A DNA stretch of 64,000 nucleotides from IMG/VR virus record IMGVR_UViG_3300045988_127883, positions 1 to 64,000 of that record. One strand, given 5' to 3'. The position numbers and the translations under genes were made by a program. Positions 1 to 64,000 of the stretch are shown here, piece by piece (positions within the stretch are counted from its first letter, which is position 1; every line of letters starts with the position of its first letter). The notes beneath the pieces were generated by a model. That model saw nothing but the letters and a program-made list of their open reading frames with translations, searched no databases and had not been told where the DNA came from. Source of the stretch: a virus.

Positions 1-115
1 AAAATTCAATATGTATCAACAAAATTCAATATGTACCAACAAAATTCAATATGTACCAACAAAATTCAATATGTATCAACAAAATTCAATATGTACCAAC
101 AAAATTCAATAGATA
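1..115. repeat. Tandem array of a 20-nt unit (aaaattcaatatgta[t/c]caac) in 5 full copies plus a truncated sixth. Degenerate partial copies (aaaattcaatatga, gttt(t)aaaaca) continue to about 180. The array may extend left of the window.
   Basis: Direct reading: units at 1-20, 21-40, 41-60, 61-80 and 81-100, and a partial unit at 101-114. Units alternate t/c at position 16. They are head-to-tail with no spacers. Confidence 0.9.
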
Positions 116-269
116 AGCGTTTTAAAACAGTGTTCTGTAGATCATTTCCACAAAATTCAATATGATAAGGGTTTAAAACATCATTATATAGGTTCCTTCC
201 AACAGATTAAGGGTTGAGGACTGCATTATGTGAGTATTTTTTTTAAGCGGGATGTTTAACAATTAAAAT

Positions 270-539
270 ATGGATGGTATGAACGTATATGACTTTGCGC
301 CTGACTTAGATTTGAGTAAGGAGGTAGAAGGTTCTATTTTCGGGGTAAAAGGAATAGACGGCAGTGCTGGAATAGTATATGCTAAGGTAGTTAGCTGTGT
401 AGACGTTAAGGATTACAGTTGTGATAGGTGTATTTTATATGATTGTTATAAGGATAAATGTTTATTATCGCGTAGTGATAGTTGTATAGATGGAGATTGG
501 ATTTGTAGGTACGAACAGGCTGCCATAGAGGGGGAGTAG
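270..539 (+). CDS. Hypothetical small Cys-rich protein (89 aa).
   Basis: Intact ORF with ATG start and several Cys pairs (CDRC, CYKDKC, CIDGDWIC). No recognisable family. Confidence 0.35.
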   Translation: MDGMNVYDFAPDLDLSKEVEGSIFGVKGIDGSAGIVYAKVVSCVDVKDYSCDRCILYDCYKDKCLLSRSDSCIDGDWICRYEQAAIEGE

Positions 540-600
540 GCGGCGCCTTGGGCTAAGGCCTGCGGTTGTAGGTGGAACGTAGGTCGGAGCAGAGCCGGAA
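535..600. other. GC-rich island in an AT-rich background, with palindromic ggcgcc/aggcct motifs. It may be a structured RNA or a protein-binding site.
   Basis: Local composition visibly departs from the surroundings. A short hairpin (ccttgggctaagg) is present. Confidence 0.3.
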
Positions 601-646
601 CAGTTTATTGTGGAACTAAAAAAAATAAAAAGGAGGAGATAGCGAT

Positions 647-727
647 ATGAAAAAGGCATTTAAGATATTTTCTATTATGTTTGTCATAGAAATAGTGCTG
701 ATAGCTATTTTAGATGCTATGGCGTAA
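647..727 (+). CDS. Tiny hydrophobic peptide (26 aa, MKKAFKIFSIMFVIEIVLIAILDAMA) preceded by a strong Shine-Dalgarno motif.
   Basis: aggagg at 631-636 lies 10 nt upstream of the ATG. The peptide is predicted to be a single TM helix. It is below the ORF-track size cutoff. Confidence 0.3.
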   Translation: MKKAFKIFSIMFVIEIVLIAILDAMA

Positions 728-770
728 GTGAGAAAAATTTCTTCATTAATTTTCTTATGCTTTAGACAGA

Positions 771-798
771 ATGCTCCCATCTGCGAAGCTCGGAGCAT
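771..798 (+). promoter_or_regulatory. Intergenic hairpin (7-bp stem atgctcc/ggagcat, loop catctgcgaagct). It belongs to the recurrent large-loop hairpin family.
   Basis: Reverse-complement arms read directly. The loop shares the GCGAAG core with the hairpins at 1993, 2609, 3739 and 5806. Confidence 0.35.
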
Positions 799-874
799 TT
801 GCTTTATGGGATTCATGGTGCAGCAAGTCGGTTCGATTCCGGCGATCTCACACAACATTAAAATAGGGAAGAAC

Positions 875-1279
875 ATGTTAAAAGAAGAATTTGAAGAACT
901 GATTAAAAGGGAGGTAAACGAAAATCAGTATAAAAACATAGAAACGGCATACGAGGCTTTGCCGGAGTATATGGATAAGATGTATTTAGCAAGTGCTATT
1001 TCAAATGATATTGGGAAAGCTATTAATGTCTTATCGTTTTTAGGATCGCATATAAGCGAGTTAATGGGTTCGATAATAATCGAAAGGCAAAAGGTGGAAT
1101 CATGTGCCTATGATTTAATAAACAAATCGCATGAGGAGGATGACTTGAAAGCAAGAGAGATTGCCGTGCGATTAATAGGAGAGAGGGAAACAGTGGCATA
1201 CACAGTAAAAGAAGGGCTGCCATTGTGGGAACAAGATAAAAAGTTTATAATAGAATTAATAAAGGAGGATAGAAAATGA
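875..1279 (+). CDS. Hypothetical protein (about 135 aa). The start is taken at the internal ATG (MLKEEFEEL...), because the upstream part of the long ORF is non-coding hairpin sequence.
   Basis: ORF track 728..1279. The 5' 150 nt contain a hairpin and a conserved motif also seen non-coding at 1990-2100. The stop overlaps the next gene's start (ATGA). Confidence 0.45.
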   Translation: MLKEEFEELIKREVNENQYKNIETAYEALPEYMDKMYLASAISNDIGKAINVLSFLGSHISELMGSIIIERQKVESCAYDLINKSHEEDDLKAREIAVRLIGERETVAYTVKEGLPLWEQDKKFIIELIKEDRK

Positions 1280-1623
1280 AAGACGGTATTGTATTGCATC
1301 CAGAGCATGGGTTGAATCCATCCATAGAACTATGCATAGTATGCGGTGAAGAGATGGGGATTGCTTTATTAGGGAATAACATCAAAGGGCAGGCGCCGCA
1401 TCATATATGCACGGGCGGAGTATGTGACAATTGCAAAAAGATAATAGATGACGGAGGTTGTTTTATTATCGAAGTTGAGGATGGATCAGATCAAAAGAAT
1501 CCGTATCGTACAGGGAGATATTGCGCGATAAAGAAAGAAGCAGCAAAGAAAATACTTGGACAGGAGCATAGTATTGTGTACATGGAAAAGTCTGCGTACA
1601 GTCAAATAATACCACAAAAATAA
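1276..1623 (+). CDS. Hypothetical zinc-ribbon protein (115 aa; CIVCGEE...CDNCKK).
   Basis: ORF preceded by aaaggagg. Two CxxC pairs. Confidence 0.5.
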   Translation: MKDGIVLHPEHGLNPSIELCIVCGEEMGIALLGNNIKGQAPHHICTGGVCDNCKKIIDDGGCFIIEVEDGSDQKNPYRTGRYCAIKKEAAKKILGQEHSIVYMEKSAYSQIIPQK

Positions 1624-1631
1624 AGAAAGAT

Positions 1632-1946
1632 ATGTTTACAAAAGAAGAGCGATTATTCATATGGAAAAAGGCATATGAGATGATTGATAGGTTAGAGGAT
1701 GGGGAATACATATGTATTGCGTTAAGCAATGTAGTGTTTATGTATTTCAAAACACATAAAAATATCTATGAGTTTCGTTCAGACGAAATGGTGAGAATAT
1801 ATTTCCCGGAATTGGAGGAGAAGATAAGTATGGCCACAGAACCAGAGGAAACAAGAATGTTTCATGGGTGGTTTGGTCGTCTTAGTCCAGAAACGAAGGA
1901 GGTAAGGCTGAATATTGTGAAAGATATTATAAAAGAATTAGAATAG
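1632..1946 (+). CDS. Hypothetical protein (104 aa).
   Basis: Intact ORF in the co-directional gene array. Confidence 0.45.
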   Translation: MFTKEERLFIWKKAYEMIDRLEDGEYICIALSNVVFMYFKTHKNIYEFRSDEMVRIYFPELEEKISMATEPEETRMFHGWFGRLSPETKEVRLNIVKDIIKELE

Positions 1947-1992
1947 TATTTTTGTTAATCTATTTTATTCATCAAATTAAGTTTTGGGTTTT

Positions 1993-2022
1993 GGCATGTC
2001 GGTTCGTGAGGATAGGCGTGCC
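1993..2022 (+). promoter_or_regulatory. Intergenic hairpin of the same family (stem ggcatg/cgtgcc, 18-nt loop tcggttcgtgaggatagg).
   Basis: Stem and loop read directly. It sits in the 175-nt gap between genes. Confidence 0.35.
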
Positions 2023-2121
2023 TATTTCTGTATCATAGAGGGGATGACGCGGCGTGCCGGTATGTATGTGTCGGTTCTGGTTCGATTCTGGGCATCTCAC
2101 AAACAATAAAACAAAAGAGTT

Positions 2122-2352
2122 ATGAGAATATACAAGAATGATATTATAAAGGCGTCAGCGATAAGCACCGGCGCAGACAGAGGTGTGTTACTGTGTTCAA
2201 TAATAGATTCGGGATTCACGTCTATAGCGGGCGTAATATCGGCTGTTAAGGATAAGTTACCAGGCAAAGATCATAAGAAGATGATTTTTGAAATACGGAA
2301 TGATGGAAGAAACGAATATGGTAGATATAATAATTGCGGAGGAAAAATATGA
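2122..2352 (+). CDS. Hypothetical protein (76 aa).
   Basis: Intact ORF. Confidence 0.4.
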   Translation: MRIYKNDIIKASAISTGADRGVLLCSIIDSGFTSIAGVISAVKDKLPGKDHKKMIFEIRNDGRNEYGRYNNCGGKI

Positions 2353-2561
2353 AATACAGAGGTCTGTTGCTCCCTATGATATTAGCTGCAATGTGCGGAG
2401 ATGATGCCTTTGTGCTAAATACTAAAAGGGGAAAAGGAATGCAATCTACATATAGAAGAGAAAAGATTGTCAGAACAGAAAAAGAATTTGATATTAATGG
2501 TACTAAAGTAATGGCATACTCAAGAAAGGATGCCATTAAGAGATTAAAACATAAGAAGTAG
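2349..2561 (+). CDS. Hypothetical small secreted or lipoprotein-like protein (MKYRGLLLPMILAAMCGDD...).
   Basis: ATG at 2349 is preceded by ggagg. The N-terminus has a hydrophobic segment with a Cys, resembling a lipobox. Confidence 0.4.
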   Translation: MKYRGLLLPMILAAMCGDDAFVLNTKRGKGMQSTYRREKIVRTEKEFDINGTKVMAYSRKDAIKRLKHKK

Positions 2562-2608
2562 AAAACGTATTTTTATGTTAATGTTAGTTTTTTCATTTTT
2601 ATTGAAAG

Positions 2609-2636
2609 GAGCGCCGGCCTGTGAAGGTATGCGCTC
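2609..2636 (+). promoter_or_regulatory. Intergenic hairpin of the same family (6-bp stem gagcgc/gcgctc, 16-nt loop cggcctgtgaaggtat).
   Basis: Read directly. Followed by tttgtatttg. Confidence 0.3.
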
Positions 2637-2670
2637 TTTGTATTTGTATAATACATAAAACAATAATAAT

Positions 2671-2925
2671 ATGACAGATAATAACATAGATGTGAATATC
2701 GTACCTGTAAAGAATGGTGCGAAACGTGTTGTGGTATCATATTACCATTATTCACGCAAGGACAAAAATCACATGAGTTCCCAAACGGATTACGTTTGGG
2801 AAACAAAGAATGAAGAAATGTTTAAATACTTTGAGGCCAGGAGGACAAAAGTATTTTATAGTCAGATTCGTGCCATGTGTAGATTCTATGGCAAGAAAAA
2901 TGTACGTAAATACAAAAAGTTATGA
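2671..2925 (+). CDS. Hypothetical protein (84 aa).
   Basis: Intact ORF. Confidence 0.45.
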   Translation: MTDNNIDVNIVPVKNGAKRVVVSYYHYSRKDKNHMSSQTDYVWETKNEEMFKYFEARRTKVFYSQIRAMCRFYGKKNVRKYKKL

Positions 2926-3725
2926 TATTAAAAACGACAACCAACGAGTTTTGTTTTATTAACGTAAGTTTCTATGAAACAATAGCAGATCCTCGATATT
3001 TCTTTGAACAAGATTATGAAGAGATGCCGGAATATGAGGAGGAATTAGATTTTGATTCTTATTGCAATAAGTTTATTCCTTTTGTACAGGAATGGGCGGA
3101 TAAGGTGGGCGAACGCCTTTATGAATATGGTGTGAATAACATAAAGGTAATATCGGTCGGACATCCAAAAGATCGCAATTATGGTACTGATTGGATGGAT
3201 GTAAGGATAGAGTTTTGTGATGAATGGAGGCAAAAGATGTTATCTAACATTGGTAAGATTATTAATGATGATAAATGCAAGAAGTATGCGGAGGCTAATT
3301 ATCGGTCGGTATCAGGATACATCTTTTTAGGGCCTGAAGATTTAAAGGAATTTGAAAAGAAAATAATAGAAAGAAAGTCGGATTCTGGATATGATGTAAC
3401 AATATTATTAAATATGTATCCAACTTTGGCTTTTGTAAAAGAATTTGGATTTAAAGCCGGAGAAGCGTGGAGTGAAATAACAGAATATGCTTACGGATGT
3501 TTGTCGTATTCCGATTTTGCAACAACAGAGATGCTTATACCAGAAGGTTCGGAGCATTTATTCAAAGACATTTACACGGCAAAGGCCGACGAATTATATC
3601 ATCATGTCCTGGATAAATTCGGATGGGCGTGGCGTGATCCGAAATATAAGTCAGAAACAGAATTATGCGCGATGCTAAAGTGGGCAAAAGAAAAAGGCTT
3701 GACCATTGAAGAGTTAAGTATTTAA
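2922..3725 (+). CDS. Hypothetical protein (267 aa).
   Basis: Long intact ORF. Its start overlaps the previous stop. Confidence 0.5.
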   Translation: MILKTTTNEFCFINVSFYETIADPRYFFEQDYEEMPEYEEELDFDSYCNKFIPFVQEWADKVGERLYEYGVNNIKVISVGHPKDRNYGTDWMDVRIEFCDEWRQKMLSNIGKIINDDKCKKYAEANYRSVSGYIFLGPEDLKEFEKKIIERKSDSGYDVTILLNMYPTLAFVKEFGFKAGEAWSEITEYAYGCLSYSDFATTEMLIPEGSEHLFKDIYTAKADELYHHVLDKFGWAWRDPKYKSETELCAMLKWAKEKGLTIEELSI

Positions 3726-3738
3726 TTGTTAAACATAA

Positions 3739-3770
3739 GGCAGTAGTGGTGCGTGAGTATAGGTGCTGCC
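3739..3770 (+). terminator. Intergenic hairpin of the family (stem ggcag/ctgcc, loop tagtggtgcgtgagtataggtg).
   Basis: Read directly. It lies between the stop at 3725 and the next start at 3789. Confidence 0.35.
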
Positions 3771-3788
3771 GTTAAAATATTTTATAAG

Positions 3789-4037
3789 ATGAAAAAAGAA
3801 GAGATTCAAACTATTTTATACACAATCAAAGAAGGAGACAGTATTAAAATCAAAGTACAAGACAAAAGTGAAGAGATAAGACTGCGGGATCATGTAAGAA
3901 GAACGCAGAAATACGGATACAGGTTTTGTTTGTCTCATTTGCATGATGGAATTTTCTATCTGGAGAAGTTGGAAGAAGGGGATAAGGATAAATACTATAG
4001 AGTAATAAACAGAGGAAATGGAAAGACCGGAGTATAA
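3789..4037 (+). CDS. Hypothetical protein (82 aa, MKKEEIQTILY...).
   Basis: An in-frame internal ATG is chosen because the upstream part of ORF 3753.. overlaps the hairpin. Confidence 0.45.
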   Translation: MKKEEIQTILYTIKEGDSIKIKVQDKSEEIRLRDHVRRTQKYGYRFCLSHLHDGIFYLEKLEEGDKDKYYRVINRGNGKTGV

Positions 4038-4311
4038 TAAGCTACGCAAAATGGCTAAGACTACCCCAGGTCTGATAGTGGACGAGGCGCAAAACATGAT
4101 GCGTGTATCGCTATACGATAATGGGGAACTTAAGAAGGTGGTAGTAGTAATGAAATGCGATTCTTTTTTACAGTCAAAAAGTAACATAGAAAAGATAATG
4201 TTATTATCATCTTCCATAGAAGATAGAAAAAACAAAGAAAAAAATAAAACAAAATCAGAAAATGAACAGAATAACAAAAATAAGAGAAGAAATAGGAGGA
4301 AAACAGGTTGA
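4018..4311 (+). CDS. Hypothetical protein with a K/N/R-rich low-complexity tail (97 aa).
   Basis: ORF. The tail overlaps the next gene by 50 nt in another frame. Confidence 0.35.
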   Translation: MERPEYNKLRKMAKTTPGLIVDEAQNMMRVSLYDNGELKKVVVVMKCDSFLQSKSNIEKIMLLSSSIEDRKNKEKNKTKSENEQNNKNKRRNRRKTG

Positions 4312-4645
4312 TTTGACCTTTTACGGGCGCTTTTGCAGCCTTATCGAAGATGATAGAAAGATAATACTAAGGGCGATAAAAAACGGTCGTAAGAAGGGCG
4401 TAATTGGAGCCATTCAGCCTGGGAGACATGATAGAATTTGGACCACATGGTCTATTGCTTTTGATGATTTGAAGGTAGGGGATACGGTAGAGTTCAGTAC
4501 ATCTGGAAAATACAATCCCGGATTTCATGCTACGGAAAAGTATGTAGGGTGTGTAGAATGGATAAAAGGATCGGAATGTGCGATAAAAACCGGCAATGGA
4601 ATGGCGGTAGTATTAATTAAACACATAGAAAGGGTAGTAAAATGA
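4262..4645 (+). CDS. Hypothetical protein (127 aa).
   Basis: Intact ORF. Confidence 0.45.
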   Translation: MNRITKIREEIGGKQVDLTFYGRFCSLIEDDRKIILRAIKNGRKKGVIGAIQPGRHDRIWTTWSIAFDDLKVGDTVEFSTSGKYNPGFHATEKYVGCVEWIKGSECAIKTGNGMAVVLIKHIERVVK

Positions 4646-4926
4646 TGGGGTTGAGAGAATTTGTAGAACTTTTTGACAAGAATGAAGTAAAGAATTTGTT
4701 TAATGCATTGTCTTCATGTATAGAATACGTAAGGATAGATTTGCATGTATTTAATATAGGTGCTCATGTTGCGTGTCTGTACAGTAATGATCCTGAATTG
4801 CTTTCACAGGCAGAAGGTTGTAATGTGAATATGATAATAGAGGTACCCTACTTGTTTGAAGCATTTATGGAATACGCTTCACCGGAACTGAAAGCTTATT
4901 ATGATGAACTAACAAAAGAAGTATGA
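4642..4926 (+). CDS. Hypothetical protein (94 aa).
   Basis: Intact ORF with ATGA overlap. Confidence 0.45.
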   Translation: MMGLREFVELFDKNEVKNLFNALSSCIEYVRIDLHVFNIGAHVACLYSNDPELLSQAEGCNVNMIIEVPYLFEAFMEYASPELKAYYDELTKEV

Positions 4927-5405
4927 AAGAGGAAGTAGAACGGATAAAGAAGTTGGTTGGCATAGATCATAACAGATGGGAGCAACCTTGTACATGTGAT
5001 AAATGCAAGAATATGTGTAAGGTTCCTTGTATTGGTACGCCAAAAGACATAGAAGCTATCATAGATGCAGGATATGCTGACAGGCTAAAAGAGACAATGT
5101 GGATGGTGGGGTATCTTGCAGTGAAAGAAAAACCAATAGCGATGATCCAGCCAACAGAAAAAGACGGGTGGTGCGCATTCCGCCAGCCGGACGGTCTCTG
5201 CGAGCTGCATGACCGCGGACTAAAGCCGACTGAAGGAGTTCTGGCTTCTTGCAAGGTGGTTGAAGAAGACGATATTCCAACATACGAGACATCCGTACTT
5301 AGAGCGGTAGCCCACGAGTGGGTTAAGGTAGAGAACTTCGCAACTATAATGAGGGTCGTTTTTAAATACTTGCATTACAATGAACGTAGAGAACAAGATA
5401 AATAA
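4923..5405 (+). CDS. Hypothetical Cys-rich protein (160 aa; CTCDKCKNMCKVPC).
   Basis: Intact ORF. Confidence 0.5.
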   Translation: MKEEVERIKKLVGIDHNRWEQPCTCDKCKNMCKVPCIGTPKDIEAIIDAGYADRLKETMWMVGYLAVKEKPIAMIQPTEKDGWCAFRQPDGLCELHDRGLKPTEGVLASCKVVEEDDIPTYETSVLRAVAHEWVKVENFATIMRVVFKYLHYNERREQDK

Positions 5406-5784
5406 GATAGCTAAGATCTTAAAAGAAAAAGGATTTATTGTGTATAAGAAAGGCGGAAAGGAACCAGGTGTGTTTTACGCCAAAGAAGGTGACAGCCGGA
5501 TAGGATTCGTTTATCCCAACAACGGATATATATACGACAGGATAAAGATGTGGTCTTTTTCAAGGATATATAAACCACATAAGAAAACCGGATCTTCGTG
5601 TTTAATGTGTGTCAGCGACGAATTTACTATAGAAAATGCGATTAAGAACATAGGGGATAGACTGTGGGTAAATTATATAAAAGATGGTAACGGAAAACGA
5701 CCAGAAGAATATAAAAATATAAGAGAATTTGTTGGTAGCTTCACTAAATTCTACAACTCTGTAGAATTAGTTGAGGTTAAGTAG
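5380..5784 (+). CDS. Hypothetical protein (134 aa).
   Basis: Intact ORF. Confidence 0.45.
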   Translation: MNVENKINKIAKILKEKGFIVYKKGGKEPGVFYAKEGDSRIGFVYPNNGYIYDRIKMWSFSRIYKPHKKTGSSCLMCVSDEFTIENAIKNIGDRLWVNYIKDGNGKRPEEYKNIREFVGSFTKFYNSVELVEVK

Positions 5785-5805
5785 TTTTCCATGTAAGTTA
5801 GTTAC

Positions 5806-5842
5806 CGGCACTGGTCTGCGAAGATAGGTGCCGTTTTTTTTA
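5806..5842 (+). terminator. Rho-independent-like terminator. It has a 6-bp stem cggcac/gtgccg with a 16-nt loop tggtctgcgaagatag, followed by T9. It is the best member of the hairpin family.
   Basis: Stem, loop and T-run read directly. It lies between the stop at 5784 and the RBS (aaaggagg) of the gene at 5863. Confidence 0.55.
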
Positions 5843-5862
5843 TTCAAGAAAGGAGGACAAAG

Positions 5863-6114
5863 ATGGAGAAAAGAGACAAGAAGATACCTTATGAGGTAGT
5901 CATACAGGAAAGAAAAAGGGTGGATTTATACGGTAACATAGTGTATTATATCCATTGGTTTGATAAATATGGGTACAATATCACAAAAGAATGGAAATTT
6001 TGGAGCAAGGGCCCGAAAAAGAAATACGATAGAGTTAATCGTTATCTAACGGATAGTTGGCTGAAGGAATACTGTGGGAATAACAATTTAAAGATAAGTA
6101 GAATAAAGGAATGA
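5863..6114 (+). CDS. Hypothetical protein (83 aa).
   Basis: ORF with aaaggagg SD. Confidence 0.5.
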   Translation: MEKRDKKIPYEVVIQERKRVDLYGNIVYYIHWFDKYGYNITKEWKFWSKGPKKKYDRVNRYLTDSWLKEYCGNNNLKISRIKE

Positions 6115-6326
6115 AAACGATAAAAGTAGACAAAGTGATATTATATTACATGGATCGGGTAGACCCTGACGGGAACTTATACCGGTTCTATGTGTATAAA
6201 GGAATGGCATCTGAAATAGAATACTTTTGCACTGAAGAGGCAGGTAATATGACCATACCAATCGGAGAAGGAGAGTATGTCAAGATCGTACCAAAAGAAA
6301 TAGAGAAAATACCGGTAAGGGGATAA
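6111..6326 (+). CDS. Hypothetical protein (71 aa).
   Basis: Intact ORF. Confidence 0.45.
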   Translation: MKTIKVDKVILYYMDRVDPDGNLYRFYVYKGMASEIEYFCTEEAGNMTIPIGEGEYVKIVPKEIEKIPVRG

Positions 6327-6342
6327 TAGTGCTTCGAATAGC

Positions 6343-6567
6343 ATGTTTTGGGAAACATTTGAAAAATTGGATTTGGATACTGGTGATGCCACATGGCTTC
6401 ACCAGTCCTACTGCTGCGACCACTGTGTCAACCATTGGGGAATAGGCTTATGCGTGTGTGGATCAGGACAGAAGGTAGGAAAATGTGAATGTGGATCCCA
6501 AAAGGCACATGATATATTAGGGGTTAAATATGATTCGTTTGGAGTAATATTAAAAAACTTTGGATAA
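6343..6567 (+). CDS. Hypothetical Cys-rich protein (74 aa).
   Basis: Intact ORF with CCDHC/CVCGSG/CECGS motifs. Confidence 0.45.
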   Translation: MFWETFEKLDLDTGDATWLHQSYCCDHCVNHWGIGLCVCGSGQKVGKCECGSQKAHDILGVKYDSFGVILKNFG

Positions 6568-7043
6568 TGGATATAGTAAGTAAATACACCGCCTTGTTAG
6601 GACAACAGAAGCTAAAAGAATCATTTGTGAAAGATTTGGAGCTTGTATTATCAAGAAAAAATCCTAATATAGAAAAAGGGAAACTTAATTTCATTCGTTA
6701 TTCAGAAATGAAAAATTGGAGTGTAAGAGAGTTGTTTGGTGAAGACTTGGAACAAGCTGATAGGGCTTTAATAAACAAGGTGTATCATATGCTATTTGAT
6801 ATAGGTTCGGATTTTGAATCGGTTATAAGAATGCTATATAGCTTTCGTAACGGACCTAAATCGGGGATAAAAGTGGCGGATCCAGAGGATAATTACGAAT
6901 GGACTAACAAGGACGGAAATGAAAAATATTCTACTAAAAATCTCCCAAAAGCGCATTTTAGATGGGATTGGAGAAGATATACCTTATCAAAAGAATCCGT
7001 TGATAAAATAACGGAGTTTGTAGACACCATATTAGAATCATAG
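6567..7043 (+). CDS. Hypothetical protein (158 aa).
   Basis: Intact ORF. Confidence 0.5.
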   Translation: MDIVSKYTALLGQQKLKESFVKDLELVLSRKNPNIEKGKLNFIRYSEMKNWSVRELFGEDLEQADRALINKVYHMLFDIGSDFESVIRMLYSFRNGPKSGIKVADPEDNYEWTNKDGNEKYSTKNLPKAHFRWDWRRYTLSKESVDKITEFVDTILES

Positions 7044-7050
7044 AGAAATT

Positions 7051-7305
7051 ATGAACGAAGTAATTTTAAGCAACATGTTAGGATGTCAGACATATTGTAT
7101 ATCAGACAGTCCTTCGAATAGATACTGTCTTATTGGACCTATTGAGTGCAATGAGAAGTTAATAGAAGTGTTTAAGAAGGGGATAACAGTAAAACTCAAA
7201 TACGTGGAAAAACGGGTCCTGGATGCATTTACGGACAACGGAATCGACCTGAGTAATTACACTCATTGTATTATTGTGAAGCGGAATTTTTATCTCGCTT
7301 GGTAA
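7051..7305 (+). CDS. Hypothetical protein (84 aa).
   Basis: Intact ORF. Confidence 0.4.
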   Translation: MNEVILSNMLGCQTYCISDSPSNRYCLIGPIECNEKLIEVFKKGITVKLKYVEKRVLDAFTDNGIDLSNYTHCIIVKRNFYLAW

Positions 7306-7323
7306 CGGCAAAACATAAACAAT

Positions 7324-7986
7324 ATGAATAATTTTGTAATAGATACTCCAGATAATTTCTGGCAAATAAGATGGCTTGACAAGTATATGGAAGGCCACAA
7401 AGGATTCATAGCTGGTGGATGTTTTAAAAATATCCTTTCCGGAGAGAGAGTAAAAGATATTGATATTTTCTTTGAAAGTGAAAGCGATTTTCAGGAAGCT
7501 ATTGATTCGTTCAATGATGAAAAACATCAGAAAGAAGGATGGAAATTTAAGTACAGAAATGAGAAGGTATGTGCGTTCCAGAAAGAGGGAGAAAAGGTAT
7601 GGATAGAGTTCATAGAGTCAGAGTTTGGAAAGCCGGAAGAGATTCTTAGGAGCTTCGATTTTACTGTGGCAAAAATGGCTTACTACAAGGAGCCCAAATA
7701 CGAAGAAAAAGAAGATGATTATTTTCCATTCTCATCTGCAAGTATAGTAGGATACGAGTATAAACTTCTATACCATGAGAAATTCTTCGAACATCTTCAT
7801 ATGAAGAGGCTGGTTATTGACGAGAATATCCCTTTTCCAGTAAGTACATGGGAGCGCTCATATCGGTATAAAGGATATGGTTACAATATGTGTAGGGAGA
7901 CAAAGAAAAAACTTCTACAGGCTCTTAAAGGTGTAAACGTAGAGGAGGAAGATGTATCTTTGTACACTACTGGAGGATGGGATTAA
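7324..7986 (+). CDS. Putative nucleotidyltransferase-fold protein (220 aa).
   Basis: The motif AGG-x12-DIDIFF fits the Pol-beta-type NTase signature hG[GS]x9-13DhDh. Nothing else is recognisable. Confidence 0.4.
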   Translation: MNNFVIDTPDNFWQIRWLDKYMEGHKGFIAGGCFKNILSGERVKDIDIFFESESDFQEAIDSFNDEKHQKEGWKFKYRNEKVCAFQKEGEKVWIEFIESEFGKPEEILRSFDFTVAKMAYYKEPKYEEKEDDYFPFSSASIVGYEYKLLYHEKFFEHLHMKRLVIDENIPFPVSTWERSYRYKGYGYNMCRETKKKLLQALKGVNVEEEDVSLYTTGGWD

Positions 7987-8004
7987 CTTATAAAACATAG
8001 ATAT

Positions 8005-8667
8005 ATGAATACATCATTTGAGAAATCTAAAAACAGTACAGATGAATGGTACACACCTAAAGAAATTATAGACGCTTTAGGGGAATTTGATTTAGATCCA
8101 TGTGCGCCTATGCGTCCGTTATGGAGGACAGCCAGGGTTATGTATAACAAAGAGCAAGATGGATTAAAACAAAAATGGGAAGGAAGGGTATGGTTAAACC
8201 CACCTTATTCAAGACCGACTATAGAGCATTTTATTACTCGTATGGTAGAGCACAATAACGGAATAGCTCTTCTTTTTAATCGTCTTGACAATAAGATGTT
8301 TCAGGATGTTGTATTCCCGAAAGCAAAAGGTATATTGTTCATGAAAGGAAGGATAAAATTCCACAGAGAAGATGGAACAATAGGTGAAAGTCCAGGATGT
8401 GGGTCTATTCTGGTTGCATTCGGCGAAGAGAATGCGGAAATATTAAGATCTTCTAATATTGAAGGAAGATATATACAGGTCAATCAAGAACCGTGTAACA
8501 CCCATGTAGATTGGGAACAACGTAGATACGAGATGGCAAAAACCATGCTTCCGATCACATCCGTATCAGGACGTGGACCTCACGGTGAATTAATATTGGA
8601 AGCGTGTGATAAGGCGGCTGAATTAGCTGTAACATATGCGGATGCTTTAATTAAAGAACTGAAATGA
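8005..8667 (+). CDS. DNA N6-adenine methyltransferase, phage Dam-like family (220 aa).
   Basis: N-terminal DEWYTPKEIIDALGEFDLDPCAP and the catalytic NPPYS motif are characteristic of the phage N-6-adenine-methyltransferase family. Confidence 0.7.
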   Translation: MNTSFEKSKNSTDEWYTPKEIIDALGEFDLDPCAPMRPLWRTARVMYNKEQDGLKQKWEGRVWLNPPYSRPTIEHFITRMVEHNNGIALLFNRLDNKMFQDVVFPKAKGILFMKGRIKFHREDGTIGESPGCGSILVAFGEENAEILRSSNIEGRYIQVNQEPCNTHVDWEQRRYEMAKTMLPITSVSGRGPHGELILEACDKAAELAVTYADALIKELK

Positions 8668-8823
8668 AATCAACAGTATATGCTCATCTTGAGAATGATT
8701 ATAGATTTTATAGACTTCCTCTATTTAGAGCTACGGCTGTAAAATACGGATGGAATAATCCTATAGGGGAAGATAGTGGGAGAGAGAAAAAAAATATAAT
8801 TCACAGTATTAAGTAGATATATT

Positions 8824-9660
8824 ATGAGCACAAGTAAAGAATACAAGGCAGTAAGGAACTATATATTAAATGAACTTCACCTTACCAAAGAAGATATAAT
8901 CAAAAACATAGAGCCATTATTGGAAAAACTCGTAAAACAGTGTATGCTTAATACATACGGAGGAAACAATCAGATAGAACATTGGATCAGATGTATGGTA
9001 GCAGATGAGCTTAAACAAAGAGATTATGATTTTGTAAGAAGAATATGTAAGGAGGTTATAAAAGATCATGTGTTGAATGGGTTGAACATAATTGTAAGTC
9101 CCAAAAATGAAAGATGCGTATGTGAAAATAGAGTACCATCAAGAAAAGATGGTTTGTATCTAATCTACGGAAATGGACACGCTGAGCCGTTTACCGGCGA
9201 TAACTCCAAAGATTGTGTACGATACATTGGGTTGAAGCACAGATACATGTCATTTGCAATCTCACTGACGGAGCATGATATCGTACAATTGCTTGACGAT
9301 GATAGCCGTGAAGAATCCGGAAGTGGGACATATTACGAACGTGAATGTGATGCGCTGTTTGACATTGACGGACGCGGCAATACGGAACGCCTTGTAGCCA
9401 GAAATCCAAAATTGAGAAATCTGCTGGAAGATGGCGAGTATATACCATCTCTTGGTCAATTAAATTTAATGGCCCATTATATGAACGAACTAAACAAAGC
9501 ATTCGCTTATGTTTCGGCATCTCCCCTCTCCTCGACGTGGTATTGGTCCAGTACTGAGAGCAGCCAGGCCGTCGCGTGGTACGTGGTCTTCTCCAGTGGC
9601 CTCACGGGCACCAGCAACAAGCACATCGGAGACATGGTTCGGGCGGTAATTGATTTTTAA
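8824..9660 (+). CDS. Hypothetical protein (278 aa).
   Basis: Intact ORF. Confidence 0.5.
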   Translation: MSTSKEYKAVRNYILNELHLTKEDIIKNIEPLLEKLVKQCMLNTYGGNNQIEHWIRCMVADELKQRDYDFVRRICKEVIKDHVLNGLNIIVSPKNERCVCENRVPSRKDGLYLIYGNGHAEPFTGDNSKDCVRYIGLKHRYMSFAISLTEHDIVQLLDDDSREESGSGTYYERECDALFDIDGRGNTERLVARNPKLRNLLEDGEYIPSLGQLNLMAHYMNELNKAFAYVSASPLSSTWYWSSTESSQAVAWYVVFSSGLTGTSNKHIGDMVRAVIDF

Positions 9661-9671
9661 AAAGGATTACA

Positions 9672-10469
9672 ATGATAACATCAGTAAAAATAAAAGACAA
9701 TACAAAAACTCCTTTTGAATACGTTTCTGACATAGAAGCGTTTGAAAATGGTAGAGAATTTATTTTCAAGCCAGGAGTGAATGTGATTGTAGGTAAAAAC
9801 GGTAGTGGAAAATCAACTTTGCTTAACATCATATCAATGTATGCGTTATGTGAGAAATCCATGTGCTCTGAAATACCGATCGAGGCACTGGATTTTCCAC
9901 CTATATTTGATGATGATGACAAGGTTCTTGATGGGATTGACATATCATCCGATTATGCAGGGAAAGTATTCCGTTTATTGCCATCGGCGGAGATGAATCG
10001 AGATAGTGTATTGAAAAACATCAGCAACTTAGATTTGTATGTGAATAATATTAGAAGATCTTATGGAGAGAAAGTGGTGTTATCATTGGAATCACTTTTC
10101 AATTTAATGTTCGGTCAAAAGGATTATACGTTTCCAATACAAGATCTTGTAGAATACAAGAAAAAATCAAATGCGTTTTGGATTAAAAGAATTGATAATC
10201 TGTTGAAGTATTATAAAAGAAATCGCATAACATTAACAAAAAGCAGTTTTGAATACACGGTTCTCATGGATGAGCCAGACAGGAATCTTGACATTGACAA
10301 TATAATGCAAATTTATAATGTATTGTCATTCCATAAACCACAAACACAAATTATAGCCATAGTACACAATCCGGCATTGATTTACAAATTAAGCAAATTA
10401 GATTGTGTGAACTTTATAGAGATGACAGAAGGGTATCTTAGTAAAACTTGTACATTTGTGTCCAACTAA
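9672..10469 (+). CDS. P-loop ATPase of ABC/AAA type (265 aa).
   Basis: Walker A VIVGKNGSGKSTLLN. Walker B/D-loop-like VLMDEPDRNLD. Confidence 0.6.
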   Translation: MITSVKIKDNTKTPFEYVSDIEAFENGREFIFKPGVNVIVGKNGSGKSTLLNIISMYALCEKSMCSEIPIEALDFPPIFDDDDKVLDGIDISSDYAGKVFRLLPSAEMNRDSVLKNISNLDLYVNNIRRSYGEKVVLSLESLFNLMFGQKDYTFPIQDLVEYKKKSNAFWIKRIDNLLKYYKRNRITLTKSSFEYTVLMDEPDRNLDIDNIMQIYNVLSFHKPQTQIIAIVHNPALIYKLSKLDCVNFIEMTEGYLSKTCTFVSN

Positions 10470-10528
10470 TTAAAAGTGATATGAACTAGAAGAAATTCAA
10501 AGAGGAAAAACCTTCAGAGGGAGAAGAA

Positions 10529-10795
10529 GTGTTGGCTTATCATCCAAGTTGGATAGATGAAGATTTCAACCCAAGAGGTATAAGAATAGGATTCTGGAAT
10601 GGAGGGGACGATTTTAAATCGGCTCATTGGTGGGATTATCAAGATTGTTATGTCACAATCTCTCATTGTGATTGTGATGATAATTCTCTTTTCAGTGATA
10701 GAATAAAAAACAGCATAGAGCCAGAGTTGTGGATATCACTTGATGTTATTACAAATTACTTACCTGATATAAAACAAAATCACTTATCACAATGA
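10529..10795 (+). CDS. Hypothetical protein (88 aa).
   Basis: Intact ORF. Confidence 0.4.
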   Translation: MLAYHPSWIDEDFNPRGIRIGFWNGGDDFKSAHWWDYQDCYVTISHCDCDDNSLFSDRIKNSIEPELWISLDVITNYLPDIKQNHLSQ

Positions 10796-11334
10796 GCTAT
10801 TTTATATTAATGGGAAGAAGAATCCCCAAGCAAGCCATAACAGGCTTCAAATTTCAAAATGAAACAGATAACATTCGTCCTTTCTTGTCAATCAGGATAA
10901 GGGGAAAGGACGAAATTATACCTTTCAAAGATAAAAAGGAGATACAGTCTGTAAAAGCGCATCTGTGTTCTATCTTTTCTGGGTTTGTAAAAATAGGTGA
11001 CTGGTATCTCAAGATGTCGGAAGTTAAGGAATATAAGCCGGTGACCGCCGAAGACATGAACCCCTACATCTTGTTTAAGACATCTAAGTTTGGAAATATA
11101 AAAGTTCGTTTCCCGAAAGATGAAGATATGGATGCAGAATTGGATCTTGCACTGCAATCCATTTGGGAACATCTTGCTTTCTCAGGATTTAGAGATAATG
11201 AGCCTAATTTGAGCATGGCTTCAGGAAATGAAATCATACTTGAATGGAACGGTTCAGAAATGAATGCGAATGAGATTATAGACCGTATGGAATCAGTAGG
11301 ATATATAACTCCCGATGATTTTATTGGAGGTTAG
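10792..11334 (+). CDS. Hypothetical protein (180 aa).
   Basis: Intact ORF. Confidence 0.45.
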   Translation: MSYFILMGRRIPKQAITGFKFQNETDNIRPFLSIRIRGKDEIIPFKDKKEIQSVKAHLCSIFSGFVKIGDWYLKMSEVKEYKPVTAEDMNPYILFKTSKFGNIKVRFPKDEDMDAELDLALQSIWEHLAFSGFRDNEPNLSMASGNEIILEWNGSEMNANEIIDRMESVGYITPDDFIGG

Positions 11335-11454
11335 ATTAAAGTATAAAATTATGAAAAGAGAAGATATTGAAAAAGCAGCAAAGATTTATCAAGAACAAGA
11401 AAAAGATCATGATATCTGGGCAGGTAAAGACTTAAGAAGAAAATATGAAAGGTT

Positions 11455-11658
11455 ATGACCGACAGAGAACTTCTTGAAGAAAACAATAAGATGTTAAAGG
11501 AAATTCTAAGTTTTGTGAGAAAAGTTGATTCTGCTGAATACAGGGATCATCAAGACTTTATGGAATTTCTTAGAAATGTGGCAGCCGATATATGGGTTGA
11601 ATATACGGAGCCCGAACAAAGAGGTAGATTGTTTAATTTAATAAATAAAAATAAATGA
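11455..11658 (+). CDS. Hypothetical protein (67 aa).
   Basis: Intact ORF. Confidence 0.4.
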   Translation: MTDRELLEENNKMLKEILSFVRKVDSAEYRDHQDFMEFLRNVAADIWVEYTEPEQRGRLFNLINKNK

Positions 11659-12323
11659 AAACAGTTTTTGATTTAAGCAGAGATGAGATTGTGTCATTGA
11701 CATGCAAAGAGATATATCTGTATATAGACAAAGAGCTTGCTGGTAAAGGTATTCCAATTGAAGCTAAAAACTGGAATATAAAGAACAAAAAAGAAGTCGT
11801 GTATCCAAGAACTGGAGTTCCAGTATTTATGTTAAAAGATATCGGCATCGGTTTTAGAACCATAGAAGGTGCAACAGAGGTGGCTAATTTGCTTATTAAA
11901 TATAATGCATTTAAAATGGAATCAAAGTTTCTGATAGGATCGTATGAGCAGTTTTGGATCATAAATGGAAGTGTTTGCCCAGCCATTACAGGAGAAGCGG
12001 GATATAGCAAGGAAGAGTTTGATAAGGTAAACAAGGAAAACAAAGATCCAGAATTGGAAAGTATAAATTCTTTCAATGATACTGTGAAAAAAGCCAATGA
12101 AATCAAAGACAGGGTATTGAAATACGTGTACAACATAAAACAAGAACGTTCATACAACAATGACCTGGTTGGTATCTTTGAAAGGTATAAAGATATAGCA
12201 GACGGTGACATGGAGGTAGCTATGAATTTTATCAAGGAGGCCTATCCATTCAACGAAGAAACAGAGTCGTTTATCAGAAAAAAGTTTGACATGCCTATAC
12301 CGGACGAATCAAAAGAGCAGTAA
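11655..12323 (+). CDS. Hypothetical protein (222 aa).
   Basis: Intact ORF. Confidence 0.5.
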   Translation: MKTVFDLSRDEIVSLTCKEIYLYIDKELAGKGIPIEAKNWNIKNKKEVVYPRTGVPVFMLKDIGIGFRTIEGATEVANLLIKYNAFKMESKFLIGSYEQFWIINGSVCPAITGEAGYSKEEFDKVNKENKDPELESINSFNDTVKKANEIKDRVLKYVYNIKQERSYNNDLVGIFERYKDIADGDMEVAMNFIKEAYPFNEETESFIRKKFDMPIPDESKEQ

Positions 12324-12529
12324 TTAAGCTAAATTAAATCATTTTGAATCTTTTTTATTATCAAAAGGCATATCTTTGTCCAAAAAAACAAACAGAATGG
12401 AAGAAAAAGAGATAAAAGAAGCTATGATTGAAGCTCTGACGCACTTAGAGGGGTGTAAGTATTTCGTGGCCATAATCGAGAATAATGCATAACCCATACA
12501 AATCATAAACAATTTGTATTGTATTATGC

Positions 12530-12772
12530 ATAATAGCCAAAAGCTATTCCGATTATTAGCCTAAGTGTTGAAACAAACACTACGTTATTTAAGAATAGAT
12601 AGTTACCTACGGATGTTTGCCCAAGTTCGTAGCTCTAAGGTAAGTGATTAAACAGTTCTGGTATTCAGGAACAGTGTTGCTTACAAAAAAAACCTTAAAT
12701 AACATTGGCGATGGGTACTAACAGAGTTTCACTCTGACTTATGTTGAATAAACATTAAAAACGTTTGTAGAT
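12530..12772 (+). ncRNA. Omega-RNA / HEARO-like structured element, copy 1, immediately upstream of IscB-1.
   Basis: A scaffold of about 200 nt (tattagcctaag...cattggcgatgggtactaacag...tgactt) is shared by four loci. Its stems covary between copies, for example gtgttgaaacaaacac vs gtgcttcgagcac vs gccttgaaacaaaggc. Placement next to IscB matches the known architecture. Confidence 0.7.
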
Positions 12773-13999
12773 ATGGTGTACGTACAAGACATAAATGGTA
12801 AACCTATGATGCCTACAACAAGGCATGGTAAGGTTAGGAGACTGCTTAAAGACAAAAAGGCAATCGTTGTAAACCTATGTCCGTTTACCATCAAATTAAT
12901 GTACGTAACATCTGATTACAAACAGAAAATTGTATTAGGCGTTGATGCTGGTACTAAACATGTTGGTCTATCGGCTACAACGAAAAGCAAAGAACTTTAC
13001 AGCAGTGAAGTTATTCTTAGAAATGATATCGTAGATCTTTTGTCTACCAGAAGGGAGCTACGAAGATCAAGACGAAATAGATTGAGATATAGAAAACCTC
13101 GTTTTGATAATAGAATAAAAAGTAAGCGTCCGGGATGGGTAGCACCTTCGGTGAAATACAAAGTAGACGCCCATATTCGTGTTATTGACAATGTATGTTC
13201 TATATTACCAATATCTCGTATTGTTATCGAAGTAGCTCAATTTGATACTCAAAAGATTAACAATCCTAATATATCAGGTAAAGAATATCAGGAGGGTGAT
13301 CAACTTGGATTTTGGAACGTTAGGGAATATGTTTTAGCAAGAGATGGACATAAATGCCAGCATTGTAAGGGAAAGTCAAAAGACCCAGTATTGAATGTTC
13401 ATCATATTGAATCACGAAAGACAGGTGGAGATTCCCCATCTAATCTTATTACCTTATGTGAAACTTGTCATAAAGAATACCATAAAGGTAATATAGATTT
13501 AAAGATCAGAAGAGGCAAGTCGCTTCGCGACGCAGCCGTAATGGGAATAATGAAATGGAGATTGTATGAAGAACTAAGGTCTAAATACAACAGAGTTTCT
13601 ATGACTTTCGGTTATGTTACAAAATACAATAGGATTAAACATGGTATTGAAAAATCTCATGTTTTCGATGCATTTGTTATTTCTAAAAACTTTGATGCTA
13701 TAAGGTTAGGATATTATTATAAAGTAAGATTAGTAAGAAGACATAATCGTCAGATCCATAAACAAAAGATTCCAAAAGGAGGGATAAAAAGACCAAATCA
13801 ATCTCCTTTTGAAGTTTTTGGTTTCCGATTGTTTGATAGGGTTATGTTTGAAAACAGTTATTATTTTATATTCGCAAGGCGTAAAACCGGTAGTTTTAAT
13901 ATTCGAGATATTGATGGTAAAAACCAAAGAGATATTACATACAAGAAATTGAAATTATCAAGGTGTAAACGCTTTATGGTACAAAAGGAAATGGATTGA
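12773..13999 (+). CDS. iscB: IscB, the OMEGA RNA-guided nuclease and Cas9 ancestor (408 aa, copy 1).
   Basis: PLMP-like KPMMPT motif. RuvC-I LGVDAGTKHVGLS, Arg-rich bridge RRELRRSRRNRLRYRKPRF and RuvC-II IVIEVAQFD. HNH with zinc CxxC pairs (CQHCKG...NVHHIES...SNLITLCETCHKEYH). RuvC-III SHVFDAFVIS. C-terminal TI-like domain. Confidence 0.85.
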   Translation: MVYVQDINGKPMMPTTRHGKVRRLLKDKKAIVVNLCPFTIKLMYVTSDYKQKIVLGVDAGTKHVGLSATTKSKELYSSEVILRNDIVDLLSTRRELRRSRRNRLRYRKPRFDNRIKSKRPGWVAPSVKYKVDAHIRVIDNVCSILPISRIVIEVAQFDTQKINNPNISGKEYQEGDQLGFWNVREYVLARDGHKCQHCKGKSKDPVLNVHHIESRKTGGDSPSNLITLCETCHKEYHKGNIDLKIRRGKSLRDAAVMGIMKWRLYEELRSKYNRVSMTFGYVTKYNRIKHGIEKSHVFDAFVISKNFDAIRLGYYYKVRLVRRHNRQIHKQKIPKGGIKRPNQSPFEVFGFRLFDRVMFENSYYFIFARRKTGSFNIRDIDGKNQRDITYKKLKLSRCKRFMVQKEMD

Positions 14000-14493
14000 T
14001 TAATTTGAATAAAAATATAGACATGAATCGTTGGTTTGAAATCACAGTAAAAGCCGAGATTGATAATATCGAGAACGGCAAAAAAAAGAAGGTAACTGAA
14101 AAGTATTTGGTAGATGCCTTATCTTATACAGAGGCAGAATCAAGATCTTTAGAGATTTTCAAGGATTTATTTCAAGTGTTCGACATTGTTAAAATAAATC
14201 CTATTAAAGTGTCGGAAATCTTCTTCAACGGAGAAGCTGAGTACTGGTATAAGTGTAAGGTAAATTACATTACACTGGATGAAAAGAAAGGTAAAGAAAA
14301 GAAAACGCCATGCTATATGTATGTCCAGGCCGGCAATCCGAAAGACGCTGAGGCTGTGTTAACTAAAGGTATGCAGGGCACGTTAGGAGACTGGAATTGC
14401 GAAGCTATTGCTGAAACGAAGATCATTGACGTATTCAAATACGATCTTCAGAAGGGAGCTGAAAAATTAGGCGAGAAGAAGAGTGAAGAGTAA
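13996..14493 (+). CDS. Hypothetical protein. The start may be the internal ATG at 14023.
   Basis: The ORF has a TTG start at 13996 and an ATG at 14023. Confidence 0.45.
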   Translation: MINLNKNIDMNRWFEITVKAEIDNIENGKKKKVTEKYLVDALSYTEAESRSLEIFKDLFQVFDIVKINPIKVSEIFFNGEAEYWYKCKVNYITLDEKKGKEKKTPCYMYVQAGNPKDAEAVLTKGMQGTLGDWNCEAIAETKIIDVFKYDLQKGAEKLGEKKSEE

Positions 14494-14722
14494 GGCTGAT
14501 GTAGTTTCCAACATAGCGCTTGTTGTGGCGATAATATCATTGCTTTCAGCAGGCGCTTTCCTTCTAATAGTGATTAAGACAGACGAGGTATCTAAATTAT
14601 TAATGAACGTACCTTATCTACTGGCTTCAGCGGGATTGTTCTTTTCAATAATATCATTATTATTCGAATGGAAAGCAAGGAAAAGAAGCTATACGTCTGC
14701 GAACGATGCGGACGAAAAGTGA
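14483..14722 (+). CDS. Small membrane protein with two predicted TM helices (79 aa).
   Basis: Two hydrophobic stretches (IALVVAIISLLSAGAFLLIVI and LLASAGLFFSIISLLF). Confidence 0.45.
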   Translation: MKSKADVVSNIALVVAIISLLSAGAFLLIVIKTDEVSKLLMNVPYLLASAGLFFSIISLLFEWKARKRSYTSANDADEK

Positions 14723-15189
14723 TGATAAGAAGTCATGGCTTATGCCAGGCTTGCAGGAGCAAAGAGTTGACTCCGAAGAAGAAAAACAGAATTACATCCA
14801 TTAAAAACAGCAGCAAGAAGAAAAAGTTAGAGAGCCCGGATTTATCCGGGTTTTTTCGTCTTATGCTGGAAGAGCTAAATAGTATTCGGATGTCTATGAC
14901 TGGTAGGGCTATTCATTTTCCTACAGTATGTAACGTATGTCACATACTTCCGAAAAGGATATATAAGTCGGTTGCCACTTGCAGAGATAATATAGTTTTT
15001 CTACATGAATCGGAGCATACGGTATTCGACATGTATCTTGACCGGATAGAATTTGATAAACTTGAAACAGAATTTCCTTTTGTGTGGAAATATGCGGTAA
15101 AGAAGGTACTGGATATGGAAAGCAGGGGAATGATTAAAGAAAGAGGTAGGTTGATTATTGAAATAATTGACAGATATAACCCCAAATAG
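14668..15189 (+). CDS. Hypothetical zinc-ribbon protein. The start is at 14668 or at the ATGA-coupled ATG at 14722.
   Basis: The N-terminus has CERCGRK...CQAC. There is a 55-nt overlap with the preceding gene. Confidence 0.45.
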   Translation: MESKEKKLYVCERCGRKVMIRSHGLCQACRSKELTPKKKNRITSIKNSSKKKKLESPDLSGFFRLMLEELNSIRMSMTGRAIHFPTVCNVCHILPKRIYKSVATCRDNIVFLHESEHTVFDMYLDRIEFDKLETEFPFVWKYAVKKVLDMESRGMIKERGRLIIEIIDRYNPK

Positions 15190-15271
15190 TATTTGAGAAA
15201 GCAGCCACAGATATTGATGAGACTGTAACTGTGTTGTATTATGTTAAAGAGGAATTAATTGAGAAATTGCG

Positions 15272-16591
15272 ATGATAGAACAGAAAATAAAAATATTGAC
15301 AGATTTAGGGTTTGTACCTATGGTGGAGGGAAAAGGAAATACGTTGTTTAGAATGAACGATGTTGTGATGTCGGTGTCAGATCCTAATCAAACACCGGAG
15401 CAGTTGAAGAAGGAGGTTATGTCTTTAATAAAGAACAGAGACATAGCGGAAAGAGGTGGACAGGTTCCAGTAGTTGAAGAGCCGGCGCCTGAGCCAGAGC
15501 AGGCCCAGAAGGAGGAACCGGAAGCTCCGGCGGAGGAAGCCGCTCCTAACCCTGGAGAAGAAGATTCGAATCCGTTTATAGAAAATCAGGAAACATTAGA
15601 GCCATTTTATATCTGTGATGAGTTAAAGAAGATCGAGACTCCCAAATTCGTAAGATTGACATTAGACGGTAATCGTTTTTATGTAAGAAAGATGGACGAT
15701 GGGACAGCCAAGATATACGCCTCGGTAACAACCATGATCAGAGACGGATTCGTAGATGACAAAACGGCTCTTCAAGAATGGAGACAGGAGATGAGGATGA
15801 TTGGTCGCAATCCGGAAGAAGTATCAGAATATGATGCAGATAAAGGAACGATCATGCACTACCTATACGGATTATACTTGACAGGTAGAGATATGGTCTT
15901 AAATCGAAGTTTTATAGTTAAGACAGTGCAAGAAGGCAAGCTTAAAATATCAAAAAAGAATCTTGACAAATTCTTTGGTAGCATAGATGATCTTGACGAT
16001 ATGATTGTTAGGGTTATGAAGTTTGCTAAATTTTGTTCGGAGTATAAGGTTAAGCCGATGATGATTGAAAGAATATTATCATTAGAAGATTATTTGGTAG
16101 CTACGCCGATAGATGCGATGGTTAAAATGACATTCAAGTACAAAGAAGAAGGTTATTTTGGAGCCGTGTATCAAAGGGCTACGGGGCAGTTCAAAAAAGG
16201 AGATCCGAAGAAGGAAGTGAGAGAAGTGGAGAAAGAAGAGATTGTTATCTTAGATTTTAAATCAGGTGACATACGAAATGAACATGCTTTTCAATTGGAG
16301 GCTGAAAGGAGAATGGTTAAAAACTGGTACGGAATTGATGCACGTATTATGAATTTTTCTCCAAAAAGCACGAACAGTAAAGGTTATACGCTAAAAGAAT
16401 GGTCTGATAAAAATGCTGCTATGGAGAAGGCAGACTGTGTATTCCAACAAGGGATGTTGAATCATATCAGAAAAGACAAGAGGTTCAAAGTGAGAAAGGG
16501 AGTGCTGAATATCAATAAGCCTTACAATGAAGAGGATCATATTGTCGTATATGATATTGCTGAGGAAATGTCTAAAAGATTTGTAATATAA
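15272..16591 (+). CDS. Hypothetical protein (439 aa) with an acidic Pro/Glu-rich linker. It may carry a PD-(D/E)xK-like motif (IVILDFKSGD...QLEAE).
   Basis: Long ORF. The nuclease call is tentative. Confidence 0.5.
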   Translation: MIEQKIKILTDLGFVPMVEGKGNTLFRMNDVVMSVSDPNQTPEQLKKEVMSLIKNRDIAERGGQVPVVEEPAPEPEQAQKEEPEAPAEEAAPNPGEEDSNPFIENQETLEPFYICDELKKIETPKFVRLTLDGNRFYVRKMDDGTAKIYASVTTMIRDGFVDDKTALQEWRQEMRMIGRNPEEVSEYDADKGTIMHYLYGLYLTGRDMVLNRSFIVKTVQEGKLKISKKNLDKFFGSIDDLDDMIVRVMKFAKFCSEYKVKPMMIERILSLEDYLVATPIDAMVKMTFKYKEEGYFGAVYQRATGQFKKGDPKKEVREVEKEEIVILDFKSGDIRNEHAFQLEAERRMVKNWYGIDARIMNFSPKSTNSKGYTLKEWSDKNAAMEKADCVFQQGMLNHIRKDKRFKVRKGVLNINKPYNEEDHIVVYDIAEEMSKRFVI

Positions 16592-16600
16592 ATAAGCATT

Positions 16601-17614
16601 ATGCTTGATTTTAGAAGATACGAAAACGTACCCCGGTTTCAACTTGACCGCAGGCCGGGCAGGAGCCGACTGAAGCTAACCTGCCCAGCTTGCGGGAAAA
16701 GCCGGTGCCTCACTCCTTATATTGATGTGGCAACAGGTCAGGTTGTTGGAAACGAGTTCGGAAGATGCGATCACGAACGGACTTGCGGTTACGATAAACG
16801 ACCCACTGGTAAGGATGTAGGTGACAAAGATCTTTGGATTTCGGGAAATAAGTGTATAAGAGCTTATCGTCCTCCTATAAATCCTGACGTTGTAAATTAC
16901 ATACCTTTTAGCGAGTTTGAGAGGACTGTAGTCCCAGACAATAGAAACACCGTATTTAGATTTTTATCGTCTCTATGGGGAAAAGAAAGGGTATCTGATG
17001 TATTCAGAAGGTATCATGTCGGAACAATGGACTTATGGGGATGGAAAGGGTGTTGTATATTCTGGCAGATAGATAAGGACTTTGTATGTAGAACTGGCAA
17101 GATCATGGACTTTTATATAAAGACCGACAGCCAGGGGAATGAGATTGATGTAAAAAGAGTGAAAGAAAAAGACGGTGACAATGAGCGGCCTCATGTTATG
17201 TTTTATCACTCGTTGCATGCAAGGGACTTCTTGTTTAGACAATGCCTGTTCGGAGAGCATCTTCTAAGCCAGTATCCGGATAAGGTGGTTAATCTGGTGG
17301 AATCAGAAAAGACGGCTATTATATGCGCTGTGAATAAACCAGATGAATTATTTGTGGCCACCGGAGGGTTGCAGAATCTAAGGCCGGAAGTGATAGATGT
17401 TTTAAAAGATAGAAAGACTGTAGCTTTTCCGGACAAAGGACAAGCATTTGAGACATGGAGTAAAAAGATAGATGGGATGATGATGAAGTCAAGGATAAAA
17501 GTATCAGACTATCTTCAAAATGTTGAAAATGTAGGAGACGGAGATGATGTGGCAGATTTGATAATTAATAACAAGGTAAAAGAGAAATATCATGAGCCTG
17601 GATGTTTATATTAA
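16601..17614 (+). CDS. Putative DNA primase-like protein with an N-terminal zinc-ribbon and a TOPRIM-like domain (337 aa).
   Basis: CPACGK...CDHERTCGY zinc-binding. VNLVESEKTAIICAV...VATGG...AFPDKGQ resembles TOPRIM with a conserved Glu and an acidic motif. Confidence 0.5.
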   Translation: MLDFRRYENVPRFQLDRRPGRSRLKLTCPACGKSRCLTPYIDVATGQVVGNEFGRCDHERTCGYDKRPTGKDVGDKDLWISGNKCIRAYRPPINPDVVNYIPFSEFERTVVPDNRNTVFRFLSSLWGKERVSDVFRRYHVGTMDLWGWKGCCIFWQIDKDFVCRTGKIMDFYIKTDSQGNEIDVKRVKEKDGDNERPHVMFYHSLHARDFLFRQCLFGEHLLSQYPDKVVNLVESEKTAIICAVNKPDELFVATGGLQNLRPEVIDVLKDRKTVAFPDKGQAFETWSKKIDGMMMKSRIKVSDYLQNVENVGDGDDVADLIINNKVKEKYHEPGCLY

Positions 17615-17945
17615 GAACAAGAAGAAAGAAGAGGATCGTGAATGGGTTGCAAACATCACCCACAACATGAACAAGATGGCACAAAGAATATTCGTATCGG
17701 AAAATAAAGAAACGCTGTACGATTATGTTTGGAGACCAGAAGAATTGTATAAAGAAATATATACCAATGAGATGAAGAATGTACTTACAAAAGGTATATG
17801 TATTATGATCTCTAAGAGAAAAAGTCTTTTGAGATACGAGCCGGAAAACGGATGGGGGTCTTATGATTCATTTCTTAAGTTTCTTATCGAATATAAAGAG
17901 GCGTGTGAAGATAATCCAGGTTATATAATTGAAGCAAGCAGATAA
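17592..17945 (+). CDS. Hypothetical protein (117 aa).
   Basis: Intact ORF. Confidence 0.4.
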   Translation: MSLDVYIKNKKKEEDREWVANITHNMNKMAQRIFVSENKETLYDYVWRPEELYKEIYTNEMKNVLTKGICIMISKRKSLLRYEPENGWGSYDSFLKFLIEYKEACEDNPGYIIEASR

Positions 17946-18204
17946 TATGGAAAATTACAAAAACACTTTAAACGAGGTAGTGGTGATCGAATCGTCACCA
18001 GAAACGTATTTTGTTTACGCTATTCGTAATGCTATTCGTATCTCTAAATGCGCGTATCCGACAGCCAAGAAAGTAATTTTCAAAAGAGAGGACGTAGAGG
18101 TAGAGATCTCAGAAATGGAAACTGAAAGCAGTTTGTATGAAAAGTTTAAAGAAAAACAAAAGAATAGGGTATGGAACTTAATGAGCGCCAACAACGGGTT
18201 TTAA
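17929..18204 (+). CDS. Hypothetical protein (91 aa).
   Basis: Intact ORF. Confidence 0.4.
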   Translation: MKQADNMENYKNTLNEVVVIESSPETYFVYAIRNAIRISKCAYPTAKKVIFKREDVEVEISEMETESSLYEKFKEKQKNRVWNLMSANNGF

Positions 18205-18737
18205 GAGGCGAAATTTGTCCTTATTGCGGAAGAGAAACTGAGCTGGTAAATGCCGATAAAATATATAGCAGAAAAGGCTTAGGGATGGTTATGATGTGCA
18301 AACCATGCAACGCTTATGTCGGTGTTCATGAATCAGGGCCGAATAAGGGAAAAGCTAAAGGCTGGCTCGCGGGGCCATCACTGAGATCTCTTAAGATAAG
18401 AGTCCATGCCGAACTTGACAGACTATGGTCTACGCCGGAGGAACGGAAAAGGATGTATAAAGATTTATCTGAATTTCTCTCTATACCGGAAGAATACACA
18501 CATATAGGTATGTTCGGCGAGAAGACGATGGGAAAAATCTTTCAGTTCTGTCATGTAAACAAAGAGCGATCAGGTTCGAGAATAGAATGGCATAAGCCTG
18601 GAGATAAGTGCCCTAATAAAAACAATCAAATAGTGTCAGGCAGTAGCGCATGCAGAGGATGTCCTGAGTATCTTCATGATGAGAAAGACGGGTATGTCTG
18701 GTGTGATCCTGATATGAGCTACGGCAGGTTGAAATAG
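18171..18737 (+). CDS. Hypothetical zinc-ribbon protein (188 aa).
   Basis: CPYCG...CKPCN, plus C-terminal CRGCPEY. Confidence 0.45.
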   Translation: MELNERQQRVLRGEICPYCGRETELVNADKIYSRKGLGMVMMCKPCNAYVGVHESGPNKGKAKGWLAGPSLRSLKIRVHAELDRLWSTPEERKRMYKDLSEFLSIPEEYTHIGMFGEKTMGKIFQFCHVNKERSGSRIEWHKPGDKCPNKNNQIVSGSSACRGCPEYLHDEKDGYVWCDPDMSYGRLK

Positions 18738-18789
18738 GGCGCGAATTGCCTATCTTTGTGCTATTATCAATCAAAAAAAATGTAAGAAG

Positions 18790-19065
18790 ATGGGCAGATC
18801 AACAGAGTACTACAGGACTCATCCCGAAGCCAGGAAGAAAAAGGCTAAAAAGGACAAGGAGATAAATGCCAGACCGGAACAGAAAGCCAAACGCCGGGAG
18901 CTTGGTCGTAAAAACTACGAAACGGACAAGAAGAAGGGCAAGGGCTGGAGGAAAGGCAAGGATTGTTCTCATACCAAGAACGGTCTTAGGTATAAATCAG
19001 TAAAAGCTAATAGGGGATCCAAATCGGATACGAAAGGTGACAAAAATGCAAGATCTCCGAAATAA
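18790..19065 (+). CDS. Highly basic small protein (91 aa, Lys/Arg-rich). It may bind nucleic acid.
   Basis: Composition is visibly K/R dominated. Confidence 0.4.
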   Translation: MGRSTEYYRTHPEARKKKAKKDKEINARPEQKAKRRELGRKNYETDKKKGKGWRKGKDCSHTKNGLRYKSVKANRGSKSDTKGDKNARSPK

Positions 19066-19103
19066 TATACAAAAAGACAAATAGAATTTTACTTTTTTGT
19101 ATA

Positions 19104-19350
19104 TCCAGTTTTACTGGCCGGTTATTAGCCTAAGTGCTTCGAGCACTACGTTATCGGAGAATGTATAGTTACCCTGGAGTGTTTATCCAAGCTCCAGGCT
19201 CTAAGGCAGGTGATTAAACAGTATTTGTATTTGGATACAGTGTTGCTTGTAAGAAACCTCTGAATAACATTGGCGATGGGTACTAACAGATTGAAATATA
19301 TCTGACTTACTACGAATAGTAGTTATTAATTAAAAATTAGTTTGTAACAA
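19104..19350 (+). ncRNA. Omega-RNA / HEARO-like structured element, copy 2, upstream of IscB-2.
   Basis: Same conserved scaffold with compensatory stem changes. Ends at the IscB ATG. Confidence 0.7.
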
Positions 19351-20610
19351 ATGGTGTACGTACAAGACATAAATGGTAAACCTATGATGCCTACAACAAG
19401 GCATGGTAAGGTTAGGAGACTGCTTAAAGACAAAAAGGCAGTTGTTGTCAACTTATGTCCGTTTACCATCAAATTAATGTACGTTACATCTGATTACAAA
19501 CAGGAAATTGTGTTAGGCGTTGATGCTGGAACTAAACATGTTGGTCTATCAGCTACGACGAAAAGCAAGGAGCTTTACGCAAGTGAAGTTATTCTGAGAA
19601 ATGATATCATTAATTTGCTTTCGACAAGAAGAGAATTGAGGAAAGCGAGAAGGAATAGGATAAGGTATAGAAAGCCGAGATTTAATAACAGAATAAAGTC
19701 GAAGCGCCAAGGATGGATAGCTCCATCTGTTTGTCAAAAAATTGATTCCCATATTAAGGTTGTCAGTTTTATACATTCTATCCTTCCTGTTTCAAGATTA
19801 ATTATAGAAACTTCTCAGTTTGATACTCAAAAGATTAAGAATCCTGATATATTGGGAAAAGAATACCAGCAAGGCGAGCAACTTGGATTTTGGAATGTTC
19901 GAGAATACATACTTTTTCGTGATGGTCACAAATGCCAGCATTGTAAGGGAAAATCGAAAAATCCTATTCTTAATATCCACCATATCGAATCGCGAAAGAC
20001 TGGTGGAGATTCACCTTCTAATTTGATTACTTTATGTGAAACTTGCCATAAGGAGTACCATAAGGGGAATATTAAATTGAAGGTAAAAAGAGGAACTTCA
20101 CTTCGTGATGCGGCCGCGATGGGAATCATGAAATGGAAGTTATTCGATAAATTGAAGTCATTATATCCAAACGTTAGTATGACATTTGGATATATAACGA
20201 AACATAATCGGATAAAACATAGAATCGAAAAGTCCCATGTTTCTGATGCATTTGTTATCTCAGAGAATTTTAAAGCAAAAAGGCTTGGATATCATTTCAA
20301 GATGAAACTCACACGGAGACATAATAGGCAAATTCATAAAATGAAGATGCAAAAGGGAGGGATCAAAAGAATGAATCAATCACCATTTAGGGTATTTGGG
20401 TTTAGACTATTTGATAAAGTAATGTTTTATGGTGAAAAACGATTTATTTACGCAAGAAGACTTTCTGGTAGTTTTAAAATAAAAGATATAGATGGGGAAA
20501 ATGAGAAAAATATATCATATAAAAAATTAAAATATATAGGACATGGATTGACTTCTATTGAAGTAGATCAATCATATGGATATAAAGCAAATACACATAA
20601 TAACGAATAA
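19351..20610 (+). CDS. iscB: IscB (419 aa, copy 2). It is the most diverged copy and has a C-terminal extension.
   Basis: All motifs as in copy 1 are retained (RuvC-II IIETSQFD, HNH NIHHIES/CETCHKEYH, RuvC-III SHVSDAFVIS). The first ~90 nt are identical to the other copies. Confidence 0.85.
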   Translation: MVYVQDINGKPMMPTTRHGKVRRLLKDKKAVVVNLCPFTIKLMYVTSDYKQEIVLGVDAGTKHVGLSATTKSKELYASEVILRNDIINLLSTRRELRKARRNRIRYRKPRFNNRIKSKRQGWIAPSVCQKIDSHIKVVSFIHSILPVSRLIIETSQFDTQKIKNPDILGKEYQQGEQLGFWNVREYILFRDGHKCQHCKGKSKNPILNIHHIESRKTGGDSPSNLITLCETCHKEYHKGNIKLKVKRGTSLRDAAAMGIMKWKLFDKLKSLYPNVSMTFGYITKHNRIKHRIEKSHVSDAFVISENFKAKRLGYHFKMKLTRRHNRQIHKMKMQKGGIKRMNQSPFRVFGFRLFDKVMFYGEKRFIYARRLSGSFKIKDIDGENEKNISYKKLKYIGHGLTSIEVDQSYGYKANTHNNE

Positions 20611-20615
20611 TCACA

Positions 20616-21746
20616 ATGGAGTTTGGAACATTCGATAACAAAACGACAAAAGTTAACATCCGGAATATTTTCAAAACCTCCAAACAGGTTATGGAAGAGG
20701 CGTATGAGAATATCTTGAAATACAGGCGGGGAGAGCTTATCCCCGCTAAAACCGGATACGATTATATTGATGAGGCTTTGCTTGGAGGTATTTTCCCTCA
20801 GCATGCTATTGCCATAGGAGCCCGGCCATCTGTAGGTAAATCGTATGTGGCCCAAAAGATATTGGAAAATGTGATGAATCCGATGATCAACCCGCAAGCA
20901 GAAGATTATTTTCTTGTTAATTGCGAGTTCGAAATGAATCCTCAAGATCTTCTTCTTCGCAGAATGAGCCAGGATATGAAAAAGCGGGCTCCTGAAATAT
21001 TAAGAAGGCAAGATTCTAATACAGTAGAAGAGATGAGGATGTTTGAAATCCTTCAAGGTGAAATCAGAAATAATATAATATACATCGATGCTCCGTGTAC
21101 GGTAAAAGAGTTTGAGGCGGCTGTGTATCATATAGCTACCAAACATAAAGACAAACGTCTTATAATATTTAAAGTCGATCATATTGCTTTGATAAAAAGA
21201 ATGGGATTAGATCCTAAGTCGGCTATAGATGATTTGGTGGCGGTTATGAACGAAGCTAAATTAGTATATAAAAACATATTTTTCCTCATCATATCCCAAT
21301 TCAACAGAGAAATAGAAGGAAGGATAAAAAGCCCACAAGAGCAGCCTCCGCGTCTTTCTGATTTTTACCAGTCTGATACGCTGGGTCAGTTATGTACGTT
21401 AATGATAGGTTTGCACAATCCTCGTAGGTACGGGCTGGATAAGTATATGATATTTGGGAAAGATTGGTATCAGACTCTTGATAGGTTTAAAACTGAAAAC
21501 AAAACATCATTCAGGACAGCCGGACTTGTGTTTCATCATATACTGAAGGTAAGGCAAGTTAGTATGGAAGAGCTTACTAATACAATCCACCCAGAGATAC
21601 TGCCGGGACATGGATGGATGTACGGGGAGGGCGGGACGAAGTTCGTGAACCCCAACCAGCCGCCGACGCCGCCTAAGCTCTATACTGTGGAAGACGTTAC
21701 GGACAATCAGGAACAAGAGACAAAAAAAGAACAGTCATTGTATTAA
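20616..21746 (+). CDS. DnaB-like replicative helicase, RecA-fold C-terminal domain (376 aa).
   Basis: Walker A GARPSVGKS. DnaB-like SQFNRE (SQLNR) motif. Walker B-like IIFKVDHIAL. Confidence 0.65.
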   Translation: MEFGTFDNKTTKVNIRNIFKTSKQVMEEAYENILKYRRGELIPAKTGYDYIDEALLGGIFPQHAIAIGARPSVGKSYVAQKILENVMNPMINPQAEDYFLVNCEFEMNPQDLLLRRMSQDMKKRAPEILRRQDSNTVEEMRMFEILQGEIRNNIIYIDAPCTVKEFEAAVYHIATKHKDKRLIIFKVDHIALIKRMGLDPKSAIDDLVAVMNEAKLVYKNIFFLIISQFNREIEGRIKSPQEQPPRLSDFYQSDTLGQLCTLMIGLHNPRRYGLDKYMIFGKDWYQTLDRFKTENKTSFRTAGLVFHHILKVRQVSMEELTNTIHPEILPGHGWMYGEGGTKFVNPNQPPTPPKLYTVEDVTDNQEQETKKEQSLY

Positions 21747-21761
21747 AAAAAAATAAGAACC

Positions 21762-22364
21762 ATGAGACTAACAGTAGAAGAAAACGAATACCTGATAAGT
21801 AAGTTCCTTTTGGTTCTTACTGAGTTTGCAGGGGATGAAAGAGAGATGTTTTTAATCAACTCCATACATGACAAGGCGGTGGCGGATATGAATTATCGTC
21901 TTCCGTCTTTAATAAGCAGAGAACGTAAAAGACGAGTCATTGAGCTCCTTAAAGAAGGGACCAGAATAATCAAGGACTTTTCCGGCTATGCAGGTGATAT
22001 GGGTATGATTAACGAATACGATCGTCTAAAGAAAGAAATAGGAACCGTCCAAGATCAGCTTGGCGACGTAGAAGGTCAACTTCGGGCAGCCGGCGAAGTA
22101 ATCAAGAAAGAGCTTGATATGATTGCTGACCGAATCAAAGAAGACCTCCTCGACCGAGAGCTGGCTAAAAGTAATGCTGAGGCTGAAAGAAAAGCCAAAG
22201 TAGATCCGAGATACGAAGTAGCTTTAGGTGATTACAAGGAGATGTTGGAAGTGATTTTTACAACCAGAAACAAGTATTCTACGGTAGATTCTGTACATGA
22301 CGATCTTCGCCAGTCGGTATCTACCGGTAGAAATTCGATTATTAAAGAAGGGTACAACAGTTAA
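21762..22364 (+). CDS. Hypothetical coiled-coil protein (200 aa).
   Basis: Intact ORF. Confidence 0.45.
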   Translation: MRLTVEENEYLISKFLLVLTEFAGDEREMFLINSIHDKAVADMNYRLPSLISRERKRRVIELLKEGTRIIKDFSGYAGDMGMINEYDRLKKEIGTVQDQLGDVEGQLRAAGEVIKKELDMIADRIKEDLLDRELAKSNAEAERKAKVDPRYEVALGDYKEMLEVIFTTRNKYSTVDSVHDDLRQSVSTGRNSIIKEGYNS

Positions 22365-22379
22365 AAACAAGGAGGGAAT

Positions 22380-22577
22380 ATGGAAAAGAAGGAATTTAAA
22401 GTAGGAGAAGTATTTGATGCCGGACTTGTAAGATTAAAATGTGTGGAAGGTGATACATGCGATAGGTGTATATTCAAAGATTACGATTCTTGTTCATGTA
22501 CAGACATAATTGTTGGTCCATGTGGACATGTTGATAGACAAGATAACAAGAATGTTATTTTTATTAAAGCTGATTAA
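22380..22577 (+). CDS. Hypothetical Cys-rich small protein (65 aa).
   Basis: ORF with aaggagg SD. Confidence 0.4.
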   Translation: MEKKEFKVGEVFDAGLVRLKCVEGDTCDRCIFKDYDSCSCTDIIVGPCGHVDRQDNKNVIFIKAD

Positions 22578-22579
22578 GA

Positions 22580-23293
22580 ATGTACATCAATTTCAGACAA
22601 CTTGCAGCATCAGACATGACCCCTAATGATCTTGCCAATCTTCTTGCCATAAGACAGAAGGATTCGGTTATGATCGAAGCTATGCCAGAAGAAGACGCTG
22701 GTAGATATATAGAGCTTGGCCTGGTTGAGAAATTAAAATCAGGCGTGATGAGATTGACCAACAAAGGAACGTCTTTTGTGAATTATATAGAGACACCGGA
22801 GATGACAGACGAGGTTCTGGAAACGTTGAAGATTATGATAGGAATGTACGAATCATATTCAAAAGACATAGGTGTCAGCAGAAAAGAAGCGGAATCCAGA
22901 TTGTGTTGGTTTATGGGTAACACCTCATTCAAGAAAGAGGTCATACTTCAGGTAACGGAATCTTATATAGCAGAGTCAGGAGATTATACAATGAGCTTAT
23001 GTAACTTCATATGGAAACCGCCTTCTCAGGCTTTTTCAGTCCATATGAACCTTAAAAATTCAAAGCTCTTTGACTTAATAGCTGAAAAATTTAAGATCGC
23101 TACCGAGCCTTATTTGGAGTCTAAGAAGAATAAGGAAATGGATTGGTTGTTTGCCGTATCTAAATTGCCTACGCCGCCGGCTAAAGGCAATCCGGATTAT
23201 TTGTTTACCGGAAGCTCGGAGACAGATAAAGAGCGATTGAAAAACATAAAAACGTATTTATTTAACAAAATTAGAAAGCAATGGAAAAAGTAA
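22580..23293 (+). CDS. Hypothetical protein (237 aa).
   Basis: Intact ORF. Confidence 0.45.
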   Translation: MYINFRQLAASDMTPNDLANLLAIRQKDSVMIEAMPEEDAGRYIELGLVEKLKSGVMRLTNKGTSFVNYIETPEMTDEVLETLKIMIGMYESYSKDIGVSRKEAESRLCWFMGNTSFKKEVILQVTESYIAESGDYTMSLCNFIWKPPSQAFSVHMNLKNSKLFDLIAEKFKIATEPYLESKKNKEMDWLFAVSKLPTPPAKGNPDYLFTGSSETDKERLKNIKTYLFNKIRKQWKK

Positions 23294-23532
23294 GAATCAG
23301 AAAGATAATAGAGGATATAATTATTACTCAGTTTCTTAATTCGGAAATAGATATAGTTCATGAAGAAGATGTGTCGTTTAAAGAACTTGGATTAGATTCT
23401 GTTGATCGGATTGAGCTTGATGTGATGGTGGAACAAAAATTCAATATTGTTATTATTGATTATGATATGGAGACCATCAAAGATATGACTGATCTTGTTT
23501 ACAAAATAATAACAGAAGGATATGGGAAGTGA
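23281..23532 (+). CDS. Acyl-carrier-protein-like protein (83 aa).
   Basis: ELGLDSVDRIELDVMVEQKFNIVI matches the ACP phosphopantetheine-attachment region (DLGxDSLDxVELvM..EeeF). Confidence 0.5.
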   Translation: MEKVRIRKIIEDIIITQFLNSEIDIVHEEDVSFKELGLDSVDRIELDVMVEQKFNIVIIDYDMETIKDMTDLVYKIITEGYGK

Positions 23533-24016
23533 CATAATTTTATGCATGGCTTTAATAGCGTCATTTGCTTTTGTTATACAGTTTTTGTTGTCGATATTAG
23601 GATCTGATCTGGATACGGATATTGACATTGACAGTGCTTCTGATTTAAGTATGTCTTTGTCGGACATCATATCATTCAAGGGCATAACACATTTCATCCT
23701 TGGATATAGCTGGACTACCTACTTTTCGGGTTCTCATTTAGTAGGGGTTGTGATAGGGTCGTTTTTCTTTATCGTTTTGTTTTACGTATATAAGTTACTT
23801 CTTAAGTTAAAACAAGAAATGGTGTACGAATGTCCAGAAGATTTAAATGGCAGAGAAGTGGAGATAGTATTTAGATCAGGAAAGAACCATTATATGGTAA
23901 ATATTGTGAAAAACGGGAGACAGGAACAGATGAGAGTAGGGTGCTTGTCTGGGAAAAATTACAAAAATGGTGACAAGGTGAACATAAAATACGAAGAAGG
24001 AGAATTAAGTATCTAA
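23522..24016 (+). CDS. NfeD-like membrane protein, the usual partner of SPFH/flotillin proteins (164 aa).
   Basis: N-terminal TM helices plus a C-terminal soluble Gly/Val-rich domain. It sits immediately upstream of the SPFH gene, as in yuaF-yuaG (floT) type pairs. Confidence 0.5.
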   Translation: MGSDIILCMALIASFAFVIQFLLSILGSDLDTDIDIDSASDLSMSLSDIISFKGITHFILGYSWTTYFSGSHLVGVVIGSFFFIVLFYVYKLLLKLKQEMVYECPEDLNGREVEIVFRSGKNHYMVNIVKNGRQEQMRVGCLSGKNYKNGDKVNIKYEEGELSI

Positions 24017-24049
24017 TTTTTTTATACCAACAATTAAATTTTAAAAGTT

Positions 24050-25750
24050 ATGACAACAATCATGTACGTGTCAGCTATCTTAGCTGTAGTGATTATTTTG
24101 ACAATCATCGGAGTCTTATCAAGGTATCGTAGATGCAAGCCTAATCAGGTTTTGGTCGTTTACGGTAAGACAGGTGGGGAAAAGAAATCGGCGAAATTAT
24201 ATCATGGTGGAGCAGCATTCGTGTTGCCTATTATCCAAAGCTATGATATTTTATCTATGGAGCCTATGCAAATAGATTGTAGGCTTACTGGTGCTTTGTC
24301 ATCTCAGAATATTAGAGTAGATGTGCCTACAACTATTACAGTAGCTATCAGTACAAATCCTGAAATCATGCAAAATGCAGCAGAAAGACTTTTGGGGATG
24401 GATACCGAATCTACTGAAAATCTTATTACAGACATCGTTTACGGTCAGATGCGTTTGATTATTGCCGAAATGACAATCGAAAAACTTAATTCTGATAGGG
24501 ATGAGTTTTTGGATAAGGCAAGAAAAAACATTGATAACGAACTTAATAAATTGGGTCTTTATCTTTTGAACATTAACATCAGTGACATCAGAGATGAAGC
24601 CGGCTACATCATGAATCTTGGTAAAGAGGCTGAAAGCAAGGCTCTGAACGAAGCACAGGCTAATATCGAAGAACAGGAAAAGCTGGGTGCTATTAAGATT
24701 GCTGTACAACAGAAGGAAAAAGAAACGGCTGTAGCTAATACCCAAAAAGAGCAAGAGATTCAAATTGCCTATACTGAAAAAGAAAAAGAAACGGTAGTAG
24801 CTGAAACAAAGAAAGAAAAAGAAGTAGCTTTGGCTTTAACCGATAAAGAAAAACAGATCGGTGTAGCTCAAGCCGATAGAGATAGGGCTGCGGCTATAGC
24901 AAAGACTTTGGCTGACAAGGAATCAGCGATTGCAAGATCTAAGGCGGAACTTGAAGTAAACAAAGCTGAAGCCGAAAGAATGGAAGAAGTTGGAAAGAAT
25001 AAAGCTGAAGCTGACAAACAAGCAGCTATAGCAATACAAGACTCTGAAGCTCAGATTAAGAAAGCTGAGGCTGAGAAAAATGCTTCTGTAGGCTACAACA
25101 ATGCCCAGAAAGAGGTTGCTGTATCAGAATCAGAATTGCAGGTTATCAAAGCTCAATCAGAAAAGAAGGCCGGAGAAGAAAAAGTTAAATCGGAAGCGGC
25201 TGTAAAAACGGCAAAAGAGCTTGCTGATAAAGAAGTGGAAGAAGCTAAGGCTAAGAAAGTTCAGGCTGCGCTTAAGGCTGAAAAGATTGTGCCGGCTGAA
25301 ACCCAGAAGGAAGAGGCTATCTTACAAGCTGATGCCGAGGCCGAGAAGATCAAACGCCGGGCTGAGGCTGAGGCAGCAGCACATTTGGCAAAAGCTGAGG
25401 CAGAGGCAAAAGCTATTCAGATGAAGCTGGAGGCAGAAGCCGACGGTAAGAAAAAGTCGTTAATGGCAGAAGCCGACGGATTTAAGGCTATGGTGGAAGC
25501 AGCAGAATCCAATCCCCAGATCGCCATCCAGTACAAGATGGTTAATCAGTGGAAAGAAATTGCTGGAGAACAGGTTAAAGCATTTGAGCACATTAACCTC
25601 GGAAATATCACGGTATTTGACGGCGGTCAGAACAGTACCGGTAATTTCCTTAACAATGTTGTCAAGACCGTCGCTCCGGCATTGGGAGTCATCGATCAGC
25701 TTCCGATTGCAGATACTTTAAAGAAATTAAAAGGAGATGACAAAAAATAA
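24050..25750 (+). CDS. Flotillin-like SPFH / band-7 protein with a long Ala/Glu/Lys-rich coiled coil (566 aa).
   Basis: N-terminal TM and SPFH core (NQVLVVYGKTGG...PIIQSYDILSMEPMQIDC...RVDVPTTITVAIS). Followed by flotillin-type EA-rich repeats (AEAEKIKRRAEAEAAAHLAKAEAEAKA). Confidence 0.7.
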   Translation: MTTIMYVSAILAVVIILTIIGVLSRYRRCKPNQVLVVYGKTGGEKKSAKLYHGGAAFVLPIIQSYDILSMEPMQIDCRLTGALSSQNIRVDVPTTITVAISTNPEIMQNAAERLLGMDTESTENLITDIVYGQMRLIIAEMTIEKLNSDRDEFLDKARKNIDNELNKLGLYLLNINISDIRDEAGYIMNLGKEAESKALNEAQANIEEQEKLGAIKIAVQQKEKETAVANTQKEQEIQIAYTEKEKETVVAETKKEKEVALALTDKEKQIGVAQADRDRAAAIAKTLADKESAIARSKAELEVNKAEAERMEEVGKNKAEADKQAAIAIQDSEAQIKKAEAEKNASVGYNNAQKEVAVSESELQVIKAQSEKKAGEEKVKSEAAVKTAKELADKEVEEAKAKKVQAALKAEKIVPAETQKEEAILQADAEAEKIKRRAEAEAAAHLAKAEAEAKAIQMKLEAEADGKKKSLMAEADGFKAMVEAAESNPQIAIQYKMVNQWKEIAGEQVKAFEHINLGNITVFDGGQNSTGNFLNNVVKTVAPALGVIDQLPIADTLKKLKGDDKK

Positions 25751-25944
25751 ATACAATGGCCCAAGGTTACACTTGGGCCTAATTGAAGAAGCAAAAGCAG
25801 CATTTATAGATTTCATGCCAGCAGGAATAGTGATTTTTAGTGCTTTACTAATTACGATATTTTTAACATGGATTTTGGACAAGATTTAGAACCAGAAGAA
25901 CTGACCAAGCATTATGATCAGTGTTATAACCCCAAATAGTATTA

Positions 25945-26240
25945 AACCAATATAATTCTATTATAAAAGTTTAATACATCTCTTTAAGAGATCGGGTTAT
26001 TAGCCTAAGCCTTGAAACAAAGGCTACGTTATTTAAGAATAGATAGTTACCTACGGATGTTTGCCCAAGTCTGTAGCTCTAAGGTAAGTGATTAAACAGT
26101 TCTGGTATTCAGGAACAGTGTTGCTTATTCAAAACCTTAAATAACATTGGCGATGGGTACTTACAGGAGAAATCCTGACTTATCCCTAACGGGATTTACA
26201 TCTACCAAGGAGACCGGAAGGTCTCCGAGGGGATGTATTA
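25945..26240 (+). ncRNA. Orphan omega-RNA / HEARO-like element (copy 3) with no downstream IscB ORF. It ends in a strong hairpin (ggagaccggaaggtctcc).
   Basis: Full conserved scaffold present and closest to copy 1. The next ORF (26284) is unrelated. The 5' flank (25945-25976) is homologous to the copy-4 5' flank. Confidence 0.6.
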
Positions 26241-26283
26241 AAACATATGAATAGCTTTAAATATATTTAATAGAATATGAGAT

Positions 26284-26631
26284 ATGGAATTGATTTTGAA
26301 ACAGAAGAAGAGGAGGATGAAGAGTATGACTGATGAGGAATTTGTATTGGATAATAAGAAAAAGGTTGTTGTAAGAAAAAGAATATCTTATTTAAACAAA
26401 GGTGATAAAGTGTGGATCGTGTCTTCCGATGGGTATCTACTACACACGGACGTAGTTAGAGCCGACCGGGGCCGATCTTATGTGGATATAGACGGGATAC
26501 TGTATTGGAAGCGAGGATTAGATGGCAAACATCGTAATCGTAATAACTACATGCAGTTTGCCATGACACCAGAAGACGGTAAGAAGTATGTCGTATATTA
26601 CCCGGAAGGATTTAAAGACAATGACTTATGA
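26284..26631 (+). CDS. Hypothetical protein (115 aa).
   Basis: Intact ORF. Confidence 0.45.
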   Translation: MELILKQKKRRMKSMTDEEFVLDNKKKVVVRKRISYLNKGDKVWIVSSDGYLLHTDVVRADRGRSYVDIDGILYWKRGLDGKHRNRNNYMQFAMTPEDGKKYVVYYPEGFKDNDL

Positions 26632-27656
26632 TGGTCCCGGAAACACATTTGCTATATAAGGAGTTTAATGGTGTAAAACGTCTTGCCATATCTTATTCCC
26701 AGATAGATACGTTTCTTACCTGTCCAATGAAATGGTATAAGACTTACGTAGAGGGCAAAAGGTCTACAGAAAAACAAGAAGCTACGTCTTATGGTACGGT
26801 TATCCATAAGACACTGGAATACTTTTTTAAGAACGGAAGACAGCCTTCTGGTAAAGACCTTGGAGAAGCAATAAGTTACTATGCTTACCAGGAAGACATA
26901 CCTTGGCAATCACCGGAAAATATGATGATAGCCATGAAACAATCTGGAGAACTTCTTGCTTGGATTGTGGATCTATTTAAAAAAGACGGGAATAGGTTTA
27001 TGATAGCTGATAGTGATCTTAATCCCTGTGAGAAACTTATTAGACACGGCGCTATAGTTGGAGTCGAAGAAGATTTTGTGCTGCCGTACCGTCTTCCTAA
27101 GCCTGTTGATATAAATGGGACCGTTCATACTCATGTGTACATAGTAGGATCGGTGGATCTTCATCTGGCTATAAAGAGCAAGAACGTAGTTCACCATTAT
27201 GTCATAGATTGGAAATCAGGTAATAAGGTTTTTGATTCCAAGAAGTTGGAAACGAATTTACAGCATCCTATATATTCGTTTTACATCTATAGAAAATATG
27301 GTGGGGTTCTGCCAGATATGAACATCTATTTCTTTACCAGGACCAGGCAGTACCAAAAGGTTAAAGTAGATGAAGAACGTAAAACAAAATCTATAGAGAT
27401 GCTAAACGATACATTATCCAAAATGTATGATTTTGAAGATAATAGTGTAAAATCATTTCAAGCGTACATCCAGGGAGCAGAAGGAGCCAGGTATAGCAAG
27501 CGGCGTGCCACCCTAAGCCAGCCTGTTTCGCAAAACAAGCTACCCTGCCCGTCAGCACTGTGTTATTATTGTGACTTTGGATTACATAACAAAAACGAAT
27601 GCCCTTTCTCTTCGGATTGGGATCCGTCTAAAAAGATAAAACGATATCTGAAATAA
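26628..27656 (+). CDS. Cas4-like / RecB-family PD-(D/E)xK nuclease with a Cys cluster (342 aa).
   Basis: N-terminal SYSQIDTFLTCPMKWY. Core VGSVDLHLAIKS...IDWKSG (D...D/E-x-K). C-terminal CPSALCYYC...ECPF. One N-terminal plus three C-terminal Cys is the Cas4-type FeS arrangement. Confidence 0.6.
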   Translation: MMVPETHLLYKEFNGVKRLAISYSQIDTFLTCPMKWYKTYVEGKRSTEKQEATSYGTVIHKTLEYFFKNGRQPSGKDLGEAISYYAYQEDIPWQSPENMMIAMKQSGELLAWIVDLFKKDGNRFMIADSDLNPCEKLIRHGAIVGVEEDFVLPYRLPKPVDINGTVHTHVYIVGSVDLHLAIKSKNVVHHYVIDWKSGNKVFDSKKLETNLQHPIYSFYIYRKYGGVLPDMNIYFFTRTRQYQKVKVDEERKTKSIEMLNDTLSKMYDFEDNSVKSFQAYIQGAEGARYSKRRATLSQPVSQNKLPCPSALCYYCDFGLHNKNECPFSSDWDPSKKIKRYLK

Positions 27657-27932
27657 CATTAAAACAATATAATTCCATTATAAGGTTTTAATGTACCAGA
27701 AATGGTCCGGATATTAGCCTAAGCCTTGAAACATAGGCTACGTTATTTGAGAATATATAGTTACCTACGGATGTTTACCCAAGTCTGTAGCTCTAAGGAT
27801 GGTGATTAAACAACAGTTGTATTTGGATTGTAGTGTTGCTTACTAAAAACCTTAAATAACATTGGCGATGGGTACTAACAGGATGGAATATTCCTGACTT
27901 ATGTTGAATAAACATTAAAAACGTTTGTAGAT
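27657..27932 (+). ncRNA. Omega-RNA / HEARO-like structured element, copy 4, upstream of IscB-3.
   Basis: Same scaffold. It starts directly after the upstream gene's stop codon. The 3' 40 nt plus the start of IscB are identical to copy 1. Confidence 0.7.
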
Positions 27933-29153
27933 ATGGTGTACGTACAAGACATAAATGGTAAACCTATGATGCCTACAACAAGGCATGGTAAGGTTAGGAG
28001 ACTGCTTAAAGACAAAAAGGCAATCGTTGTAAACCTATGTCCGTTTACCATCAAATTAATGTACGTAACATCTGATTACAAACAGAAAATTGTATTAGGC
28101 GTTGATGCTGGTACTAAGCATGTTGGTCTATCAGCTACGACGAAAAGCAAAGAACTTTACGCAAGCGAAGTGACTTTAAGAAATGATATTGTAGATCTTT
28201 TGTCTACCAGAAGAGAGCTACGAAGATCGAGACGAAATAGATTGAGGTATAGAAAACCTCGTTTCAATAATAGAATAAAAAGCAAGCGTCCAGGATGGAT
28301 AGCACCTTCGGTGCAGTACAAAGTAGACGCTCATATTCGTGTTATTGATAATGTTTTTTCTATACTGCCTGTATCCCGTATTGTTATTGAAGTAGCTCAA
28401 TTCGATATACAAAAGATTAAGAATCCTGAGATATTCGGTAAAGAGTATCAGGAGGGTGATCAACTTGGTTTTTGGAACATCAGAGAGTATGTCTTAACAA
28501 GGGATGGACACAAATGCCAGTATTGTAAAGGAAAGTCAAAAGACCCAGTATTGAATGTTCATCATCTTGAGTCTCGAAAAACCGGAGGGGATTCCCCATC
28601 TAATCTTATTACCTTATGTGAAACTTGTCATAAAGAATACCATAAAGGTAATATAGATTTAAAGATCAGAAGAGGCAAGTCGCTTCGCGACGCAGCCGTA
28701 ATGGGGATTATGAAATGGAGGTTGTATGAAGAGTTAAAATCCAGATACGACAGAGTTTCTATGACGTTTGGTTACATCACGAAACATAATCGGATTAAAT
28801 ACGGGATTGAAAAATCCCATACATCCGACGCGTTTGTCATTTCTAAGAACATTAATGCGAAACGAATCGAACGTCAATATTTAAAACGTTTAATTCGTAG
28901 ACATAATAGACAAATACATAAAATGAAAATTTTAAAAGGAGGGAAGAAGAAAAACAATCAAGCTCCTTTTGAGGTTTTCGGATTTAGATTGTTTGATAAA
29001 GTGTTGTATGATAATAAAATATGTTTTGTTTATGGAAGGAGAAAATCAGGGAATTTCAATATCAGGGATTTCAACGGAGAAAACCCGAAGGATGTTTCAC
29101 GCAAAAAGTTTAAACTCATTAGAGGGAAGAGGCATCCGATTATATTAAAGTAA
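27933..29153 (+). CDS. iscB: IscB (406 aa, copy 3).
   Basis: Same motif set (RuvC-II IVIEVAQFD, HNH NVHHLES/CETCHKEYH, RuvC-III SHTSDAFVIS). About 185 nt at the 5' end are identical to copy 1, then it diverges. Confidence 0.85.
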   Translation: MVYVQDINGKPMMPTTRHGKVRRLLKDKKAIVVNLCPFTIKLMYVTSDYKQKIVLGVDAGTKHVGLSATTKSKELYASEVTLRNDIVDLLSTRRELRRSRRNRLRYRKPRFNNRIKSKRPGWIAPSVQYKVDAHIRVIDNVFSILPVSRIVIEVAQFDIQKIKNPEIFGKEYQEGDQLGFWNIREYVLTRDGHKCQYCKGKSKDPVLNVHHLESRKTGGDSPSNLITLCETCHKEYHKGNIDLKIRRGKSLRDAAVMGIMKWRLYEELKSRYDRVSMTFGYITKHNRIKYGIEKSHTSDAFVISKNINAKRIERQYLKRLIRRHNRQIHKMKILKGGKKKNNQAPFEVFGFRLFDKVLYDNKICFVYGRRKSGNFNIRDFNGENPKDVSRKKFKLIRGKRHPIILK

Positions 29154-29190
29154 ATGAATAGATTTAATAAATTTAATAGAAAAACGCATT

Positions 29191-29505
29191 ATGAAAGAAG
29201 CATTAATAGCAGGAGCAGCGGTCTTTTTATTATCATACCTGTTTGTAACGACTCTTATAAAAATAAGCAGGTCGATAGATCGGTATAAGATGAAGAAGAA
29301 AACCGACAAAATAAAAGTCGGTCAAAGATACGAATACGAAGGCTACTTCATGGATCCATTTGAAAGAGGCAAGCATGTGATTAAGATATTAGAAATAAAG
29401 GGAGGGTTCGCTCTGTACGAGTATGGAAAAAGCCCAAGTTTATTATTTTCTATGGAGCTTGAAGATATTGTTAAAAGATATGTTTTAATTACTGATATAA
29501 AATAA
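29191..29505 (+). CDS. Hypothetical protein with an N-terminal TM helix (104 aa).
   Basis: Intact ORF. Confidence 0.4.
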   Translation: MKEALIAGAAVFLLSYLFVTTLIKISRSIDRYKMKKKTDKIKVGQRYEYEGYFMDPFERGKHVIKILEIKGGFALYEYGKSPSLLFSMELEDIVKRYVLITDIK

Positions 29506-29511
29506 GGGATT

Positions 29512-29898
29512 ATGGAAAAGAAAGTCACAATCAAAGAAGGAATGGATATTTTTTACAAAAATGCAGGGAAAGGTATATGGGTCTATATTGGACTTTTTGG
29601 AAATAAAGTGCTATCCATTTTAAAAAACAAAGGTGTTATTGCATGCGAAAACGATGCTGAATATTGCGTGTTGATGGATGGAGAAGATCATTTTATAAGT
29701 ATAGCAAAAGACATGAGTCACGACTATTGTTGTGAGTACGTTGTAGAAAGAGCAGAAGCCTACAGAGACTACCCCTCCAAAGGTGCTACATGCAGTGTAT
29801 GCCTGTTTGAAGATAATGAGAATAAGGCAAGGGAGATGTTGAAAGAGGCGATAATAGAACTTTCAAAAAATAATATAATAGATTGTGATGGCCTTTGA
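29512..29898 (+). CDS. Hypothetical protein (128 aa).
   Basis: Intact ORF. Confidence 0.45.
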   Translation: MEKKVTIKEGMDIFYKNAGKGIWVYIGLFGNKVLSILKNKGVIACENDAEYCVLMDGEDHFISIAKDMSHDYCCEYVVERAEAYRDYPSKGATCSVCLFEDNENKAREMLKEAIIELSKNNIIDCDGL

Positions 29899-31309
29899 AC
29901 TTAGACCTTACCAAAAAGAGGCAGTAGATGCCGGGCTTAAGTTTCTTACAGGAAGATCTAAGAAGCCTGGCATAATCGTAGCTCCATGCGGATGTGGAAA
30001 GAGCCTTCTGATATCCAAGATAGCACATGAAATAAATAGACCGACGTTAGTATTACAGCCCTCAAAAGAGATTCTGGAGCAGAATTATGCAAAGGCTGTA
30101 TCATTCGGTTCTAAACCTACCATATATTCTGCTTCATGTGGTATAAAGGAACTGTCGGCTATGACTTATGCAACATTAAAGAGCATAAAGAAAGATGTAG
30201 CGAGGTTGAAGGATATAGGGATAGATACCTTATTGATAGACGAATGTCATTCAGGATATTCTCCTGAAGAAGGTTCTGAATTTATGGAGTTTATGAACGG
30301 GTTCCCAGAGGCGAAGGTGCTGGGCTTCACCGCCACTCCCTGCCGCCTCCGGACCTACAGTTCTATGCTGGAAGGGAACTACAGCAAACTTAATATGCTG
30401 ACGAAAGACGAGCATAATTTCTTTAAGAAGATAGTTCACGTAACACAAATACAAGAACTAACCTCTCAAGGGTTTTGGTGTCCACTTAAGTACGAACGAT
30501 GGTCGTTTGATGAATCGGCTCTGATGTTAAACAGTACCGGAGCCGAATACACCAACGAATCTATTAAAGAAAGTATTGTACGAAATGGCTTAAACAACTC
30601 CATATACAAACGCCTTCTTCAGCTTATGAACGAGAGGAAGGCTATTTTGGTATGTATGGATTCTATTGAATCATGTAATAGAATATCAGAGTTCATGAAT
30701 GCCAGGATGGGAGCCATAACCGGTGTCGTAACATCGCTAACAACCAAAAAGAAAAGAGAGCAAATCATATCCGATTTCAAAGAAGGTAAGTTGAAGGTGG
30801 TTTTTAATTATTCAACGCTTGCTACCGGATTTGATTTTCCTGAACTTGATTGTGTGATGTTTGGTCGACCAACTTTCTCATATTCAACTTATTACCAAAT
30901 ATTAGGCCGCGCCGTCCGCATCCATCCTGACAAGAAAGAGGCGCTGATAGTTGATTGCTGCGACAACATGAGACGCTTTGGTCGGATAGAAGACCTGACA
31001 ATCGAGCAATTCCCTTCTAAGGGCTGGTGTATGTTTGCCGGCGATCAACTTCTGTCTAATATAAGGATGGGTGATATTATTACCAAAGACGAGATCCTTC
31101 GTCGGGCAGCCTCGCTTAAATCTGTGAATGGAGATGGTAGGAGAGAAGACGATCTTGACAGCATAATAATGTGGTTTGGAAAATATGAAGGAATTAGATT
31201 CAAGGACATACCAGTGTCGTATTTTAGGTTCTTGGCTGAGAATATGGCAGTAAAACCAGGAGACAGGAAAGAAAAGATTATCGAATATTATAATAGAATA
31301 AAAGCATGA
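29885..31309 (+). CDS. Superfamily-2 DExH helicase (474 aa).
   Basis: Motif I GIIVAPCGCGKS. Motif II LLIDECHSG. Motif III GFTATPCR. Motif VI ILGRAVRIHP. Confidence 0.75.
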   Translation: MMAFELRPYQKEAVDAGLKFLTGRSKKPGIIVAPCGCGKSLLISKIAHEINRPTLVLQPSKEILEQNYAKAVSFGSKPTIYSASCGIKELSAMTYATLKSIKKDVARLKDIGIDTLLIDECHSGYSPEEGSEFMEFMNGFPEAKVLGFTATPCRLRTYSSMLEGNYSKLNMLTKDEHNFFKKIVHVTQIQELTSQGFWCPLKYERWSFDESALMLNSTGAEYTNESIKESIVRNGLNNSIYKRLLQLMNERKAILVCMDSIESCNRISEFMNARMGAITGVVTSLTTKKKREQIISDFKEGKLKVVFNYSTLATGFDFPELDCVMFGRPTFSYSTYYQILGRAVRIHPDKKEALIVDCCDNMRRFGRIEDLTIEQFPSKGWCMFAGDQLLSNIRMGDIITKDEILRRAASLKSVNGDGRREDDLDSIIMWFGKYEGIRFKDIPVSYFRFLAENMAVKPGDRKEKIIEYYNRIKA

Positions 31310-31668
31310 ACAGCAAAAGACGTAAGAAAATAGAGGATATTATTTCCAATTTGGAAAAGCATAAAACAGATCTTGAGTTTATCAAATCAAAGCTGTCAGA
31401 GGTTAGGCATAATCTGGATTCAGCCAAGGATGATGTTGATATGATTTTAGACGAAGAGACGGAAGCAAGAGATAATATGCCGGAGTCGTTACAAGATACA
31501 GAAAGATATTATCAATCAGATGAGGCTGTAGCTAATATGGAGGCGGTTGTTGATGATATAGAAAGTATTGTAGGGGATTTAGAGAATGCGGTTTCAACCA
31601 TTGATGATAAAATCAATGACATAGAAACTGGTATTATAGGGAATTTAGAGGCAGCCATAGGCGCATAA
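31306..31668 (+). CDS. Hypothetical acidic coiled-coil protein (120 aa).
   Basis: Intact ORF. Confidence 0.45.
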   Translation: MNSKRRKKIEDIISNLEKHKTDLEFIKSKLSEVRHNLDSAKDDVDMILDEETEARDNMPESLQDTERYYQSDEAVANMEAVVDDIESIVGDLENAVSTIDDKINDIETGIIGNLEAAIGA

Positions 31669-31716
31669 CGTAAAAATATAATCATAAAATTTAACACAAT
31701 ATATTTGTATAGATAT

Positions 31717-31751
31717 AATACGATACATATTTTTGTATCGTATTATTTTTT
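31717..31751 (+). terminator. Rho-independent-like terminator. It has a 10-bp stem aatacgatac/gtatcgtatt with loop atattttt, followed by a T-run.
   Basis: Read directly. Confidence 0.5.
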
Positions 31752-31765
31752 ATGTGTTATATTTT

Positions 31766-32500
31766 ATGAAAACAAATGTTACAATGGTATCAAAAGACCG
31801 AGAATTATTTGGCGTAATAATTAAGCAGGACACTAAAACTTCGTTTATGTCCTTAACAGACCTTCAGGAAGCCTATACGAAGAAGAGGGTTGAGATGGGG
31901 TGGAATGAAAAGAGAATAGAGAATATCCTATCTAATAAGGAGAGTGCGGAACGTGTTTACTATATCCTTGAAAAACAAGGATATAAGATAGAATCAGGAT
32001 TTCCTGGTTTTATACAATCTGTTGAAAAAGAGTCACTTATAAAAGTGATGAAAAAAATGGGAGCTTATAAGACAATGGGTAGAGGAGAGAATAGGAGAAC
32101 TATGTGTAATCCATATATATGGGTGCTTGTAGCTATGGAACTAAACCCTATGTTGTATGCTGAGGTTGTTACGTGGTTAACAGATAAGCTTATCTTAAAC
32201 CGAATAGAGGCAGGTGATAAATACAATGTCTTGTCAAGAGCTATATCAAGATTTCCGGATGCCGATTACTCCAAGATGGCTAAAGGCTTAAATTGGATTG
32301 TATTTAATGAGCATGAAAGCATGATAAGAAATAGGGCTACACAGGAGCAGTTGAAAGAACTTGAAACCCTACAGTCTAATCTTGCATTCTGCATAGAGAT
32401 GGGAACCATCTCTTCTTTCTCTAATTTAATGAACATGATGAGATCTATATATGTAAAGAAATGGGGAGAAGAGGCTGTAACTTCTAAAAACGTAAAATAA
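31766..32500 (+). CDS. KilA-N-like domain protein. Start at the internal ATG (MKTNVTMVSKDREL...).
   Basis: TMGRGENRRTMCNPYIWVLVAMELNPMLYAEVVTWL resembles the KilA-N C-terminal block (GG..GTwvhp.la..a.wlsp). The upstream part of the ORF overlaps the terminator. Confidence 0.45.
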   Translation: MKTNVTMVSKDRELFGVIIKQDTKTSFMSLTDLQEAYTKKRVEMGWNEKRIENILSNKESAERVYYILEKQGYKIESGFPGFIQSVEKESLIKVMKKMGAYKTMGRGENRRTMCNPYIWVLVAMELNPMLYAEVVTWLTDKLILNRIEAGDKYNVLSRAISRFPDADYSKMAKGLNWIVFNEHESMIRNRATQEQLKELETLQSNLAFCIEMGTISSFSNLMNMMRSIYVKKWGEEAVTSKNVK

Positions 32501-32501
32501 T

Positions 32502-32789
32502 ATGGGAGTAAAAGAAATAAGAGAACTACTTAGACTCTACAATCTCGAACATAGTGTCGTCCAGAACAAAAACTCTGGGCGGTATTCTATTATTCTCCAT
32601 AACAACATCATAGGAACGAACGTAGATGGAGAGAAGGTAGTTGTGTTCAGAACCATTCCGGATGGAAGCAATACGTTCTCTATGGAGCGAAATAGATTCT
32701 ATGAGGGGTTTGTAGAGGCTTTTGATGACGATAAGGCGATTGAAGCCGTAAGACAGTATTTTGAGAAAAACAGAAATGATAGGGTATAA
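32502..32789 (+). CDS. Hypothetical protein (95 aa).
   Basis: Intact ORF. Confidence 0.45.
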   Translation: MGVKEIRELLRLYNLEHSVVQNKNSGRYSIILHNNIIGTNVDGEKVVVFRTIPDGSNTFSMERNRFYEGFVEAFDDDKAIEAVRQYFEKNRNDRV

Positions 32790-32841
32790 GACGAAGATGG
32801 ATTATATTACTATCGAAATGAGGTAAAACAACGATAAAGCA

Positions 32842-33399
32842 ATGGAAAAGATGGATGATAATACTAAAAATATCCTTTATCCAAAAGGATCTATTTTTCG
32901 CATATTAAAAGATGATATAATCAGTGCCGAATTTAAAATCGTCAAAGGAGCTATAGCGGAGGCAGTATCAGACATAGAAGTAAATGATAAATATGCTGAG
33001 GTTTGTTGCAATGGGGAGACGTTCGTCATAGAAACGGATATTATGGATATTATTCTTACCAAAGACCCCATAGAAAACAAATCGGTGAAAAATGACATCA
33101 TTGATGATAAACTACGATGGGATTTGCTTCCAATGGAAGAGATTGAGGACATTGTAAAAGTCTATCATGCCGGAGCCAAAAAGTACGATCCTAATACTTG
33201 GCAGAACCTTGACAACGGATTTGAACGGTACCGTGCTGCGATGTTTCGACACCTGATGGAATACATGAAAGGGGAAAGAGTGGATTCCGATACAGGATGT
33301 TTTCATCTTGCACAATGTGCATGGAACTGCATAGCTATGCTGTGGTATGACAAGCATGGAAAAGGGTTGATACCATTAAATAAGGAGGAAAAGAAATGA
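32842..33399 (+). CDS. Hypothetical protein (185 aa).
   Basis: Intact ORF. Confidence 0.45.
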   Translation: MEKMDDNTKNILYPKGSIFRILKDDIISAEFKIVKGAIAEAVSDIEVNDKYAEVCCNGETFVIETDIMDIILTKDPIENKSVKNDIIDDKLRWDLLPMEEIEDIVKVYHAGAKKYDPNTWQNLDNGFERYRAAMFRHLMEYMKGERVDSDTGCFHLAQCAWNCIAMLWYDKHGKGLIPLNKEEKK

Positions 33400-33704
33400 C
33401 AATAGAACAACTAAATTATTTATTAAGAAAAGAGCTTTATGCTATAAAAAACCATAAAGACAATATTGATAGAATCAAAAAAGAATATTTTGATTCCAAT
33501 TATGGGTTAAAAGAAGGAGATAAGATCCGTATTTTACACGAAGCAGGAGATGAAATGATAGGCTTCTTGAAAAAAGTTGAAGTATGTGAAGACGGAGATC
33601 TGTACTTGACAATACAAAAACAAAACGAAAAAGGTGACAGAGGCAGAGGAAAATGGAATATGTATCTATCATCAAAATTAATTAAAATTGAAAAATGTGT
33701 ATAA
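33396..33704 (+). CDS. Hypothetical protein (102 aa).
   Basis: Intact ORF. Confidence 0.4.
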   Translation: MTIEQLNYLLRKELYAIKNHKDNIDRIKKEYFDSNYGLKEGDKIRILHEAGDEMIGFLKKVEVCEDGDLYLTIQKQNEKGDRGRGKWNMYLSSKLIKIEKCV

Positions 33705-33708
33705 TACC

Positions 33709-33916
33709 ATGAGAGTGTTAAGTTTATTTGACGGAATGTCATGTGGTCAAATAGCGCTAAAAGAGAATAAGAAGATTAACCCCTACAGAGTGCTCCAGGT
33801 TACAGACTGTACCAAATTGGTATAAATGGGAATGCAGCGAAACCCAACAGTACAAGATGTTGGGAAACGGGTGGACTATTAAAGTTATTGAACATATACT
33901 TAAAAGAATAAAATAA
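33709..33916 (+). pseudogene. Remnant of a DNA cytosine-5 methyltransferase gene. The N-terminal motif I region and the C-terminal motif X region are joined, with the catalytic core deleted and a frame break.
   Basis: Frame 1 reads MRVLSLFDGMSCGQIALKE (C5-MTase motif I, LSLFxGxGG-like) then stops. Frame 2 ends ...QQYKMLGNGWTIKVIEHILKRI*, the typical C5-MTase C-terminus (motif X, GN-containing). Total about 200 nt, versus about 1 kb for an intact gene. Confidence 0.55.
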
Positions 33917-33918
33917 TA

Positions 33919-34461
33919 ATGATTAGAGCAAGATTTTACATTAAAAAATCCGACTGCGGTAACGACTACCGTCCAGTCAAATGGCCTATAAAATATCCAT
34001 ATTGGTGTAGCGCAGAATCCAGTAATTCATTTGTATTGGTGGCGTATGCTGAAGACGAAGACAGTATAAAAGAACTGTGGCCGGAAGCATACGATATTAA
34101 TGTCTTAGAAAAAGATACTGAGGTTAAATTCACATTAAGATTTCCTAAGCCGAAATGGTATGAATTGCAAGAAGAGAGATTAGAAGAGTATGATAAATTA
34201 TATGGTAAATTCGTATGGGTTACAGACATGTGTCTAAAAGATGGGAAAATAAGAAAGGTAAAAGCCAGAATAGAAGATTGTGGTGGTCTTTTATTAGCCG
34301 ACACTCCTGGTCGTTACACCCCTTATCAGATAGGGGATTGTGCTTTTGAAAGCAAGGAAGAGGCTTTAAAACATGCAGAGGGACAGAGAACGGATTTAAT
34401 TAAGTCTCTTAAGTTACAAATACACGAACTTGAAAATCTAAAATTTAAATGCGATGATTAA
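33919..34461 (+). CDS. Hypothetical protein (180 aa).
   Basis: Intact ORF. Confidence 0.45.
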   Translation: MIRARFYIKKSDCGNDYRPVKWPIKYPYWCSAESSNSFVLVAYAEDEDSIKELWPEAYDINVLEKDTEVKFTLRFPKPKWYELQEERLEEYDKLYGKFVWVTDMCLKDGKIRKVKARIEDCGGLLLADTPGRYTPYQIGDCAFESKEEALKHAEGQRTDLIKSLKLQIHELENLKFKCDD

Positions 34462-35167
34462 TTACGCGGCAAAAGCCAGGAAAGCTTATTTGATAAACAA
34501 TTTCGATAAGATTCTTAACAGTCTTAACACGCTTCATTCAACGGTTGAGACCATGACGTTGTTCGTAAACGACCAGGCTTATAATTACATTCTTAAGCTG
34601 AAGGGAGTGGTTAAAGGCGGTCCTATGTACAGACATAATGTTAAGCGTTTTTTAAATGAGATGGACAAAGAGATAAAGAGGTACAATGCTTCTATCTACT
34701 ACATAAACAAAGAACGTAGTGAGGTTATTGCTGACATAACACAGGTTATGGAAGACTGTCTCATGCCATACATAGACGACCTGGCCGGCGCCATCAAGTC
34801 TGGCGTGTCGTCGAAGGGTCTGTCGGAGGAGCGGACGGAGGTGGCGGTCTTGGCTCTCGTTATCTCCAGCCTGGCCACTACCTCTGGAAGACTTATCTCT
34901 GACGGGTATAAGATTATGAAAGAAATGGGTGGAGGACAAGGTGGTAACCCATTTACGTTTATGAGTATCGATAAAATAAGAAGGTTGTCTGTTTCGCTGT
35001 CAGATATTATTACCGGCGGTGAGGTCCCTATTACGAAAAAGGAAGCGGATAGGGTAGCTTCGGCGATGGATGTCTTTATTGAAAAAATGTCGGATTCGGA
35101 TATTGTTGATAAGGTAATCAGCATACTCGAAGAGGCAGAATCTAAAAACAAGGAGGAGCGATCGTGA
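34454..35167 (+). CDS. Hypothetical protein (237 aa).
   Basis: Intact ORF. Confidence 0.45.
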   Translation: MINYAAKARKAYLINNFDKILNSLNTLHSTVETMTLFVNDQAYNYILKLKGVVKGGPMYRHNVKRFLNEMDKEIKRYNASIYYINKERSEVIADITQVMEDCLMPYIDDLAGAIKSGVSSKGLSEERTEVAVLALVISSLATTSGRLISDGYKIMKEMGGGQGGNPFTFMSIDKIRRLSVSLSDIITGGEVPITKKEADRVASAMDVFIEKMSDSDIVDKVISILEEAESKNKEERS

Positions 35168-35355
35168 ATTATTTGGATGGGTATGTAGAAGAAGTTCTTT
35201 CTGAGCCGTACTATGACGATTATGGCTCTGGGGTTTTTAGGTGGTGGGTGAAAGTGTCTTACGTTTGTGAAGGAATAGGAGCTGTCACTACCTTAATGTT
35301 TGATACGAGAGAAGAAGCGGAAGCTGTAAAAACAGGTTATAAATTTTTATGTTGA
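35164..35355 (+). CDS. Hypothetical protein (63 aa).
   Basis: Intact ORF with ATGA overlap. Confidence 0.35.
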   Translation: MNYLDGYVEEVLSEPYYDDYGSGVFRWWVKVSYVCEGIGAVTTLMFDTREEAEAVKTGYKFLC

Positions 35356-35362
35356 AAATAAT

Positions 35363-35599
35363 ATGAGGTATTTTATTTTATTGATGGCACTTGTGTTATC
35401 ATCATGTTCGCATGATGATAGTCAGGTTAATAACGGATGGGTTATATATGATCTATGTCCTTTAGAAGATGGATGTATAATGTATTATGGTAAAGACGAA
35501 AGAATTTCAATATTTTATAATAATATGCTTATAAAATTCGTTGGATACCAAGGGGAATACAATATCGGAGATTCTATTAAGATCGTAAAAGTTAAATAA
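35363..35599 (+). CDS. Putative small lipoprotein (78 aa; MRYFILLMALVLSSCSHDD).
   Basis: Signal peptide ending in the lipobox-like LSSC. Confidence 0.45.
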   Translation: MRYFILLMALVLSSCSHDDSQVNNGWVIYDLCPLEDGCIMYYGKDERISIFYNNMLIKFVGYQGEYNIGDSIKIVKVK

Positions 35600-35600
35600 T

Positions 35601-36089
35601 ATGGAAAAGAATTTAAAACTCATATGTCCAAAATGTGGCACCCCTCACCAGCCTCATTCTCCGCACACGATGGATGCAGATGGATTTGAAAGGAGTGAGA
35701 TAAGAACTGTCATGGAAGACAGGGGATGGTGCTACGAATGCTCTTTTTGGCAAAACTTGTACGACAAGCACAAAGACGATCCTGGATGGGTTAGGATAGA
35801 CGGTGTAAGCTGGGTGCTTAAGCCTATGGTGGAAAACGTACCGAGCGGATGGAACAGCCTTGGATGTGGTGGAAGAAAAATGTATATCAATATCGAAGGG
35901 AAAGGCATTGTTACATCAAATAACTGCTGGTGTCAAGGTGATGTTTCGGACGCATTCAAGGATCTTATGCCTGATAATGCTACTTGGGCTACGAAGGAGG
36001 AATTTGACAAAGCTCCTGTAGTAGGACATATCATAGAAGGTATTGGTTTAGTTTTCACAGATAGGGGAGGTCATGAAGTTAATGCTTAG
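35601..36089 (+). CDS. Hypothetical Cys/His-rich protein (162 aa). It is the last plus-strand gene before the strand switch.
   Basis: Intact ORF. Confidence 0.45.
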   Translation: MEKNLKLICPKCGTPHQPHSPHTMDADGFERSEIRTVMEDRGWCYECSFWQNLYDKHKDDPGWVRIDGVSWVLKPMVENVPSGWNSLGCGGRKMYINIEGKGIVTSNNCWCQGDVSDAFKDLMPDNATWATKEEFDKAPVVGHIIEGIGLVFTDRGGHEVNA

Positions 36090-36132
36090 AAACTTATTTC
36101 ATGTTCTGCTTATACAAGAAAAGATGGTAACT

Positions 36133-36179
36133 ACAACAATCCCCAACCATACAATAGGCGTACGGTTGGGGATTGTTGT
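36133..36179. terminator. Bidirectional terminator at the convergent strand switch. It has a 15-16-bp perfect stem acaacaatccccaacc / ggttggggattgttgt with a 15-nt loop.
   Basis: Read directly. It lies between the stop of the plus gene (36089) and the stop of the minus gene (36179). Confidence 0.55.
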
Positions 36180-36859
36180 CATATCGTAAAATTAAGTGTT
36201 TTTTCTAATATCAGATATTCAGTATGAACTTTACTTCCGCCATCATTTATCAAGTCCAAATTAATATAAGCTTTATATGATACATGATGATCACCAGGAG
36301 CAAGACGTTTCATATCTGATAAGAACATAGAATTTAAACCTTGGCCAGACCATGATTCTGGATATGGCAAAGGTTTAAAGTCGGCGTCTGTACATCTTAC
36401 AGCCCAAGTAAGATTAGGATCTGCCCTAACTATTCTATCATGAGGTCCATCAATTACAAGATCTGGCATCTCATATTGGTAACTATCATAATTAAGGACA
36501 ATAGGATCACCAAAGTTTACACCGTATATAGCAGCAGGTGGAGTAAAGCTTGTTATTAAAAAGGTTCTATTAATCCTATTGGTTGTTCTTAGCGTAAACT
36601 CATCAGGTACTATCACACTTACTCTAAATCCATAATAAGGAGAGGTTGTTAAAGCAATAGCAAGAACCACCGAATCCTGTTCAAGCAATTCCTCTGTCGT
36701 ATCAACCTGACTATCGATCTCTTGCCTATCTTCCATTGGAACACCGCCTTGGACACTTATGGAATCCAGCCGTTCTTTTTTAGACAGAAAGATAAATTGC
36801 CCGCCCTGTGGAATGGTGCCTACTTTCTTTCCTTCTACGATTACCCCCCCCCTATACAA
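36179..36859 (-). CDS. Late, virion-associated-region protein (226 aa body). Its N-terminus depends on a G9 homopolymer: the upstream ATG at 36915 (MRRRFENN...) is out of frame with the body at G9 and in frame at G10 or G7.
   Basis: Minus-strand reading: atg aga aga aga ttt gaa ... tgt ata ggg ggg ggg taa is a 24-aa ORF ending right after the tract. The body is in frame with TTG at 36859 only. The paralogous leader MRRRFQ lies at 37540. Confidence 0.5.
   Translation of the reverse strand: MYRGGVIVEGKKVGTIPQGGQFIFLSKKERLDSISVQGGVPMEDRQEIDSQVDTTEELLEQDSVVLAIALTTSPYYGFRVSVIVPDEFTLRTTNRINRTFLITSFTPPAAIYGVNFGDPIVLNYDSYQYEMPDLVIDGPHDRIVRADPNLTWAVRCTDADFKPLPYPESWSGQGLNSMFLSDMKRLAPGDHHVSYKAYINLDLINDGGSKVHTEYLILEKTLNFTI
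36844..36852 (-). repeat. Homopolymeric G9 tract on the coding (minus) strand, C9 on plus, inside the 5' end of a gene. It is a candidate slipped-strand phase-variation switch.
   Basis: Counted directly: ttaccccccccctatac has 9 C. Confidence 0.8.
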
Positions 36860-36919
36860 TTGCTAACTATCTTATACTCATATAGTTTAGCATTATTTTC
36901 AAATCTTCTTCTCATAATT

Positions 36920-37375
36920 TCATAAAATTAATTCGGTAAAGGGGCGGACATAACGTGGATTACTCCTTGTACTTGTATCCAAATGATCTCCTTGGATGTT
37001 TATATCATAATACCACGAATAGGTAAATTGTGTAGATTGAGTGGATGTCCACATTTTATTACTCATTATCGTACCTCCTACCATTAAAAGGCATTCGTTT
37101 ATTTCATTCGCATACAATGATATCAAAAAAAACTCTCCGGCGCCACCTACATATCCATTTTGACCATTTTTAAATAAATAGCTATTAGCTTTATTAAAAG
37201 CGTAATTTTCATTACTGGTATCATATTCAAGATACGCATTCTGATTTTCACGCCCCCAATAATCCTTTTTAACGGTCTCCATATAAGAACTATTTTGTGC
37301 AAATACATTGTCTACTCTTCCATCCTTACCCCAACGAAATGTGCCAATATATTCGGTGGCTATAACAAAACACAC
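36920..37375 (-). CDS. Paralogous small late protein (151 aa, GTG start). An upstream in-frame leader MRRRFQIGMGVNPSLIINKGIYI starts at 37540 and is separated from the body by an in-frame TAA at 37466-37468.
   Basis: Minus-strand translation done by hand. Same frame through leader, TAA and body. The leader is homologous to the one at 36915. Confidence 0.45.
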   Translation of the reverse strand: MCFVIATEYIGTFRWGKDGRVDNVFAQNSSYMETVKKDYWGRENQNAYLEYDTSNENYAFNKANSYLFKNGQNGYVGGAGEFFLISLYANEINECLLMVGGTIMSNKMWTSTQSTQFTYSWYYDINIQGDHLDTSTRSNPRYVRPFTELIL

Positions 37376-37745
37376 TTTATCTACAAGAGCTATTCCATTG
37401 CATAGATCATTGGAATATCCTTTATTAGACCAATTTTCTTTTGTATATAATCCTCCATCTACATGTTAGATGTATATGCCTTTATTGATTATAAGCGAGG
37501 GATTTACCCCCATCCCTATTTGAAATCTTCTTCTCATTTTTTTTGCAAGATACTATTTTTTTTTCATAACAAAAGAAACCGGTTCCCTATCATCTCTGAC
37601 TGAGAACCGGTAAGAAAACAATTTCAGAAAAAATAAACCTACAAACTTTTCAAGTAAGAACAAAAAACGTACAATCTACTCTTTGACGATGCTAATATAA
37701 CATATTGGAATCATACAAAAACAATGCAAGTCTGATATTCTTCGT

Positions 37746-40700
37746 CTATTCGTAGCTAACATCATCGTCTTCTTCCGAATCAGGAGTGGCGCCGATGAAG
37801 AACATCATTGACCTGTTGTTCGTCTGCTGCCACCAGTTATAGGCGCGTGCTACGTCTTCCGGCGTCTTAATGTTATACCATTGTTTGATAAACGTCTGTT
37901 TGGCGAGTTGCCTAAATAACTTAGACTCTCCTTTGTATGTGCCGGATGTTACTTTATCAAGTGAGTAATTCCTAAGATCAGTAAGATCCTTCAACTTCCG
38001 CCCCATGACAAGCGGGTCGTTAATGATATCTACAACGTTAAGCTCCATAATAAACGGCATCTGTGAAGCTATTTCGTTTATGGTTCTGAATCCGACATAG
38101 GATCCAAATTGAGTAAGCCAACTTTCTTCGTTTTCATCATCATCACGCCATCCGGCAAGAAGCATGGATACGGCTTGCATGATAAGGAACGTGCCGGCAT
38201 AGACACTGAGACGTTTTATATTGGTTTTCTCTACCTCATCCATATTGTCTTTATTTTCGTTCCAGGCATCTATGATGTTTTTCATACCAGACTCGGAAGC
38301 TAAGCTAAATGTTTTGGCTATCATATTCTTTAACGTAATTGACAGTCCTTCCTCTTCTTGCATTGTCTGGAAATTGAAGCCACGTCTTTTCCACAGACGT
38401 TGAGCCGCCAGCACCAACCATCCTCGGTGGGCGGTCATGAACCTGGCTATCCAGTTGCGCGATGCGGCAGTTCGGTTTTCTTCATTCAAAGATCCGTTAC
38501 ATATCTGCGACAAGCTACGAACTTGATTTCTGGTTATAGCCATCTGGGTTTCAACTTCCTCAACAGTAACACCCGATCCTGGCTTTACAACCACCTTCCC
38601 ATCCACGACGTCTACCATACTCCATAAAGTACGATCTTTTAATGCATTCCATTCTCTTTTTATGGTACTCTGTTCTTTATTACGTTCTTTTTCCATCTTG
38701 AAATCTTGGAACGTGTAGAACCGGCCTTTGTAATAACGAACATTGTCCATAGTAGCAATCATAACCTGCGGATCAAGAGGGTAGTTCAGGATTTCCATAA
38801 AAGCATACATAGGCGAACGCATTAAGGTCCTGGCCGCTCTATTGTATCCGGCACCATACATACGATTTCGGATATTGAATATCCCCATTCTCTCACCTAT
38901 GACATATAATTTGCTTTTCCTATCTATGTCTCCGGTTTCTGCTATACAAGATGGCGCAAGACGGGAAAACTCAGCCGATGCGTATTTAAGGGAATCTTTG
39001 CTTATATACTGTCCTACGGCTGATTCCATGATGAGGTTGATATGGCCGGTAAGGGCGCCGGTAGCTGCCACAAATGGAGACAGTGCCAAGTTCATGACCG
39101 ACATAAACCTTTCAACAGCCATCATAATTCTTGTAAGGTCTACCGTATATCCTCCGATGTTCACCGTAAGTTTTTTGGTGTTCATCCTAATGCCATAATA
39201 ATGATCGTTGAAGAAGTCCCTGAACATCTGATATGCTTGGGTTGCTTCAGCCTTTTTACCACCTTCAAATTGTTTATTTAGTAACATCTGCTCCAGTCCT
39301 TGAGCGAGCTCTATAGACTTCTGCTTTTCGTTGTATAACGATGACTGCATCATAAGCATCGAATAAGAGTAGCCAAAATCGTGAGATACATCATCTTGGT
39401 TCTCCAATTCATATATGTAGTATTTAGGTATAGACCTAAGCCTGTCTTCTGGATCATACACTTCTCCTTGCCTGGTCTTACCATATAGAGAATCGTCTAC
39501 TCTGTCCAGGCACAGATCTGATACAAAATTACGAACCGTATTTTTGAAGTTAATACCCAATCCTTCTACACGTTCTATATCTTGTTTGGATATCTGTGGA
39601 ATAGCATACAGGTTCGGGCTCTGCTCTTTGTATAGATCAAGGGATTGTCTTTTTATTTCCTTGAGTTTTTGAATCATATTCCACTGCTCTACGTTTTTAG
39701 TAGCAACCTCATTACCGTCAGCATCATACTTGATACCAAAGTCATTGAAATACGATTCGTCACGATACAGGCTTTTCTTAGGCATTCGATGACCATACCC
39801 ATGATCTTTTACATAATCAGGATTACGACCGCTATTTTCGGCTTCAGATTCAGCCACCCATGCCCTTGCAGGGTCGAAAGACAAGTACGATATGTCCATG
39901 CCATAATCTTGGGTGGATGTACCGTTTTGTACGTCCTTAACCATTTGCGCCACATCTATCTCACCTCGACCGATTTTGTCGATCATAGCTGCATATCCGG
40001 TAGGCGCCATGCGTTTATAGTACGAAAAAACCTGGCTTCTGGCAAATTCATTAACAATAGCATTAGCTTCTTCTACGCCCTCTTCTCTTGTATTATTTAA
40101 AAATAAGCTGGCCATCTTAGCATTAACAGCATTCCTGAAATCTCTACCGTCTAATTCTTTGCTTATACCAAGCTTTTCTGACAGGTAGTTGGTTTCAGAT
40201 ACGGTAAACAGATATCGGTTATCAGCAGCCTTAAACAGCTTATCCCTTAAAGCCTGAATCCTTTTTGCTTTCTTCGCCGTAGTATGACGTTGTACGAACT
40301 TCCATTCCACTTCCTTGGAGTCAGCAAGAGCATTTAAATAAGACTGATTTACTTCGTTTTCAGCCTTACTGCTTTTAGTAAGGTACTTATCAATATCTTC
40401 AAGACCCACCATCTTAGCATAATCTATCAAAATAGCGTAATCGGCTTCAATAGCTTCAGATGCGGCCCTAAAAGCATCTCTTTCGGATGAGGTAAATGTC
40501 GCTTCGTTAATTTCTCCGATATCAGCCACATCGCGATTGTTTCCGATTATTTCCTTGATAATAGCCTTATTTTTTTCTATATCTTTCACAATAGAATCCA
40601 CGTCAGTCGCATCTCTATCACTTGTCGTAGAACTAATGATATCATGCGCCATTTTAAGATACGAAGCCTTGTTATTTGATCTGGTACGTGCCGACTGTTC

Positions 40701-43700
40701 TGATTCTACATCATTCCAAAACCGATCGTTGAATGACAGGTGACCTCCCAACATAAGTGTCTTCAGCGCAGCTTCTCCTCCAGACTCGCTCTGAATCGTT
40801 CTTAATTTTTGCAAAAACGATTCTGATACGGCATTAGTGGCATTATTTGATTCCTTTCTCCAAACTTCATTTATAGCTTGTATTTCTTTGGCCATCTTAA
40901 GTTGGTCGCCGGTTTTTTCCACTCTCCTGGTTCCTACATATATGTATTCTGAAGCTGCTTCCTTACGTTGTTTACGAAGCAGTCCTTCTTCTTCGTAATT
41001 GCTGCTTTTAAAATAGGCAACCTCATCAAAATTACCACCGCTATCAATAAAAGGCTGCCTCAATATCCGTTTTTGCCGGGATAGGGCATTAAGATATTCT
41101 TTGGTTGTTTGAGAAACCGGATACCCTAATTCTTCTTCAGCCTTTTTGTATATGGATTCCATTCTTGTGGCATAACTTTCGCTAAATTCCAGTTCCGAAT
41201 TTTCAGCATCCCACTTTTCCATCTGCTCTGTATAGATCTTTTCCTGCTCGATGGTAAAAATATCGGTATTAACTCTATCAGACGATGGTTTGAATTTAGC
41301 GTTTTCAGTAACCGTATTTCCATCCTTGTCAACTACTTCTCTTTTAAATACGTAATTACGGTTATTGTCAACCACATCACCAATTTCTTCTTCTGATATC
41401 TCTATGTTCATGGCAGTCGCAAACGCTCGCATCTGCGCCAGCTTCTTATTACGATCGTATTTAGCCATATCAAGAGCACTACGAAGATAATTAGAAGTTT
41501 TGCCGTCTACTTTCTGAAGCAGTTTTTCAAATTCAGATTTGTTAAAACCATGCTTTTTAGCATATGCCAGGAAGTCGGATATGGCGGGCTGGGCATTCAC
41601 CATCGCATTGTAATTGTCTTTGGCAATCATAGCTCCAAGAGCGTTATTGAACGGGCTGGAAGAATGCTCTAATATACCAAACCACCTACTTATCCAAGAA
41701 ACATCGTGTTGAACCTTGTCAAAAAATTCTTTTACTCTCTTTACCTTATCTGCCGGCACATGAAGTTCGTTCATTAACTTATCAAGCAACGTACTTTCAT
41801 CAAGGTCTTGTACTGATTTAATATCAGACTGAATACCATTGATGTCGGCAATGACGGTATTGATCCTATTTGTATAATCCTGCTTTTCACGTTCATCAAA
41901 TTCGGTACTTCTGTTACGGATATATCCTCGAAGATCGTTCATGATCGGAAGAACCTGATTGTTGATAATATCTACGTTATTTCGATCATTGGTATTGAAG
42001 TGAAGCTTACCGTCTTTGGTATCACCATGAAGGATGGTGTTCACCACATTACTTAAGTATCTGACCTGAGCTTCGGCTGTGGAGATCATGCTGTTCATGG
42101 CAGCCGCCATCTCATTCTTGTCTATTTCGGTCTCTACCTTATTTATCTTATCTTCTATGGTCTTAAGCTGCGCAAGGGTCATAGACGTAGTTACAGCCCT
42201 ATCAGAGCTTATCTGACGTAAGTCTCTTAATGTTTTTCTTAGTGATCTGATCTTAGACTCAAGAAACTTGTTCTTGTTCATAGAAGAAAGGGAGTATAAT
42301 GTAAAATCATTATCCTTTAACAGAGAGGTATCAAATCCTTTATCTATGTCGGTAATAGCAAGATCACGAATGTTTTTAATAACGTTATTCAAATCTTGTC
42401 TTTGGGTAGATAAAGCTGATTTAAGCCAGCTTACGATTCCAGAGAGAAGCTGCCGGACGCGCCCCAGGAAGGAGGTGGGCTCTACCGGCGCCTGTGCTGT
42501 GCCGGTCTGCATCTCCCTGGCGAGGATCTTTCCAAGAATTTCCCTCCTAACAGCATTATCAAGCTCGGCTCCTTCATATACTTTACCGTATGTATTATAA
42601 TACTGACCTGCATACTGGTTCCACTCTTCTGTGCCTTCTACATCTTGCAGAATAGCCTCAACAGCATTCTGATCTCTGTATGCCTCTACAAGGAAGTGGG
42701 CTGTTTCTTCTACTAAATCAGATAAAGTAGCATCTTCACCAACTGCTATTACGTTATTGGCAATATCCGCCAATGCCTTAGCAGAAGGTTCGTGCCCGTA
42801 TTTGGTTTGATACTTCTCTATATAGTCGGTCATACCTATGACACTAACGCCCAGCGTTTTTAATATCTCTACAATAGAATTTCGTTGGTCACGTTCCTGC
42901 CTGCTATAATCCGATACGATCTTAGCTTTAGCATCAGCATAAAGATCGTTGTCTTCTAATATGAATGAAACTACAAGCGCATCAAAATGATCGTACTTAG
43001 CATCCAATTCATTGTATCTTCCTGACTTGAGATCGTTCTTTATCTGCTCCTTGCTAATCCTCTCCGTTCCTCCGGTGGCGAGCCTCATAGTTACCTTACT
43101 ATTATCCAACGAGCTTATGGTTATCATACCTTGGTCGTTCATGGAAACATCGGAACCAAAATGATTACGGAGCTCGGTGTAGGATAATGCTGAATTGAAA
43201 AGTCTAATTTGTCCTGTATGTCCTTCTCCTGTAAGATAATAGCTCCTTGTTTCAGGATCGAATATCTTGGATCCGGACAAAAGACCTTTCTTTATAAGGT
43301 AGTTAATTATCCCGCCTTTCGTTGATAAAGAAGTAGAAGCAGAAGCGGTCATGACCGGTATAAAAGACTTGGGATTATTAAGAACATACTTTCCAGCCTT
43401 GTAAGTAATGTCTGCCACGCCATCCACGGCAGATTCTTGAACGGTGCCGGATAAGAATCCTATTCTAATATCATTCCCTCCAGAGCGAAGAGCTTCTCCG
43501 TAATCTTCAAATAATTGACTACGATCGTTCATGAAAAACAAACGAGGCTCTCCAGTCTGATACGTTACACCCACAGGATTAGAATCTGTCTGTGGTAACT
43601 CTTCTGGGCTAAATATCTTAAGACCGTCTTTTATAACCATATAATTAACACCCTTATCCTGTACCATAGATACGGGGGTGAAGTCCGAAGATATAGTATC

Positions 43701-44168
43701 TTGTAGATACTGACCGGCGTCTATTCCAGGTCCTTCCGGTACGGAAATACTTGACGGAACCATAGCATCCACCAACATAATATTATCACCCAGATCTTGG
43801 CTGTAGAATCCAAAGCCCGATTCTCGGATTTCATAAGGTGCATCTGATTTTGACACAAGAACAGGATTACTCATCTTAGAAGCCTTATCCAGCACCCTTT
43901 CTCTATAGGCTTCCGGAATAAGATCGATGTTGGATTTTACCTTATTATAAGCCGGTTTGTTGATAGGCACTCTCTTTCTCCAGTCGCCAAAAGCCTTTAA
44001 GAACTTATTAGAAAATACGGTTTTAAAAACAGTAGTAGCCCGCTCCCTATTTTCCATAAGAGGAATAGATGCTATTTTATCAAACAACATAGACCTGTCC
44101 CCTGATCTGGTAGAGACAGAAACAACTTTCTTTTTATTATCTCTTTTAATAATACACGTTGACGCCAT
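37746..44168 (-). CDS. Giant virion-associated protein (2140 aa). It is a putative structural, ejection or tail protein with no recognisable catalytic motif.
   Basis: Single uninterrupted 6.4-kb ORF. Flanked by minus-strand terminators (about 37570-37603 and 44220-44256). Confidence 0.7.
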   Translation of the reverse strand: MASTCIIKRDNKKKVVSVSTRSGDRSMLFDKIASIPLMENRERATTVFKTVFSNKFLKAFGDWRKRVPINKPAYNKVKSNIDLIPEAYRERVLDKASKMSNPVLVSKSDAPYEIRESGFGFYSQDLGDNIMLVDAMVPSSISVPEGPGIDAGQYLQDTISSDFTPVSMVQDKGVNYMVIKDGLKIFSPEELPQTDSNPVGVTYQTGEPRLFFMNDRSQLFEDYGEALRSGGNDIRIGFLSGTVQESAVDGVADITYKAGKYVLNNPKSFIPVMTASASTSLSTKGGIINYLIKKGLLSGSKIFDPETRSYYLTGEGHTGQIRLFNSALSYTELRNHFGSDVSMNDQGMITISSLDNSKVTMRLATGGTERISKEQIKNDLKSGRYNELDAKYDHFDALVVSFILEDNDLYADAKAKIVSDYSRQERDQRNSIVEILKTLGVSVIGMTDYIEKYQTKYGHEPSAKALADIANNVIAVGEDATLSDLVEETAHFLVEAYRDQNAVEAILQDVEGTEEWNQYAGQYYNTYGKVYEGAELDNAVRREILGKILAREMQTGTAQAPVEPTSFLGRVRQLLSGIVSWLKSALSTQRQDLNNVIKNIRDLAITDIDKGFDTSLLKDNDFTLYSLSSMNKNKFLESKIRSLRKTLRDLRQISSDRAVTTSMTLAQLKTIEDKINKVETEIDKNEMAAAMNSMISTAEAQVRYLSNVVNTILHGDTKDGKLHFNTNDRNNVDIINNQVLPIMNDLRGYIRNRSTEFDEREKQDYTNRINTVIADINGIQSDIKSVQDLDESTLLDKLMNELHVPADKVKRVKEFFDKVQHDVSWISRWFGILEHSSSPFNNALGAMIAKDNYNAMVNAQPAISDFLAYAKKHGFNKSEFEKLLQKVDGKTSNYLRSALDMAKYDRNKKLAQMRAFATAMNIEISEEEIGDVVDNNRNYVFKREVVDKDGNTVTENAKFKPSSDRVNTDIFTIEQEKIYTEQMEKWDAENSELEFSESYATRMESIYKKAEEELGYPVSQTTKEYLNALSRQKRILRQPFIDSGGNFDEVAYFKSSNYEEEGLLRKQRKEAASEYIYVGTRRVEKTGDQLKMAKEIQAINEVWRKESNNATNAVSESFLQKLRTIQSESGGEAALKTLMLGGHLSFNDRFWNDVESEQSARTRSNNKASYLKMAHDIISSTTSDRDATDVDSIVKDIEKNKAIIKEIIGNNRDVADIGEINEATFTSSERDAFRAASEAIEADYAILIDYAKMVGLEDIDKYLTKSSKAENEVNQSYLNALADSKEVEWKFVQRHTTAKKAKRIQALRDKLFKAADNRYLFTVSETNYLSEKLGISKELDGRDFRNAVNAKMASLFLNNTREEGVEEANAIVNEFARSQVFSYYKRMAPTGYAAMIDKIGRGEIDVAQMVKDVQNGTSTQDYGMDISYLSFDPARAWVAESEAENSGRNPDYVKDHGYGHRMPKKSLYRDESYFNDFGIKYDADGNEVATKNVEQWNMIQKLKEIKRQSLDLYKEQSPNLYAIPQISKQDIERVEGLGINFKNTVRNFVSDLCLDRVDDSLYGKTRQGEVYDPEDRLRSIPKYYIYELENQDDVSHDFGYSYSMLMMQSSLYNEKQKSIELAQGLEQMLLNKQFEGGKKAEATQAYQMFRDFFNDHYYGIRMNTKKLTVNIGGYTVDLTRIMMAVERFMSVMNLALSPFVAATGALTGHINLIMESAVGQYISKDSLKYASAEFSRLAPSCIAETGDIDRKSKLYVIGERMGIFNIRNRMYGAGYNRAARTLMRSPMYAFMEILNYPLDPQVMIATMDNVRYYKGRFYTFQDFKMEKERNKEQSTIKREWNALKDRTLWSMVDVVDGKVVVKPGSGVTVEEVETQMAITRNQVRSLSQICNGSLNEENRTAASRNWIARFMTAHRGWLVLAAQRLWKRRGFNFQTMQEEEGLSITLKNMIAKTFSLASESGMKNIIDAWNENKDNMDEVEKTNIKRLSVYAGTFLIMQAVSMLLAGWRDDDENEESWLTQFGSYVGFRTINEIASQMPFIMELNVVDIINDPLVMGRKLKDLTDLRNYSLDKVTSGTYKGESKLFRQLAKQTFIKQWYNIKTPEDVARAYNWWQQTNNRSMMFFIGATPDSEEDDDVSYE

Positions 44169-44219
44169 AAGAATTTATTTTGTTTTGACACAAAGGTAAT
44201 TAAAAATCAGGCACATGAT

Positions 44220-44256
44220 AAAAACAAAGCCGTCTAACTTCCCAGTCTGACGGCTT
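44220..44256 (-). terminator. Minus-strand terminator hairpin (aagccgtc...gacggctt) followed by a T-run on the minus strand.
   Basis: Read directly. Confidence 0.45.
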
Positions 44257-44308
44257 AATATACATATGAAAAAATAATTATAATCTGACGTAAATCGTCA
44301 AGTTACGC

Positions 44309-44632
44309 TTACGCATTATATTTGTACCCATTTCTATGAATAAACCTTCCTGATTCGAACCTTTCCACATCATCCGGTCCAATAGGTCCGCAGTCTTCCC
44401 TCCTTGCCTCATACCACAGCCCCGGCTTACGGAGCCGGCAGGTTATGACGTATTTAAAGCAGTTGTGAGTAAAATGGAATACGGAGCCTACTGGGAAATA
44501 CCTGGTAGTTTGAAACACTATTCTTTTTCGTTTAGTATCAAACACTATATCTCCTACTACCTTAGCCACGTAATAGCTTCTGCCATTTAACGTTTCATCT
44601 GTTTGTGGTATCCAATAATAACCTCTTGCCAT
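44309..44632 (-). CDS. Hypothetical protein (107 aa).
   Basis: Intact ORF. Confidence 0.4.
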   Translation of the reverse strand: MARGYYWIPQTDETLNGRSYYVAKVVGDIVFDTKRKRIVFQTTRYFPVGSVFHFTHNCFKYVITCRLRKPGLWYEARREDCGPIGPDDVERFESGRFIHRNGYKYNA

Positions 44633-44661
44633 AACGCAAATATATGAAAAAGTCAGATAAC

Positions 44662-44982
44662 TTACGTACCCGACTTCATTATTTGTTTAAATAGACCAGT
44701 TCCGTCTATTATAATATGACCGTTTCTCATGCGGTCATTATTTGGGTTATAGAGAAAGTTAAGACCATCCACTTTCTCTTGTTTTTCAAAAGAGTTGATA
44801 TCCTTTCCTCTACTTGCCCTATCAAAAGCCTTCTTAAACAATTTGCCTCTGAAAGTCATAATAATCTTTCTGGTAGCGCTATTCCCGGCTCTTACCATTA
44901 CTTTCCTTGCCTGGTCTTCCGAGACAAAACTGCTTCGAAAAATATACGATGCTGCTGCTTGTATGTCCTGCTTGGTGATCAT
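44662..44982 (-). CDS. Hypothetical protein (106 aa).
   Basis: Intact ORF. Confidence 0.4.
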   Translation of the reverse strand: MITKQDIQAAASYIFRSSFVSEDQARKVMVRAGNSATRKIIMTFRGKLFKKAFDRASRGKDINSFEKQEKVDGLNFLYNPNNDRMRNGHIIIDGTGLFKQIMKSGT

Positions 44983-45133
44983 ATGATAAACATTTCTTTC
45001 AAGATACTGATATTTATTGCGTATATCAGTTTTATTTCATCTTTATTATATACGTCAAAAAAGGATTTACTTAAGTCCTTTGAATCTTCGCTCAATTGAA
45101 TTATGCAATTACCAGTTTGACATACTCCCATCG

Positions 45134-46008
45134 CTAAAGCGAATGGGATTCTTGGATACAAGCGCAAGAAACCCCGATATTACTATCGTTGGAATTACTC
45201 TTGCTCTCCAATTCGGAAATGCCCTTCCGAAGTATATTACGGGCTGCAAGAACATCACGGTCGTTAATCGCTCCGCACGCTGGGCACACCCACGTGCGGT
45301 CGCGTAACGACAGACCTTTATTAATGCAGCCACATTCACAAGTTTTGGAAGAAGGATACCATTTGTCAATCTTGTGTATCGTTACTCCATACTTTGAAGC
45401 AACATACATTAGTTTGTCAATAAAAGAAGAATGACTGAGATCAGAAACTTTCTTTCCCCACAAACGTTTCATTCCTTCAATGTTTAGATCTTCAATAAAA
45501 ATATAATCATACTGTTTGCATAAATCATGAGCTAATTTCCATTGAAAATCCGATCGAAGATCGTTTATTTTACGATACGCTTGTTGTAGTTCAAACAGTC
45601 TCCTTCTCCTATTATTGGATCCTTTCTTTGCATTAGAAAACCGTTTGTTTAGTTTTCTAATCTTGTTTTGATATTGTTTGAAGAATAGTGGAGACCCAAT
45701 TTTGCTACCATCACTTTTAGTTAAATAAGTTTTTAGTCCAAAATCCAATCCGATAGATGCACCATCATGTGTCTTTCTATAAGAGCTTATAGGATTATGA
45801 TCTGTAACTATAATCAAACTAAAACGGGAACAGGTTTCTCTAACTATTCTAATTTGTTTAACATTACCTTCGTAGACTCTACTGTATGAGAATCTAAATC
45901 GTTTTTTCCTTTGTTAATTGTTAGACAATTACCATTTAGGGTAAACCCTCCTTGTTTGAAAACAAATTCGCCACCGTATCTTTTATTAGCCAATTCTTCT
46001 ACGGTCAT
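45134..46008 (-). pseudogene. tnpB: TnpB-like (IS200/IS605 OrfB, RuvC-type OMEGA nuclease) remnant. It lacks most of the N-terminal REC/WED region and is frameshifted at an A6 run.
   Basis: C-terminal 227-aa ORF with RuvC-I IGLDFGLK, RuvC-II IFIEDLNIEGM, zinc finger CECGC...CPACG and RuvC-III INDRDVLAARNI. An upstream ATG at 46008 gives MTVEELANKRYGGEFVFKQGGFTLNGNCLTINKGK, then an A6 run; the +1 frame continues KRFRFSYSRVYEGNVKQIRIVRETCSRFSLIIVTD (WED-like) into the RuvC domain. Confidence 0.6.
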
Positions 46009-46232
46009 AATCTGTCCCCTCCTAATCCTGAATTGATGCTAACATACTTGACACGGACATCATTTCCACGTCCAAGCTGACCCCAGCCGGGCGATGGCGT
46101 TCCCTTAGCCGGAGCAGGGACAGCCCTAAGCCGAGACCAGTCCTGCTTTTGCCTCATGACTTCAGCCTCTTTGTAATACCGGTTACACAGTTCTTGATCT
46201 TCGTAACCAACGTAATCTTCCTTATTTTCCAT
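46005..46232 (-). CDS. Hypothetical small protein (75 aa). Its 3' end overlaps the TnpB remnant start.
   Basis: Intact ORF. Confidence 0.3.
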   Translation of the reverse strand: MENKEDYVGYEDQELCNRYYKEAEVMRQKQDWSRLRAVPAPAKGTPSPGWGQLGRGNDVRVKYVSINSGLGGDRL

Positions 46233-46303
46233 AAAAAATACTTTTTCAACAAAAGTACGACATTCATGAATTAATTAGATTTAAAATAAAACAATATGAA
46301 TTA

Positions 46304-46337
46304 AAATAAAAACCCGATACGTTAAAATCGCATCGGG
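46304..46337 (-). terminator. Minus-strand terminator. It has a 9-bp stem cccgatacg/cgcatcggg with 1 mismatch, followed by a T-run on the minus strand.
   Basis: Read directly. Confidence 0.4.
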
Positions 46338-46703
46338 CCCGGTATTGAAAAAAAAAATAGGTTCAGATCTTGGGTAAAGATTCGAGCCAATTTTTAACAT
46401 CTTTATATTTAGGGTCTTTGTCTATTCTATCTTTCAGTTCATGCAATGCTGAGTCCATAACCGTATTCGGTACGCCAATCAACTCTCCTATTAAATACAA
46501 GGGGGTTTTATTCGATTTAGATTCATGTGCTATATTCATATCCCAAAAAAAGTTATGTGAAACAAACCGGCCACGGGTATTCTATTGCCCGCCGACCGGT
46601 ATAATATTTTTATTCCTTTTTTTCCAAACGGGAAAAACGGGAATGCGGGAATCATATTTTTTACTATGGCTCCCGCACCACCGGAAGGACCTGGATCTGG
46701 ATC

Positions 46704-46997
46704 TCAGGTCAGATCCTTCCAGTTTATTTTTTCGCCGAGGTAATCTTGCACGGCAAGCCATCTTATAAAGGCTACTCCTTCGGGAGCATCCGGATCATCC
46801 AAATACATTAACGTAGCTTTCACCAACTCGTTCTCACATTTGAAGACCTTCGGAAAACCATCCGAATAGTACATTGCAAAGACATATTGGACATCGCCCC
46901 ATGTCGCTTTATCCGGCTTCTTCGCTCCGCACTTTTCAAAAATATCTTTTATTTCCGGCTGCTTCCAGATCCTCTTGGATCCATCGACGTTGACCAT
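46704..46997 (-). CDS. Hypothetical protein (97 aa).
   Basis: Intact ORF. Confidence 0.4.
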   Translation of the reverse strand: MVNVDGSKRIWKQPEIKDIFEKCGAKKPDKATWGDVQYVFAMYYSDGFPKVFKCENELVKATLMYLDDPDAPEGVAFIRWLAVQDYLGEKINWKDLT

Positions 46998-47090
46998 CTT
47001 CTTTACCGCCTCATCAGCGAGAGCATTAGAAAAATGGTAGCCGTAAGTATCTACATATTTCTGATAAGCTGGATCCTCTGCGTCTGCTCC

Positions 47091-47459
47091 TCAATAAGAA
47101 CGACCTCTGCCACGTCCGCGACCTCTACGCATCTGAGGTCCGTCACCGTAGTATCTGTCGTCTCCATAGTAATCGGTCGGGTAGGATTCGTAACCCATCC
47201 TCCGGTATTCCCGGTCCTCCATTTCATGACGACGTTCGCGCTCTTCAAGCCTTCTTTCCCTTTCTTCCAGCTCGTTTTCGCGTTCTTCCATTTCCTTCAT
47301 CTTCTCATGCATACCGTAATGGTCGTAAATACCACCACCGTACCCCATGTACGTCCCATCAGAACGCCGGCTTCTGCCTCTGCCTCCACCTCGTCTGTCT
47401 TCTATCTCGTCATATCCAGGATATTCTCTGTGTCCTGAATTTAAATCATATACTATCAT
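47091..47459 (-). CDS. Low-complexity protein with an RG/RGG-rich N-terminus and tail around an Glu/Arg-rich coiled-coil core (122 aa).
   Basis: Sequence EERENELEERERRLEERERRHEMEDRE is flanked by GGGRGRSRR and RRGRGRGRGRSY. Confidence 0.4.
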   Translation of the reverse strand: MIVYDLNSGHREYPGYDEIEDRRGGGRGRSRRSDGTYMGYGGGIYDHYGMHEKMKEMEERENELEERERRLEERERRHEMEDREYRRMGYESYPTDYYGDDRYYGDGPQMRRGRGRGRGRSY

Positions 47460-47597
47460 ATTACACTTATTTCAAACGTTCTACAATTAACTTCTTTAAA
47501 TCTTCGAATGAATCAGTAAGGTCATTCACCTTATTTTCTATACCAGCTATTTTACGATCCTGCTCTCTCGTTTGTTTGAATGCCGGATTGATGTCTT

Positions 47598-47966
47598 CTA
47601 ATTCTGATCTATGGCGCTACGATTACCTTGAATTGCCTGCATCAAAAGTTCACGACCGTAATCGTTATTCAACTGAGCCGGCAAACCATTGGCGCAACAA
47701 TCACCGCCATTTCCAAAACCGTTACCGAAGCCGCGTCCACCCCACAGCCAGAACAAAACAATTATCCAGAGCCACCAACCGTTAGCCCCACCGAAACCGT
47801 CCTGGTTGTTACGACCGTTCATCAAAGCCGCCACCAGATTCGGATCCATTTTATTACCACCTATCAAATTAGCAAACATGCCGGGAATCATTGAAAGAAG
47901 ACCGTTAGTGGCTGCACCACCACCGTTAGCCCCGGCTCCATCTAAAAGGACGATTTTATCACCACC
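47598..47966 (-). CDS. Gly/Asn-rich small protein with a Trp-rich hydrophobic segment (WWLWIIVLFWLWGG). Start taken at MGGDKIV.
   Basis: ORF. Its composition is unusual. Confidence 0.35.
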   Translation of the reverse strand, partial: GGDKIVLLDGAGANGGGAATNGLLSMIPGMFANLIGGNKMDPNLVAALMNGRNNQDGFGGANGWWLWIIVLFWLWGGRGFGNGFGNGGDCCANGLPAQLNNDYGRELLMQAIQGNRSAIDQN

Positions 47967-48304
47967 CATAATTTTATAGTATTTAATTGTTAAACATACG
48001 TGCATGAAGCACGTAACAAAGATCATGATTGCAGGGTGGAACAAGGCTGAGTTTGTTTCCGATAAAATGGAAGGATTTTCAGTAAAAACGGAAATATAAT
48101 ATACAACGAGTAGTTTTCCCCATTTATGGGGAAAAATTGATAATCAGCAACTTTCGCTTTTCCTTTTTTGGGTAAAGCGCTGTAAATCAAAACAGGATCC
48201 GCATCACTGCGAATCCTGCCTCAACTAATCTAAACTAAAATACCATGAAAAACTTTTCCCCACTAAAACTAAAGAACGAACAAATGTATGAAAATACATG
48301 CTTT

Positions 48305-48502
48305 TCACAAAGAATCCGTATCCTGTTCTTTGGTATGGTTAAGTACATGGGATATAGTTCTGATACTTAATCCGGTTTGATTTTGTATCAGATTATAAAT
48401 ATAGGATTTTGAAACTACAGTTCTTAATTGACCTAAATCATTCATAATGTTTTTATACATAAGATGAATGCTGTTGTTACGTTTGATGGTACTGATTCTC
48501 AT
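48305..48502 (-). CDS. Small putative HTH protein (65 aa; TGLSIRTISHVLNH resembles a LacI-type recognition helix).
   Basis: Single motif resemblance only. Confidence 0.3.
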   Translation of the reverse strand: MRISTIKRNNSIHLMYKNIMNDLGQLRTVVSKSYIYNLIQNQTGLSIRTISHVLNHTKEQDTDSL

Positions 48503-48724
48503 TTCCTACTGTTATTAGTTACGTTCGGTTCTTACTTTTTCCTTATTTCCATAATCCCTTCCTGAAACTAATATTGCAAACTTAACAAAAATAATTCATA
48601 AACAATGAAAATCTAACTTTTCTTGTATGTTATTGATATACGTGCATATATAAGAAAAGTGAGACTTTCACAAGCCTCACTTCCCAAATTATAACTATGA
48701 AAAAACTATATATATATACAAAAA

Positions 48725-50983
48725 TTACCTGCATTCCAATTTGTTAAGATCATCCAATTCAGACTTGCTTACGGTCATGTCTTGCGTCAAGCCAGATCTG
48801 TTTTGGTATGGAGCGTAATCAGTTTCTACCGTCTTAGCCTTCTGAGTAGAATCGTATTTCACCTCCGATTCGGTTCCTGTCAGATTTTGGTAGATAGAGC
48901 CGGAACTACTCTCGCTTACTTTAGACCATATCTTATTACCTACTCTTATAAAATTATCATAAATACCTTCTGCTGTTATAACACCATCTTGCTCTACGAT
49001 ATTAGAACCCGATTTTTCTTTTAACAAATACGGGTGCCTGGTGTAAAAATAGTGTTCAAAATCATTCCCAGCATACGAAGGGTCATACCTCTCCAAATAA
49101 AACAATTCTGATAAAGAAGGGTCGGTACTGGTCATGCTATAATCAAACAACATCAACCTGTCTTTTCCAGATAAAGATAATTCTATTGATTTCAAAATAT
49201 CAGGATCATCAGAAATAAGACCCAAAGATGGACCAGGTTTGAAGTCAAGATACTTATAGGCATTATCATATAATTTTGTTTTATGGAGTTTGTTGTCAAG
49301 GTAAGATTGGTATAAATCGAATAAGGATAATGGGTTTTCGCTATCTTGTTTTTTGTTCATGTATCGACTATACTCCCGATCCACATCCACGTAAGGAACG
49401 TCAAGTACCGCCGGGTGCCCAAACGCCATCCTGGTCATTATCATGTCCTCCGTGTTCTGAGAATCCATGAACGATCTGACGTATTTTTTAATGGAAGCCA
49501 TGAGCGTATTATTATCTACGTTCCGTACTTTCTCTTTATCCAAAACGCCGTTCTTAAAACAAGATTCAGGATATATTTTAGTAGAAAAATGAGTTAGGTT
49601 GTGCTTGGCTAACACTGTTGATATTTGATACATCTCGTTAAGATCATCTTTGCTGATCCTTTGATATAGATTATCTCCTACCTTAAGCAATGAATGTTTC
49701 TCAAATGCCTCTACTGGGTCTATATCGGATTCAGAATAAACGATATTCAAATTATCCATATACCCCGGTAATAATCCAAAATAATAATCTGTGCTATCAC
49801 CAAGAACATCATCTATAGAAGATGCCAACGTTGGAGCATAATTTACATCATTATGCCTGGCCACATAAATATCAAGATCCAGCATCAAATTATCTATCTT
49901 ATTCAAAGACTCTTCTGTGCCATCATAAGTTTCCGATGTCCCTATTATATCTATGCCAAACCACGTACAAGCCTCTTCTATATCCCATATCATGCTTCTT
50001 AAATCGGATTCGGTGTCGGCATTAGCCCTATGTAAATAAGCTGATATACGAGCTCTTAGGAACTCTATTTTGCCAGGATTGTAATAAGACAGATCTTGTA
50101 GCTTAGACAAGGATCTTCTCTTGCCTTCTACCACATCATCCCCTTCTATGTTTATTACCGGAATCTTATTCGTAGATGAGAACTCATCAAACATAGATTC
50201 GGCAAATTCTTTATCAGAAACGAATTTCTCAACCAGTTCAGGGTATGAGTTTCTCAACGATTCAAAAGCAGATGAAAATTCAGAAAAGTTTTTTATGCCG
50301 GCTACTGTTTTACGCATAGCATAATAAAGCTCAGAAGGATTATATGGTACTTTTTTACCAAATTGGTTAAACACTCCCTCCTTGTAAACAATAGGACCAT
50401 ACTGATAGTCAATAGACATAAAATAATTATCTTTTTCCCTATCATGTTCGTTAATAGAAGAATCTATTAACTTTCTCATGGAAGTCGAAACCTCGTTTAA
50501 AACAGAAGGATCGGATAAAATACGACTTATTTCTGTTTCATCATACAAACCGGATCTCCTTAATTTCTGCTCATTCAGTATCAAACTGCCATCTACATAA
50601 AAATCGAAGAGGATAGCATTAGACAATGAAGACGCATTGAAAAAATAATGAGTAGACAAAAGGAAATCCCTTACATCCTTAATGTCCTGAGCCGTTAAAG
50701 GATCAGCAAAATAAGTCTGACGCTTCATATACGACAGCACGTCTTCTAAAAGAGGTTCGCCATTGGGATCGGTATTAAACATCTCCCCTGGAGCCGGGTT
50801 GTTCCAATGACCGTAATACGACAAAAAACCAGGAGTGTAAGCCTTAGCCCATACCTGAAGGGCCCGCTCGCTGTTTCCTAATACTTTTAAAGCACTTTCG
50901 TAAAGAACGGAAGGCTCCCCGTTAGGAGCCTTAACCCGTTTTATTTCATTTTCCTTTTTTTCTATCTGACATTTGACACCCAT
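48725..50983 (-). CDS. Large structural-region protein (752 aa), function unknown.
   Basis: Long intact ORF in the minus-strand late block. Confidence 0.6.
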   Translation of the reverse strand: MGVKCQIEKKENEIKRVKAPNGEPSVLYESALKVLGNSERALQVWAKAYTPGFLSYYGHWNNPAPGEMFNTDPNGEPLLEDVLSYMKRQTYFADPLTAQDIKDVRDFLLSTHYFFNASSLSNAILFDFYVDGSLILNEQKLRRSGLYDETEISRILSDPSVLNEVSTSMRKLIDSSINEHDREKDNYFMSIDYQYGPIVYKEGVFNQFGKKVPYNPSELYYAMRKTVAGIKNFSEFSSAFESLRNSYPELVEKFVSDKEFAESMFDEFSSTNKIPVINIEGDDVVEGKRRSLSKLQDLSYYNPGKIEFLRARISAYLHRANADTESDLRSMIWDIEEACTWFGIDIIGTSETYDGTEESLNKIDNLMLDLDIYVARHNDVNYAPTLASSIDDVLGDSTDYYFGLLPGYMDNLNIVYSESDIDPVEAFEKHSLLKVGDNLYQRISKDDLNEMYQISTVLAKHNLTHFSTKIYPESCFKNGVLDKEKVRNVDNNTLMASIKKYVRSFMDSQNTEDMIMTRMAFGHPAVLDVPYVDVDREYSRYMNKKQDSENPLSLFDLYQSYLDNKLHKTKLYDNAYKYLDFKPGPSLGLISDDPDILKSIELSLSGKDRLMLFDYSMTSTDPSLSELFYLERYDPSYAGNDFEHYFYTRHPYLLKEKSGSNIVEQDGVITAEGIYDNFIRVGNKIWSKVSESSSGSIYQNLTGTESEVKYDSTQKAKTVETDYAPYQNRSGLTQDMTVSKSELDDLNKLECR

Positions 50984-51009
50984 TGTAATTAACTTTTTTG
51001 CAAAGTTAA

Positions 51010-51549
51010 TTATAAAACCGACTTATACAATGACGGATCCCAAATTCCTTCTATATAAATCTCCGGAAAACTCAAACTGCCATCACGAAGAGTGGTGACT
51101 TCCAAGCTGGGAATGTTGAAAACAGTACTGGTATCACCAAACTCACCATTCAACTTGATAGCATTTCCGCTGTTATTAGCCTCATAATAAAAATAACAAT
51201 AATTTTCATTAATGCTTGGATCATATTCGTACCAATATGTTAGATCTTGTATATGATCTTCTATGTTACCAATTTTGTTTTCACCTAATATAAAAATACC
51301 ATTATTGCTATGATTATAAACCATAGATTCATAACCACCATAATTCCAATCACTATTAAACCTTATGTAACTAACATCGGAATCATGATCTTTTAATACA
51401 GGCCCTATATGTATATGAATTTTATTAAACTGACATACATAAGGTCTTTTTCCTCCAAGCCTTTTTATATCTTCATTGGATAACTTATTATAACATCCTC
51501 CCACAAAATTATCCGCAGCATTAAAAAATCTCCTTCTCATACTTAACAC
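51010..51549 (-). CDS. Hypothetical protein (179 aa).
   Basis: Intact ORF. Its start overlaps the stop of the upstream giant gene. Confidence 0.5.
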   Translation of the reverse strand: MLSMRRRFFNAADNFVGGCYNKLSNEDIKRLGGKRPYVCQFNKIHIHIGPVLKDHDSDVSYIRFNSDWNYGGYESMVYNHSNNGIFILGENKIGNIEDHIQDLTYWYEYDPSINENYCYFYYEANNSGNAIKLNGEFGDTSTVFNIPSLEVTTLRDGSLSFPEIYIEGIWDPSLYKSVL

Positions 51550-54500
51550 TCCTTATTTAACTCATTTATCGAATCCGAATTATCAGAACCTTCTACAAGA
51601 TTCTTATTCCTATCTATCTCTTCCTGGCTCATGTTACTCATCATATTTTGTATTTTCCTACCAGATTGAGATAAAGAACGGATGAATGCGCTGGAACTTA
51701 TCTTAACTCCAAGATCCGGTTTTGCCCTAAACGCTTCACCGGTACTGATATTATACAAATCATACACACCTGAGTTCATATAGAATTTATATATCCAGTT
51801 TCCACCAGCTTTTTTGTATCCTAATTTGGTTAGCTCGACTACACTCATACCAAATTTAATGCCATTACGACCCATTATCTTCTCCGGTATAGGTTCTACC
51901 TTAGCCGGAACAGATGTATATGCTTCATCACCGCCGTACAGGAAATAAGGGGTTGTCACCCTTGATATGTGAGTAAGCGGTTCTTCGGATATACGAGGCT
52001 CGTCTTTCGCAGCCTTAGATTCTTTCCTTGGATTGGATATTCTAATAAAAGGATCGTATGTCAAAAAGGTTAAGCCGTATTCTACTTTATAACCTGATAC
52101 GCCGTTAAGGTCCCTTATAGCCTTAGTCGTATGCGAGTGATTGATGGTGTCTATACCATACCTTGATTCCATATCGGTCATAATACTATTAACCTCATCT
52201 CCCTCTACATAAACCTCTTCTCCTTCCGGGATAGAGGTTATGCCGGCAGCCCTTCTAAGTAGCCATAAAGTAACTTCAGCAATGTCAGAGAACTTATCTC
52301 CGTTCTTCCTATAGTTATCTACTCTTCCTTCTTCAGATCCAGGTAATTCGACATTTCTTTCAACTTCGACATTTGTTCTGGATTGTCCTTTGCCTTCTCC
52401 ATCTCCCTTTTTATCGCCATCTTCCTCAGTGCGTACTGCACCGCCTTCTGCACTTCCTTCTTTTCCATCATTTAAAATATTATCTGATTCTGACTCTATA
52501 GACTCCACGACAGCATCATACTCTGGTATGCCGCTAAGGAAATCTGCTACGTTATTCAAAAACTCTATTTTTTCCTCGTTTGTCATATCAAGGCTTTCCA
52601 CGGGCTCCCATATGGCAGGCAAGTTGTTTGATTTTATTGCAGTAGAAACATCTTCTACAGTTTTATTATCCACCGTAGGCAAAACTTTAGAAACCAAACT
52701 ATTGATATCAGATTCCATTTTTTCTACTTCCTCTTTTGTGCCATATTCTTTTAGGGTATCCATGCCATTGACTCTAAGAGAATAATTCAAAGCCTTGCTT
52801 GGAACAAAATTAATATATTTCAAAAAGTTTTTCAACTCTGATATAATTTGTTCGTCAGATCTTGGCCCAACATAATCAACCACCACCTGATCTGTTTGAG
52901 AACGAAGCCAAAAAACGTATTCTTCTAAGGTCTTACCACCTTTACTGGAAGGAGTGGATATTTTATCACCTACTGTTCCTTTAGGTTCTAATCCCATTTC
53001 TTCCTTAAGGCTTTTAGGATTACCTCTCTCACGAAGAAACCTCAAATCACCTCCTACAATCTTCCTTGCTATAAAATCAAAAATATTAGCATAAGACGGC
53101 AATCCTTCTTTTTCTATATGAGATTCTATTTCGTTTAACATAAGAGAGAAGTTTTTCCTGGAGGTACGCTTCTTGCCAGGTAAAGACCGCGCAGCTTGTG
53201 CCGCAGGAGTCGGCTGAGCTAATGGCGCCGGCTGAGTCTCCCGGACAGCCCCTTCCTCTGGCATTTCCTCTTCATAAACATCCACGTCTTCTTTAGAAGT
53301 AACGGTCTTACCCTCATCAGAGAAAGGAAGATCATCCTCTATAAGCGATTTAGGTCTGGAAGATGATTTACCAAACTGAATCCTGATCTTAGGAGCAACA
53401 AACATCTCACCTTCAAAATCTATTCCAGATTCTACTTCAGACGTCACAATGTCTTTCACGCTCCTACTTCCATCTTCTACCCACTTAACAACATCAGGAA
53501 CCGTAGATAATTTTTCTATAGCCTCACGAGCTTTTCTAAGCCCTGAAATAGGATTCAAGTACGATACTTGATACGAAGCCGGATCAAGACCTAACTTGGT
53601 TAGATACGCATTAAGATCTTGTATATCATCTTGACCCATCTGTAACAATTCAGAGCCACTGGATTCAAGCAGCATATCTATAAAAGAAATCCATTTCTTT
53701 CCTTCCTCTGATTCTACAGAACGTAGACTAACCGGGAAAAGATAATTAAGACCGTTTTTACCCTTGATAACAACTACCGGAACTCTTATATTTTTGTAAT
53801 TATTCCCCTTGTCATTTAATATAGAATAAGCAAATGGGAAGCCTGTGTATTTAGATCCGTTCTTAAGCACGACTTTGCCATTTAATACATATCCTACATC
53901 AGATACTTTTTCAGCACCTTTTTCGGTAATAGGGAGATTTTCTACCTGGCCATATCCTTGACCGTTTACCTTCATGTTAAACACCGGTCTTCCGGGAAGA
54001 GTCTGGGCAACAACATGCGTGCCGACGCTGATGGTAGCCGACCGACCAGCATCTTTCTTCCACTTGTTAAAAGCCGTTCTTCTTATTTTACTTATACCAT
54101 CTATGCCCCCTGTGTCAGCTTTTACAACAGAAACGAATCTGTTCCCACTCATGACCTTGATAACCATATTGGACACCAGTTTATTCTCAGCAGATTCTAT
54201 TCTTTTTTTATCGCCGGACTGAACAGCATCATTGTATTCGGCAAAAAGAGACTGATTATAGGTATCATTTACATCTATTTCGAGATTAACCTTATCTCCT
54301 TTTTTCAAAGAAGATAATGCTTCCTGATCTATTTTATCTACTTCATTCTCTCCGAATCCGACACCCGTTCTGTACGGAACCAACTCATCTGAATCAAGAC
54401 GCTTATAAACCAAAGAATAGGAATTACCCACGTCCTGAATAGACACGTCTGTGTAACGGTTAAGAACACGAGCCGATTCTTTGTCTATAGACCATCTCGC

Positions 54501-57500
54501 ATGATAAGGCAATTCAATTATAGTAGCCGTTTCTCCACCTATATTAAGAGAATACCTTTTAGTGCCATTAGCGTTCGTTTCAGAGCTTATTTGAATAGGA
54601 ACCAATGATTTTATAGAAGATATAAATTTATCGGCTCTAAGACCTGCAATTTCATACCTTTCGTTGCCATCGTTGGATATTCTTCTAACCATCAACGTCT
54701 CTGGATTCTGGGCGCTATCTATGTTAGCTCCAGGCGTATTATCGGATTCATCTAACTCATTTACAAGAGAATCTATATTAGCATCATCCTCCCCAAAATT
54801 ACTTAACGTAGATTCGGAAATACGACCTTTATCAATAATCCTGTTTTGTTCGATATAAGGAAGGAGATCTGTGATGTTTCCAACTTGGCCAAGATCTTCT
54901 ATGGTAAATACCGAATCGGCAAGCTTATCTTCGTCAACCTTCTCCCCTTTATCCCGTCTGTTCATTATATCAACATACGAAGAAATAGCATCATCAAGTT
55001 CCTTCCTTTGATCTGGTTCTAAATTGGATTTAGCCATATCAATAATAGCTTTATTATCCTCATACACAGATCGAGGTTCAGTAAGTCTCCTAACTTTATC
55101 TGATAAATCTTTTATCATCTTAGCCGGACTATCACCAAGATTTGATATATAATCATCAATATCCTGTTTATACTTTTCATATATCTCCTTCTCCCTTGGA
55201 GATAAAAGATCTTGATTACCTGTATATATCTTATTTACGATACGTTCTTTAACCTCTATAGGTGCAGACAAAAGATCTTCCATTGCCGACTCATAATCAA
55301 AATCAGACAATATATCTTCTTTCGGCTTCTGAGTTATACCATCGTTTAGATGACCAAATACTTTCATGGTAAATGCTTCATCTGAATTTATTTCTCCATT
55401 ATTCAGAAGCTCATCTATTTTTTCATCCAAACTAATATTATTACCCTCTGTCTGGTAAAAACGATCACTTTCTATAGATTTAGTATTAGAAGATACCATA
55501 TCATTTAAAAACTTAGAAAATAAAGAAAAATCATGTCTCATGAATTTCTTATCCTGTATGGAGTTCATAAATGACCGTAAAACCTTATATTGGGTAATGG
55601 CTTGCTGGTATTTCACCACCATATTTCTTAAATCCTCTGCTTCTTTCTTCCCTTTATTATTCTCAATATAAGTACTTAAAGAAGCTACAGAGTCATAAGC
55701 TTTCAATATATCTTCAGCAGTTATTGTTTCGGATTTAAACAACTCAAGAGCTAATACTCCAGGATCAAAAGAATAAAATACTTCTTTATAACTACTAAGA
55801 AGATCTTCTGACAACCTTCTATATTCCTTATTAAGATTATCGTATTTAATAGTTTTTTGTTTTATAGCCTCTGCTTCGGTATCATTGCCATCCTCTACTC
55901 TTCTTGGAGTTGTAGCCAACCTCTCTATTTCAGCATTCAGATCATTGATCTCATTACGCAATTCCCTTAACTGATTAGCTGTATCAAAAGCTTGACTTGA
56001 TAATGAATAAAACGTATTTATATCATCAAACAAATTATTGTCATTTACATAATCAGCAATATCATTTGATGCTTCCATTGCCATATCCTCTGCATCCAAC
56101 CCCTTAAACACAGCATTAGCAACATTAGATCGATAAAGATCAGATGAAGTCTCAGCAGTAATAGCCTCAGCAAAAGAAGAAGCTTTTTTATAATTGGCTA
56201 ACTTCTTATCAAAATCTTTTATAATATCTTCCTTGTATTTTTTAACAGTTTCTTCATCTACTTTCATTTCAGAAGCCAACTCACTTTCGTCAAGGCTTTT
56301 AACCATTGACCTGAAATTGTTAGCCGTATCCTCTAACATTCCCATTCTGTCAGATAATTCAAATTTAGAATAATAATCTGATTCAGGATCATTCATTTGA
56401 GCATTAAATTCGGCTAAATTTCGCATAGAGTCTTTTACAGATTGAGAAGTAAAAGCATTATTACTATTAAATTTCTCAACATCAGTATTAATAGTACGCT
56501 CTTTATTTCTCCTTTCATATAAACCAAAAGCACCATTTCTGGCTCCAAACAAACCACCAATCAGGGATCCTATACCAATCTCTTTCAATCCTTCTTTGGT
56601 TGTAAATTGTTCAGCTATGGCCTTAGAAAAAGAATCAACTATAGAAGACGTAGCATCAAGATACGTCTTATCATATCTTGATCTAATAAAATCTTCTCCC
56701 ATGCGCTGAGCAACACCTTGCATGCCTTCCTCCCATACACCTTCAGATATGGGTCTTTTAGATACATTCCAAATAGTAGCTAAGGATTTCTGGAATAAAT
56801 TTGCTTTTACCGTCTGTAATCTTCCAGCATCACCCGCTACCTTCTTAGTCCCTAATCCAAACAAATAGCGATCTACAAAACTCTTTGATCCCCTATATGT
56901 GTTTGATACACCCTTTAATCCAGGTATGTATTTAGAAGCAAAACCAGTGTCTACTCCAAGATATTTTCCCAGAAGAAGATAATTGGATAATCCAACTATA
57001 CCCATATTAGCTAAAAATATGCTGTTTGCCGTATCGGAAATAGAACTCTTAAATTCAGCCATCTCAGACTGATTAGGATTCCGACCATACATATTTTTAA
57101 AATATTCCTTGTATTTACTTTCAGAGTCTTTCATAAAGGACTGAGCCTCCACGGCAGACTCCCAGCCGGCGCCCACAAACGTATTTACTCCTACCTTGGC
57201 CATATTGCCTATGGCCCTGCCGTACATCGCTCCTGCCCTATACGCTCCAAAAGCAGATTTTACAGCACTTGCCGCAATCTTAGACGCCGCCATCTTTCCG
57301 GCCACCCTCATCCCTACTTTAGCACCAACAGCTCCAAGACTTGACACACCCATCCCACCTGTAAGGTAGGCAGACAAAATAGCTCCTGTCGTAAACGATA
57401 GACCATTTCCAATAACATCATTAAAAATAAAATTTGCAGTTCCAAGACTCTGCAAAAATCCCATATCACGTTCTTCTCTTGTATAATAATGAGGAAGAGA

Positions 57501-58259
57501 GTGGTTTATTCTTTCATCTATATCATTTATGGTTCGTGTAAAATCATTGTCAAATGCAGAAGATAACGTACCAGTCTTTATAAGATTATACGCAGCCGGG
57601 ATAATACCTACTACTCCTGATACACCATATAATGCTGTTTTTGTGACAAGCTTCCCTATGCCATTAACAGCCTTATTCCAAGTAGTTTGACTTCTTCCGT
57701 AATAATCTTCATTATCCCTTCCTGGCATATAACTTTTAAACTTTGCAAGACCGATGTTCCCATCGGATAAAAAGTCATATGCTTCATCTAACTTAATAGT
57801 TCTTCCTTTACCAAATACACCAAAATCAGCAGCAGATGACTGTTGATTACCAGCTATAACCTCACCATAAGACGTTTGTTTACCAGAATAAGTATTCCTT
57901 GATTTATCTTGAATAGATTTTATCATGGAATTTAACTTATTATAAGACTCCTCTTTCTTCTTTCTTGGATCATCTCCACCATTCAGAGCCGATTTTAGTC
58001 CAGAAAAAGATGTGTCTACATCAAAAGAAGTATCTATTCCGCTAATATCATATCCTTTTTCTGAATCATCATCAGGATTTATGGCTGATACCGGGGGAGT
58101 ATATGAACCTACTTTCATCCTCTCCATCTCTCTTTTTGCTCCCTCAATAAGAGAAGATTCTTCTTCATATCGCGTAGGAACTCCGGCATTATACCCTCTT
58201 AATCCAGTAGATGGTAAGAAACCTGATTTCTCTACCAATGTCTGTTCCTTATTTTCCAT
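51543..58259 (-). CDS. Giant virion-associated protein (2238 aa) with a Gly/Ala-rich hydrophobic block (GAVGAKVGMRVAGKMAASKIAASAVKSAFGAYRAGAMYG), acidic linkers and Pro-rich segments. It is a candidate tape-measure or ejection protein.
   Basis: Single uninterrupted 6.7-kb ORF. Confidence 0.7.
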   Translation of the reverse strand: MENKEQTLVEKSGFLPSTGLRGYNAGVPTRYEEESSLIEGAKREMERMKVGSYTPPVSAINPDDDSEKGYDISGIDTSFDVDTSFSGLKSALNGGDDPRKKKEESYNKLNSMIKSIQDKSRNTYSGKQTSYGEVIAGNQQSSAADFGVFGKGRTIKLDEAYDFLSDGNIGLAKFKSYMPGRDNEDYYGRSQTTWNKAVNGIGKLVTKTALYGVSGVVGIIPAAYNLIKTGTLSSAFDNDFTRTINDIDERINHSLPHYYTREERDMGFLQSLGTANFIFNDVIGNGLSFTTGAILSAYLTGGMGVSSLGAVGAKVGMRVAGKMAASKIAASAVKSAFGAYRAGAMYGRAIGNMAKVGVNTFVGAGWESAVEAQSFMKDSESKYKEYFKNMYGRNPNQSEMAEFKSSISDTANSIFLANMGIVGLSNYLLLGKYLGVDTGFASKYIPGLKGVSNTYRGSKSFVDRYLFGLGTKKVAGDAGRLQTVKANLFQKSLATIWNVSKRPISEGVWEEGMQGVAQRMGEDFIRSRYDKTYLDATSSIVDSFSKAIAEQFTTKEGLKEIGIGSLIGGLFGARNGAFGLYERRNKERTINTDVEKFNSNNAFTSQSVKDSMRNLAEFNAQMNDPESDYYSKFELSDRMGMLEDTANNFRSMVKSLDESELASEMKVDEETVKKYKEDIIKDFDKKLANYKKASSFAEAITAETSSDLYRSNVANAVFKGLDAEDMAMEASNDIADYVNDNNLFDDINTFYSLSSQAFDTANQLRELRNEINDLNAEIERLATTPRRVEDGNDTEAEAIKQKTIKYDNLNKEYRRLSEDLLSSYKEVFYSFDPGVLALELFKSETITAEDILKAYDSVASLSTYIENNKGKKEAEDLRNMVVKYQQAITQYKVLRSFMNSIQDKKFMRHDFSLFSKFLNDMVSSNTKSIESDRFYQTEGNNISLDEKIDELLNNGEINSDEAFTMKVFGHLNDGITQKPKEDILSDFDYESAMEDLLSAPIEVKERIVNKIYTGNQDLLSPREKEIYEKYKQDIDDYISNLGDSPAKMIKDLSDKVRRLTEPRSVYEDNKAIIDMAKSNLEPDQRKELDDAISSYVDIMNRRDKGEKVDEDKLADSVFTIEDLGQVGNITDLLPYIEQNRIIDKGRISESTLSNFGEDDANIDSLVNELDESDNTPGANIDSAQNPETLMVRRISNDGNERYEIAGLRADKFISSIKSLVPIQISSETNANGTKRYSLNIGGETATIIELPYHARWSIDKESARVLNRYTDVSIQDVGNSYSLVYKRLDSDELVPYRTGVGFGENEVDKIDQEALSSLKKGDKVNLEIDVNDTYNQSLFAEYNDAVQSGDKKRIESAENKLVSNMVIKVMSGNRFVSVVKADTGGIDGISKIRRTAFNKWKKDAGRSATISVGTHVVAQTLPGRPVFNMKVNGQGYGQVENLPITEKGAEKVSDVGYVLNGKVVLKNGSKYTGFPFAYSILNDKGNNYKNIRVPVVVIKGKNGLNYLFPVSLRSVESEEGKKWISFIDMLLESSGSELLQMGQDDIQDLNAYLTKLGLDPASYQVSYLNPISGLRKAREAIEKLSTVPDVVKWVEDGSRSVKDIVTSEVESGIDFEGEMFVAPKIRIQFGKSSSRPKSLIEDDLPFSDEGKTVTSKEDVDVYEEEMPEEGAVRETQPAPLAQPTPAAQAARSLPGKKRTSRKNFSLMLNEIESHIEKEGLPSYANIFDFIARKIVGGDLRFLRERGNPKSLKEEMGLEPKGTVGDKISTPSSKGGKTLEEYVFWLRSQTDQVVVDYVGPRSDEQIISELKNFLKYINFVPSKALNYSLRVNGMDTLKEYGTKEEVEKMESDINSLVSKVLPTVDNKTVEDVSTAIKSNNLPAIWEPVESLDMTNEEKIEFLNNVADFLSGIPEYDAVVESIESESDNILNDGKEGSAEGGAVRTEEDGDKKGDGEGKGQSRTNVEVERNVELPGSEEGRVDNYRKNGDKFSDIAEVTLWLLRRAAGITSIPEGEEVYVEGDEVNSIMTDMESRYGIDTINHSHTTKAIRDLNGVSGYKVEYGLTFLTYDPFIRISNPRKESKAAKDEPRISEEPLTHISRVTTPYFLYGGDEAYTSVPAKVEPIPEKIMGRNGIKFGMSVVELTKLGYKKAGGNWIYKFYMNSGVYDLYNISTGEAFRAKPDLGVKISSSAFIRSLSQSGRKIQNMMSNMSQEEIDRNKNLVEGSDNSDSINELNKEC

Positions 58260-58262
58260 ATA

Positions 58263-61200
58263 TTATTCCCTATTTACACTATTCAACAACTTCATCAACT
58301 TGCCGTTTTTATTCAAAGACGTAGGCAAATTACCTCCTTCTTTTGCTGCCACCATATCCTTAATCTCTTCTGTTATGGCTGCCACAACAAAATCAACTAT
58401 TTTTTTCTGAGGCGCAACAGCAAGTTCTTTAGACACATTATCCGCAAACCATACATTAGGAGTATCAAACGAATCTATTAACTCAGGTTTACCATTCTCC
58501 ATAAGATAAAGCCTTGTCTCATATCCATAACCGTAACTTGTCTTAGGATCATAACCTTCAACCTTTACACCAAGCTTTCCACTGTTATCCAATATATCTT
58601 TAGCTGCATTAAGAAGCCAAACCTTTTGTTCTGGCATATCATCTAAATTATTACCAGATTCATTTATCATATCCGATAACACTTTCATCATTGAAGATAC
58701 AGAAGCATAAGCGGGTGATATATCTGAATTTTCAAGCATCTTCGGATACCACATATTGGTATCACTTCCAAATGTAGGTCTTATAATACCACTTTCATAT
58801 CCACCTATATCGACGGAAGGAGTATTAATACCAGGATCTATGCCATTATTTATCAACTCTGTTTCAGATACCTCAACAATATCTATTTCCTCTCTTTCAC
58901 CAGTATGATTAGCAACCAAACTGTAAGTCTTCTCTCCATTGTCGGCTATTCCCGATTCTGTCAAAGAAAATGATTCAATAGTTGCCGATGATGATTTCGA
59001 TTTACCAACAGGATGCTCTGCCATTTTCTTAGTAAATAGATCCCTGAGAACCCCCATCTCTCTATAACCAGCCTCCTTGGAGGTTAATTTGGTTGAATAC
59101 GTTACTGTGTTAGGTGAATACAGTTCGAGATATTCTTTACGTATCTCATTTATACCATCATCTTGAACCTTAGTTATTTGATCAGCTATATTAATATCAC
59201 TTACTGCATAGTTTCCAACGCCCTCCATTCCACTAATAGAATACAGTGCATTAAAAAACACCTTTTCTTCACCATCCGAGAAACTATTTTTTACATCATC
59301 GTATTTTTTTAAGAAATACCTGCCACTTTTGCTATCCCTCTCAAATACTTTAGATAAATCAATGCCATCATTTTTCACCCTCTTTCTTATAGTAGCTATA
59401 TCAGCAGGCGAGAATCCTTTTTCATAATATCTTACTCCAGATTCTACATCGCCGACTGTACCTCTATTTTTTCTTAAAATATCATTAAGGGATAACGCTG
59501 TAGCATAGGCTATATATTCTTCGGGTTTACCTCCTTCCTTCTGCGCGATCGCATTTGCTATTTCAGATACAATATTATCATAAATCTTATTCTCCTTCTT
59601 AATTCTATCATTCTCTATATCCATCTTGTCTACAGCGCTATTAAGCTGCATATAAGCATCTGTGGCAGCTTTTCTCTCTGCCATAGGTAGCTTATCAAAC
59701 ATATCATTAGAAAGACCTCCATTGTCCTTTATATACTTAAGAAGTTTTTCTTCATCCATAAGATACTTGTATCCTGATGTTTCATCCGTCATATTTCTTG
59801 ATATGGCAGCTTGAATATTTTTCATGTTTTCAGCACCAAGGGCCGTAGATAGTCTACTTCCGGATGTTACAAGATCTGTATATGCCTTATTAAACTTCTT
59901 ATGAGTTTCTTCTGATATGCTAATATTTTTAGTTTCGATAGGATTAGCTGAAATAGTTCCACCAGAGTTTGTGCCAACGCCCACCTGCATGGCTCGGCTT
60001 CCAGCTCTGCCGCCTGCCGCTCCTGCACCAGAGGACATAAGTTTTGCTATTCTGGCTTCATTAAGCCTATTCTGCATCTTCAGACGTTCTTCGTCTAATC
60101 CAAATCTGGCTTCATCCTTATTCTTACCATATTCAAACTCTGCAATATCCCTATTTCTTTCATATTCAAATTCTATCTTCCATTTTTCGAAATTCAAATT
60201 AGCTAATCTTTCCCTCTGATTATATTCTTTGGTTTTCCAGTAAAGCTCGTCGGCTTTGATTATGAAAGACGAATTATCATAAGCATATGAAGCAGCAGCA
60301 TTATTAATAAAATTATTTTCAATAACCTTCATCGCTCCAAGATACGGATCGTAAGTCCTTTCATCCATTCTGCTAAATTCAGATTTCATGGAAGCTATTT
60401 CAGATTTGGCTCTCTTTATTTCATTTTCAACCATTTCTTTCTTTGCAGGATCAGAACCCAAACCGGAAAGATCGGCAGTAAGAGCATCAACATACCTCTG
60501 CTTATCACTTATCTGCTTATTCATAAAACCAAGAACAGAATCATACGAATATAAAGAGGGATTAGAGTCTACCATGTAAATAGCCTCCACCTGCATCTGC
60601 TGCCTTGCTTTATCTGATAACCCTGACAATGCAAAAGAAGCTATCTGTTCAGGAGTAAGCATATCCTTAGTTACTTCTTGTACTGCCCCGGTAGGATGAC
60701 CATCCTTGTCAAGAATAGGAATCTGAACTTTAGCTCCTTTATGAAGCTTGCTTATAAAATCTATCCTATCTTTTAATTCCTTATTATAATCAGTATAAGG
60801 AGTATATTGAAGAGGAGCAAGACGGGAACCAGCCTTTCCATCATTCACCCATTCATTATACGGCTTTAAAGCCGCATAAGCATTCGCAGCAGAATAAAGT
60901 TCTGGATTATTTATTTGTAAATCAGATAGCATTTTATGCATTCTCCTGCCTTCTTTTGTGCCGGCAATCGCGTTAATGACCGTATCATCCAACACTGAAC
61001 TGATCTCTCCTTGTATGGCTCTCGTAACACCATCAGAAGAAAGATCCACGCCTTTGAATTTTTGATTGATGTTAGCAATCACACCTGACATCTTATCTTC
61101 CATATAAGCGCGGGCTTCAGGCTTATCTATCTCTTGACCCATAAGATAATCTACCTGGGTATAGATCTTTTCACGAGCAGCATCAACCTTCTGCTGTTTG

Positions 61201-61286
61201 TACATCATGACGTCCTTAACAAGATCTATGTTGTAAGGACTAACATATGGGGCATATTGCCTTAAAATACTATACTGTGAAGCCAC
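58263..61286 (-). CDS. Large structural-region protein (1007 aa).
   Basis: Intact ORF. Translationally coupled to both neighbours. Confidence 0.65.
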   Translation of the reverse strand: MASQYSILRQYAPYVSPYNIDLVKDVMMYKQQKVDAAREKIYTQVDYLMGQEIDKPEARAYMEDKMSGVIANINQKFKGVDLSSDGVTRAIQGEISSVLDDTVINAIAGTKEGRRMHKMLSDLQINNPELYSAANAYAALKPYNEWVNDGKAGSRLAPLQYTPYTDYNKELKDRIDFISKLHKGAKVQIPILDKDGHPTGAVQEVTKDMLTPEQIASFALSGLSDKARQQMQVEAIYMVDSNPSLYSYDSVLGFMNKQISDKQRYVDALTADLSGLGSDPAKKEMVENEIKRAKSEIASMKSEFSRMDERTYDPYLGAMKVIENNFINNAAASYAYDNSSFIIKADELYWKTKEYNQRERLANLNFEKWKIEFEYERNRDIAEFEYGKNKDEARFGLDEERLKMQNRLNEARIAKLMSSGAGAAGGRAGSRAMQVGVGTNSGGTISANPIETKNISISEETHKKFNKAYTDLVTSGSRLSTALGAENMKNIQAAISRNMTDETSGYKYLMDEEKLLKYIKDNGGLSNDMFDKLPMAERKAATDAYMQLNSAVDKMDIENDRIKKENKIYDNIVSEIANAIAQKEGGKPEEYIAYATALSLNDILRKNRGTVGDVESGVRYYEKGFSPADIATIRKRVKNDGIDLSKVFERDSKSGRYFLKKYDDVKNSFSDGEEKVFFNALYSISGMEGVGNYAVSDINIADQITKVQDDGINEIRKEYLELYSPNTVTYSTKLTSKEAGYREMGVLRDLFTKKMAEHPVGKSKSSSATIESFSLTESGIADNGEKTYSLVANHTGEREEIDIVEVSETELINNGIDPGINTPSVDIGGYESGIIRPTFGSDTNMWYPKMLENSDISPAYASVSSMMKVLSDMINESGNNLDDMPEQKVWLLNAAKDILDNSGKLGVKVEGYDPKTSYGYGYETRLYLMENGKPELIDSFDTPNVWFADNVSKELAVAPQKKIVDFVVAAITEEIKDMVAAKEGGNLPTSLNKNGKLMKLLNSVNRE

Positions 61287-63970
61287 TATTTGGTCCTCCT
61301 TCTTCTTTTAGTTTCATCATCTTCTTCATTTAAACTTCTCAAGTAAGGTGTAGAATAATCACCCATATTCATCACATCTTGATTACCTTGAACGTAAATA
61401 ATTTGACCACTTGGAAGCATTCTCATATTCGGAGCTATGGAAGCTATGGTATTCAACGATGTACGAACATTGAACTTATTCTGTATCTCACTGTTTATGC
61501 TGTCATAATAACGAGCAAGATTTTCATCCCTTATAGCCATAGCCTTCAATAATCCAGATTCATAACGTTGCCTTTCCGCTATGTTCTTATCGTCTGTCTG
61601 AACATAAGCCATTTCATTGAATCTATCAGCTTCGTTTATTTGCCTTGCGTTATTGAAATTTACTTCGTTAATGTACTTGGCTATATTGCTTCCGGCTATG
61701 GCGTTCATATTAGCCAGAATAGCAGAGCGCTGGGAGTCGGGCACGTCACCTACTGCGTCCAACTGAGCCGATGTCGCGCGGTTGAGCTCGTTGATATACT
61801 GATCAGCAGATTGAAGAACCGGGTCTATTCTCGGAGCCTGATGCCTTTCCAGACCTTCTATCTCCAAGCCTGTATCGAGCGTTCTCAGCATCTCCGGGAA
61901 AATAGGACCGAACGCCGCCGGTCTGCCCTGTCCTTTAGGTCCGTTGTCTTCAACCACCTCCTCTGTATCGGTGTCGGTTGCAGTCGTAGGCGTACTTGCT
62001 TTCGGTTTTACCTCTATCCTTCCAGGAGATCCAATCTTAGGAGGTGTAAGACCTGGTGCTATGGGACCGGCCTCAATAGGCTTCATTTCTGGTTTAACAG
62101 ACTCAAGAACGAAGTCTATTTCCGGCATTAACCCGCTATCTTTTAAAGCAACAAACTTATTATAATCGGAGCCCAGAATCTTCTTAGCGGCATCAGATTT
62201 ATCACCAAATAAGTCAACATAATTCTTTATCCCTTTTTCGTTTAACAATCTTTTTTGCTCTGCCGAAACAACGTCCAACCCATAATAAGAACGAGTAGCT
62301 GTTGTCTGACCAAACTTATCATCTACGGCAAATGAATTATAAGCCTGATTCCCTCCGTAGCTTCCGGCGTCCTGGCCCCAGAATCCGTATTCATCTCTGA
62401 ATTTCTTGGCTGCATCAGCATTCGTAATAGCGCCTACATCAGCTAACGCCCACAATGCATTTAATTGCCTGTTGTATCCTTTCTGGAAACCTTCTGTATC
62501 AAAATCACCATCCGTATTGTACTTGTTAGCCCATCGGTTTATGTCGAGCAAATTAGATACCGCCTTATCATTTACCCTGCCGTATCCTAAATTGCTTCTA
62601 TGTTGGAGATTCTGGTTGGCATTGACACTGGAATCAGGATTAAGAATCTGCTCACGACCACTAATATCAGATACAGTCATATTAAGAGTTCGTCCAAATA
62701 ACTGATTGATAAGCTTATTGTAGCCGATAGCATTCTTTCTAAGTTCCTCCAGCTCCTTCTGAGTAGGTCCACCTTCAGCCATTTTTCTGGTTTGCTTAAC
62801 ATACTCGTCATATATCCAGTTCTTAGCATCTGATTCTGCAATATTAAAAGCCTTAGCTTGTTTCTTTACCTGATTCAGATCAACAACCCCGCCATCCCTG
62901 AAAAAAGCATCCATCTTCTCGTTACGCTTAGATTCTTCCTGTTTGCCATAAACGATTTCAGCGAAAGAACGAAATTGTGCTTCAAGCTCGTCTATCTCTT
63001 TCTGGTTTTCATTGACGTACTTGGAAAGAATAGAAGCATTAAGATTAGATGTGTTTTTGTCTTTTACTTCTTCATTTTTCTCTAATCTCTTATATACACG
63101 CTCCTGATCTTCGTACTTATCAGACAAACCAATCTTCTTCTTATATCGATCAAGGAGTGTAGCGTATGTATCTTTTGACGTTGCCTTAATACCATAATTT
63201 TCTCTAACGTAAGAGGCAAACTCATCATCTATCTTACGATAATCGGAAACAATATAAGCCTCTGGCAAATCAACCGGAGTACCACCATTTTCATGTCTGT
63301 CCCCTTTGGCTTCCATAGGCCCTACGGAGTCAGGAGTCAGCACGTACTCGCCTTTCTCTATCTCTACATTCGCAGCATCTTCCATAGACTTGGGAAGAGG
63401 ATAAATATATTCTCCGGTCATATCAGACGTATCCATCTTCTGACCGTTACCTAAATTCACGCCACCACCTTCACGTTCCCACTTGATGAATTGCTGACGA
63501 CGCTCCTTGGCAAGTTTTTCCCTCGCTGCCTGCTCGTCTCTGCTGGCTGCATACGCAGCAGATGAAGCTCCCATGATATTACGGGTAAGACCTAATCCTA
63601 AGCTAACACCAGACAAGGCAGCTTGAGCCACATTAGCACCGACCTTATTACCGGCTCTTATCCGACCAAGACTTGTACCGAACATTTGAGCTCTGCCGGT
63701 TAGATCGGGTGAATAATATGGGGTAGTCATAGGATCCAGAGGATTACCATCTTGGGAACGTTTTTCTTTAGAGGAATCAGAATCAACACCACCTAAATTC
63801 ATTGCATTATCAACGACTGATTTCTCTACGTTTTTAACCATGCCCCTATTATCAGCGAGATATCCTGCATATCCTGCATCATGATTTTCAAAAAACGGAT
63901 CGGATGTAGGCATACTACTAAATGGATTTATCTCCCCCTCCTCTGTTTCTAAAGTCACATCAGAAGGCAT
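61286..63970 (-). CDS. Large structural-region protein (at least 894 aa). No stop lies between the annotated ATG and the window edge, so it may extend beyond 64000.
   Basis: ORF. The 30 nt upstream of the ATG at 63970 are open in frame to the window end. Confidence 0.6.
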   Translation of the reverse strand: MPSDVTLETEEGEINPFSSMPTSDPFFENHDAGYAGYLADNRGMVKNVEKSVVDNAMNLGGVDSDSSKEKRSQDGNPLDPMTTPYYSPDLTGRAQMFGTSLGRIRAGNKVGANVAQAALSGVSLGLGLTRNIMGASSAAYAASRDEQAAREKLAKERRQQFIKWEREGGGVNLGNGQKMDTSDMTGEYIYPLPKSMEDAANVEIEKGEYVLTPDSVGPMEAKGDRHENGGTPVDLPEAYIVSDYRKIDDEFASYVRENYGIKATSKDTYATLLDRYKKKIGLSDKYEDQERVYKRLEKNEEVKDKNTSNLNASILSKYVNENQKEIDELEAQFRSFAEIVYGKQEESKRNEKMDAFFRDGGVVDLNQVKKQAKAFNIAESDAKNWIYDEYVKQTRKMAEGGPTQKELEELRKNAIGYNKLINQLFGRTLNMTVSDISGREQILNPDSSVNANQNLQHRSNLGYGRVNDKAVSNLLDINRWANKYNTDGDFDTEGFQKGYNRQLNALWALADVGAITNADAAKKFRDEYGFWGQDAGSYGGNQAYNSFAVDDKFGQTTATRSYYGLDVVSAEQKRLLNEKGIKNYVDLFGDKSDAAKKILGSDYNKFVALKDSGLMPEIDFVLESVKPEMKPIEAGPIAPGLTPPKIGSPGRIEVKPKASTPTTATDTDTEEVVEDNGPKGQGRPAAFGPIFPEMLRTLDTGLEIEGLERHQAPRIDPVLQSADQYINELNRATSAQLDAVGDVPDSQRSAILANMNAIAGSNIAKYINEVNFNNARQINEADRFNEMAYVQTDDKNIAERQRYESGLLKAMAIRDENLARYYDSINSEIQNKFNVRTSLNTIASIAPNMRMLPSGQIIYVQGNQDVMNMGDYSTPYLRSLNEEDDETKRRRRTK

Positions 63971-64000
63971 ATATATATTCTGAATATCAGATTCACCCCA

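Follow-up and report, generated by a model that had tools for sequence, protein, structure and literature searches.

Three IscB elements and a guide-RNA-only copy in the genome of an epsilon crAss-like phage

The virus genome studied here (IMG/VR virus record IMGVR_UViG_3300045988_127883, whose positions 1-64,000, read on one strand, form the 64,000-nucleotide stretch that we call the window) belongs to an epsilon crAss-like phage of the gut, and carries three intact IscB genes with guide RNAs, together with one copy that consists of a guide RNA only. This genome is 93% identical to that of crAssE-Sib, a phage without IscB in which all four elements are absent. Probably, the four elements are non-autonomous mobile elements of the IS200/IS605 family (ISC-type) residing in the phage, a reading in which we include the predicted cleavage of element-free alleles and homing. 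A first-pass annotation of this DNA had described a multi-copy OMEGA system maintained by a virus. The multiple copies and their residence in a phage are correct, while “maintained by a virus” is better read as selfish mobile elements that reside in phage genomes and are polymorphic among them. Viral IscB has already been published (for IscB with HEARO RNA, more than 16% of HEARO contigs were viral or prophage; Goltsman et al. 2022, PMC9755519), and the present system is a clear instance rather than a new kind. Unlike that study, which gives the statistic alone, we have worked out, for epsilon crAss-like phages, where the elements begin and end, their motifs and sites of insertion, the solo RNAs and the phage lineage.

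All three iscB genes lie on the plus strand, at 12773..13999 (copy 1, 408 aa), 19351..20610 (copy 2, 419 aa) and 27933..29153 (copy 3, 406 aa), exactly where they had been annotated. In each ORF the Pfam family RRXRR (PF14239) is matched over its full length (1-174 of 174, E 1e-58 to 1e-60), and HNH (PF01844) is found at 195-238, between the RuvC segments. The motif set and catalytic residues originally read from the letters are all present in the translations (KPMMP, LGVDAGTKHVGLS, IVIEVAQFD, two CxxC pairs, HH..N..H and SH..DAFVIS), along with an Arg-rich bridge helix, and the RuvC-II E153 and the RuvC-III H296/D299 are split by the inserted HNH domain. The solved IscB structure in the PDB (OgeuIscB) aligns at E ~1e-45 (1.3e-44 for copy 1) across the split RuvC, the bridge helix and the HNH domain, with the catalytic D, E, HH and H..D in register, GKPMMPT facing GKPLMPT and LGVDAG facing LGIDPG. 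Among 63 homologues, D58, E153, H210, H211, N224, H233, H296 and D299 are near-invariant, as are the zinc cysteines C195, C198, C229 and C232, which occur in all three copies.

The AlphaFold2 model of copy 1 (pLDDT 92) superposes over its full length, in Foldseek, on chain 8CSZ_D of OgeuIscB (TMq 0.80), and Cas9 structures are distant matches only (TMq <=0.56). The TI-like C-terminal domain proposed by the first-pass annotation lies within this superposition of the predicted fold, as a β-rich C-terminus (residues 350-408, pLDDT 90-95) that corresponds to the predicted motif-interacting domain; a sequence match of this domain to solved structures was not found. With proteins of 406-419 aa and no repeat array in the window, the system does not belong to CRISPR-Cas9 (type II).

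The copies had also been described as differing at many positions and therefore as not being recent duplicates. They are indeed diverged overall (copies 3 and 1 share 83% amino acid identity), but not uniformly so. Over nucleotides 1-225, the three ORFs share 95-99% identity (98.7% between copies 3 and 1) through gene conversion, and the copies are therefore mosaics. Values of dN/dS between copies are 0.08-0.17, with dS reaching saturation (0.08-0.11, with dS saturated, for copy 2 against the others), and the multiple IscB copies are under purifying selection. The IscB protein cluster holds thousands of near-identical members. Frameshifts are seen in the elements of several relatives (L006, L020, L026, L067 and L137), and truncations also occur in some relatives.

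The second component of the system is the omega RNA, which in three copies precedes iscB and shares its orientation, whereas the solo copy has no downstream iscB. The Rfam HEARO model (RF02033) matches the window four times on the plus strand, at 12530-12722, 19062-19287, 25926-26164 and 27669-27879 (113, 101, 113 and 94 bits), in all cases above the gathering score of 83. The RNA leader described before each iscB is therefore real for the three genes, and the fourth RNA, at 25926, is a solo element. The full scaffolds preceding the genes extend over 12472..12760, 19053..19335 and 27644..27920. The scaffold as first annotated holds, but in two copies the RNA, and with it the element, begins 25-60 nt further upstream than in Rfam and the annotation (12472 instead of 12530, and 27644 instead of 27669). 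In omega RNA 1, whose extended structure is backed by covariation, the parts are a first helix (ATAATCG/CGATTAT), two 5' hairpins, the HEARO core with its pseudoknot, and two 3' hairpins. The first helix of element 3 is ATATCTG/CCGGATAT, and that of element 2 is degenerate, its 5' strand ATCTCCG being unable to pair with CCGGTTAT.

The RNA copies have a covarying structure in common. Across 29 related copies, 92% of the cells are paired, versus 35-45% when the partners are slid, and double-sided changes affect 29 pairs, versus 4-12 in the slid controls. None of 500 shuffles reached the observed score. The three covarying stems reported by the first-pass annotation are thus real, and a covarying 3' hairpin that it did not list adds to them. 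Compensatory changes are found in several stems of omega RNA 2, and covariation extends to omega RNA 3. The pseudoknot pairs are invariant (four of five pair) and hence uninformative on covariation.

The ends of the elements follow from comparing about 20 contexts in IMG/VR into which they have inserted independently. Element 1 (E1 type, plus strand) occupies 12472..14022 (1551 bp), from a left end ATAATCG to a right end ATATAGAC: in no fewer than 15 contexts with unrelated flanks, its homology begins at 12471-12476 and ends at 14017-14028, and homology to crAssE-Sib breaks at 12469 and 14023. Element 2 (E2 type, plus strand, 19053..20615, 1563 bp) has a degenerate left terminus, is missing from crAssE-Sib and many IMG/VR genomes, and is found at one site only, in 4 contigs. 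Element 3 (E4 type, plus strand, 27644..29190, 1547 bp) is delimited by homology to copies at another genomic site in seven relatives (L054, L056, L064, L065, L068, L070 and L077), covering exactly 27644-29193. The junctions show a 2-nt AT ambiguity only, with no target-site duplication. Hairpins are plentiful at the omega-RNA end of the elements, and the AT-rich right end of E1 and E4 is without a clear conserved hairpin.

Two features of these boundaries bear on how the system would find its targets. On the left, the elements start with the first omega-RNA helix, and the variable left flank is outside the element. On the right, the flank is ATG in 29 of 29 unique flanks, usually the start codon of the next gene; over these flanks the fourth position is never C, and left flanks are unconserved. 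Since the element begins with the first omega helix and ends before the ATG, the phage sequence immediately upstream becomes the predicted 5' guide. For omega RNA 1 the predicted guide is the phage flank TAAGTATTTCGTGGCC (12456..12471, plus strand), which adjoins the scaffold on its 5' side and is not part of the element, with a length of 16 nt assumed from OgeuIscB; relative to L002, this flank has a 10-bp deletion. The ATG next to element 1 (14023..14025, plus strand), which is the predicted target-adjacent motif, is also the start codon of a DUF4494 gene, and the crAssE-Sib DUF4494 CDS begins at the same ATG. Element 2 abuts the start codon of a DnaB-like helicase gene (20616..20618, plus strand), and element 3 that of a gene for a 104-aa membrane protein (29191..29193, plus strand), whose crAssE-Sib orthologue begins at the same ATG. 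This architecture is the canonical one of non-autonomous IS200/IS605-type IscB elements, with ATG(D) as the predicted target-adjacent motif. ATG(D) fits the published motifs of the ISGst5 IscB (TTCAT, i.e. ATGAA on the iscB strand, with the guide outside the element; PMC10055086) and of IsrB (NTGA; PMC9581776).

The solo omega-RNA element (E3, 25926..26283, plus strand) is 358 bp long and has no ORF. It is composed of an omega scaffold (HEARO 113 bits), a GC hairpin about 60 nt from the right end, and a right end that resembles that of E4. Its predicted guide, CATTATGATCAGTGTT (25910..25925, plus strand), matches the empty site of crAssE-Sib at 16 of 16 positions, followed by ATGG. This empty site is precise, GATCAGTGTT|ATGGAATTG. 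Across IMG/VR the site is empty in 110 contigs and occupied in 14, with the occupied alleles scattered on the flank tree, and in one case a single nucleotide in 1600 separates an occupied from an empty allele. Divergence among the inserts (4.8%) is much the same as in their flanks (4.5%), and so gives no sign of a recent sweep. The solo element is also present at other sites (L021, L038, L040, L051 and L069).

The three IscB-bearing elements have a less simple history. The guide of the E4 element has a crAssE-Sib target at 15 of 16 positions, followed by ATGA, and the E1 guide flank has no ATG-flanked match in crAssE-Sib. Inside the window each of the guides matches its own flank only, followed by ATA or ATC. 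No exact empty site joining left and right flank was found in IMG/VR for these three elements and, compared with crAssE-Sib, 34-262 bp are replaced, which is not a simple insertion. Together, these two observations indicate a history with deletions, co-conversion or plain recombination.

In agreement with the first-pass annotation, neither a TnpA nor a CRISPR array accompanies the elements: a Y1 transposase turned up neither among the 41 ORFs of 100-280 aa in the window nor, by phmmer, in the window and within 6 kb of related elements at 80 loci, and the repeat search returned no array in the window. Only about 1.5% of iscB genes have a tnpA nearby, so that absence in cis is typical (~98.5%; PMC10055086); it marks the elements as non-autonomous and does not exclude them from the family. 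The window additionally contains a second type of OMEGA nuclease, a truncated TnpB element (45117..45966, minus strand; Pfam OrfB_IS605 and Cas12f1-like TNB), which is 5'-truncated and frameshifted, with its right end intact and the D/E/D motifs in the translation. In L005 and L013 the 851-bp TnpB segment has 386 bp more in front of it and is inserted at another site, where the whole presumably represents the full-length element.

On these grounds we propose the following mode of action. Read-through transcription out of the upstream phage gene, which has the same orientation, would yield the guide, and the IscB-omega RNA complex would, as in the characterised IscB family, cut DNA carrying the same ~16-nt flank followed by ATG(G/A/T). 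The predicted target is the same site in its uninterrupted form, and the occupied locus would be spared because its motif position reads ATA or ATC. When an element-bearing and an element-free phage co-infect a cell, repair of the break, with the element-bearing genome as template, would copy the element in, and could drag along or replace small neighbouring genes. The motif-flanked targets in crAssE-Sib and a presence/absence pattern that is not tree-like are consistent with such homing into co-infecting phages. The solo element would use IscB provided in trans. Colonising new sites would require a Y1 TnpA in trans, since the window encodes none. A sense insertion exactly 5' of a start codon leaves the downstream ORF intact, and may for that reason be tolerated in a tightly packed phage genome. 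Copies within one genome exchange sequence by gene conversion.

Several other accounts can be given of the same data. The closest is that the elements live as canonical transposons only, with a Y1 TnpA supplied in trans by the host or by another element, and with IscB cutting the donor joint on a sister copy of the genome merely to restore the element once TnpA has excised it, without homing between phages. This account overlaps with the preferred one; the two part only over the template and the empty site that are relevant. The ~20 independent sites adjoining ATG, with element termini AT(A/T/C) that resemble the motif, are the signature of target choice by TnpA (PMC10055086), and so many distinct sites imply true transposition, beyond what homing alone can give; the scarless empty site of the solo element and the usual lack of a nearby tnpA (PMC10055086) point the same way. 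Ordinary phage recombination or scarless TnpA excision could account for where the solo element is present and absent, without any cutting by IscB. Set against this are the missing Y1 transposase, both in the window and up to 6 kb from the 80 related elements, and the fact that phage genomes reach many copies and recombine, so that both modes would act on the same substrates. As a precedent for the preferred account, TnpA-independent, nuclease-driven spread has been shown for TnpB on plasmids, according to work cited in PMC13565253. We find it rather doubtful that transposition with local restoration is the whole story. Less probable still, and in our view unlikely, is that the phage keeps IscB and its guides as a domesticated weapon, cutting the empty alleles of competing relatives (marker exclusion or interference competition). 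Phage homing endonucleases do act in this manner (PMC13565253), the guides match a close relative at two sites with the right motif, and multiple copies are under purifying selection; nevertheless, each element is polymorphic, and close relatives often lack it or carry a decayed copy (as in the frameshifted copies above, and at the solo site with its 110 empty contigs of 124), a pattern that is easier to reconcile with selfish turnover than with a beneficial trait that has become fixed.

Two further possibilities make the nucleases something other than active RNA-guided enzymes. The degenerate E2 terminus, the frameshifted or truncated copies of some relatives and the state of the TnpB element would suit decaying relics, with inactive IscB genes and RNAs persisting as recent or neutral insertions. 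We consider this highly improbable, given three intact ORFs with every catalytic residue, a dN/dS that stays low while dS saturates, RNA helices that keep pairing through compensatory changes and the size of the protein cluster. As for free-standing, protein-guided HNH homing endonucleases beside a conserved structured leader, GenBank does label the homologues “HNH endonuclease”, and, much like genes for free-standing homing endonucleases, they are located between conserved genes of the phage. However, the alignment to the solved IscB and the full-length superposition on OgeuIscB, together with the RRXRR and HNH domains, the split RuvC, bridge helix and PLMP motif, and a leader that is a HEARO/omega RNA, rule out plain HNH homing endonucleases to near certainty.

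Returning to the preferred reading, of selfish IscB elements that would home between phages, the closest known relatives are ISGst5 of Geobacillus stearothermophilus and OgeuIscB. The order of PLMP, split RuvC, bridge helix, HNH and C-terminal motif-reading domain is the same, the omega RNA (RF02033) lies upstream of iscB and takes its guide from flanking sequence that is not part of the element, tnpA is lacking, the orientation of the element is that of the upstream gene, the motif begins with ATG (published as ATGAA), and the element terminus is similar but not identical to the motif. In contrast, the present elements reside in a lytic-type crAss-like phage and not in a bacterial chromosome, encode a smaller protein (406-419 aa versus 496), have an RNA with additional hairpins (a long one on the 5' side, enclosed by the first helix, and two on the 3' side), are inserted exactly at start codons, and include several diverged copies, undergoing gene conversion, in one 17-kb stretch. 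The solo element is comparable to the PATE-like miniature IS200/IS605 elements (Meers et al., PMC10055086), keeping both ends and the omega RNA, with no ORF, and with an expected need for nuclease and transposase in trans; unlike these, it is found in a phage, derives from an IscB-type instead of a TnpB-type element, and has an empty allele that is abundant in the same phage population. The predicted mode of cutting an element-free homologue in a co-resident genome, copying in by repair and co-converting the neighbours is that of the T-even seg and mob homing genes (which share the position between conserved genes) and of TnpB-driven IS605 spread among plasmids. Unlike in the T-even genes, the target would be read by a flank-derived guide RNA and a 3-4-nt motif rather than by the protein, and self would be told from non-self by the presence of the element rather than by substitutions. 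OMEGA-family nucleases have also been described in epsilon crAss-like phages, as the TnpB “transposases” of crAssE-Sib (PMC11054128), to which the TnpB remnant of the window can be likened; neither IscB nor HNH comes up in that paper, and crAssE-Sib is empty at all four sites.

Tentatively, and as a possibility that we hold to be somewhat less than likely, the IscB elements of crAss-like phages may be self-retargeting RNA-guided homing drives, which spread between co-infecting phages without a transposase, use ATG as their motif, and are parasitised by 358-bp guide-only elements that take the nuclease in trans. If this is true, the start codon as target-adjacent motif would make every phage gene start a potential harmless landing pad, and these elements would be the first natural case among viruses of OMEGA homing that is “non-restorative”, and would drive the mosaic gene content of abundant phages of the human gut.

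The products of the three open reading frames at 12773-13999, 19351-20610 and 27933-29153 (iscB copies 1, 2 and 3) are IscB proteins and not plain HNH endonucleases. The first-pass annotation had read them as catalytically intact IscB genes, and the frames are present at these positions, with translations (406-419 aa) that contain all of the motifs it listed. Each carries a full-length Pfam RRXRR domain (PF14239, E 1e-58 to 1e-60) and an HNH domain at residues 195-238, and a phmmer search of PDB sequences matched OgeuIscB and further IscB entries (E 1e-42 to 1e-45) in an alignment spanning the PLMP motif, RuvC-I (LGVDAG vs LGIDPG), the Arg-rich helix, RuvC-II (IVIEV vs VVLEL), the HNH domain (VHHIE vs YHHVV) and RuvC-III (SHVFDAF vs DHYLDAY). 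Since the C-terminal 87 aa gave zero matches to solved structures in the PDB sequence search, a 63-sequence protein alignment (the window copies plus representatives at 36-56% identity) was built and the C-terminal domain was settled by structure instead. The AlphaFold2 model obtained from this alignment (pLDDT 92, pTM 0.87) superposes over its whole chain on OgeuIscB (8CSZ_D, E 4e-29, TM 0.80 normalised to the query, Foldseek), followed by other IscB and by IsrB structures, with Cas9 only distant. In the same alignment D58, E153, H210, H211, N224, H233, H296, D299 and the four cysteines are invariant or nearly so.

Protein identity among the three copies is 75-83% and dN/dS is 0.08-0.17, with synonymous divergence saturated for copy 2, so that the copies are paralogues of old standing that remain under purifying selection. 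Over their first 225 nt (12773-12997, 19351-19575 and 27933-28157) the genes are nevertheless 95-99% identical, against 68-80% for the rest, and there the copy in IscB element 3 (E4, 27644-29190, + strand) is closer to that in IscB element 1 (E1, 12472-14022, + strand; 98.7%) than to its own orthologue in the related locus L054 (94.7%). Constraint at the RNA level on the start of the gene was considered as an explanation and ruled out, because identity over these nucleotides falls to 82-84% in more distant family members; gene conversion among co-resident copies therefore fits this near-identity better.

An Rfam scan of the whole window returned exactly four matches, all to HEARO (RF02033), today called IscB omega RNA, and all on the + strand (12530-12722, 19062-19287, 25926-26164 and 27669-27879), with scores of 94-113 bits (gathering score 83). 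Three of these RNAs sit 50-65 nt 5' of the IscB start codons, while the fourth, in a 358-bp element at 25926-26283 (the solo element, + strand), has no downstream IscB, the next ORFs encoding a 115-aa protein without a Pfam match and then a PD-(D/E)XK exonuclease. In order to examine the fold, 29 non-redundant omega regions were aligned and a structure comprising the Rfam core, a corrected first helix, two 5' hairpins and two 3' hairpins was projected onto them, the control being the same structure with the 3' partners slid by 1-3 columns. Paired cells amounted to 92% (35-45% when slid), pairs changed on both sides numbered 29 (4-12) and cells changed on both sides 159 (9-18), and none of 500 shuffles equalled the covariation score. 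The RNA copies thus share a covarying fold, and the three covarying stems proposed at first reading, including the hairpin 5' of the scaffold, are all borne out: GUGUU/AACAC alternates with GCCUU/AAGGC, and CAGAG/CUCUG with CAGGA/UCCUG and CAGAU/AUCUG. An additional hairpin also covaries (AUGUU/AACAU, ACUAC/GUAGU and AUCCC/GGGAU); the pseudoknot is invariant and so gives no covariation information.

The ends of the elements were mapped on close IscB relatives, encoded by 302 stretches in IMG/VR, from which 80 loci were kept (81-99% protein identity, on contigs of 4-253 kb, mostly 80-160 kb), many of them sharing no flanking homology with the window. When these loci are aligned on the conserved TTAGCCTAAG, similarity on the left starts at AT(AA/TC/TT)TCGCGAATAAT. 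This places the left end of E1 at 12472, 58 nt upstream of the Rfam start, where ATAATCG pairs with CGATTAT (12550-12556) in a first helix that encloses two hairpins, ATAGC..GCTAT and a long extra one. The left end of E4 lies at 27644 (ATATCTG pairing with CCGGATAT) and that of the solo element at 25926 (ATAACCC pairing with GGGTTAT). We had suspected a guide inside the mobile unit, the BLAST boundaries being 25-60 nt upstream of where the Rfam match starts. This reading was dropped, as the Rfam alignment had misplaced these nucleotides, which form an additional hairpin and the 5' strand of the first helix. The end segment being the true 5' strand of the first helix, the elements begin with the scaffold and the guide (predicted as about 16 nt) is phage flank, which is the architecture described by Meers et al. 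for IscB elements (PMC10055086). In IscB element 2 (E2, 19053-20615, + strand), the 5' end ATCTCCG is unable to pair with CCGGTTAT and competes with an internal stem instead, while relatives L095 and L126 keep an intact first helix (ATAACCT/AGGTTAT); the E2 type occurs at one site only, in four contigs (one of them frameshifted), and we read its terminus as damaged.

On the right, ATG adjoins every element in every context. All 29 unique flanks, which come from about 20 independent sites, have A, T and G, and the fourth position is G16/A9/T4/C0, while the 16 positions to the left of the element display no conservation; within the window, each 16-nt guide matches its own flank only. The elements themselves begin with ATA, ATC or ATT, differing from ATG at the third position. 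The adjoining ATG is in most contexts the start of an ORF of 80-900 aa; otherwise a tRNA, a terminator or, in a few cases, a short ORF follows. In more distant phage IscB families (51-61% identity) an ATG also follows soon after the stop codon. In six loci of one phage group (L042, L045-L048 and L050, about 5487-5570) ATGG comes after the IscB element and leads directly, as judged by eye, into a tRNA-like gene, so the adjoining ATG is not always a start codon, which argues for a target motif and not only a by-product of location at gene starts. The 2009 HEARO paper reportedly described insertion next to ATGA/GTGA. Considering that the IscB motif of ISGst5 is TTCAT when written 5' of the left end as the transposase defines it, hence ATGAA when read along the iscB strand (PMC10055086), and that the IsrB motif is NTGA (PMC9581776), the predicted ATG(D) motif is an ordinary one for the IscB family.

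By megablast, one GenBank phage record matches window positions 12000-30000 (OR575929, 'phage csAssE-Sib', 93% identity, 71% coverage), a genome named crAssE-Sib in its paper and assigned to the epsilon crAss-like phages (PMC11054128). The remaining 29% is made up of the elements, with 12470-14022, 19051-20666, 25928-26282 and 27646-29275 having no counterpart in crAssE-Sib. A clean empty site exists for the solo element alone, and it is exact: crAssE-Sib has GATCAGTGTT joined directly to ATGGAATTG, and in the window the 358 bp lie between the two. At the positions of the IscB-bearing elements, crAssE-Sib has different sequence of 34-262 bp, in which lie a 56-aa ORF and the 3' portion of an 86-aa ORF, and a search of IMG/VR for exact joins of left and right flank gave 0 matches each for E1, E2 and E4. 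Simple insertion relative to a sampled genome is thus unsupported for these three, which are replacements and not clean insertions relative to crAssE-Sib. At the E4 site (27646-29275), the element takes up exactly the interval from the ATG of the 56-aa ORF to the ATG of the next gene (15454-15717 in crAssE-Sib), that ORF being replaced, not interrupted. At the E2 site, the first ~17 codons of a DnaB-like helicase (20616-20666; 8797-8830 in crAssE-Sib) are wholly different between genomes with and without the element, which could reflect a co-conversion tract, or a diverged target removing the ATG motif from the empty allele. Natural sequences that match two guides and carry the motif are present in crAssE-Sib, matching that of the solo element at 16 of 16 positions (followed by ATGG) and that of E4 at 15 of 16 (followed by ATGA).

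The solo element is polymorphic for presence, its site being empty in 110 IMG/VR contigs and occupied in 14. Its scaffold combines E1-like with E4-like segments in a mosaic, the last 45 nt of the element resemble the right end of E4, and we read it as an internal-deletion derivative, akin to the PATE-type miniature elements noted by Meers et al. (PMC10055086). In a neighbour-joining tree built from 1.6 kb of flanking sequence, the 11 occupied alleles require about 10 state changes, and one of them differs from two empty alleles by 1 nt in 1600. Precise gain or scarless loss has thus been recent and repeated. A recent sweep finds no support, the inserts diverging as much as the flanks (4.8% and 4.5%), and ordinary recombination could produce this pattern too. 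Near-identical genomes differ in the left flank of E1 (12462-12471; 5690-5699 in L002) through deletions with one end precisely at the element boundary (10 bp in the window, 6 bp in L005 and about 35 bp in L008), which alters the predicted guide; self-nicking, repair scars and transposase errors are possible causes.

As the first-pass annotation had stated, neither a TnpA nor a CRISPR array accompanies the genes: the full list of 19 Pfam families matched by the 41 ORFs of 100-280 aa in the window includes no Y1 transposase, phmmer with IS200 and IS608 TnpA queries gave no TnpA in the six-frame ORFs of the window and the 80 loci, and a repeat search of the window gave no CRISPR-like array. A TnpB remnant is present at 45117-45966 (- strand; OrfB_IS605 and Cas12f1-like TNB domains), without its N-terminal third and with one frameshift, its RuvC D/E/D motifs and right end (...GGGAGTATGTCAAAC) being intact and no Rfam family matching there. 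Two loci (L005 and L013) contain the same 851-bp segment preceded by a further 386 bp at another insertion site, together presumably a full-length TnpB element. In L078 (5701), an IscB element sits directly after the left flank of the remnant, GGCGAATTTGTTTTC (window junction at about 45957, - strand), and several other phages (L054-L077) have an IscB element and a 101-aa ORF in place of the remnant. This junction looks like a hotspot of alternating, different OMEGA elements.

Elsewhere in the window, positions 1-111, at its edge, hold a tandem array (5.6 copies of a 20-bp unit, AAAATTCAATATGTACCAAC, 96% matches), a possible iteron, origin or terminal repeat. Divergent gene blocks, as expected of a crAss-like phage, are marked by a change in the sign of the GC skew near 36 kb. 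Two giant ORFs (2140 and 2238 aa) lie on the - strand at 37746-44168 and 51543-58259, and the apparently gene-poor stretch at 46000-47600 contains small ORFs only and no convincing RNA family. A weak Rfam match to the Bacteroidetes FopS sRNA (48183-48255, - strand, 31.8 bits vs a gathering score of 56, E 0.036) is probably due to chance, and would fit a Bacteroidales host.

A mechanism can be proposed by analogy with characterised systems. As in the characterised IscB family, read-through transcription would make the guide from the flank, and IscB would cut flank plus ATG, the occupied locus being presumably immune through the third base of the element's ATA/ATC/ATT. By analogy with phage homing endonucleases and plasmid TnpB, empty alleles in co-infecting phages would be cut and repair would then copy the element in, possibly with co-conversion of neighbours, which would account for the replacement of small ORFs. 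Reaching about 20 different sites would need a transposase. TnpB-driven spread on plasmids is cited in PMC13565253, which also treats homing into co-infecting phages as a theoretical possibility.

By every testable criterion, the elements belong to the IscB/HEARO class and are non-autonomous and of IS200/IS605 type. Viral IscB as such has already been published (more than 16% of HEARO contigs are viral; PMC9755519), and the view of how IscB works is unchanged. For epsilon crAss-like phages, two TnpB genes but no IscB are described in the crAssE-Sib paper (PMC11054128), and our literature searches turned up no report of IscB in crAss-like phages. The new points are the phage lineage, the presence of several copies, their location at start codons, the correction of the RNA 5' end and a solo element whose natural target is abundant. 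The GenBank phage homologues (at most 53% identity) go under 'HNH endonuclease' or 'hypothetical protein', for which IscB would be a better name, and compact variants of 406-419 aa with a short motif are of possible interest as editors. OMEGA elements are here well resolved in a natural setting, a phage lineage that is very abundant in the human gut (a single 90% protein cluster comprises 3063 member sequences). As the element ends are known exactly, the motif is predicted as ATG(D), and guide sequences as well as real targets at empty sites of a sequenced relative are available, transposase-independent IscB homing between co-infecting viruses, previously theoretical only and shown for TnpB on plasmids only, becomes testable.

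Follow-up and report, generated by a model that had tools for sequence, protein, structure and literature searches.

IscB–ωRNA elements of the ISC type docked at the start codons of a human-gut phage, and their plausible spread by RNA-guided homing

Introduction

Cas9 and Cas12 descend from IscB and TnpB, and the TAM of the IscB protein OgeuIscB is NWRRNA. To our knowledge, experiments on what IscB and TnpB do in nature have established only that they 'restore' the transposon after its excision in bacteria.

The ISC transposons are described as non-autonomous IscB elements of the IS200/IS605 superfamily, and for some of their families the target N|ATGA has been published (Kapitonov, Makarova & Koonin 2016, PMC4810608). 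A 'peel-paste-cut-copy' cycle of restorative homing was reported for TnpB/IscB (Meers et al. 2023, bioRxiv 10.1101/2023.03.14.532601), and the corresponding 'transposon non-restorative homing' into a co-infecting phage is treated only as theoretical in a review (PMC13565253).

Here we analyzed a window of 64,000 nucleotides (positions 1 to 64,000 of IMG/VR record IMGVR_UViG_3300045988_127883) from a human-gut phage with a ~150-kb genome, which carries three intact IscB cassettes (c1-c3) and one guide-RNA-only mini-cassette (c4). The four belong to a known kind, the non-autonomous OMEGA elements of the ISC type (IscB, IS200/IS605 superfamily), here found in a setting that is informative. Their presence or absence at fixed sites varies across a highly recombining phage population.

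Results

Three IscB genes and four ωRNAs reside in the window

A Pfam search identified three + strand ORFs with RRXRR (E 1e-58 to 1e-60) and HNH domains, namely those of c1 (12773-13999, 408 aa; RRXRR 3.6e-60, HNH 4e-9), c2 (19351-20610, 419 aa; RRXRR 7.6e-58 plus HNH) and c3 (27933-29153, 406 aa; RRXRR 1.5e-59). The catalytic motifs are retained in c1 and c2, c3 aligns to OgeuIscB (7utn/7xht), and all three copies carry the motifs GVDAG, IEVAQFD/IETSQFD, NVHH and KSHxxDA; in a phmmer comparison with OgeuIscB (1e-42), the D, E, HH and H..D residues were aligned and conserved. The c2 protein shares 75-76% amino-acid identity with those of c1 and c3. The genes are full-length and under purifying selection (dN/dS 0.07-0.17, about 0.1, with dS up to 2), and broken IscB ORFs were observed in several relatives. 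Since no close bacterial homologues of these IscBs were found, the IscB-ωRNA lineage appears to be phage-borne.

Four full-length matches to the Rfam model of the IscB ωRNA, HEARO (RF02033), were obtained at 94-113 bits, each above the gathering score of 83, and every IscB ORF is preceded by a match on the same strand. The sequence-only reading had described IscB cassettes, and three RRXRR+HNH ORFs, each behind a HEARO ωRNA, were indeed found; it had missed the fourth HEARO RNA (25926-26164), which lacks an IscB ORF. The elements span 12472-14022 (c1), 19062-20615 (c2), 27644-29190 (c3) and 25926-26283 (c4), are all co-oriented with the phage genes, and share one 5'-3' layout: a guide consisting of the last 16 nt of the upstream DNA, the ωRNA scaffold, the IscB gene (missing from c4 only), a short right end, and the ATG(A/G) of the next gene. 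The P1 stem covaries among copies (ATAATCG/CGATTAT, ATATCCG/CGGATAT, ATAACCC/GGGTTAT), and strong single-stranded DNA hairpins are predicted at the guide-side ends (z -3.3 to -5.8).

In c1, the covarying P1 stem ATAATCG/CGATTAT places the guide segment TAAGTATTTCGTGGCC at 12456-12471, i.e. the 16 nt 5' of the scaffold. The scaffold together with the left end of the element occupies 12472-12772 (HEARO 12530-12722, 113.1 bits; hairpin z = -4.3), its left end ATAATCGAGAATAATGCATAAC being common to copies at other loci, and the right end ...AATAAAAATATAGAC occupies 14000-14022; the IscB stop and the next ATG are separated by a constant 23 nt in ~10 different flank contexts. The following ATGA (14023-14026), the target and putative TAM, is the start codon of a DUF4494 gene. 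For c2, the guide segment ATGCAAGATCTCCGAA was set at 19046-19061 because the Rfam model begins at 19062, a boundary uncertain by a few nt; its scaffold (19062-19350; HEARO 19062-19287, 100.9 bits; hairpin z = -3.7) overlaps the stop codon (19063-19065) of the ORF 18790-19065. The target ATGG and the first 17 DnaB codons (20616-20666) occur only together with c2 and were probably imported with it.

The guide segment of c3, CTAAAAAGATAAAACG (27628-27643), lies within the last codons of a PD-(D/E)XK nuclease gene, to which the scaffold (27644-27932; HEARO 27669-27879, 93.8 bits; P1 stem ATATCTG/CGGATAT; hairpin z = -3.3) gives 3 new codons and a stop. Its left end is common to >20 copies elsewhere, and its right end ...AATAGAAAAACGCATT (29154-29190) makes a spacer of constant 37-38 nt; homology among c3-type copies at other loci stops at 29193, within the ATGA (29191-29194) that starts the ORF 29191-29505. 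The mini-element c4 is a 358-nt ORF-less ωRNA (25926-26283; HEARO 25926-26164, 112.9 bits; hairpin z = -5.8), the ends of which are homologous to c3 and the core of which is 93% identical to c1. It is preceded by the guide segment CATTATGATCAGTGTT (25910-25925) and followed by the ATGG (26284-26287) that starts the ORF 26284-26631.

The elements insert directly 5' of ATG start codons

All four elements end immediately before an ATG start codon, with a 0-nt gap. The cassettes had been read as ending 5-40 nt before the next gene, which applies to the IscB ORFs (23, 5 and 37 nt before the ATG) and not to the elements themselves. Nor do they begin right after an upstream stop codon, as had been suggested: the scaffolds of c2 and c3 start before or across the stop and supply new last codons and a new stop, and c1 starts 149 nt past the gene 11655-12323, inside the remnant of a small ORF. 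In total, 37 distinct right flanks from ~30 sites all begin with ATG (ATGA 23, ATGG 7 and ATGT 6), and in ~30 independent insertions the element end abuts the start codon of the next gene; the distance from IscB stop to ATG is constant within each element family, and the bacterial relatives likewise end at ATG. Therefore, an ATG-type motif is the insertion target, and the same motif presumably serves as the TAM.

Through this dual use of an ATG-containing motif, as target and putative TAM, the elements fit between genes without breaking them, since the downstream start codon is unaltered and the upstream gene receives a new stop codon from the element. Docking at start codons can thus be regarded as a simple way to live harmlessly in a gene-dense virus. 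The comparison of c4 with a relative (L001) revealed a clean insertion, with no target duplication at the junctions and only an AT ambiguity, while c1 and c3 had replaced 150-190 nt rather than simply inserting.

Because the elements end exactly at the ATG of the next gene, their 'freestanding intergenic' look comes from the known ISC target N|ATGA. The homing-endonuclease-like arrangement proposed earlier is thereby accounted for in the first place, rather than by kinship with homing endonucleases, although its descriptive part, freestanding intergenic cassettes, was borne out. The neighbours were also correctly named: the Pfam search placed a DnaB_C gene start at 20616, the PD-(D/E)XK gene at 26628-27656 just 5' of c3, and an SF2 helicase at 29885. 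These replication-gene surroundings are incidental, as relatives carry the same element family elsewhere.

Guides of c3, c4 and ancestral c1 match element-free alleles

As the sequence-only reading had anticipated, each of the four sites has element-free alleles, in the phage csAssE-Sib and ~80 IMG/VR relatives. It had also expected the guide, followed by a TAM, to match the reconstituted empty site, and this was seen for three guides: those of c3, c4 and the ancestral c1 stand directly before an ATG in element-free DNA, and those of c2 and of the c1 in the window do not. Neither of the two outcomes named beforehand as refuting the reading, relatives that never show empty sites or guides that match no phage sequence, was thus observed. 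Perfect matches to the c3 guide, reading CTAAAAAGATAAAACG|ATGAAAT, were present in 43 of 76 element-free relatives. The c4 guide is matched perfectly, with the ATG, in most relatives, where the empty allele reads ...CATTATGATCAGTGTT|ATGGAATTG. At c1 and c3 such matches are non-trivial, because 150-190 nt were replaced there and the adjacency of guide and ATG is visible only in the empty allele. At c1 the match holds for the ancestral junction only, the guide of the window being altered by a private 10-nt deletion (...GGCCACGATAGTAA|ATAATCG in relatives versus ...GGCC|ATAATCG in the window); guide-adjacent deletions also occur in L052, L123 and L060. For the c2 guide no match is known among the empty alleles, and it differs from both empty haplotypes. 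Taken with the intact motifs, the guide-plus-ATG matches suggest that the nuclease would cleave double-stranded DNA in a guide- and TAM-dependent manner.

The elements occur at low to intermediate frequencies, at about 15-20%, in 4 of 222 contigs, or uniquely. c4 is carried by 12 relatives, and c3 was found at the site of the window in no other contig examined, with a c3-type element at another locus in >20 relatives. The target sites showed no excess diversity of the kind that would indicate resistance.

Elements are unlinked from neighbouring SNPs, and c2 carries its own flanks

For c1 and c4, element presence was nearly unlinked from SNPs <200 nt away (r² 0.02-0.03), versus r² of 0.47 and 0.32 for frequency-matched SNP pairs, i.e. 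~tenfold under the SNP-SNP linkage at equal distance, in a population where LD decays within about 500 nt anyway. The sequences next to c2 (~10 nt left and 51 nt right) were seen only with the element: DnaB residues 1-11 were matched only by relatives carrying c2, and an exact-match scan for the flank returned 4 IMG/VR contigs, all with c2. Accordingly, c2 appears to have brought along some 50 nt of foreign flanking DNA. The intact nucleases, the dN/dS of about 0.1, the imported flanks of c2 and the near-zero SNP linkage all fit an ongoing lateral spread, while the low LD could equally stem from repeated precise loss or from chimeric metagenome assemblies.

No cognate transposase was found

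No Y1_Tnp was detected among the 39 window ORFs, and no TnpA within 4 kb of the bacterial IscB relatives. In a tblastn search of 3.2 Mb of related loci with approximate TnpA queries, the sole TnpA was that of an IS605-like tnpA+tnpB element, whose target is TTTAC/TTTAT, so a Y1 TnpA does circulate in the phage population (L127, L154), and none cognate to c1-c4 was found in the window or the 3.2 Mb of related phage loci. The TAM-side ends of c1, c2 and c3 showed no significant single-stranded DNA hairpin (z 0 to +1), with only a weak all-A/T stem possible; a more distant phage IscB family has a clear hairpin at this end.

Discussion

On balance, we lean towards the reading that ISC OMEGA elements docked at ATG spread between phages by guide-directed cutting and recombinational copying. 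Read-through transcripts would be converted to ωRNAs with the upstream flank as the guide; upon co-infection, IscB-ωRNA would cut a relative that has the guide-matching sequence directly before the ATG, i.e. the element-free allele, and repair by recombination from the element-bearing genome would copy the element in. Such a process would be non-restorative homing, and a small adjacent gene could be replaced along with it. The mini-element c4 would borrow IscB in trans, the guide would keep being re-written by small deletions at the guide-scaffold junction, and a first arrival at a new ATG would require a Y1 transposase in trans or recombination. The selfish RNA-guided homing between co-infecting relatives put forward in the sequence-only reading is accordingly a plausible account, in keeping with the empty alleles, the guide matches and the signs of spread; transposition explains the arrival equally well.

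Several observations sit uneasily with homing. Flank linkage should rise under homing, not vanish; the best-fitting guide is that of c3, yet c3 is unique to the window at this site; the c1 guide here is damaged and that of c2 fits no known empty allele; and resistance-like diversity at the targets is absent. Moreover, neither a cognate TnpA nor a significant TAM-side hairpin was found that would account for the route to new sites, and for reaching them a Y1 transposase acting in trans is an equally good account. Transposition of the IS200/IS605 type might even be the whole story, with a Y1 TnpA from the host or a co-resident element pasting at N|ATGA, IscB doing no more than putting excised copies back on sister genomes, as in the Geobacillus case, and ordinary recombination spreading it between phages. 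ISC transposons have exactly this target type and likewise lack a target duplication, one family occupies many unrelated ATGs, the guide-side subterminal hairpins are strong, a Y1 TnpA circulates in this population, and precise excision by TnpA would account for the missing flank linkage. We nevertheless consider this rather unlikely as a sole explanation: the one TnpA that turned up is part of an IS605-like tnpA+tnpB element that has another target, none was found in the window or within 4 kb of the bacterial relatives, c1-c3 have no significant TAM-side hairpin, c1 and c3 are replacements, and transposition does not bring along foreign flanking sequence as c2 did.

It is improbable that IscB-ωRNA is chiefly a phage-beneficial weapon that destroys element-free co-infecting relatives (marker or competitor exclusion) with copying as a side effect. 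Freestanding homing endonucleases are known to act so (PMC13565253), and guides matching element-free relatives beside the ATG, strong purifying selection on IscB and several differently guided copies per genome would suit this role; the low to intermediate frequencies, the broken ORFs in several relatives and the damaged c1 guide fit a selfish element undergoing turnover better than a beneficial trait that has become fixed. The chance that the elements are inert relics, whose presence and absence is ancestral polymorphism shuffled by recombination, seems slight. Guide-adjacent deletions, broken ORFs in some relatives and the generally rapid LD decay would agree with decay, but the three window ORFs keep full length and catalytic residues at low dN/dS, all four ωRNAs are full-length and above the gathering threshold, related copies sit at many sites, and element-SNP linkage lies far below SNP-SNP linkage at the same distance.

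Returning to homing, a stronger version is conceivable, which we offer only tentatively: the elements may be transposase-independent RNA-guided gene drives that use the start codon (ATG plus purine) as TAM, take guides from operon transcripts, cut and copy between co-infecting phages, overwrite small accessory genes, have their guides re-written by microhomology deletions, and regain drive when a new guide precedes a wild-type ATG. The phage population lends itself to a natural test of nuclease-driven spread into genomes that lack the element, offering four differently guided elements in one genome, dozens of relatives sequenced with and without elements, and exact predicted targets (guide plus ATG); its IscB variants are also compact (406-419 aa) and apparently active, and have a short putative ATG-type TAM.

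Comparison with known systems

With the ISC transposons of the N|ATGA families, the phage elements have in common a single IscB gene without transposase, the lack of target-site duplication, insertion directly before ATGA/ATGG, a subterminal hairpin on the ωRNA side, and ORF-less derivatives resembling PATEs. They differ in belonging to a lineage without close bacterial counterpart, in that the ATG is nearly always a gene start codon and the element is co-oriented inside an operon, in having no convincing TAM-side hairpin and no cognate Y1 transposase in the data searched, and in that host DNA was replaced, and not simply interrupted, at two of the four window sites. Compared with OgeuIscB (PDB 7utn/7xht), the proteins share the PLMP/RRXRR N-terminus, the HNH-split RuvC and all catalytic residues, and as with its HEARO RNA (RF02033) a ~200-300-nt ωRNA immediately precedes the gene and carries its guide 5'-terminally; they are shorter (406-419 versus 496 aa), their C-terminal TAM-reading part cannot be aligned, and their putative TAM, ATGR, is unlike that of OgeuIscB.

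As in restorative and non-restorative homing, the flank-derived guide implies that only the element-free joint plus TAM would be recognized, and a double-strand break followed by recombination that re-copies the element is predicted here as for TnpB/IscB; unlike in restorative homing, the target would be a co-infecting phage genome, not the sister chromosome once TnpA has excised the element. The elements resemble the freestanding homing endonuclease genes of T4-like phages (Seg, Mob; intronless homing) in lying between conserved genes, in being present in some relatives and absent from others, in a cut predicted for the element-free allele next to the insertion point, in flank import (c2), and in the replacement of small neighbouring ORFs. 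Homing endonucleases of these families recognize a long target by protein only, unlike the RNA guide and short motif used here. IscB is unrelated to the homing endonuclease proteins apart from the HNH fold and is no member of the LAGLIDADG, GIY-YIG, HNH or similar homing families, but it may work like a homing endonuclease, and the phage elements would tell self from non-self by target interruption, as in intron homing.

Three intact IscB cassettes and one mini-element

The IscB cassettes proved to be real, and their neighbouring genes are those that the sequence-only reading had described. Three plus-strand ORFs, those of cassettes c1 (12773-13999, 408 aa), c2 (19351-20610, 419 aa) and c3 (27933-29153, 406 aa), each encode a full RRXRR domain (E 1e-58 to 1e-60) and an HNH domain and each follow an Rfam HEARO RNA, the IscB ωRNA, scoring above the gathering score; the adjoining genes are a DnaB-like helicase at 20616, a PD-(D/E)XK nuclease at 26628-27656 and an SF2 helicase at 29885. 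The proteins align to OgeuIscB (PDB 7utn/7xht, E 1e-42) and retain its RuvC D, E, H..D and HNH HH..N residues, which together with a dN/dS of 0.07-0.17 between IscB copies (dS range 0.3-2) indicates selection for function. Every IscB feature looked for was present, and frequent IscB/HEARO loci in viral contigs are already known (PMC9755519).

There is also a fourth full-length HEARO match (25926-26164, 112.9 bits), which no IscB ORF follows. Since both ends of this element, c4 (25926-26283), are homologous to those of c3 and its core is 93% identical to the c1 ωRNA in pairwise comparison, c4 is an ORF-less mini-element; it looks chimeric and presumably relies on IscB supplied in trans. Its insertion is clean, the empty allele reading CATTATGATCAGTGTT/ATGGAATTG (slashes mark insertion points or junctions). 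Similar mini-elements were seen at L007 1104-1480 and L065 9732-10011.

The other elements span 12472-14022 (c1), 19062 (± a few nt)-20615 (c2) and 27644-29190 (c3); between copies located elsewhere, homology covers precisely window 27644-29193 in the c3 type and 12471/2-14025/7 in the c1 type. The first 7 bases of the left ends, ATATCCGAAATAAC... (c3 type), ATAATCGAGAATAAT... (c1 type) and ATAACCCCAAATAG... (c4), pair with the bases just before a conserved TAGCCTAAG, in three perfectly complementary P1 versions (ATAATCG/CGATTAT, ATATCCG/CGGATAT and ATAACCC/GGGTTAT). This covarying pairing fixes the first scaffold base, so that the guide corresponds to the 16 nt before it. The c2 scaffold start crosses the stop codon of the upstream gene, and that of c3 lies just 5′ of it, with c3 giving the upstream gene three extra codons and a new stop.

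Insertion in front of ATG explains the intergenic arrangement

Each of the four window elements is followed directly by the ATG with which the next gene starts. An automatic right-flank survey of 166 IscB copies in the window and fetched loci yielded 37 distinct right flanks (~30 sites), all starting with ATG (ATGA 23, ATGG 7, ATGT 6). The distance from IscB stop to ATG is constant per family whatever the downstream gene, being 23 nt in the c1 type, 37-38 nt in the c3 type and 30-34 nt in a family only 60% identical, and bacterial relatives display the ATG pattern likewise. ISC (IscB) transposons are non-autonomous IS200/IS605 superfamily members that insert without target duplication, and an N/ATGA target has been published for some of them (PMC4810608); both the target motif and insertion without duplication were found here. 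The look of freestanding intergenic cassettes is therefore attributed to the N/ATGA preference plus selection for harmless sites, and the co-orientation with surrounding genes to the ATG lying on the IscB strand. Accordingly, the homing-endonuclease-like arrangement that had been proposed stands as a functional parallel but not as kinship with homing endonuclease genes. Read-through transcripts would supply the flank-derived guide while the downstream gene would still be expressed. A non-exhaustive literature search found no paper on start-codon docking, on population evidence for homing in phages or on IscB homing in phages.

No Y1 transposase is encoded in the window. A tblastn search of 3.2 Mb of related loci, with IS608 and IS200 TnpA queries, detected TnpA only in loci L127 and L154. 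There it was rejected as the cognate enzyme, since the IS605-like tnpA+tnpB element that encodes it (1.65 kb) inserts at another motif, TTTAC (TTTAT in L052), and has an RE with GTCAA at its end. This autonomous element (L127 7844-9494, L154 7838-9488; window-equivalent site between 18554 and 18555) encodes a TnpA of 132 aa, 40% identical to that of IS608, and a TnpB of 379 aa that is divergent and full-length, and is inserted at TTTAC/ATGACAG within a DUF3268 zinc-finger gene; the L052 copy, at TTTAT/GTTAAAAG (window 11831), contains TnpB only. When folded as single-stranded DNA, the guide-side ends of all four window elements formed strong hairpins (z -3.3 to -5.8), and the TAM-side ends of c1-c3, those facing the ATG-containing motif, gave no significant IS200/IS605-style hairpin.

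A truncated TnpB lies on the minus strand at 45117-45966 (ORF 45134-45817, 227 aa, OrfB_IS605 and Cas12f1-like TNB), its RE ending in ...TATGTCAA, so the phage hosts two OMEGA families; at this TnpB's site, a variable hotspot, >20 relatives have a c3-type IscB element in its place or alongside it (L002-L022; L006 both). The stretch 31670-32500 contains a 255-aa ORF (31733-32500, true start probably the ATG at 31766) with no Pfam match and absent from the related phage csAssE-Sib. Counterparts of this ORF (77-79% identity) lie at most a few hundred nt from IscB elements of other phages (L023, L025-L027, L030-L039, L240). A perfect hairpin, ATAATACGATACA...TGTATCGTATTAT (31717-31748), precedes the ORF and is similar to one at the left end of some c1-type elements (L047). 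An ORF for a Dam-type N6-adenine methyltransferase (8005-8667; Pfam Dam, 6.9e-15) falls in a stretch without csAssE-Sib counterpart (7997-8690 unaligned).

Empty alleles exist at all four sites and match some of the guides

The complete human-gut phage csAssE-Sib (OR575929.1, 151 kb), ~94% identical and syntenic, is without all four elements. In IMG/VR the c3 protein had 337 relatives, most of them on gut-phage contigs 80-160 kb long, and a DnaB-anchored scan provided 80 syntenic relatives with ±10 kb of sequence, in which presence or absence was read from junction sequences, the pile-up being confounded by cross-matching between element copies. The c1 site was occupied in ~13 relatives, the c4 site in 12, the c2 site in 3 plus one further contig and the c3 site in 0 of 76; cassette-free alleles thus exist at every site.

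A guide match to the empty site followed by ATG, as expected if guides target these alleles, was seen for c3, c4 and the common c1 allele, but not for the window's own c1 and c2. For c3, 43 of the 76 empty alleles read CTAAAAAGATAAAACG/ATGAAAT, i.e. the window's 16-nt guide and then ATGA, which starts a 168-nt small gene that c3 replaced. Searches for the c3 junction in other contigs, or for an empty allele without the small gene, gave 0 hits in IMG/VR; in metagenomes they gave 71 hits, all unrelated chance matches. The c3 guide plus TAM, CTAAAAAGATAAAACG/ATGAAAG, also occurs exactly at a gene start (MKEYKYKINGNSYKVTI...) on large bacterial contigs from 67 gut metagenomes (L266-L336, e.g. PVML01016941.1), most likely by chance, given the great size of the database and the fact that identity stops where the query pattern does.

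At the c1 site, the common occupied allele reads ...GGCCACGATAGTAA/element and the empty alleles ...ACGATAGTAA/ATGAAGAGG; the window's c1 has lost the 10 nt ACGATAGTAA, so that its present guide no longer precedes ATG. At c2, the sequence of the guide region and of the first 17 codons of DnaB is that of neither empty haplotype and occurs only with c2, which indicates that c2 entered by recombination with a diverged donor, flanks included. No known empty allele matches the c2 guide, which agrees with how rare c2 is. In a few element-free relatives the ATG after the c1 guide match is replaced by ACG (L001, the csAssE-Sib locus, ~7498; L157) or ATA (L089), which could be TAM-loss variants, too few to interpret. 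Excess diversity at guide targets as a signal of drive resistance was rejected: among empty alleles, guide π was 0.034-0.045 versus 0.035 locally, and 40-53% of 16-nt windows were as diverse.

Junction deletions, linkage and turnover

Both c1 and c3 have replaced the sequence between one ATG and another further downstream, and the c1 site exhibits a series of left junctions with one common right junction. This series can be derived by (A)AT-microhomology deletions if the primary insertion was at the downstream ATG; since such deletion could equally have produced the c1 and c3 left junctions, these were set aside as proof of independent insertions. Common c1 alleles end just 5′ of an ATG present in the wild type, whereas private ones (window, L052/L137, L060) do not. 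Recurrent 7-25-nt deletions abut the first ωRNA scaffold base and remove the guide, at the c1 site in the window (12471/12472), L052/L137 and L060 and at the c4 site in L123. They would re-write the guide, and only those landing in front of ATG would allow cutting of wild-type genomes. One idea is that they arise from leaky self-cutting, since the ATA... at the left end of the element is itself similar to the ATG target; an alternative to junction deletions is recombination between two nearby direct copies.

SNP-SNP r² was 0.47 at <50 nt, 0.32 at 50-200 nt and 0.02 at >2 kb, falling to background within ~0.5-1 kb (window 8000-34000 versus L081-L160), which indicates that co-circulating relatives recombine very often. 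When the presence of c4 or c1 was compared with frequency-matched SNPs within 200 nt, r² was only 0.02-0.03 (maxima 0.12 and 0.06), a comparison in which nearby SNPs form few independent blocks and assemblies may be chimeric across a 0.36-1.5-kb indel. Neighbouring SNPs are thus far more closely linked to one another than element state is to its flanks. This is the opposite of what co-conversion, at its simplest, would predict, and suggests that elements were gained and/or precisely lost more than once at a given site. IscB ORFs are broken in some relatives, as expected of a selfish element with turnover.

Close IscB homologues were essentially absent among 185,579 bacterial species genomes (best 87%, next 68%, others <60%); the lineage circulates in phages. 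The best match is in a phage-like contig of a Vibrio assembly. This 20-kb contig (L240, NZ_JBHMEP010000019.1, ‘Vibrio olivae’), whose IscB element is 87% identical to c3, also has the same neighbouring 255-aa ORF as gut-phage contigs L025-L028 and is probably phage or contaminant sequence within a bacterial assembly.

Comparison with known systems

Among known systems, ISC/IscB-ωRNA elements with an N/ATGA target come closest. With empty sites in relatives and some guides that match phage sequence, the homing reading has survived its refutation test; it is plausible and unproven. There is a functional parallel with the freestanding homing endonucleases of T4-like phages, and the arrangement matches ‘non-restorative transposon homing’, which a 2026 review treats as theoretical for phages (PMC13565253).

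Follow-up and report, generated by a model that had tools for sequence, protein, structure and literature searches.

A Bacteroidales-type NfeD-like/flotillin gene pair carried by an epsilon crAss-like phage

An NfeD-like gene and a flotillin gene stand next to each other in the genome of an epsilon crAss-like phage. The two genes were probably captured as a unit from a Bacteroidales bacterium by an epsilon crAss-like phage ancestor, and the pair seems to have been kept as a functional but dispensable accessory. Both genes could be identified, they are of host origin and under purifying selection, and the flotillin gene is present in some close relatives and missing from others. The pair is a phage-borne NfeD-like/flotillin operon, and no new kind of system emerges from it. 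The human gut is rich in epsilon crAss-like phages, and a host-derived flotillin operon under purifying selection provides a clean case of a membrane-organisation gene serving as a viral accessory. In public data, the number of contigs with the exact phage proteins ranged from hundreds to over a thousand, and the GenBank record of phage crAssE-Sib already carried labels for these genes. The flotillin pair was not mentioned in the crAssE-Sib paper (PMC11054128), and no discussion of it was found in the literature on crAss-like phages and flotillin.

Gene layout and identity of the encoded proteins

The window was a stretch of 64,000 nucleotides, and the region of interest shared 94.9% nucleotide identity with phage crAssE-Sib (OR575929.1). 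This assigned the window to an epsilon crAss-like phage and bore out the phage location given in the initial annotation. The three open reading frames described there were all found on the + strand at the same coordinates: an acyl-carrier-protein (ACP)-like protein of 83 aa (23281–23532), an NfeD-like membrane protein of 164 aa (ORF2, 23522–24016), and a flotillin of 566 aa (24050–25750). All three had been called translationally coupled. This may stand for the first two, which overlapped by 11 nt, but not for ORF2 and flotillin, which were separated by an AT-rich spacer of 33 nt (24017–24049, +). Overlaps were usual on this strand, where 20 of 56 neighbouring gene pairs showed one, and an unrelated 237-aa gene upstream also overlapped the start of the ACP-like gene. 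This 237-aa gene was considered as a phosphopantetheinyl transferase or acyltransferase, and family and PDB searches gave no match; the AF2 model of its product, built from the single sequence, was too poor for use (pLDDT 35). Sites found in a sigma-70 promoter and terminator scan, whose coverage left Bacteroidetes and phage promoters outside, were no commoner than in shuffled sequence.

A small ORF of 50 aa (25737–25889, +) overlapped the flotillin stop by 14 nt and is an uncertain fourth gene. It encoded a C-terminal hydrophobic helix, with a TM-like segment at residues 19–50, and a 52-aa ORF with a like layout occupied its position in a second phage genus. In about one close relative in three, the ORF ended at 34 aa, and no host counterpart was found at the Bacteroidales flotillin loci.

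The SPFH core proposed for the 566-aa protein was upheld. Pfam Band_7 (PF01145) matched residues 30–211 (nt 24137–24682, +) at 2.5e-25, with 90 bits against a GA of 23.6, and this clearly contradicted the alternative of a 566-aa protein without an SPFH fold. The Flot domain (PF15975) covered residues 450–559 at the C-terminus (nt 25397–25726, +; 1.5e-9, 38.4 bits against a GA of 27). Residues 216–449 were composed of 22.6% Ala, 17.5% Glu, and 16.7% Lys (57% together), which agreed with the EA-rich coiled coil that had been claimed. The sole hydrophobic segment (Kyte-Doolittle) was found at residues 1–28 (MTTIMYVSAILAVVIILTIIGVLSRYRR), the predicted N-terminal membrane anchor. The best solved relatives were the SPFH domains of human flotillin-2 (1.2e-23) and flotillin-1 (3e-18). 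The FloT equivalog of NCBIfam (NF058507) reached 147.4 bits against a cut-off of 700. Judged from its sequence, the phage protein is a flotillin-family member and not a FloT ortholog. A defence-system reading of the SPFH gene was also considered, and the PADLOC defence models matched none of the proteins.

The NfeD assignment of ORF2 was sustained indirectly, by a fold model, profile scores, and adjacency to flotillin, but not by the curated profiles. Pfam, NCBIfam, PHROG, and PADLOC gave no usable match. The models PF01957, PF07290, and PF21001 returned nothing even at E-values up to 10, nor when the C-terminal 69 residues were searched alone. The Bacteroides homologs of ORF2 likewise had no match to the Pfam NfeD/YqiJ models, and only one of 80 family members reached PF01957 (6e-5). 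The AF2 model comprised three TM helices followed by a C-terminal beta-barrel. The order along the protein was TM1, an acidic DxDxDxD loop, an SFKG..HF motif with TM2–TM3, and the OB-type barrel, which is the layout of short NfeD proteins (N-terminal TM helices, then a C-terminal OB-fold beta-barrel). When a profile of 80 homologs was compared with 177,635 PDB sequences, YuaF ranked first, but only at an E-value of 0.1. With hhalign, the family scored 25.3 against YuaF and 22.8 against YbbJ, both above all 62 decoys (mean 12.8, sd 3.0, maximum 19.6). An alignment with YqiJ of Escherichia coli, seemingly in register, was discounted; its score of 19.2 was no better than the decoys. ORF2 and its homologs adjoined an SPFH-family gene in the phage, in 79 of the 80 Bacteroidales loci, and in two distant pairs (L083 and L087). 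A word-indexed homolog search recovered the phage clade only, an exhaustive search of representatives yielded 418 relatives, and a viral scan with the close ORF2 alignment returned near-identical relatives only. These results add a Bacteroidales-wide NfeD-like family that is missed by the present Pfam NfeD and YqiJ models.

The 83-aa protein is indeed ACP-like. Pfam PP-binding (PF00550) scored 26.5 bits against a GA of 20.8, PHROG 5934 ('acyl carrier protein') matched at 2.1e-8, and 57 PDB ACP sequences matched at E ≤ 0.01. The conserved serine was located as Ser40 of LGLDSVD, which aligned with the phosphopantetheine (DSL) serine of solved ACPs such as 3gzl. Of 66 relatives, 65 retained it, as did the second phage genus; an S40Y variant also occurred. 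The NCBIfam ACP equivalogs, including AcpP of fatty-acid synthesis, reached about 29 bits at best against cut-offs of 66–106 and gave no support to orthology. Neither a phosphopantetheinyl transferase nor an acyl-ACP enzyme was annotated anywhere in the reference genome. The matches listed in the homolog search all came from the same phage clade, and the only matches from tblastn against annotated phages were weak ones, to Yersinia jumbo phages. A TAA nonsense codon or a frameshift interrupted the gene in 4 of 80 relatives. Recoding of the in-frame stops was rejected because they were TAA and no tRNA genes were found in the window.

Host source, selection, and loss

Over its full length, the phage flotillin shared 62–67% identity with flotillins encoded on the chromosomes of Bacteroides, Parabacteroides, Phocaeicola, and Prevotella. 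Eighty host loci were retrieved, 79 of them complete, and an ORF2 homolog of 164–165 aa was located immediately upstream of the flotillin gene in all 79. The spacer from stop to start was mostly 30–41 nt in the hosts, compared with the 33 nt of the phage. A divergently transcribed truA-like gene preceded the pair in B. xylanisolvens. Within 4 kb of the pair, an ACP match was absent from all 80 loci. Since the pair was found in every complete host locus and the ACP in none, the phage took a two-gene operon. The phage flotillins formed one clade in an NJ tree, sister to the sampled hosts, with 68–69% identity between phage and host against 82–94% among hosts. The NfeD-like proteins of phage and Bacteroidales shared 29–40% identity, and this divergence was proportional to the faster rate of ORF2 in the hosts.

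Both genes of the pair were strongly constrained. Among the 64–76 relatives compared, pN/pS was 0.013 for the SPFH part and 0.033 for the C-terminus of flotillin, and 0.06 for ORF2. Between the two phage genera, dN was 0.116 for flotillin and 0.150 for DnaB, synonymous sites were saturated, and the pair was retained in both. Positions 24021–25859 were missing from 13 of 80 IMG/VR relatives, and two more had other breakpoints; in these 15 (~19%), flotillin was deleted and the ACP kept. Public assemblies contained many further deletion and fusion variants, and variants with and without flotillin occurred in similar sequence backgrounds. Because it is lost in ~19% of the close relatives, flotillin is an accessory and not a core replication or assembly function, and such frequent loss could also mean that the gene is costly and not beneficial. 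These losses and the many other deletion variants would fit a host operon that was picked up by chance and is decaying without a role in the phage. However, such passenger DNA is scarcely conceivable here: in most genomes the two genes are unbroken and strong purifying selection acts on them, they persisted in two genera whose synonymous sites are saturated, and the dN of flotillin between the genera is as low as that of the replicative helicase.

The same comparisons bear on the ACP-like gene, which had been presented as a partner of the other two. In a three-gene module, it would serve the NfeD-like protein and flotillin as a dedicated partner, for instance as the donor of an acyl group or as an adaptor docked at the scaffold. 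The 11-nt overlap with ORF2, the order PP-binding/ORF2/flotillin conserved in the second phage genus, the Ser40 motif kept in nearly all copies and across genera, and two natural in-frame ACP::ORF2 fusions (L020 and P0045) are consistent with such a module. However, the ACP was beside the pair in none of the 80 host loci, it outlasted the deletion of flotillin, and its pN/pS of 0.36, against 0.01–0.06 for the pair, indicated much weaker constraint. The partner claim was not supported. Some relatives encoded a broken or S40Y ACP, other phage flotillins had no ACP neighbour, and no transferase or acyl-ACP enzyme was among the annotated genes. Overlaps were common on this strand, including that of the unrelated 237-aa gene, and the fusions were single contigs amid many deletion variants at a deletion hot spot. 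The three genes did not occur together wherever the pair did, as the trio was seen only within the epsilon crAss-like clade, and they did not share an evolutionary fate in either co-loss or constraint. The module is thus improbable. Most likely, the ACP-like gene is an independent phage accessory gene, the phage-side neighbour of the captured pair and not its partner.

Possible role in infection

Flotillin genes are linked with NfeD-like genes, including yqiJ-yqiK (PMC10434171), and SPFH proteins assemble into rings and domes on membranes (PMC12624060). The bacterial flotillins FloA and FloT belong to the envelope-stress proteins and influence membrane fluidity (PMC8144471). The captured pair appears to close a tightly packed string of replication genes, formed by the DnaB-like helicase gene and the genes after it, and would therefore probably be produced together with the replication proteins. 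The phage flotillin would insert in the inner membrane of the host via its N-terminal anchor and oligomerise through its SPFH, coiled-coil, and Flot regions, building ring or dome scaffolds on the cytoplasmic face as other SPFH proteins do. The NfeD-like protein may share this membrane patch, with its cytoplasmic OB domain contacting the scaffold. An extra or phage-controlled scaffold might help the infected cell to maintain a fluid, intact, and energised membrane under infection stress until lysis, which would parallel the part played by FloA/FloT in envelope stress in Bacillus. As natural variants lose the flotillin gene, any benefit would depend on conditions.

Remodelling of membrane domains at a replication or assembly site, or interference with defence, had been put forward at first as the purpose; this is narrowed by the accessory status of flotillin and by the lack of any PADLOC match. 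The pair could instead act on the membrane domains of the host. The phage flotillin would then co-assemble with the host flotillin or displace it in a dominant-negative manner and so rewire these domains; this would block superinfection, disarm membrane-acting abortive-infection effectors, or retarget the membrane machinery of the host. The high similarity to the host flotillin over the full length (about 68%), including the C-terminal oligomerisation region, makes mixed phage/host oligomers plausible. The separation of the phage clade from the hosts, and the still greater divergence of its NfeD-like partner, would fit a changed specificity, and presence/absence polymorphism is typical of arms-race genes. 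However, strong purifying selection without signs of diversifying selection is atypical of such genes, the divergence of ORF2 is in proportion to its rate in the hosts, and no PADLOC model was matched. We therefore regard this hijacking as rather unlikely.

As HflK/C do with FtsH, which in turn controls lambda CII, and as in NfeD/stomatin protease pairs, the two proteins might modulate a membrane protease of the host and, through it, the phage regulators and the choice between lysis and lysogeny. SPFH complexes regulate FtsH (PMC10434171), repressor and anti-repressor genes were reported in the crAssE-Sib phage group (PMC11054128), and one source labels a Bacteroides homolog of ORF2 as a 'membrane protein implicated in regulation of membrane protease activity'. 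However, the phage protein is of the flotillin/YqiK type with a Flot domain and not of the HflK/C type, ORF2 is a short-form NfeD that lacks a protease domain, and the cassette lies in the replication module, away from the repressor genes. Such a regulator is highly improbable.

Also very unlikely is that the captured flotillin cage has turned into a virus-specific membrane platform, to which the diverged NfeD-like protein recruits the ACP-like protein, as the ACP::NfeD fusions hint. At the inner membrane, the platform would provide a site for docking or for acyl or lipid modification. It would support genome replication or assembly, or shield against membrane-targeting abortive-infection effectors. 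If true, a virus would here for the first time be using an SPFH microdomain system that has a carrier-protein subunit dedicated to it. The natural variants with and without flotillin offer a ready comparison for the role of flotillin in Bacteroidales and in infection.

Comparison with known systems

Phage ACPs, such as those of PHROG 5934 and g153 of Yersinia jumbo phage fHe-Yen9-04, are small PP-binding proteins that share the DS(L/V)D serine motif with the protein described here, and PHROG 5934 is classed as 'moron / auxiliary metabolic gene'. Among annotated phage ACPs, the nearest was only about 41% identical, over 49 residues, and the present ACP has no cognate enzyme annotated in its reference genome.

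Band_7 proteins, some with a Flot domain, are known in the T4-like phages 44RR, Aeh1, and RB43, in Vibrio phage KIT04, and in the human faecal scaffold MT835492 (PMC1524935). They shared only 26–34% identity with the present flotillin over the SPFH domain. They lacked an adjacent ORF2-family partner or ACP (KIT04 has an 82-aa membrane protein upstream), and, unlike the present flotillin, they had no evident recent host source.

The eukaryotic flotillin-1/2 cages (PDB 9bq2 and 9l3g) have a homologous SPFH domain and a like domain order, QmcA (8z5g) matched the SPFH domain of the phage protein at 7e-4, and HflK/C is a further SPFH assembly. Because the domain order is that of flotillin/SPFH cages, a like ring or dome assembly is predicted for the phage flotillin (PMC12624060). 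Its coiled-coil length differs from that of the cages, and phage variants differ in it too (about 408 to 566 aa).

In yqiJ-yqiK of E. coli and yuaF-floT of B. subtilis, an NfeD-like membrane protein with an OB domain is also encoded beside a flotillin, and these flotillins share the anchor, SPFH, coiled coil, and Flot domain with the phage protein. YqiK aligned with it over the full length (24% identity, E-value 1e-20). YqiJ itself matches the Pfam YqiJ_N, YqiJ_OB, and NfeD models, whereas the phage ORF2 does not.

The Bacteroidales operon, as in B. xylanisolvens XB1A, B. thetaiotaomicron, and P. vulgatus, is like the phage pair in gene order and in protein sizes (164–165 aa and about 550 aa). 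Unlike the host operon, the phage pair lies in a replication module with an ACP-like gene ahead of it, is polymorphic in its presence, and forms a diverged clade of its own.

Genomic setting of the cassette

The region shared 94.9% nucleotide identity with crAssE-Sib (OR575929.1), an epsilon crAss-like phage of the human gut. All three ORFs of the cassette were present as the initial annotation had placed them. An ACP-like gene (23281-23532, 83 aa), the NfeD-like gene ORF2 (23522-24016, 164 aa) and a flotillin gene (24050-25750, 566 aa) were located on the plus strand at the end of a close-packed string of replication genes. This string started at a DnaB-like helicase (20616-21746), and 200-aa, 65-aa and 237-aa genes with no assigned role lay between the helicase and the three ORFs. 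On the 3′ side, the cassette was followed by a PD-(D/E)XK exonuclease and an RRXRR+HNH nuclease. The cassette is already named in GenBank, without prior analysis: OR575929.1 lists "acyl carrier protein," "transmembrane protein," and "flotillin family protein," the description of crAssE-Sib (PMC11054128) does not mention the three genes, and a literature search on crAss-like phages and flotillin found no paper linking the two. GC skew and AT skew switched sign at about position 36000 of the window, which matched the change from plus-strand replication genes to minus-strand genes; the latter, beyond ~36 kb, correspond to the structural genes of crAssE-Sib.

The stop of the 237-aa gene (22580-23293, plus strand) overlapped the ACP start by 13 nt. 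This gene was highly conserved, with a pN/pS of 0.025 and 76% identity in a second genus of epsilon crAss-like phages. It had no match in Pfam, PHROG, NCBIfam or PDB, and its single-sequence AF2 model reached a pLDDT of only 35. Overlap was generic in this phage genome, involving 20 of 56 adjacent gene pairs, the 237-aa and ACP genes included. The cassette had been described as translationally coupled; the ACP gene and ORF2 did overlap, but ORF2 and the flotillin gene did not. A small plus-strand ORF of 50 aa (25737-25889), encoding a C-terminal hydrophobic helix, overlapped the flotillin stop by 14 nt. A 52-aa ORF of like layout occupied the same position in the second genus. About a third of the close relatives had a truncated, 34-aa version of the 50-aa ORF that lacked the helix, and the hosts had no counterpart of it.

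The plus strand carried four HEARO RNAs (IscB-type omega RNA, Rfam RF02033), at 12530-12722, 19062-19287, 25926-26164 and 27669-27879; they scored 94-113 bits, above the gathering score of 83. The third was solo and directly followed the cassette. In the other three, an ORF of 406-419 aa started about 50-65 nt downstream (12773-13999, 19351-20610 and 27933-29153). The one of these that was tested carried RRXRR and HNH domains and looks IscB-like. Because 25928-26282 and about 27646-29190 were missing from many close relatives, the HEARO segments resemble mobile elements that inserted at scattered points of the replication module.

Identity of the three products

The 566-aa protein is securely assigned as a flotillin on its profile matches. 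Residues 30-211 matched Pfam Band_7 (2.5e-25) and residues 450-559 matched Pfam Flot (1.5e-9), which agreed with the SPFH core proposed in the initial annotation and excluded a generic coiled-coil protein without an SPFH fold. The closest solved structures were human flotillin-2 and flotillin-1 cage subunits (1e-23), and E. coli YqiK aligned end to end with 24% identity. Residues 1-28 were predicted to form a hydrophobic anchor, and Ala, Glu and Lys made up 57% of residues 216-449. Against the NCBI model for FloT the phage protein scored 147 bits, below the cut-off of 700, and it is not a FloT ortholog in the NCBI sense. Among flotillin variants P0144-P0169 (alignment A4), the Ala/Glu-rich coiled coil varied in length through in-frame indels. 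The resulting proteins ranged from about 408 to 566 aa, and some were encoded on contigs as long as 151 kb. Such variation, if real, would alter the geometry of any cage.

The NfeD assignment is the least secure part of the original observation. ORF2 had no match in Pfam, NCBIfam, PHROG or PADLOC. An exhaustive profile search yielded 418 relatives at E ≤ 1e-3, which shared a plan in which TM1 and an acidic DxDxDxD loop precede an SFKG..HF motif with TM2-TM3, followed by an "LVGR...NG...GD.V.I..Y..G.YYI" domain. The AF2 model (pLDDT 73) contained three long helices and a C-terminal beta-barrel. When a profile of 80 relatives was compared with PDB, YuaF topped the list at an E of only 0.1. The hhalign scores of the YuaF C-domain (25.3) and of E. 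coli YbbJ (22.8), both aligned across the whole C-domain, exceeded those of every one of the 62 decoys (mean 12.8, sd 3.0, maximum 19.6), and YqiJ (19.2) fell within the decoy range. Pfam NfeD was reached by one of the 80 relatives, and one public source assigned the COG name of NfeD to a Bacteroides homolog. Because fold, remote profile scores and gene order were taken together, the ORF2 product was filed as NfeD-like, a remote, structure-level call; its family is divergent and lies outside the curated NfeD and YqiJ models.

The ACP-like 83-mer matched PHROG 5934 and Pfam PP-binding (26.5 bits; threshold 20.8), as had been expected, and Ser40 in its LGLDSVD motif aligned with the phosphopantetheine serine of solved ACPs. 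It was far from every AcpP model of fatty-acid synthesis. Two contigs of 311,720 and 309,273 bp, ~2x the genome length of about 151 kb, carried the exact ACP sequence; they may reflect a concatemer or a duplication in assembly, or else a relative that is integrated or larger.

Host counterpart of the pair

Scanning one genome per bacterial species gave 324 loci with flotillin relatives. The best 80 of these were all from Bacteroidales (Bacteroides, Parabacteroides, Phocaeicola, Prevotella, and relatives), whose flotillins shared 62-67% identity with the phage protein over the full length. An ORF2 homolog of 164-177 aa, 29-40% identical to the phage ORF2, was directly upstream of the flotillin in 79 of 79 complete loci among them, and none of the 80 had an ACP match. 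The spacer was 30-41 nt in most host loci vs. 33 nt for the phage pair. Immediately upstream of the pair, B. xylanisolvens had a truA-like gene that was divergently transcribed.

Flotillin identity was 82-94% between hosts across families, 68-69% between phage and host copies, and 83% between the two phage genera, and in the NJ tree the phage flotillins formed one clade, sister to the sampled hosts. In the corresponding ORF2 comparison, phage and host homologs were only 34-42% identical. This was proportionate, because ORF2 evolved faster in the hosts too (host-host identity 44-83%). The simplest reading of these comparisons is that the two-gene operon of a host was captured once, before the phage lineage divided into the two genera. 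Distant pairs of NfeD-like and Band_7 genes were also present in three metagenome contigs (L083, L084, and L087), with 36-37% (ORF2) and 38-50% (flotillin) identity to the phage. L083 branched outside the Bacteroidales-plus-phage group in the NJ tree; upstream it had no ACP, and a 197-aa gene lay on the opposite strand.

Constraint, loss and possible role

Across 64-77 close relatives, pN/pS was 0.013 for the SPFH domain, 0.033 for the flotillin C-terminus, 0.06 for ORF2, and 0.36 for the ACP. Between the two genera, where synonymous sites were saturated, dN was 0.116 for flotillin, 0.150 for DnaB, 0.27 for ORF2, and 0.60 for the ACP. That the pair is decaying passenger DNA is contradicted by both measures and is hardly credible.

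The 23.3-25.9 kb stretch (23281-25889) is a deletion hot spot. Positions 24021-25859, containing the entire flotillin gene, were absent from 13 of 80 IMG/VR relatives, with the junction at a TTTTTAA microhomology, and two further relatives of the 80 had lost the flotillin through other breakpoints. In public assemblies, at least nine distinct fusions joined ORF2 in frame to the flotillin C-terminus, three others joined them out of frame, and one joined the ACP to the ORF2 C-terminus (fusion and deletion proteins P0007, P0009, P0011, P0013, P0014, P0020, P0027, P0028, P0030, P0034, P0045, P0046, and P0047). The surplus of in-frame junctions may be real or an ascertainment effect. Strong constraint combined with frequent flotillin deletion argues that the pair is functional where present, yet accessory.

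The ACP had been proposed as a partner of the two membrane proteins. The order PP-binding, ORF2, flotillin was kept in the second genus, so that adjacency is conserved within the phage clade, and two single-contig fusions also favor a three-gene module. However, the ACP was missing from the source operon, it was kept with ORF2 in all flotillin-deleted relatives, its constraint was far weaker, and the gene overlaps are generic. Neither Vibrio phage KIT04 nor faecal phage scaffold MT835492 had an ACP next to its flotillin, and no phosphopantetheinyl transferase or acyl-ACP enzyme was annotated in crAssE-Sib. Three relatives had TAA nonsense codons in the ACP itself and one had a frameshift; one copy carried S40Y at the attachment serine and, in another relative, a 37-nt deletion joined ACP residues 1-70, in frame, with the NfeD-like protein (loci L042, L072 [codon 22], L071 [codon 52], L062, and L020, plus one further copy). 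The partnership is thus improbable; what survives of the earlier interpretation is a phage-borne NfeD-like/flotillin pair.

On membranes, SPFH proteins assemble into rings and domes (PMC12624060), an NfeD-like gene is the typical partner of a flotillin gene (PMC10434171), and Bacillus FloA and FloT are envelope-stress proteins maintaining membrane fluidity and protection (PMC8144471). From these precedents, we infer that the pair would most likely be expressed together with the phage replication genes. The phage flotillin would insert into the inner membrane and build oligomers on its cytoplasmic face, where the NfeD-like protein would join the scaffold via its OB domain. The extra scaffold would keep the membrane of the infected cell functional until lysis, or re-organise it. 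Its benefit would be conditional, because the flotillin is frequently lost. A rather unlikely alternative is that the phage flotillin co-assembles with its host counterpart and hijacks it, serving superinfection exclusion or anti-defence, and control of a protease or of lysogeny by the pair is very doubtful.

Carriage and loss of the pair provide a natural with/without system for studying flotillin function in Bacteroidales. The pair is an NfeD-like/flotillin operon of host origin carried by a crAss-like phage, and not a new type of system.

Follow-up and report, generated by a model that had tools for sequence, protein, structure and literature searches.

An omega RNA scaffold that is not followed by an IscB gene raises the question of what such an RNA is for: it could be a guide used by IscB proteins encoded elsewhere, the footprint of a deleted nuclease gene, or an inert copy of a mobile element. 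An orphan scaffold of this kind lies in a stretch of viral DNA of 64,000 nucleotides (IMG/VR record IMGVR_UViG_3300045988_127883, positions 1 to 64,000), referred to here as the window, which shares about 95% identity with csAssE-Sib (OR575929.1), a phage of the human gut. An Rfam search of the window returned four matches to the HEARO family (RF02033), each of which exceeds the gathering score (83 bits) and spans model positions 1-211, and no RNA family other than HEARO was found in the window at E <= 0.1 (Table 1). Three of the matches precede IscB ORFs that start 51-64 nt after the omega RNA. These ORFs (408, 419 and 406 aa) are all intact, contain the Pfam domains RRXRR and HNH, and encode proteins that are mutually 76-83% identical. 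The fourth match is the orphan, which at 112.9 bits scores about as high as the best of the three IscB-linked copies and shows no truncation. The preliminary description of the locus, made from the sequence, had called it a fourth complete copy of the scaffold without an IscB gene behind it, and both statements are borne out, as the next ORF in the ORF listing is one of 115 aa (26284-26631) for which a Pfam search gave no match.

Table 1. Coordinates of the orphan mini-element, its parts and related features in the window, counted from the first nucleotide of the window.
Feature	Position	Strand	Description
Whole ORF-less mini-element	25926..26283	+	358 bp, ATAACCCC...GAGAT; clean insertion versus OR575929.1
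Omega RNA scaffold of the mini-element	25926..26164	+	full-length Rfam HEARO RF02033 match, 112.9 bits; no IscB ORF after
Scaffold 5' domain	25926..26000	+	folding, covariation in 36 ORF-less copies, homology to the IscB-3-linked copy
Scaffold 3' extension past the Rfam model	26165..26196	+	alignment with the three IscB-linked copies and folding
Two-part GC-rich long hairpin	26197..26237	+	folding; in all three ORF-less subfamilies
A/T-rich right-end tail	26238..26283	+	homologous to the IscB-3 tail, 29154-29190
Predicted guide segment CATTATGATCAGTGTT	25910..25925	+	16 nt of phage DNA abutting the scaffold on its 5' side
ATG abutting the element on its 3' side	26284..26286	+	predicted TAM of the empty allele; first ATG of the 115-aa ORF
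IscB-1 element	12472..14022	+	omega RNA 12530-12722; 408-aa ORF 12773-13999
IscB-2 element	19054..20666 (ends approximate)	+	omega RNA 19062-19287; 419-aa ORF 19351-20610
IscB-3 element	27644..29190	+	omega RNA 27669-27879; 406-aa ORF 27933-29153
HEARO match	12530-12722		113.1 bits; then IscB-1 ORF
HEARO match	19062-19287		100.9 bits; then IscB-2 ORF
HEARO match	27669-27879		93.8 bits; then IscB-3 ORF
ORF-less mini-element remnant	15176..15193	+	18 nt, ATAACCCCAAATAGTATT; second site

Comparison with csAssE-Sib identifies the segment as a discrete mobile element with defined ends, which had been missed in the preliminary description. The two flanks abut in csAssE-Sib (...CATTATGATCAGTGTT|ATGGAATTGATTTTG), and the window carries 358 extra bases between them; the mini-element is accordingly assigned to 25926-26283 instead of the interval 25945-26240 given at first. 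Its boundary is ambiguous by 2-3 nt because an AT/TAT repeat is present at both junctions, and a placement at 25928-26285 is equally valid; the insertion shows no long target duplication. No ORF of at least 40 aa was found inside 25926-26283 on either strand. The scaffold is complete at the left end of the element, where the boundary coincides with HEARO model position 1, and the element is oriented like the flanking phage genes, with its insertion point directly before an ATG. That the orphan appeared to start precisely where the upstream gene has its stop codon turns out to be incidental, since the orphan starts at 25926 and itself supplies the TAG at 25937-25939. Likewise, the exonuclease frame reaches 13 nt into the IscB-3 element, because that element starts at 27644.

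The fold of the whole orphan RNA has a z-score of -5.5 compared to shuffled sequence, and in its 5' domain a P1 stem (ATAACCC/GGGTTAT) encloses the stems GTATTAAAC/GTTTAATAC and ATCTC/GAGAT. The P1 stem covaries, as it reads ATATCTG/CGGATAT in the IscB-3-linked copy, and both P1 and the inner stems covary among 36 distinct ORF-less copies, in which 22 of the 112 predicted pairs show compensatory double changes. One scaffold stem exists in five pair versions among the ORF-less copies, and the differences from copy to copy are largely compensatory. Furthermore, 12 of 14 ORF-less copies from other contigs pass the HEARO gathering score (88.8-113.8 bits). In its core, the orphan scaffold shares 89% identity with the omega RNA of IscB-1, compared to 85% with the IscB-3 one and 70% with the IscB-2 one, in line with the earlier statement that it is closest to the IscB-1-linked copy. 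A resemblance to the IscB-3-linked copy at the 5' side had also been described, as a shared 5' flank; the homology is real (57%, compared to 32% for the IscB-1-linked copy), but what is shared is the 5' domain of the element and not its flank. Overall, the 5' domain and the tail of the IscB-3 element are the closest to those of the orphan. Past the Rfam model, the 3' extension contains the hairpin AGGAG-AAAT-CCT and a stretch, GACTTATCCC, that pairs back to GATGGGT, as well as a TCCC..GGGA motif that is typical of ORF-less copies.

The 3' extension is followed by the strong terminal hairpin that had already been recognised in the first description (TACATCT.CC..GGAGACC-GGAA-GGTCTCC..GG.GGATGTA), with an outer stem formed by 26197-26202 and 26232-26237 and an inner stem formed by 26209-26215 and 26220-26226. 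The folding energy of this 3' module is -39 kcal/mol, with a z-score of -5.1. A long hairpin is common to the three ORF-less subfamilies, although its sequence differs between them. ORF-bearing copies have no such hairpin between the omega RNA and the ATG (fold z about 0); a comparable hairpin occurs after the IscB stop codon in some ORF-bearing lineages. The hairpin variants CCTC..GAGG and CCAA..TTGG each close an internal mismatch. Within subfamily 1, covariation in the hairpin is not distinguishable from shuffles, because 14 of its 18 pairs are invariant. The hairpin was also considered as an intrinsic (Rho-independent) terminator, but it was not reported by the terminator scan and is followed by TTAAAAC, without a U-tract. 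T-rich tails follow the hairpin in the other two ORF-less subfamilies (ATTTTTAT and TTTTAAAG). The orphan tail, ATGAATAGCTTTAAATATATTTAATAGAATATGAGAT, is homologous by direct comparison to the IscB-3 tail, ATGAATAGATTTAATAAATTTAATAGAAAAACGCATT, which consists of the last 37 nt of that element, downstream of the stop codon. It also contains a weak promoter-like match at 26238-26267.

To place the insertion in its population context, 80 IMG/VR loci (of at least 228 related contigs; loci are numbered with the prefix L) were collected via the neighbouring exonuclease gene. The site is empty in 63 of the related contigs and holds the same ORF-less unit in about 16, with the occupying units measuring 357-368 bp, and none of them has an IscB ORF there. 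Two of the copies have decayed: the scaffold core of L050 was lost through a 161-bp microhomology deletion, and L040 has lost the hairpin. In 10 of 17 occupied alleles the guide region carries a G (GATCGGTGTT) that is seen in none of 64 empty alleles; guides with this G would mismatch all sampled targets, because no empty allele has it. In 10 of 64 empty alleles (L004-L083), SNPs were also observed among the three bases that precede the ATG (..CAGTATT, ..CAGTGTC). Both the guide-region and the pre-ATG SNPs may be escape or hitch-hiking variants. A different kind of variation is found in five loci (L032, L033, L040, L056 and L166) that share the right flank at window position 26284 but have the left junction of the mini-element shifted upstream, with losses of phage DNA that range from 12 nt to about 2.4 kb; L040, for instance, is devoid of the flotillin and NfeD-like genes. 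The shifted left junction lies at another native N|ATG site in four of these five loci, and such junctions could have arisen by recombination after two insertions, or by a one-ended event.

The empty alleles reveal a target rule that is shared by the whole family. When every family insertion site with an unoccupied allele in the collection is considered, the unoccupied allele reads ATG immediately after the left flank at 23 of about 27 sites (loci L004-L452), and the exceptions look like secondary deletions. The fourth base after the left flank can be any nucleotide. Occupied alleles read flank|ATA instead, ATA being the first bases of every element type. The rule is common to ORF-bearing and ORF-less types: an ATG comes next at all six right junctions of subfamily 1, and in the window ATGs lie directly 3' of family elements at 26284, 29191 and 14023. 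The rule is likewise obeyed at ATGs other than start codons, as seen at the alternative left junctions in L032, L040 and L056, which argues that the ATG is a mechanistic requirement beyond selection for intergenic sites. In IscB systems, the guide is encoded just outside the omega RNA-side end of the element and is 16 nt long, the length adopted here for the guide segment, while the TAM lies 3' of the target. According to Meers et al. (bioRxiv 10.1101/2023.03.14.532601), a transposon end bounds the omega RNA region of iscB elements. On the basis of this end placement and the IscB layout, ATG is predicted to be the TAM of the family and CATTATGATCAGTGTT (25910-25925) the guide of the mini-element. 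Self-targeting within the window was rejected, as CATTATGATCAGTGTT occurs once and there is no second guide match in the window with fewer than three mismatches.

The mini-element of the window belongs to a family that is spread over many sites in phage contigs. A scan of viral contigs with an invariant scaffold 18-mer retrieved at least 120 stretches; among the matches listed, about three quarters of the copies are followed by an IscB ORF and about a quarter are ORF-less. The 357-368 bp mini-element is present in about 40 copies among the IMG/VR contigs listed. The unit found in the window precedes six different genes, with the same internal junction at each of these six right-flank sites (subfamily 1), and two further ORF-less subfamilies together with a related copy in L118 occupy other sites. 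All ORF-less subfamilies share one layout, consisting of the scaffold, the TCCC..GGGA motif, the two-part GC-rich hairpin and a short A/T-rich tail. The homology of the tail to that of IscB-3 and the post-stop hairpins of ORF-bearing lineages make an internal ORF deletion the simplest history, in which an ancestral element would have lost its ORF while keeping both ends, and the ORF-less product would then have spread. A truncated copy of another kind, distinct from the ORF-less mini-elements, was observed in L186 (IMGVR_UViG_3300045988_117662), where a deletion in an IscB-1-type copy has fused the omega RNA, at a point immediately behind GGCGATGGGTAC, to about codon 60 of IscB.

Outside the gut phage contigs the family is scarce. 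An 18-mer scan of 185,579 bacterial genomes, also considered as a source of a parent element or a TnpA, yielded two true family members only, L207 and L209, which are both ORF-bearing; nine other matches are due to chance. L207 (NZ_JBHMEP010000019.1, a 20-kb contig of Vibrio olivae CECT 8064) contains an IscB element of the gut-phage family with a 406-aa IscB and a near-identical omega RNA. Such an element is unexpected in a Vibrio assembly, and L207 may represent contamination or a phage contig. Among deposited phage genomes the mini-element is absent save for two weak partial matches, and the site in csAssE-Sib is empty.

Several other places in the window bear traces of family elements. At the 15176 remnant, the window lacks the remainder of the element as well as ~110 nt from the start of the adjacent small gene, both lost by deletion; csAssE-Sib reads ATGAGAAAAC at this site, and the same left flank is followed by a complete 368-bp mini-element in L117, L148 and L151 and by one with a shortened tail in L119. 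A 56-aa gene that follows the exonuclease gene in csAssE-Sib and about 50 relatives is missing from the window (27644-29190, compared to L002 17184-17354), where the left junction of the IscB-3 element lies at the ATG of the missing gene and the right junction at the ATG of the next gene. Downstream of IscB-2 (20611-20690), the first ~20 codons of the DnaB-like helicase gene are wholly unlike those of csAssE-Sib (MEFGTFDNKTTKVNIRNIF... versus MHEEIANRIDIRRIF...), and the IscB-2 element seems to have brought or replaced the 5' end of this gene. Finally, the C-terminal codons and tail of IscB-1 (13983-14022) are homologous to a 23-aa 'gene' (MDVLQWC...) located upstream of the DUF4494 gene in csAssE-Sib (L002 ~29130-29180) and others (site D in L152/L165). 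An IscB-1-type element may have left this 23-aa ORF behind as a vestige of its right end.

How the mini-element moves was approached through its ends and through the transposases present in the phage pool. A tblastn search of the window with approximate query sequences found no tnpA. In 17 contigs of the same pool (L145, L453-L468) a Y1/HUH transposase of 132 aa is encoded (Pfam Y1_Tnp, 132.6 bits), and in two of the 17 there are IscB genes and ORF-less omega RNA copies as well. This TnpA was considered as the mobiliser, but the end of its element (..GATCGTAAA) is unrelated to those of the mini-element (ATAACCCC... / ...GAATATGAGAT). A conserved divergent region beside the transposase gene is probably tnpB, and the transposase itself seems to be part of a different, IS605-like element, possibly of the tnpB type. 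The mini-element has hairpins near both of its ends, unlike the end of the sole tnpA-bearing element found in the phage pool. Given the unrelated TnpA ends and the near-absence of the family from bacterial and deposited phage genomes, spread by IscB-driven homing between co-infecting phages is an attractive possibility.

With regard to function, the best-supported reading is that of a trans-acting guide RNA for IscB proteins encoded elsewhere, as one of the two alternatives in the preliminary description had it. The evidence for it is indirect and consists of the intact scaffold, the three intact IscB genes of the window and the enrichment of such copies in contigs that carry IscB. More specifically, we consider it moderately probable that the mini-element is a non-autonomous, ORF-less derivative of an IscB-type IS200/IS605 element whose RNA is loaded in trans by a resident IscB and directs the cutting of empty alleles. 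Read-through transcription from the upstream phage genes would produce an RNA composed of the 16-nt left flank CATTATGATCAGTGTT and the scaffold, the 3' end of which could be defined or protected by the GC-rich hairpin. One of the resident IscBs, most likely IscB-1 or IscB-3, would load this RNA in trans; IscB-1 is the best candidate, as its omega RNA is the one most similar to the orphan core, at the 89% identity given above. The complex would then cut alleles without the insertion (...CATTATGATCAGTGTT|ATGG...), be it those of a co-infecting relative or those left by excision, and recombinational repair from an occupied genome would copy the mini-element back in, so that it homes or is retained. 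Occupied alleles would escape cutting, since the ATA of the element stands where the ATG was.

The distribution of IscB genes is consistent with such a dependence. Among the IscB loci listed, an IscB gene is present in 11 of 15 contigs with the mini-element compared to 19 of 63 contigs in which the site is empty (Fisher odds ratio 6.4, p = 0.003, with contigs counted regardless of shared ancestry), and the remaining 4 of the 15 carrier contigs have no IscB gene among the matches listed. Co-adaptation between the mini-element core and the omega RNAs of resident IscBs was not seen, with 82.4% for resident versus 82.0% for non-resident ones (9/19). Gene conversion that would match the orphan to a resident IscB-linked omega RNA was considered as well and gave no signal in the same comparison.

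The distribution and decay of the copies bear directly on three other explanations. According to the alternative offered in the preliminary description, the orphan is the footprint of an IscB element that once stood at this very site and lost its ORF there. The mini-element does keep sequences like both ends of IscB-3-type elements, and truncated or frameshifted IscB ORFs exist elsewhere in the family, for example in L186. However, an IscB ORF is found between CATTATGATCAGTGTT and ATGGAATTG in none of about 80 relatives, the identical ORF-less unit with the same internal junction occurs at five or more other sites, and this 5' domain is present in no ORF-bearing copy sampled. Because the relatives have no IscB ORF there and the same junction recurs elsewhere, the ORF was lost before the unit reached the site, and deletion in place is thus very improbable. 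A more serious contender, although still rather unlikely in our estimation, is that the unit is an inert passenger, i.e. a dead, internally deleted copy that was moved or recombined into the site and has not yet decayed, so that any RNA made from it would be inactive. Decayed forms are indeed found (the L050 copy without its core, the L040 copy without its hairpin and the 18-nt remnant at 15176-15193 of the window), the cores are not matched to the resident IscB-linked omega RNAs, most occupied alleles have a guide SNP that is absent from empty ones, and the site is empty in about 79% of relatives. On the other hand, the scaffold is full-length in nearly all of the ~40 copies, 12 of the 14 tested exceed the gathering score, and the differences between copies are largely compensatory. 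Scaffold, hairpin and tail are moreover retained in three divergent ORF-less subfamilies, and chance deletions are hard to credit for one layout kept three times. The enrichment of mini-element copies in IscB-carrying contigs and the published function in trans of standalone omega RNAs (PMC10691335) further argue against an inert unit.

It could also be that the insertion has been domesticated by the phage, with the orphan guide allowing its IscB to attack competitors without the insertion, as a weapon or exclusion device, or with the hairpin and tail serving as a terminator/promoter cassette for the downstream gene. In agreement with this, the target is a conserved gene start that is unprotected in 63 of 80 relatives, the SNPs in the last three pre-ATG bases of 10 of 64 empty alleles could be escape variants, the element always lies directly before an ATG in the orientation of the gene, and the tail holds the weak promoter-like match. 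Yet cutting of empty alleles is indistinguishable from selfish homing in these data, and the insertion is patchy and of low frequency, as expected of a selfish element. Furthermore, the hairpin without a U-tract is not scored as a terminator, and genomes with an empty site express the same gene without the element. Domestication is regarded as improbable.

The preferred reading, a guide RNA acting in trans, has precedents. Standalone omega RNAs without an effector or transposase gene exist in genomes that contain effector loci and work in trans (PMC10691335; for IscB: PMC9581776), and both papers credit the standalone omega RNAs of the OMEGA (IscB/TnpB) systems to Altae-Tran et al. 2021. That standalone omega RNAs can be used in trans is thus an already established concept. 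Like these RNAs, the orphan has no adjacent effector or transposase gene, has evidently been mobilised to several sites and coexists with effector loci in the same genome. It differs in that it resides in a gut phage genome rather than a bacterial chromosome and in that its long 3' hairpin is family-specific, and its activity in trans is inferred. PATE-like elements, which encode omega RNAs as well (Meers et al., bioRxiv 10.1101/2023.03.14.532601), similarly have both transposon ends but no protein gene, and their RNA needs a nuclease from another element. However, PATE-like elements are known from Geobacillus, mainly concern TnpB and are excised by a cognate TnpA, whereas no TnpA compatible with the orphan was found in the window or the phage pool. 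An omega RNA region bounded by a transposon end is a feature that the orphan shares with the iscB elements of Meers et al.

Compared to the canonical IscB omega RNA, i.e. HEARO (RF02033) located upstream of an IscB ORF, the orphan matches the model over its full length with a high score but is not followed by an ORF. Its 3' part consists of the TCCC..GGGA motif and the GC-rich hairpin, whereas canonical HEARO has a TGTT-GAATA-AACA hairpin and the IscB start region. The orphan also resembles phage homing endonuclease genes and mobile introns (intron and intronless homing, reviewed in PMC13565253) in its presence or absence at a precise site in a conserved gene region, and its predicted spread resembles that of phage homing endonucleases, in which the empty allele is cut in co-infection and repaired from the occupied genome. 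The recognition would, however, be RNA-guided, and the nuclease would be supplied from another locus. The orphan fits the standalone omega RNA/PATE-like category on every tested feature save the cognate transposase. New here are the occurrence in a phage, the 3' hairpin that the ORF-less lineages conserve and the ATG target rule.

A broader proposal, which we put forward only tentatively and hold to be fairly unlikely, is that gut phages carry ORF-less omega RNA units as 'guide-only' gene-drive modules, and that each unit supplies a resident IscB with an additional target, an ATG-adjacent site in a conserved phage gene region. With a single nuclease gene, homing would be driven at many loci and competitors would be cut at several places in a co-infection. 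The spread of the family among the phages would depend little, if at all, on a transposase, and the conserved 3' hairpin would have evolved to suit an RNA that exists on its own.

If the orphan RNA works in trans, a phage genome would house an RNA-guided homing system in two distinct kinds of module, 'guide-only' and 'nuclease + guide'. The population data provide testable predictions for a compact IscB family of 406-419 aa, namely a very short TAM (ATG) and an exact 16-nt natural target, and the occupied and empty alleles form a ready-made pair for a homing assay. Homing of OMEGA transposons into co-infecting phages is treated as theoretical in the literature (PMC13565253), and the mini-element would, if the reading is true, provide a case from nature of OMEGA elements passing from one co-infecting virus to another.
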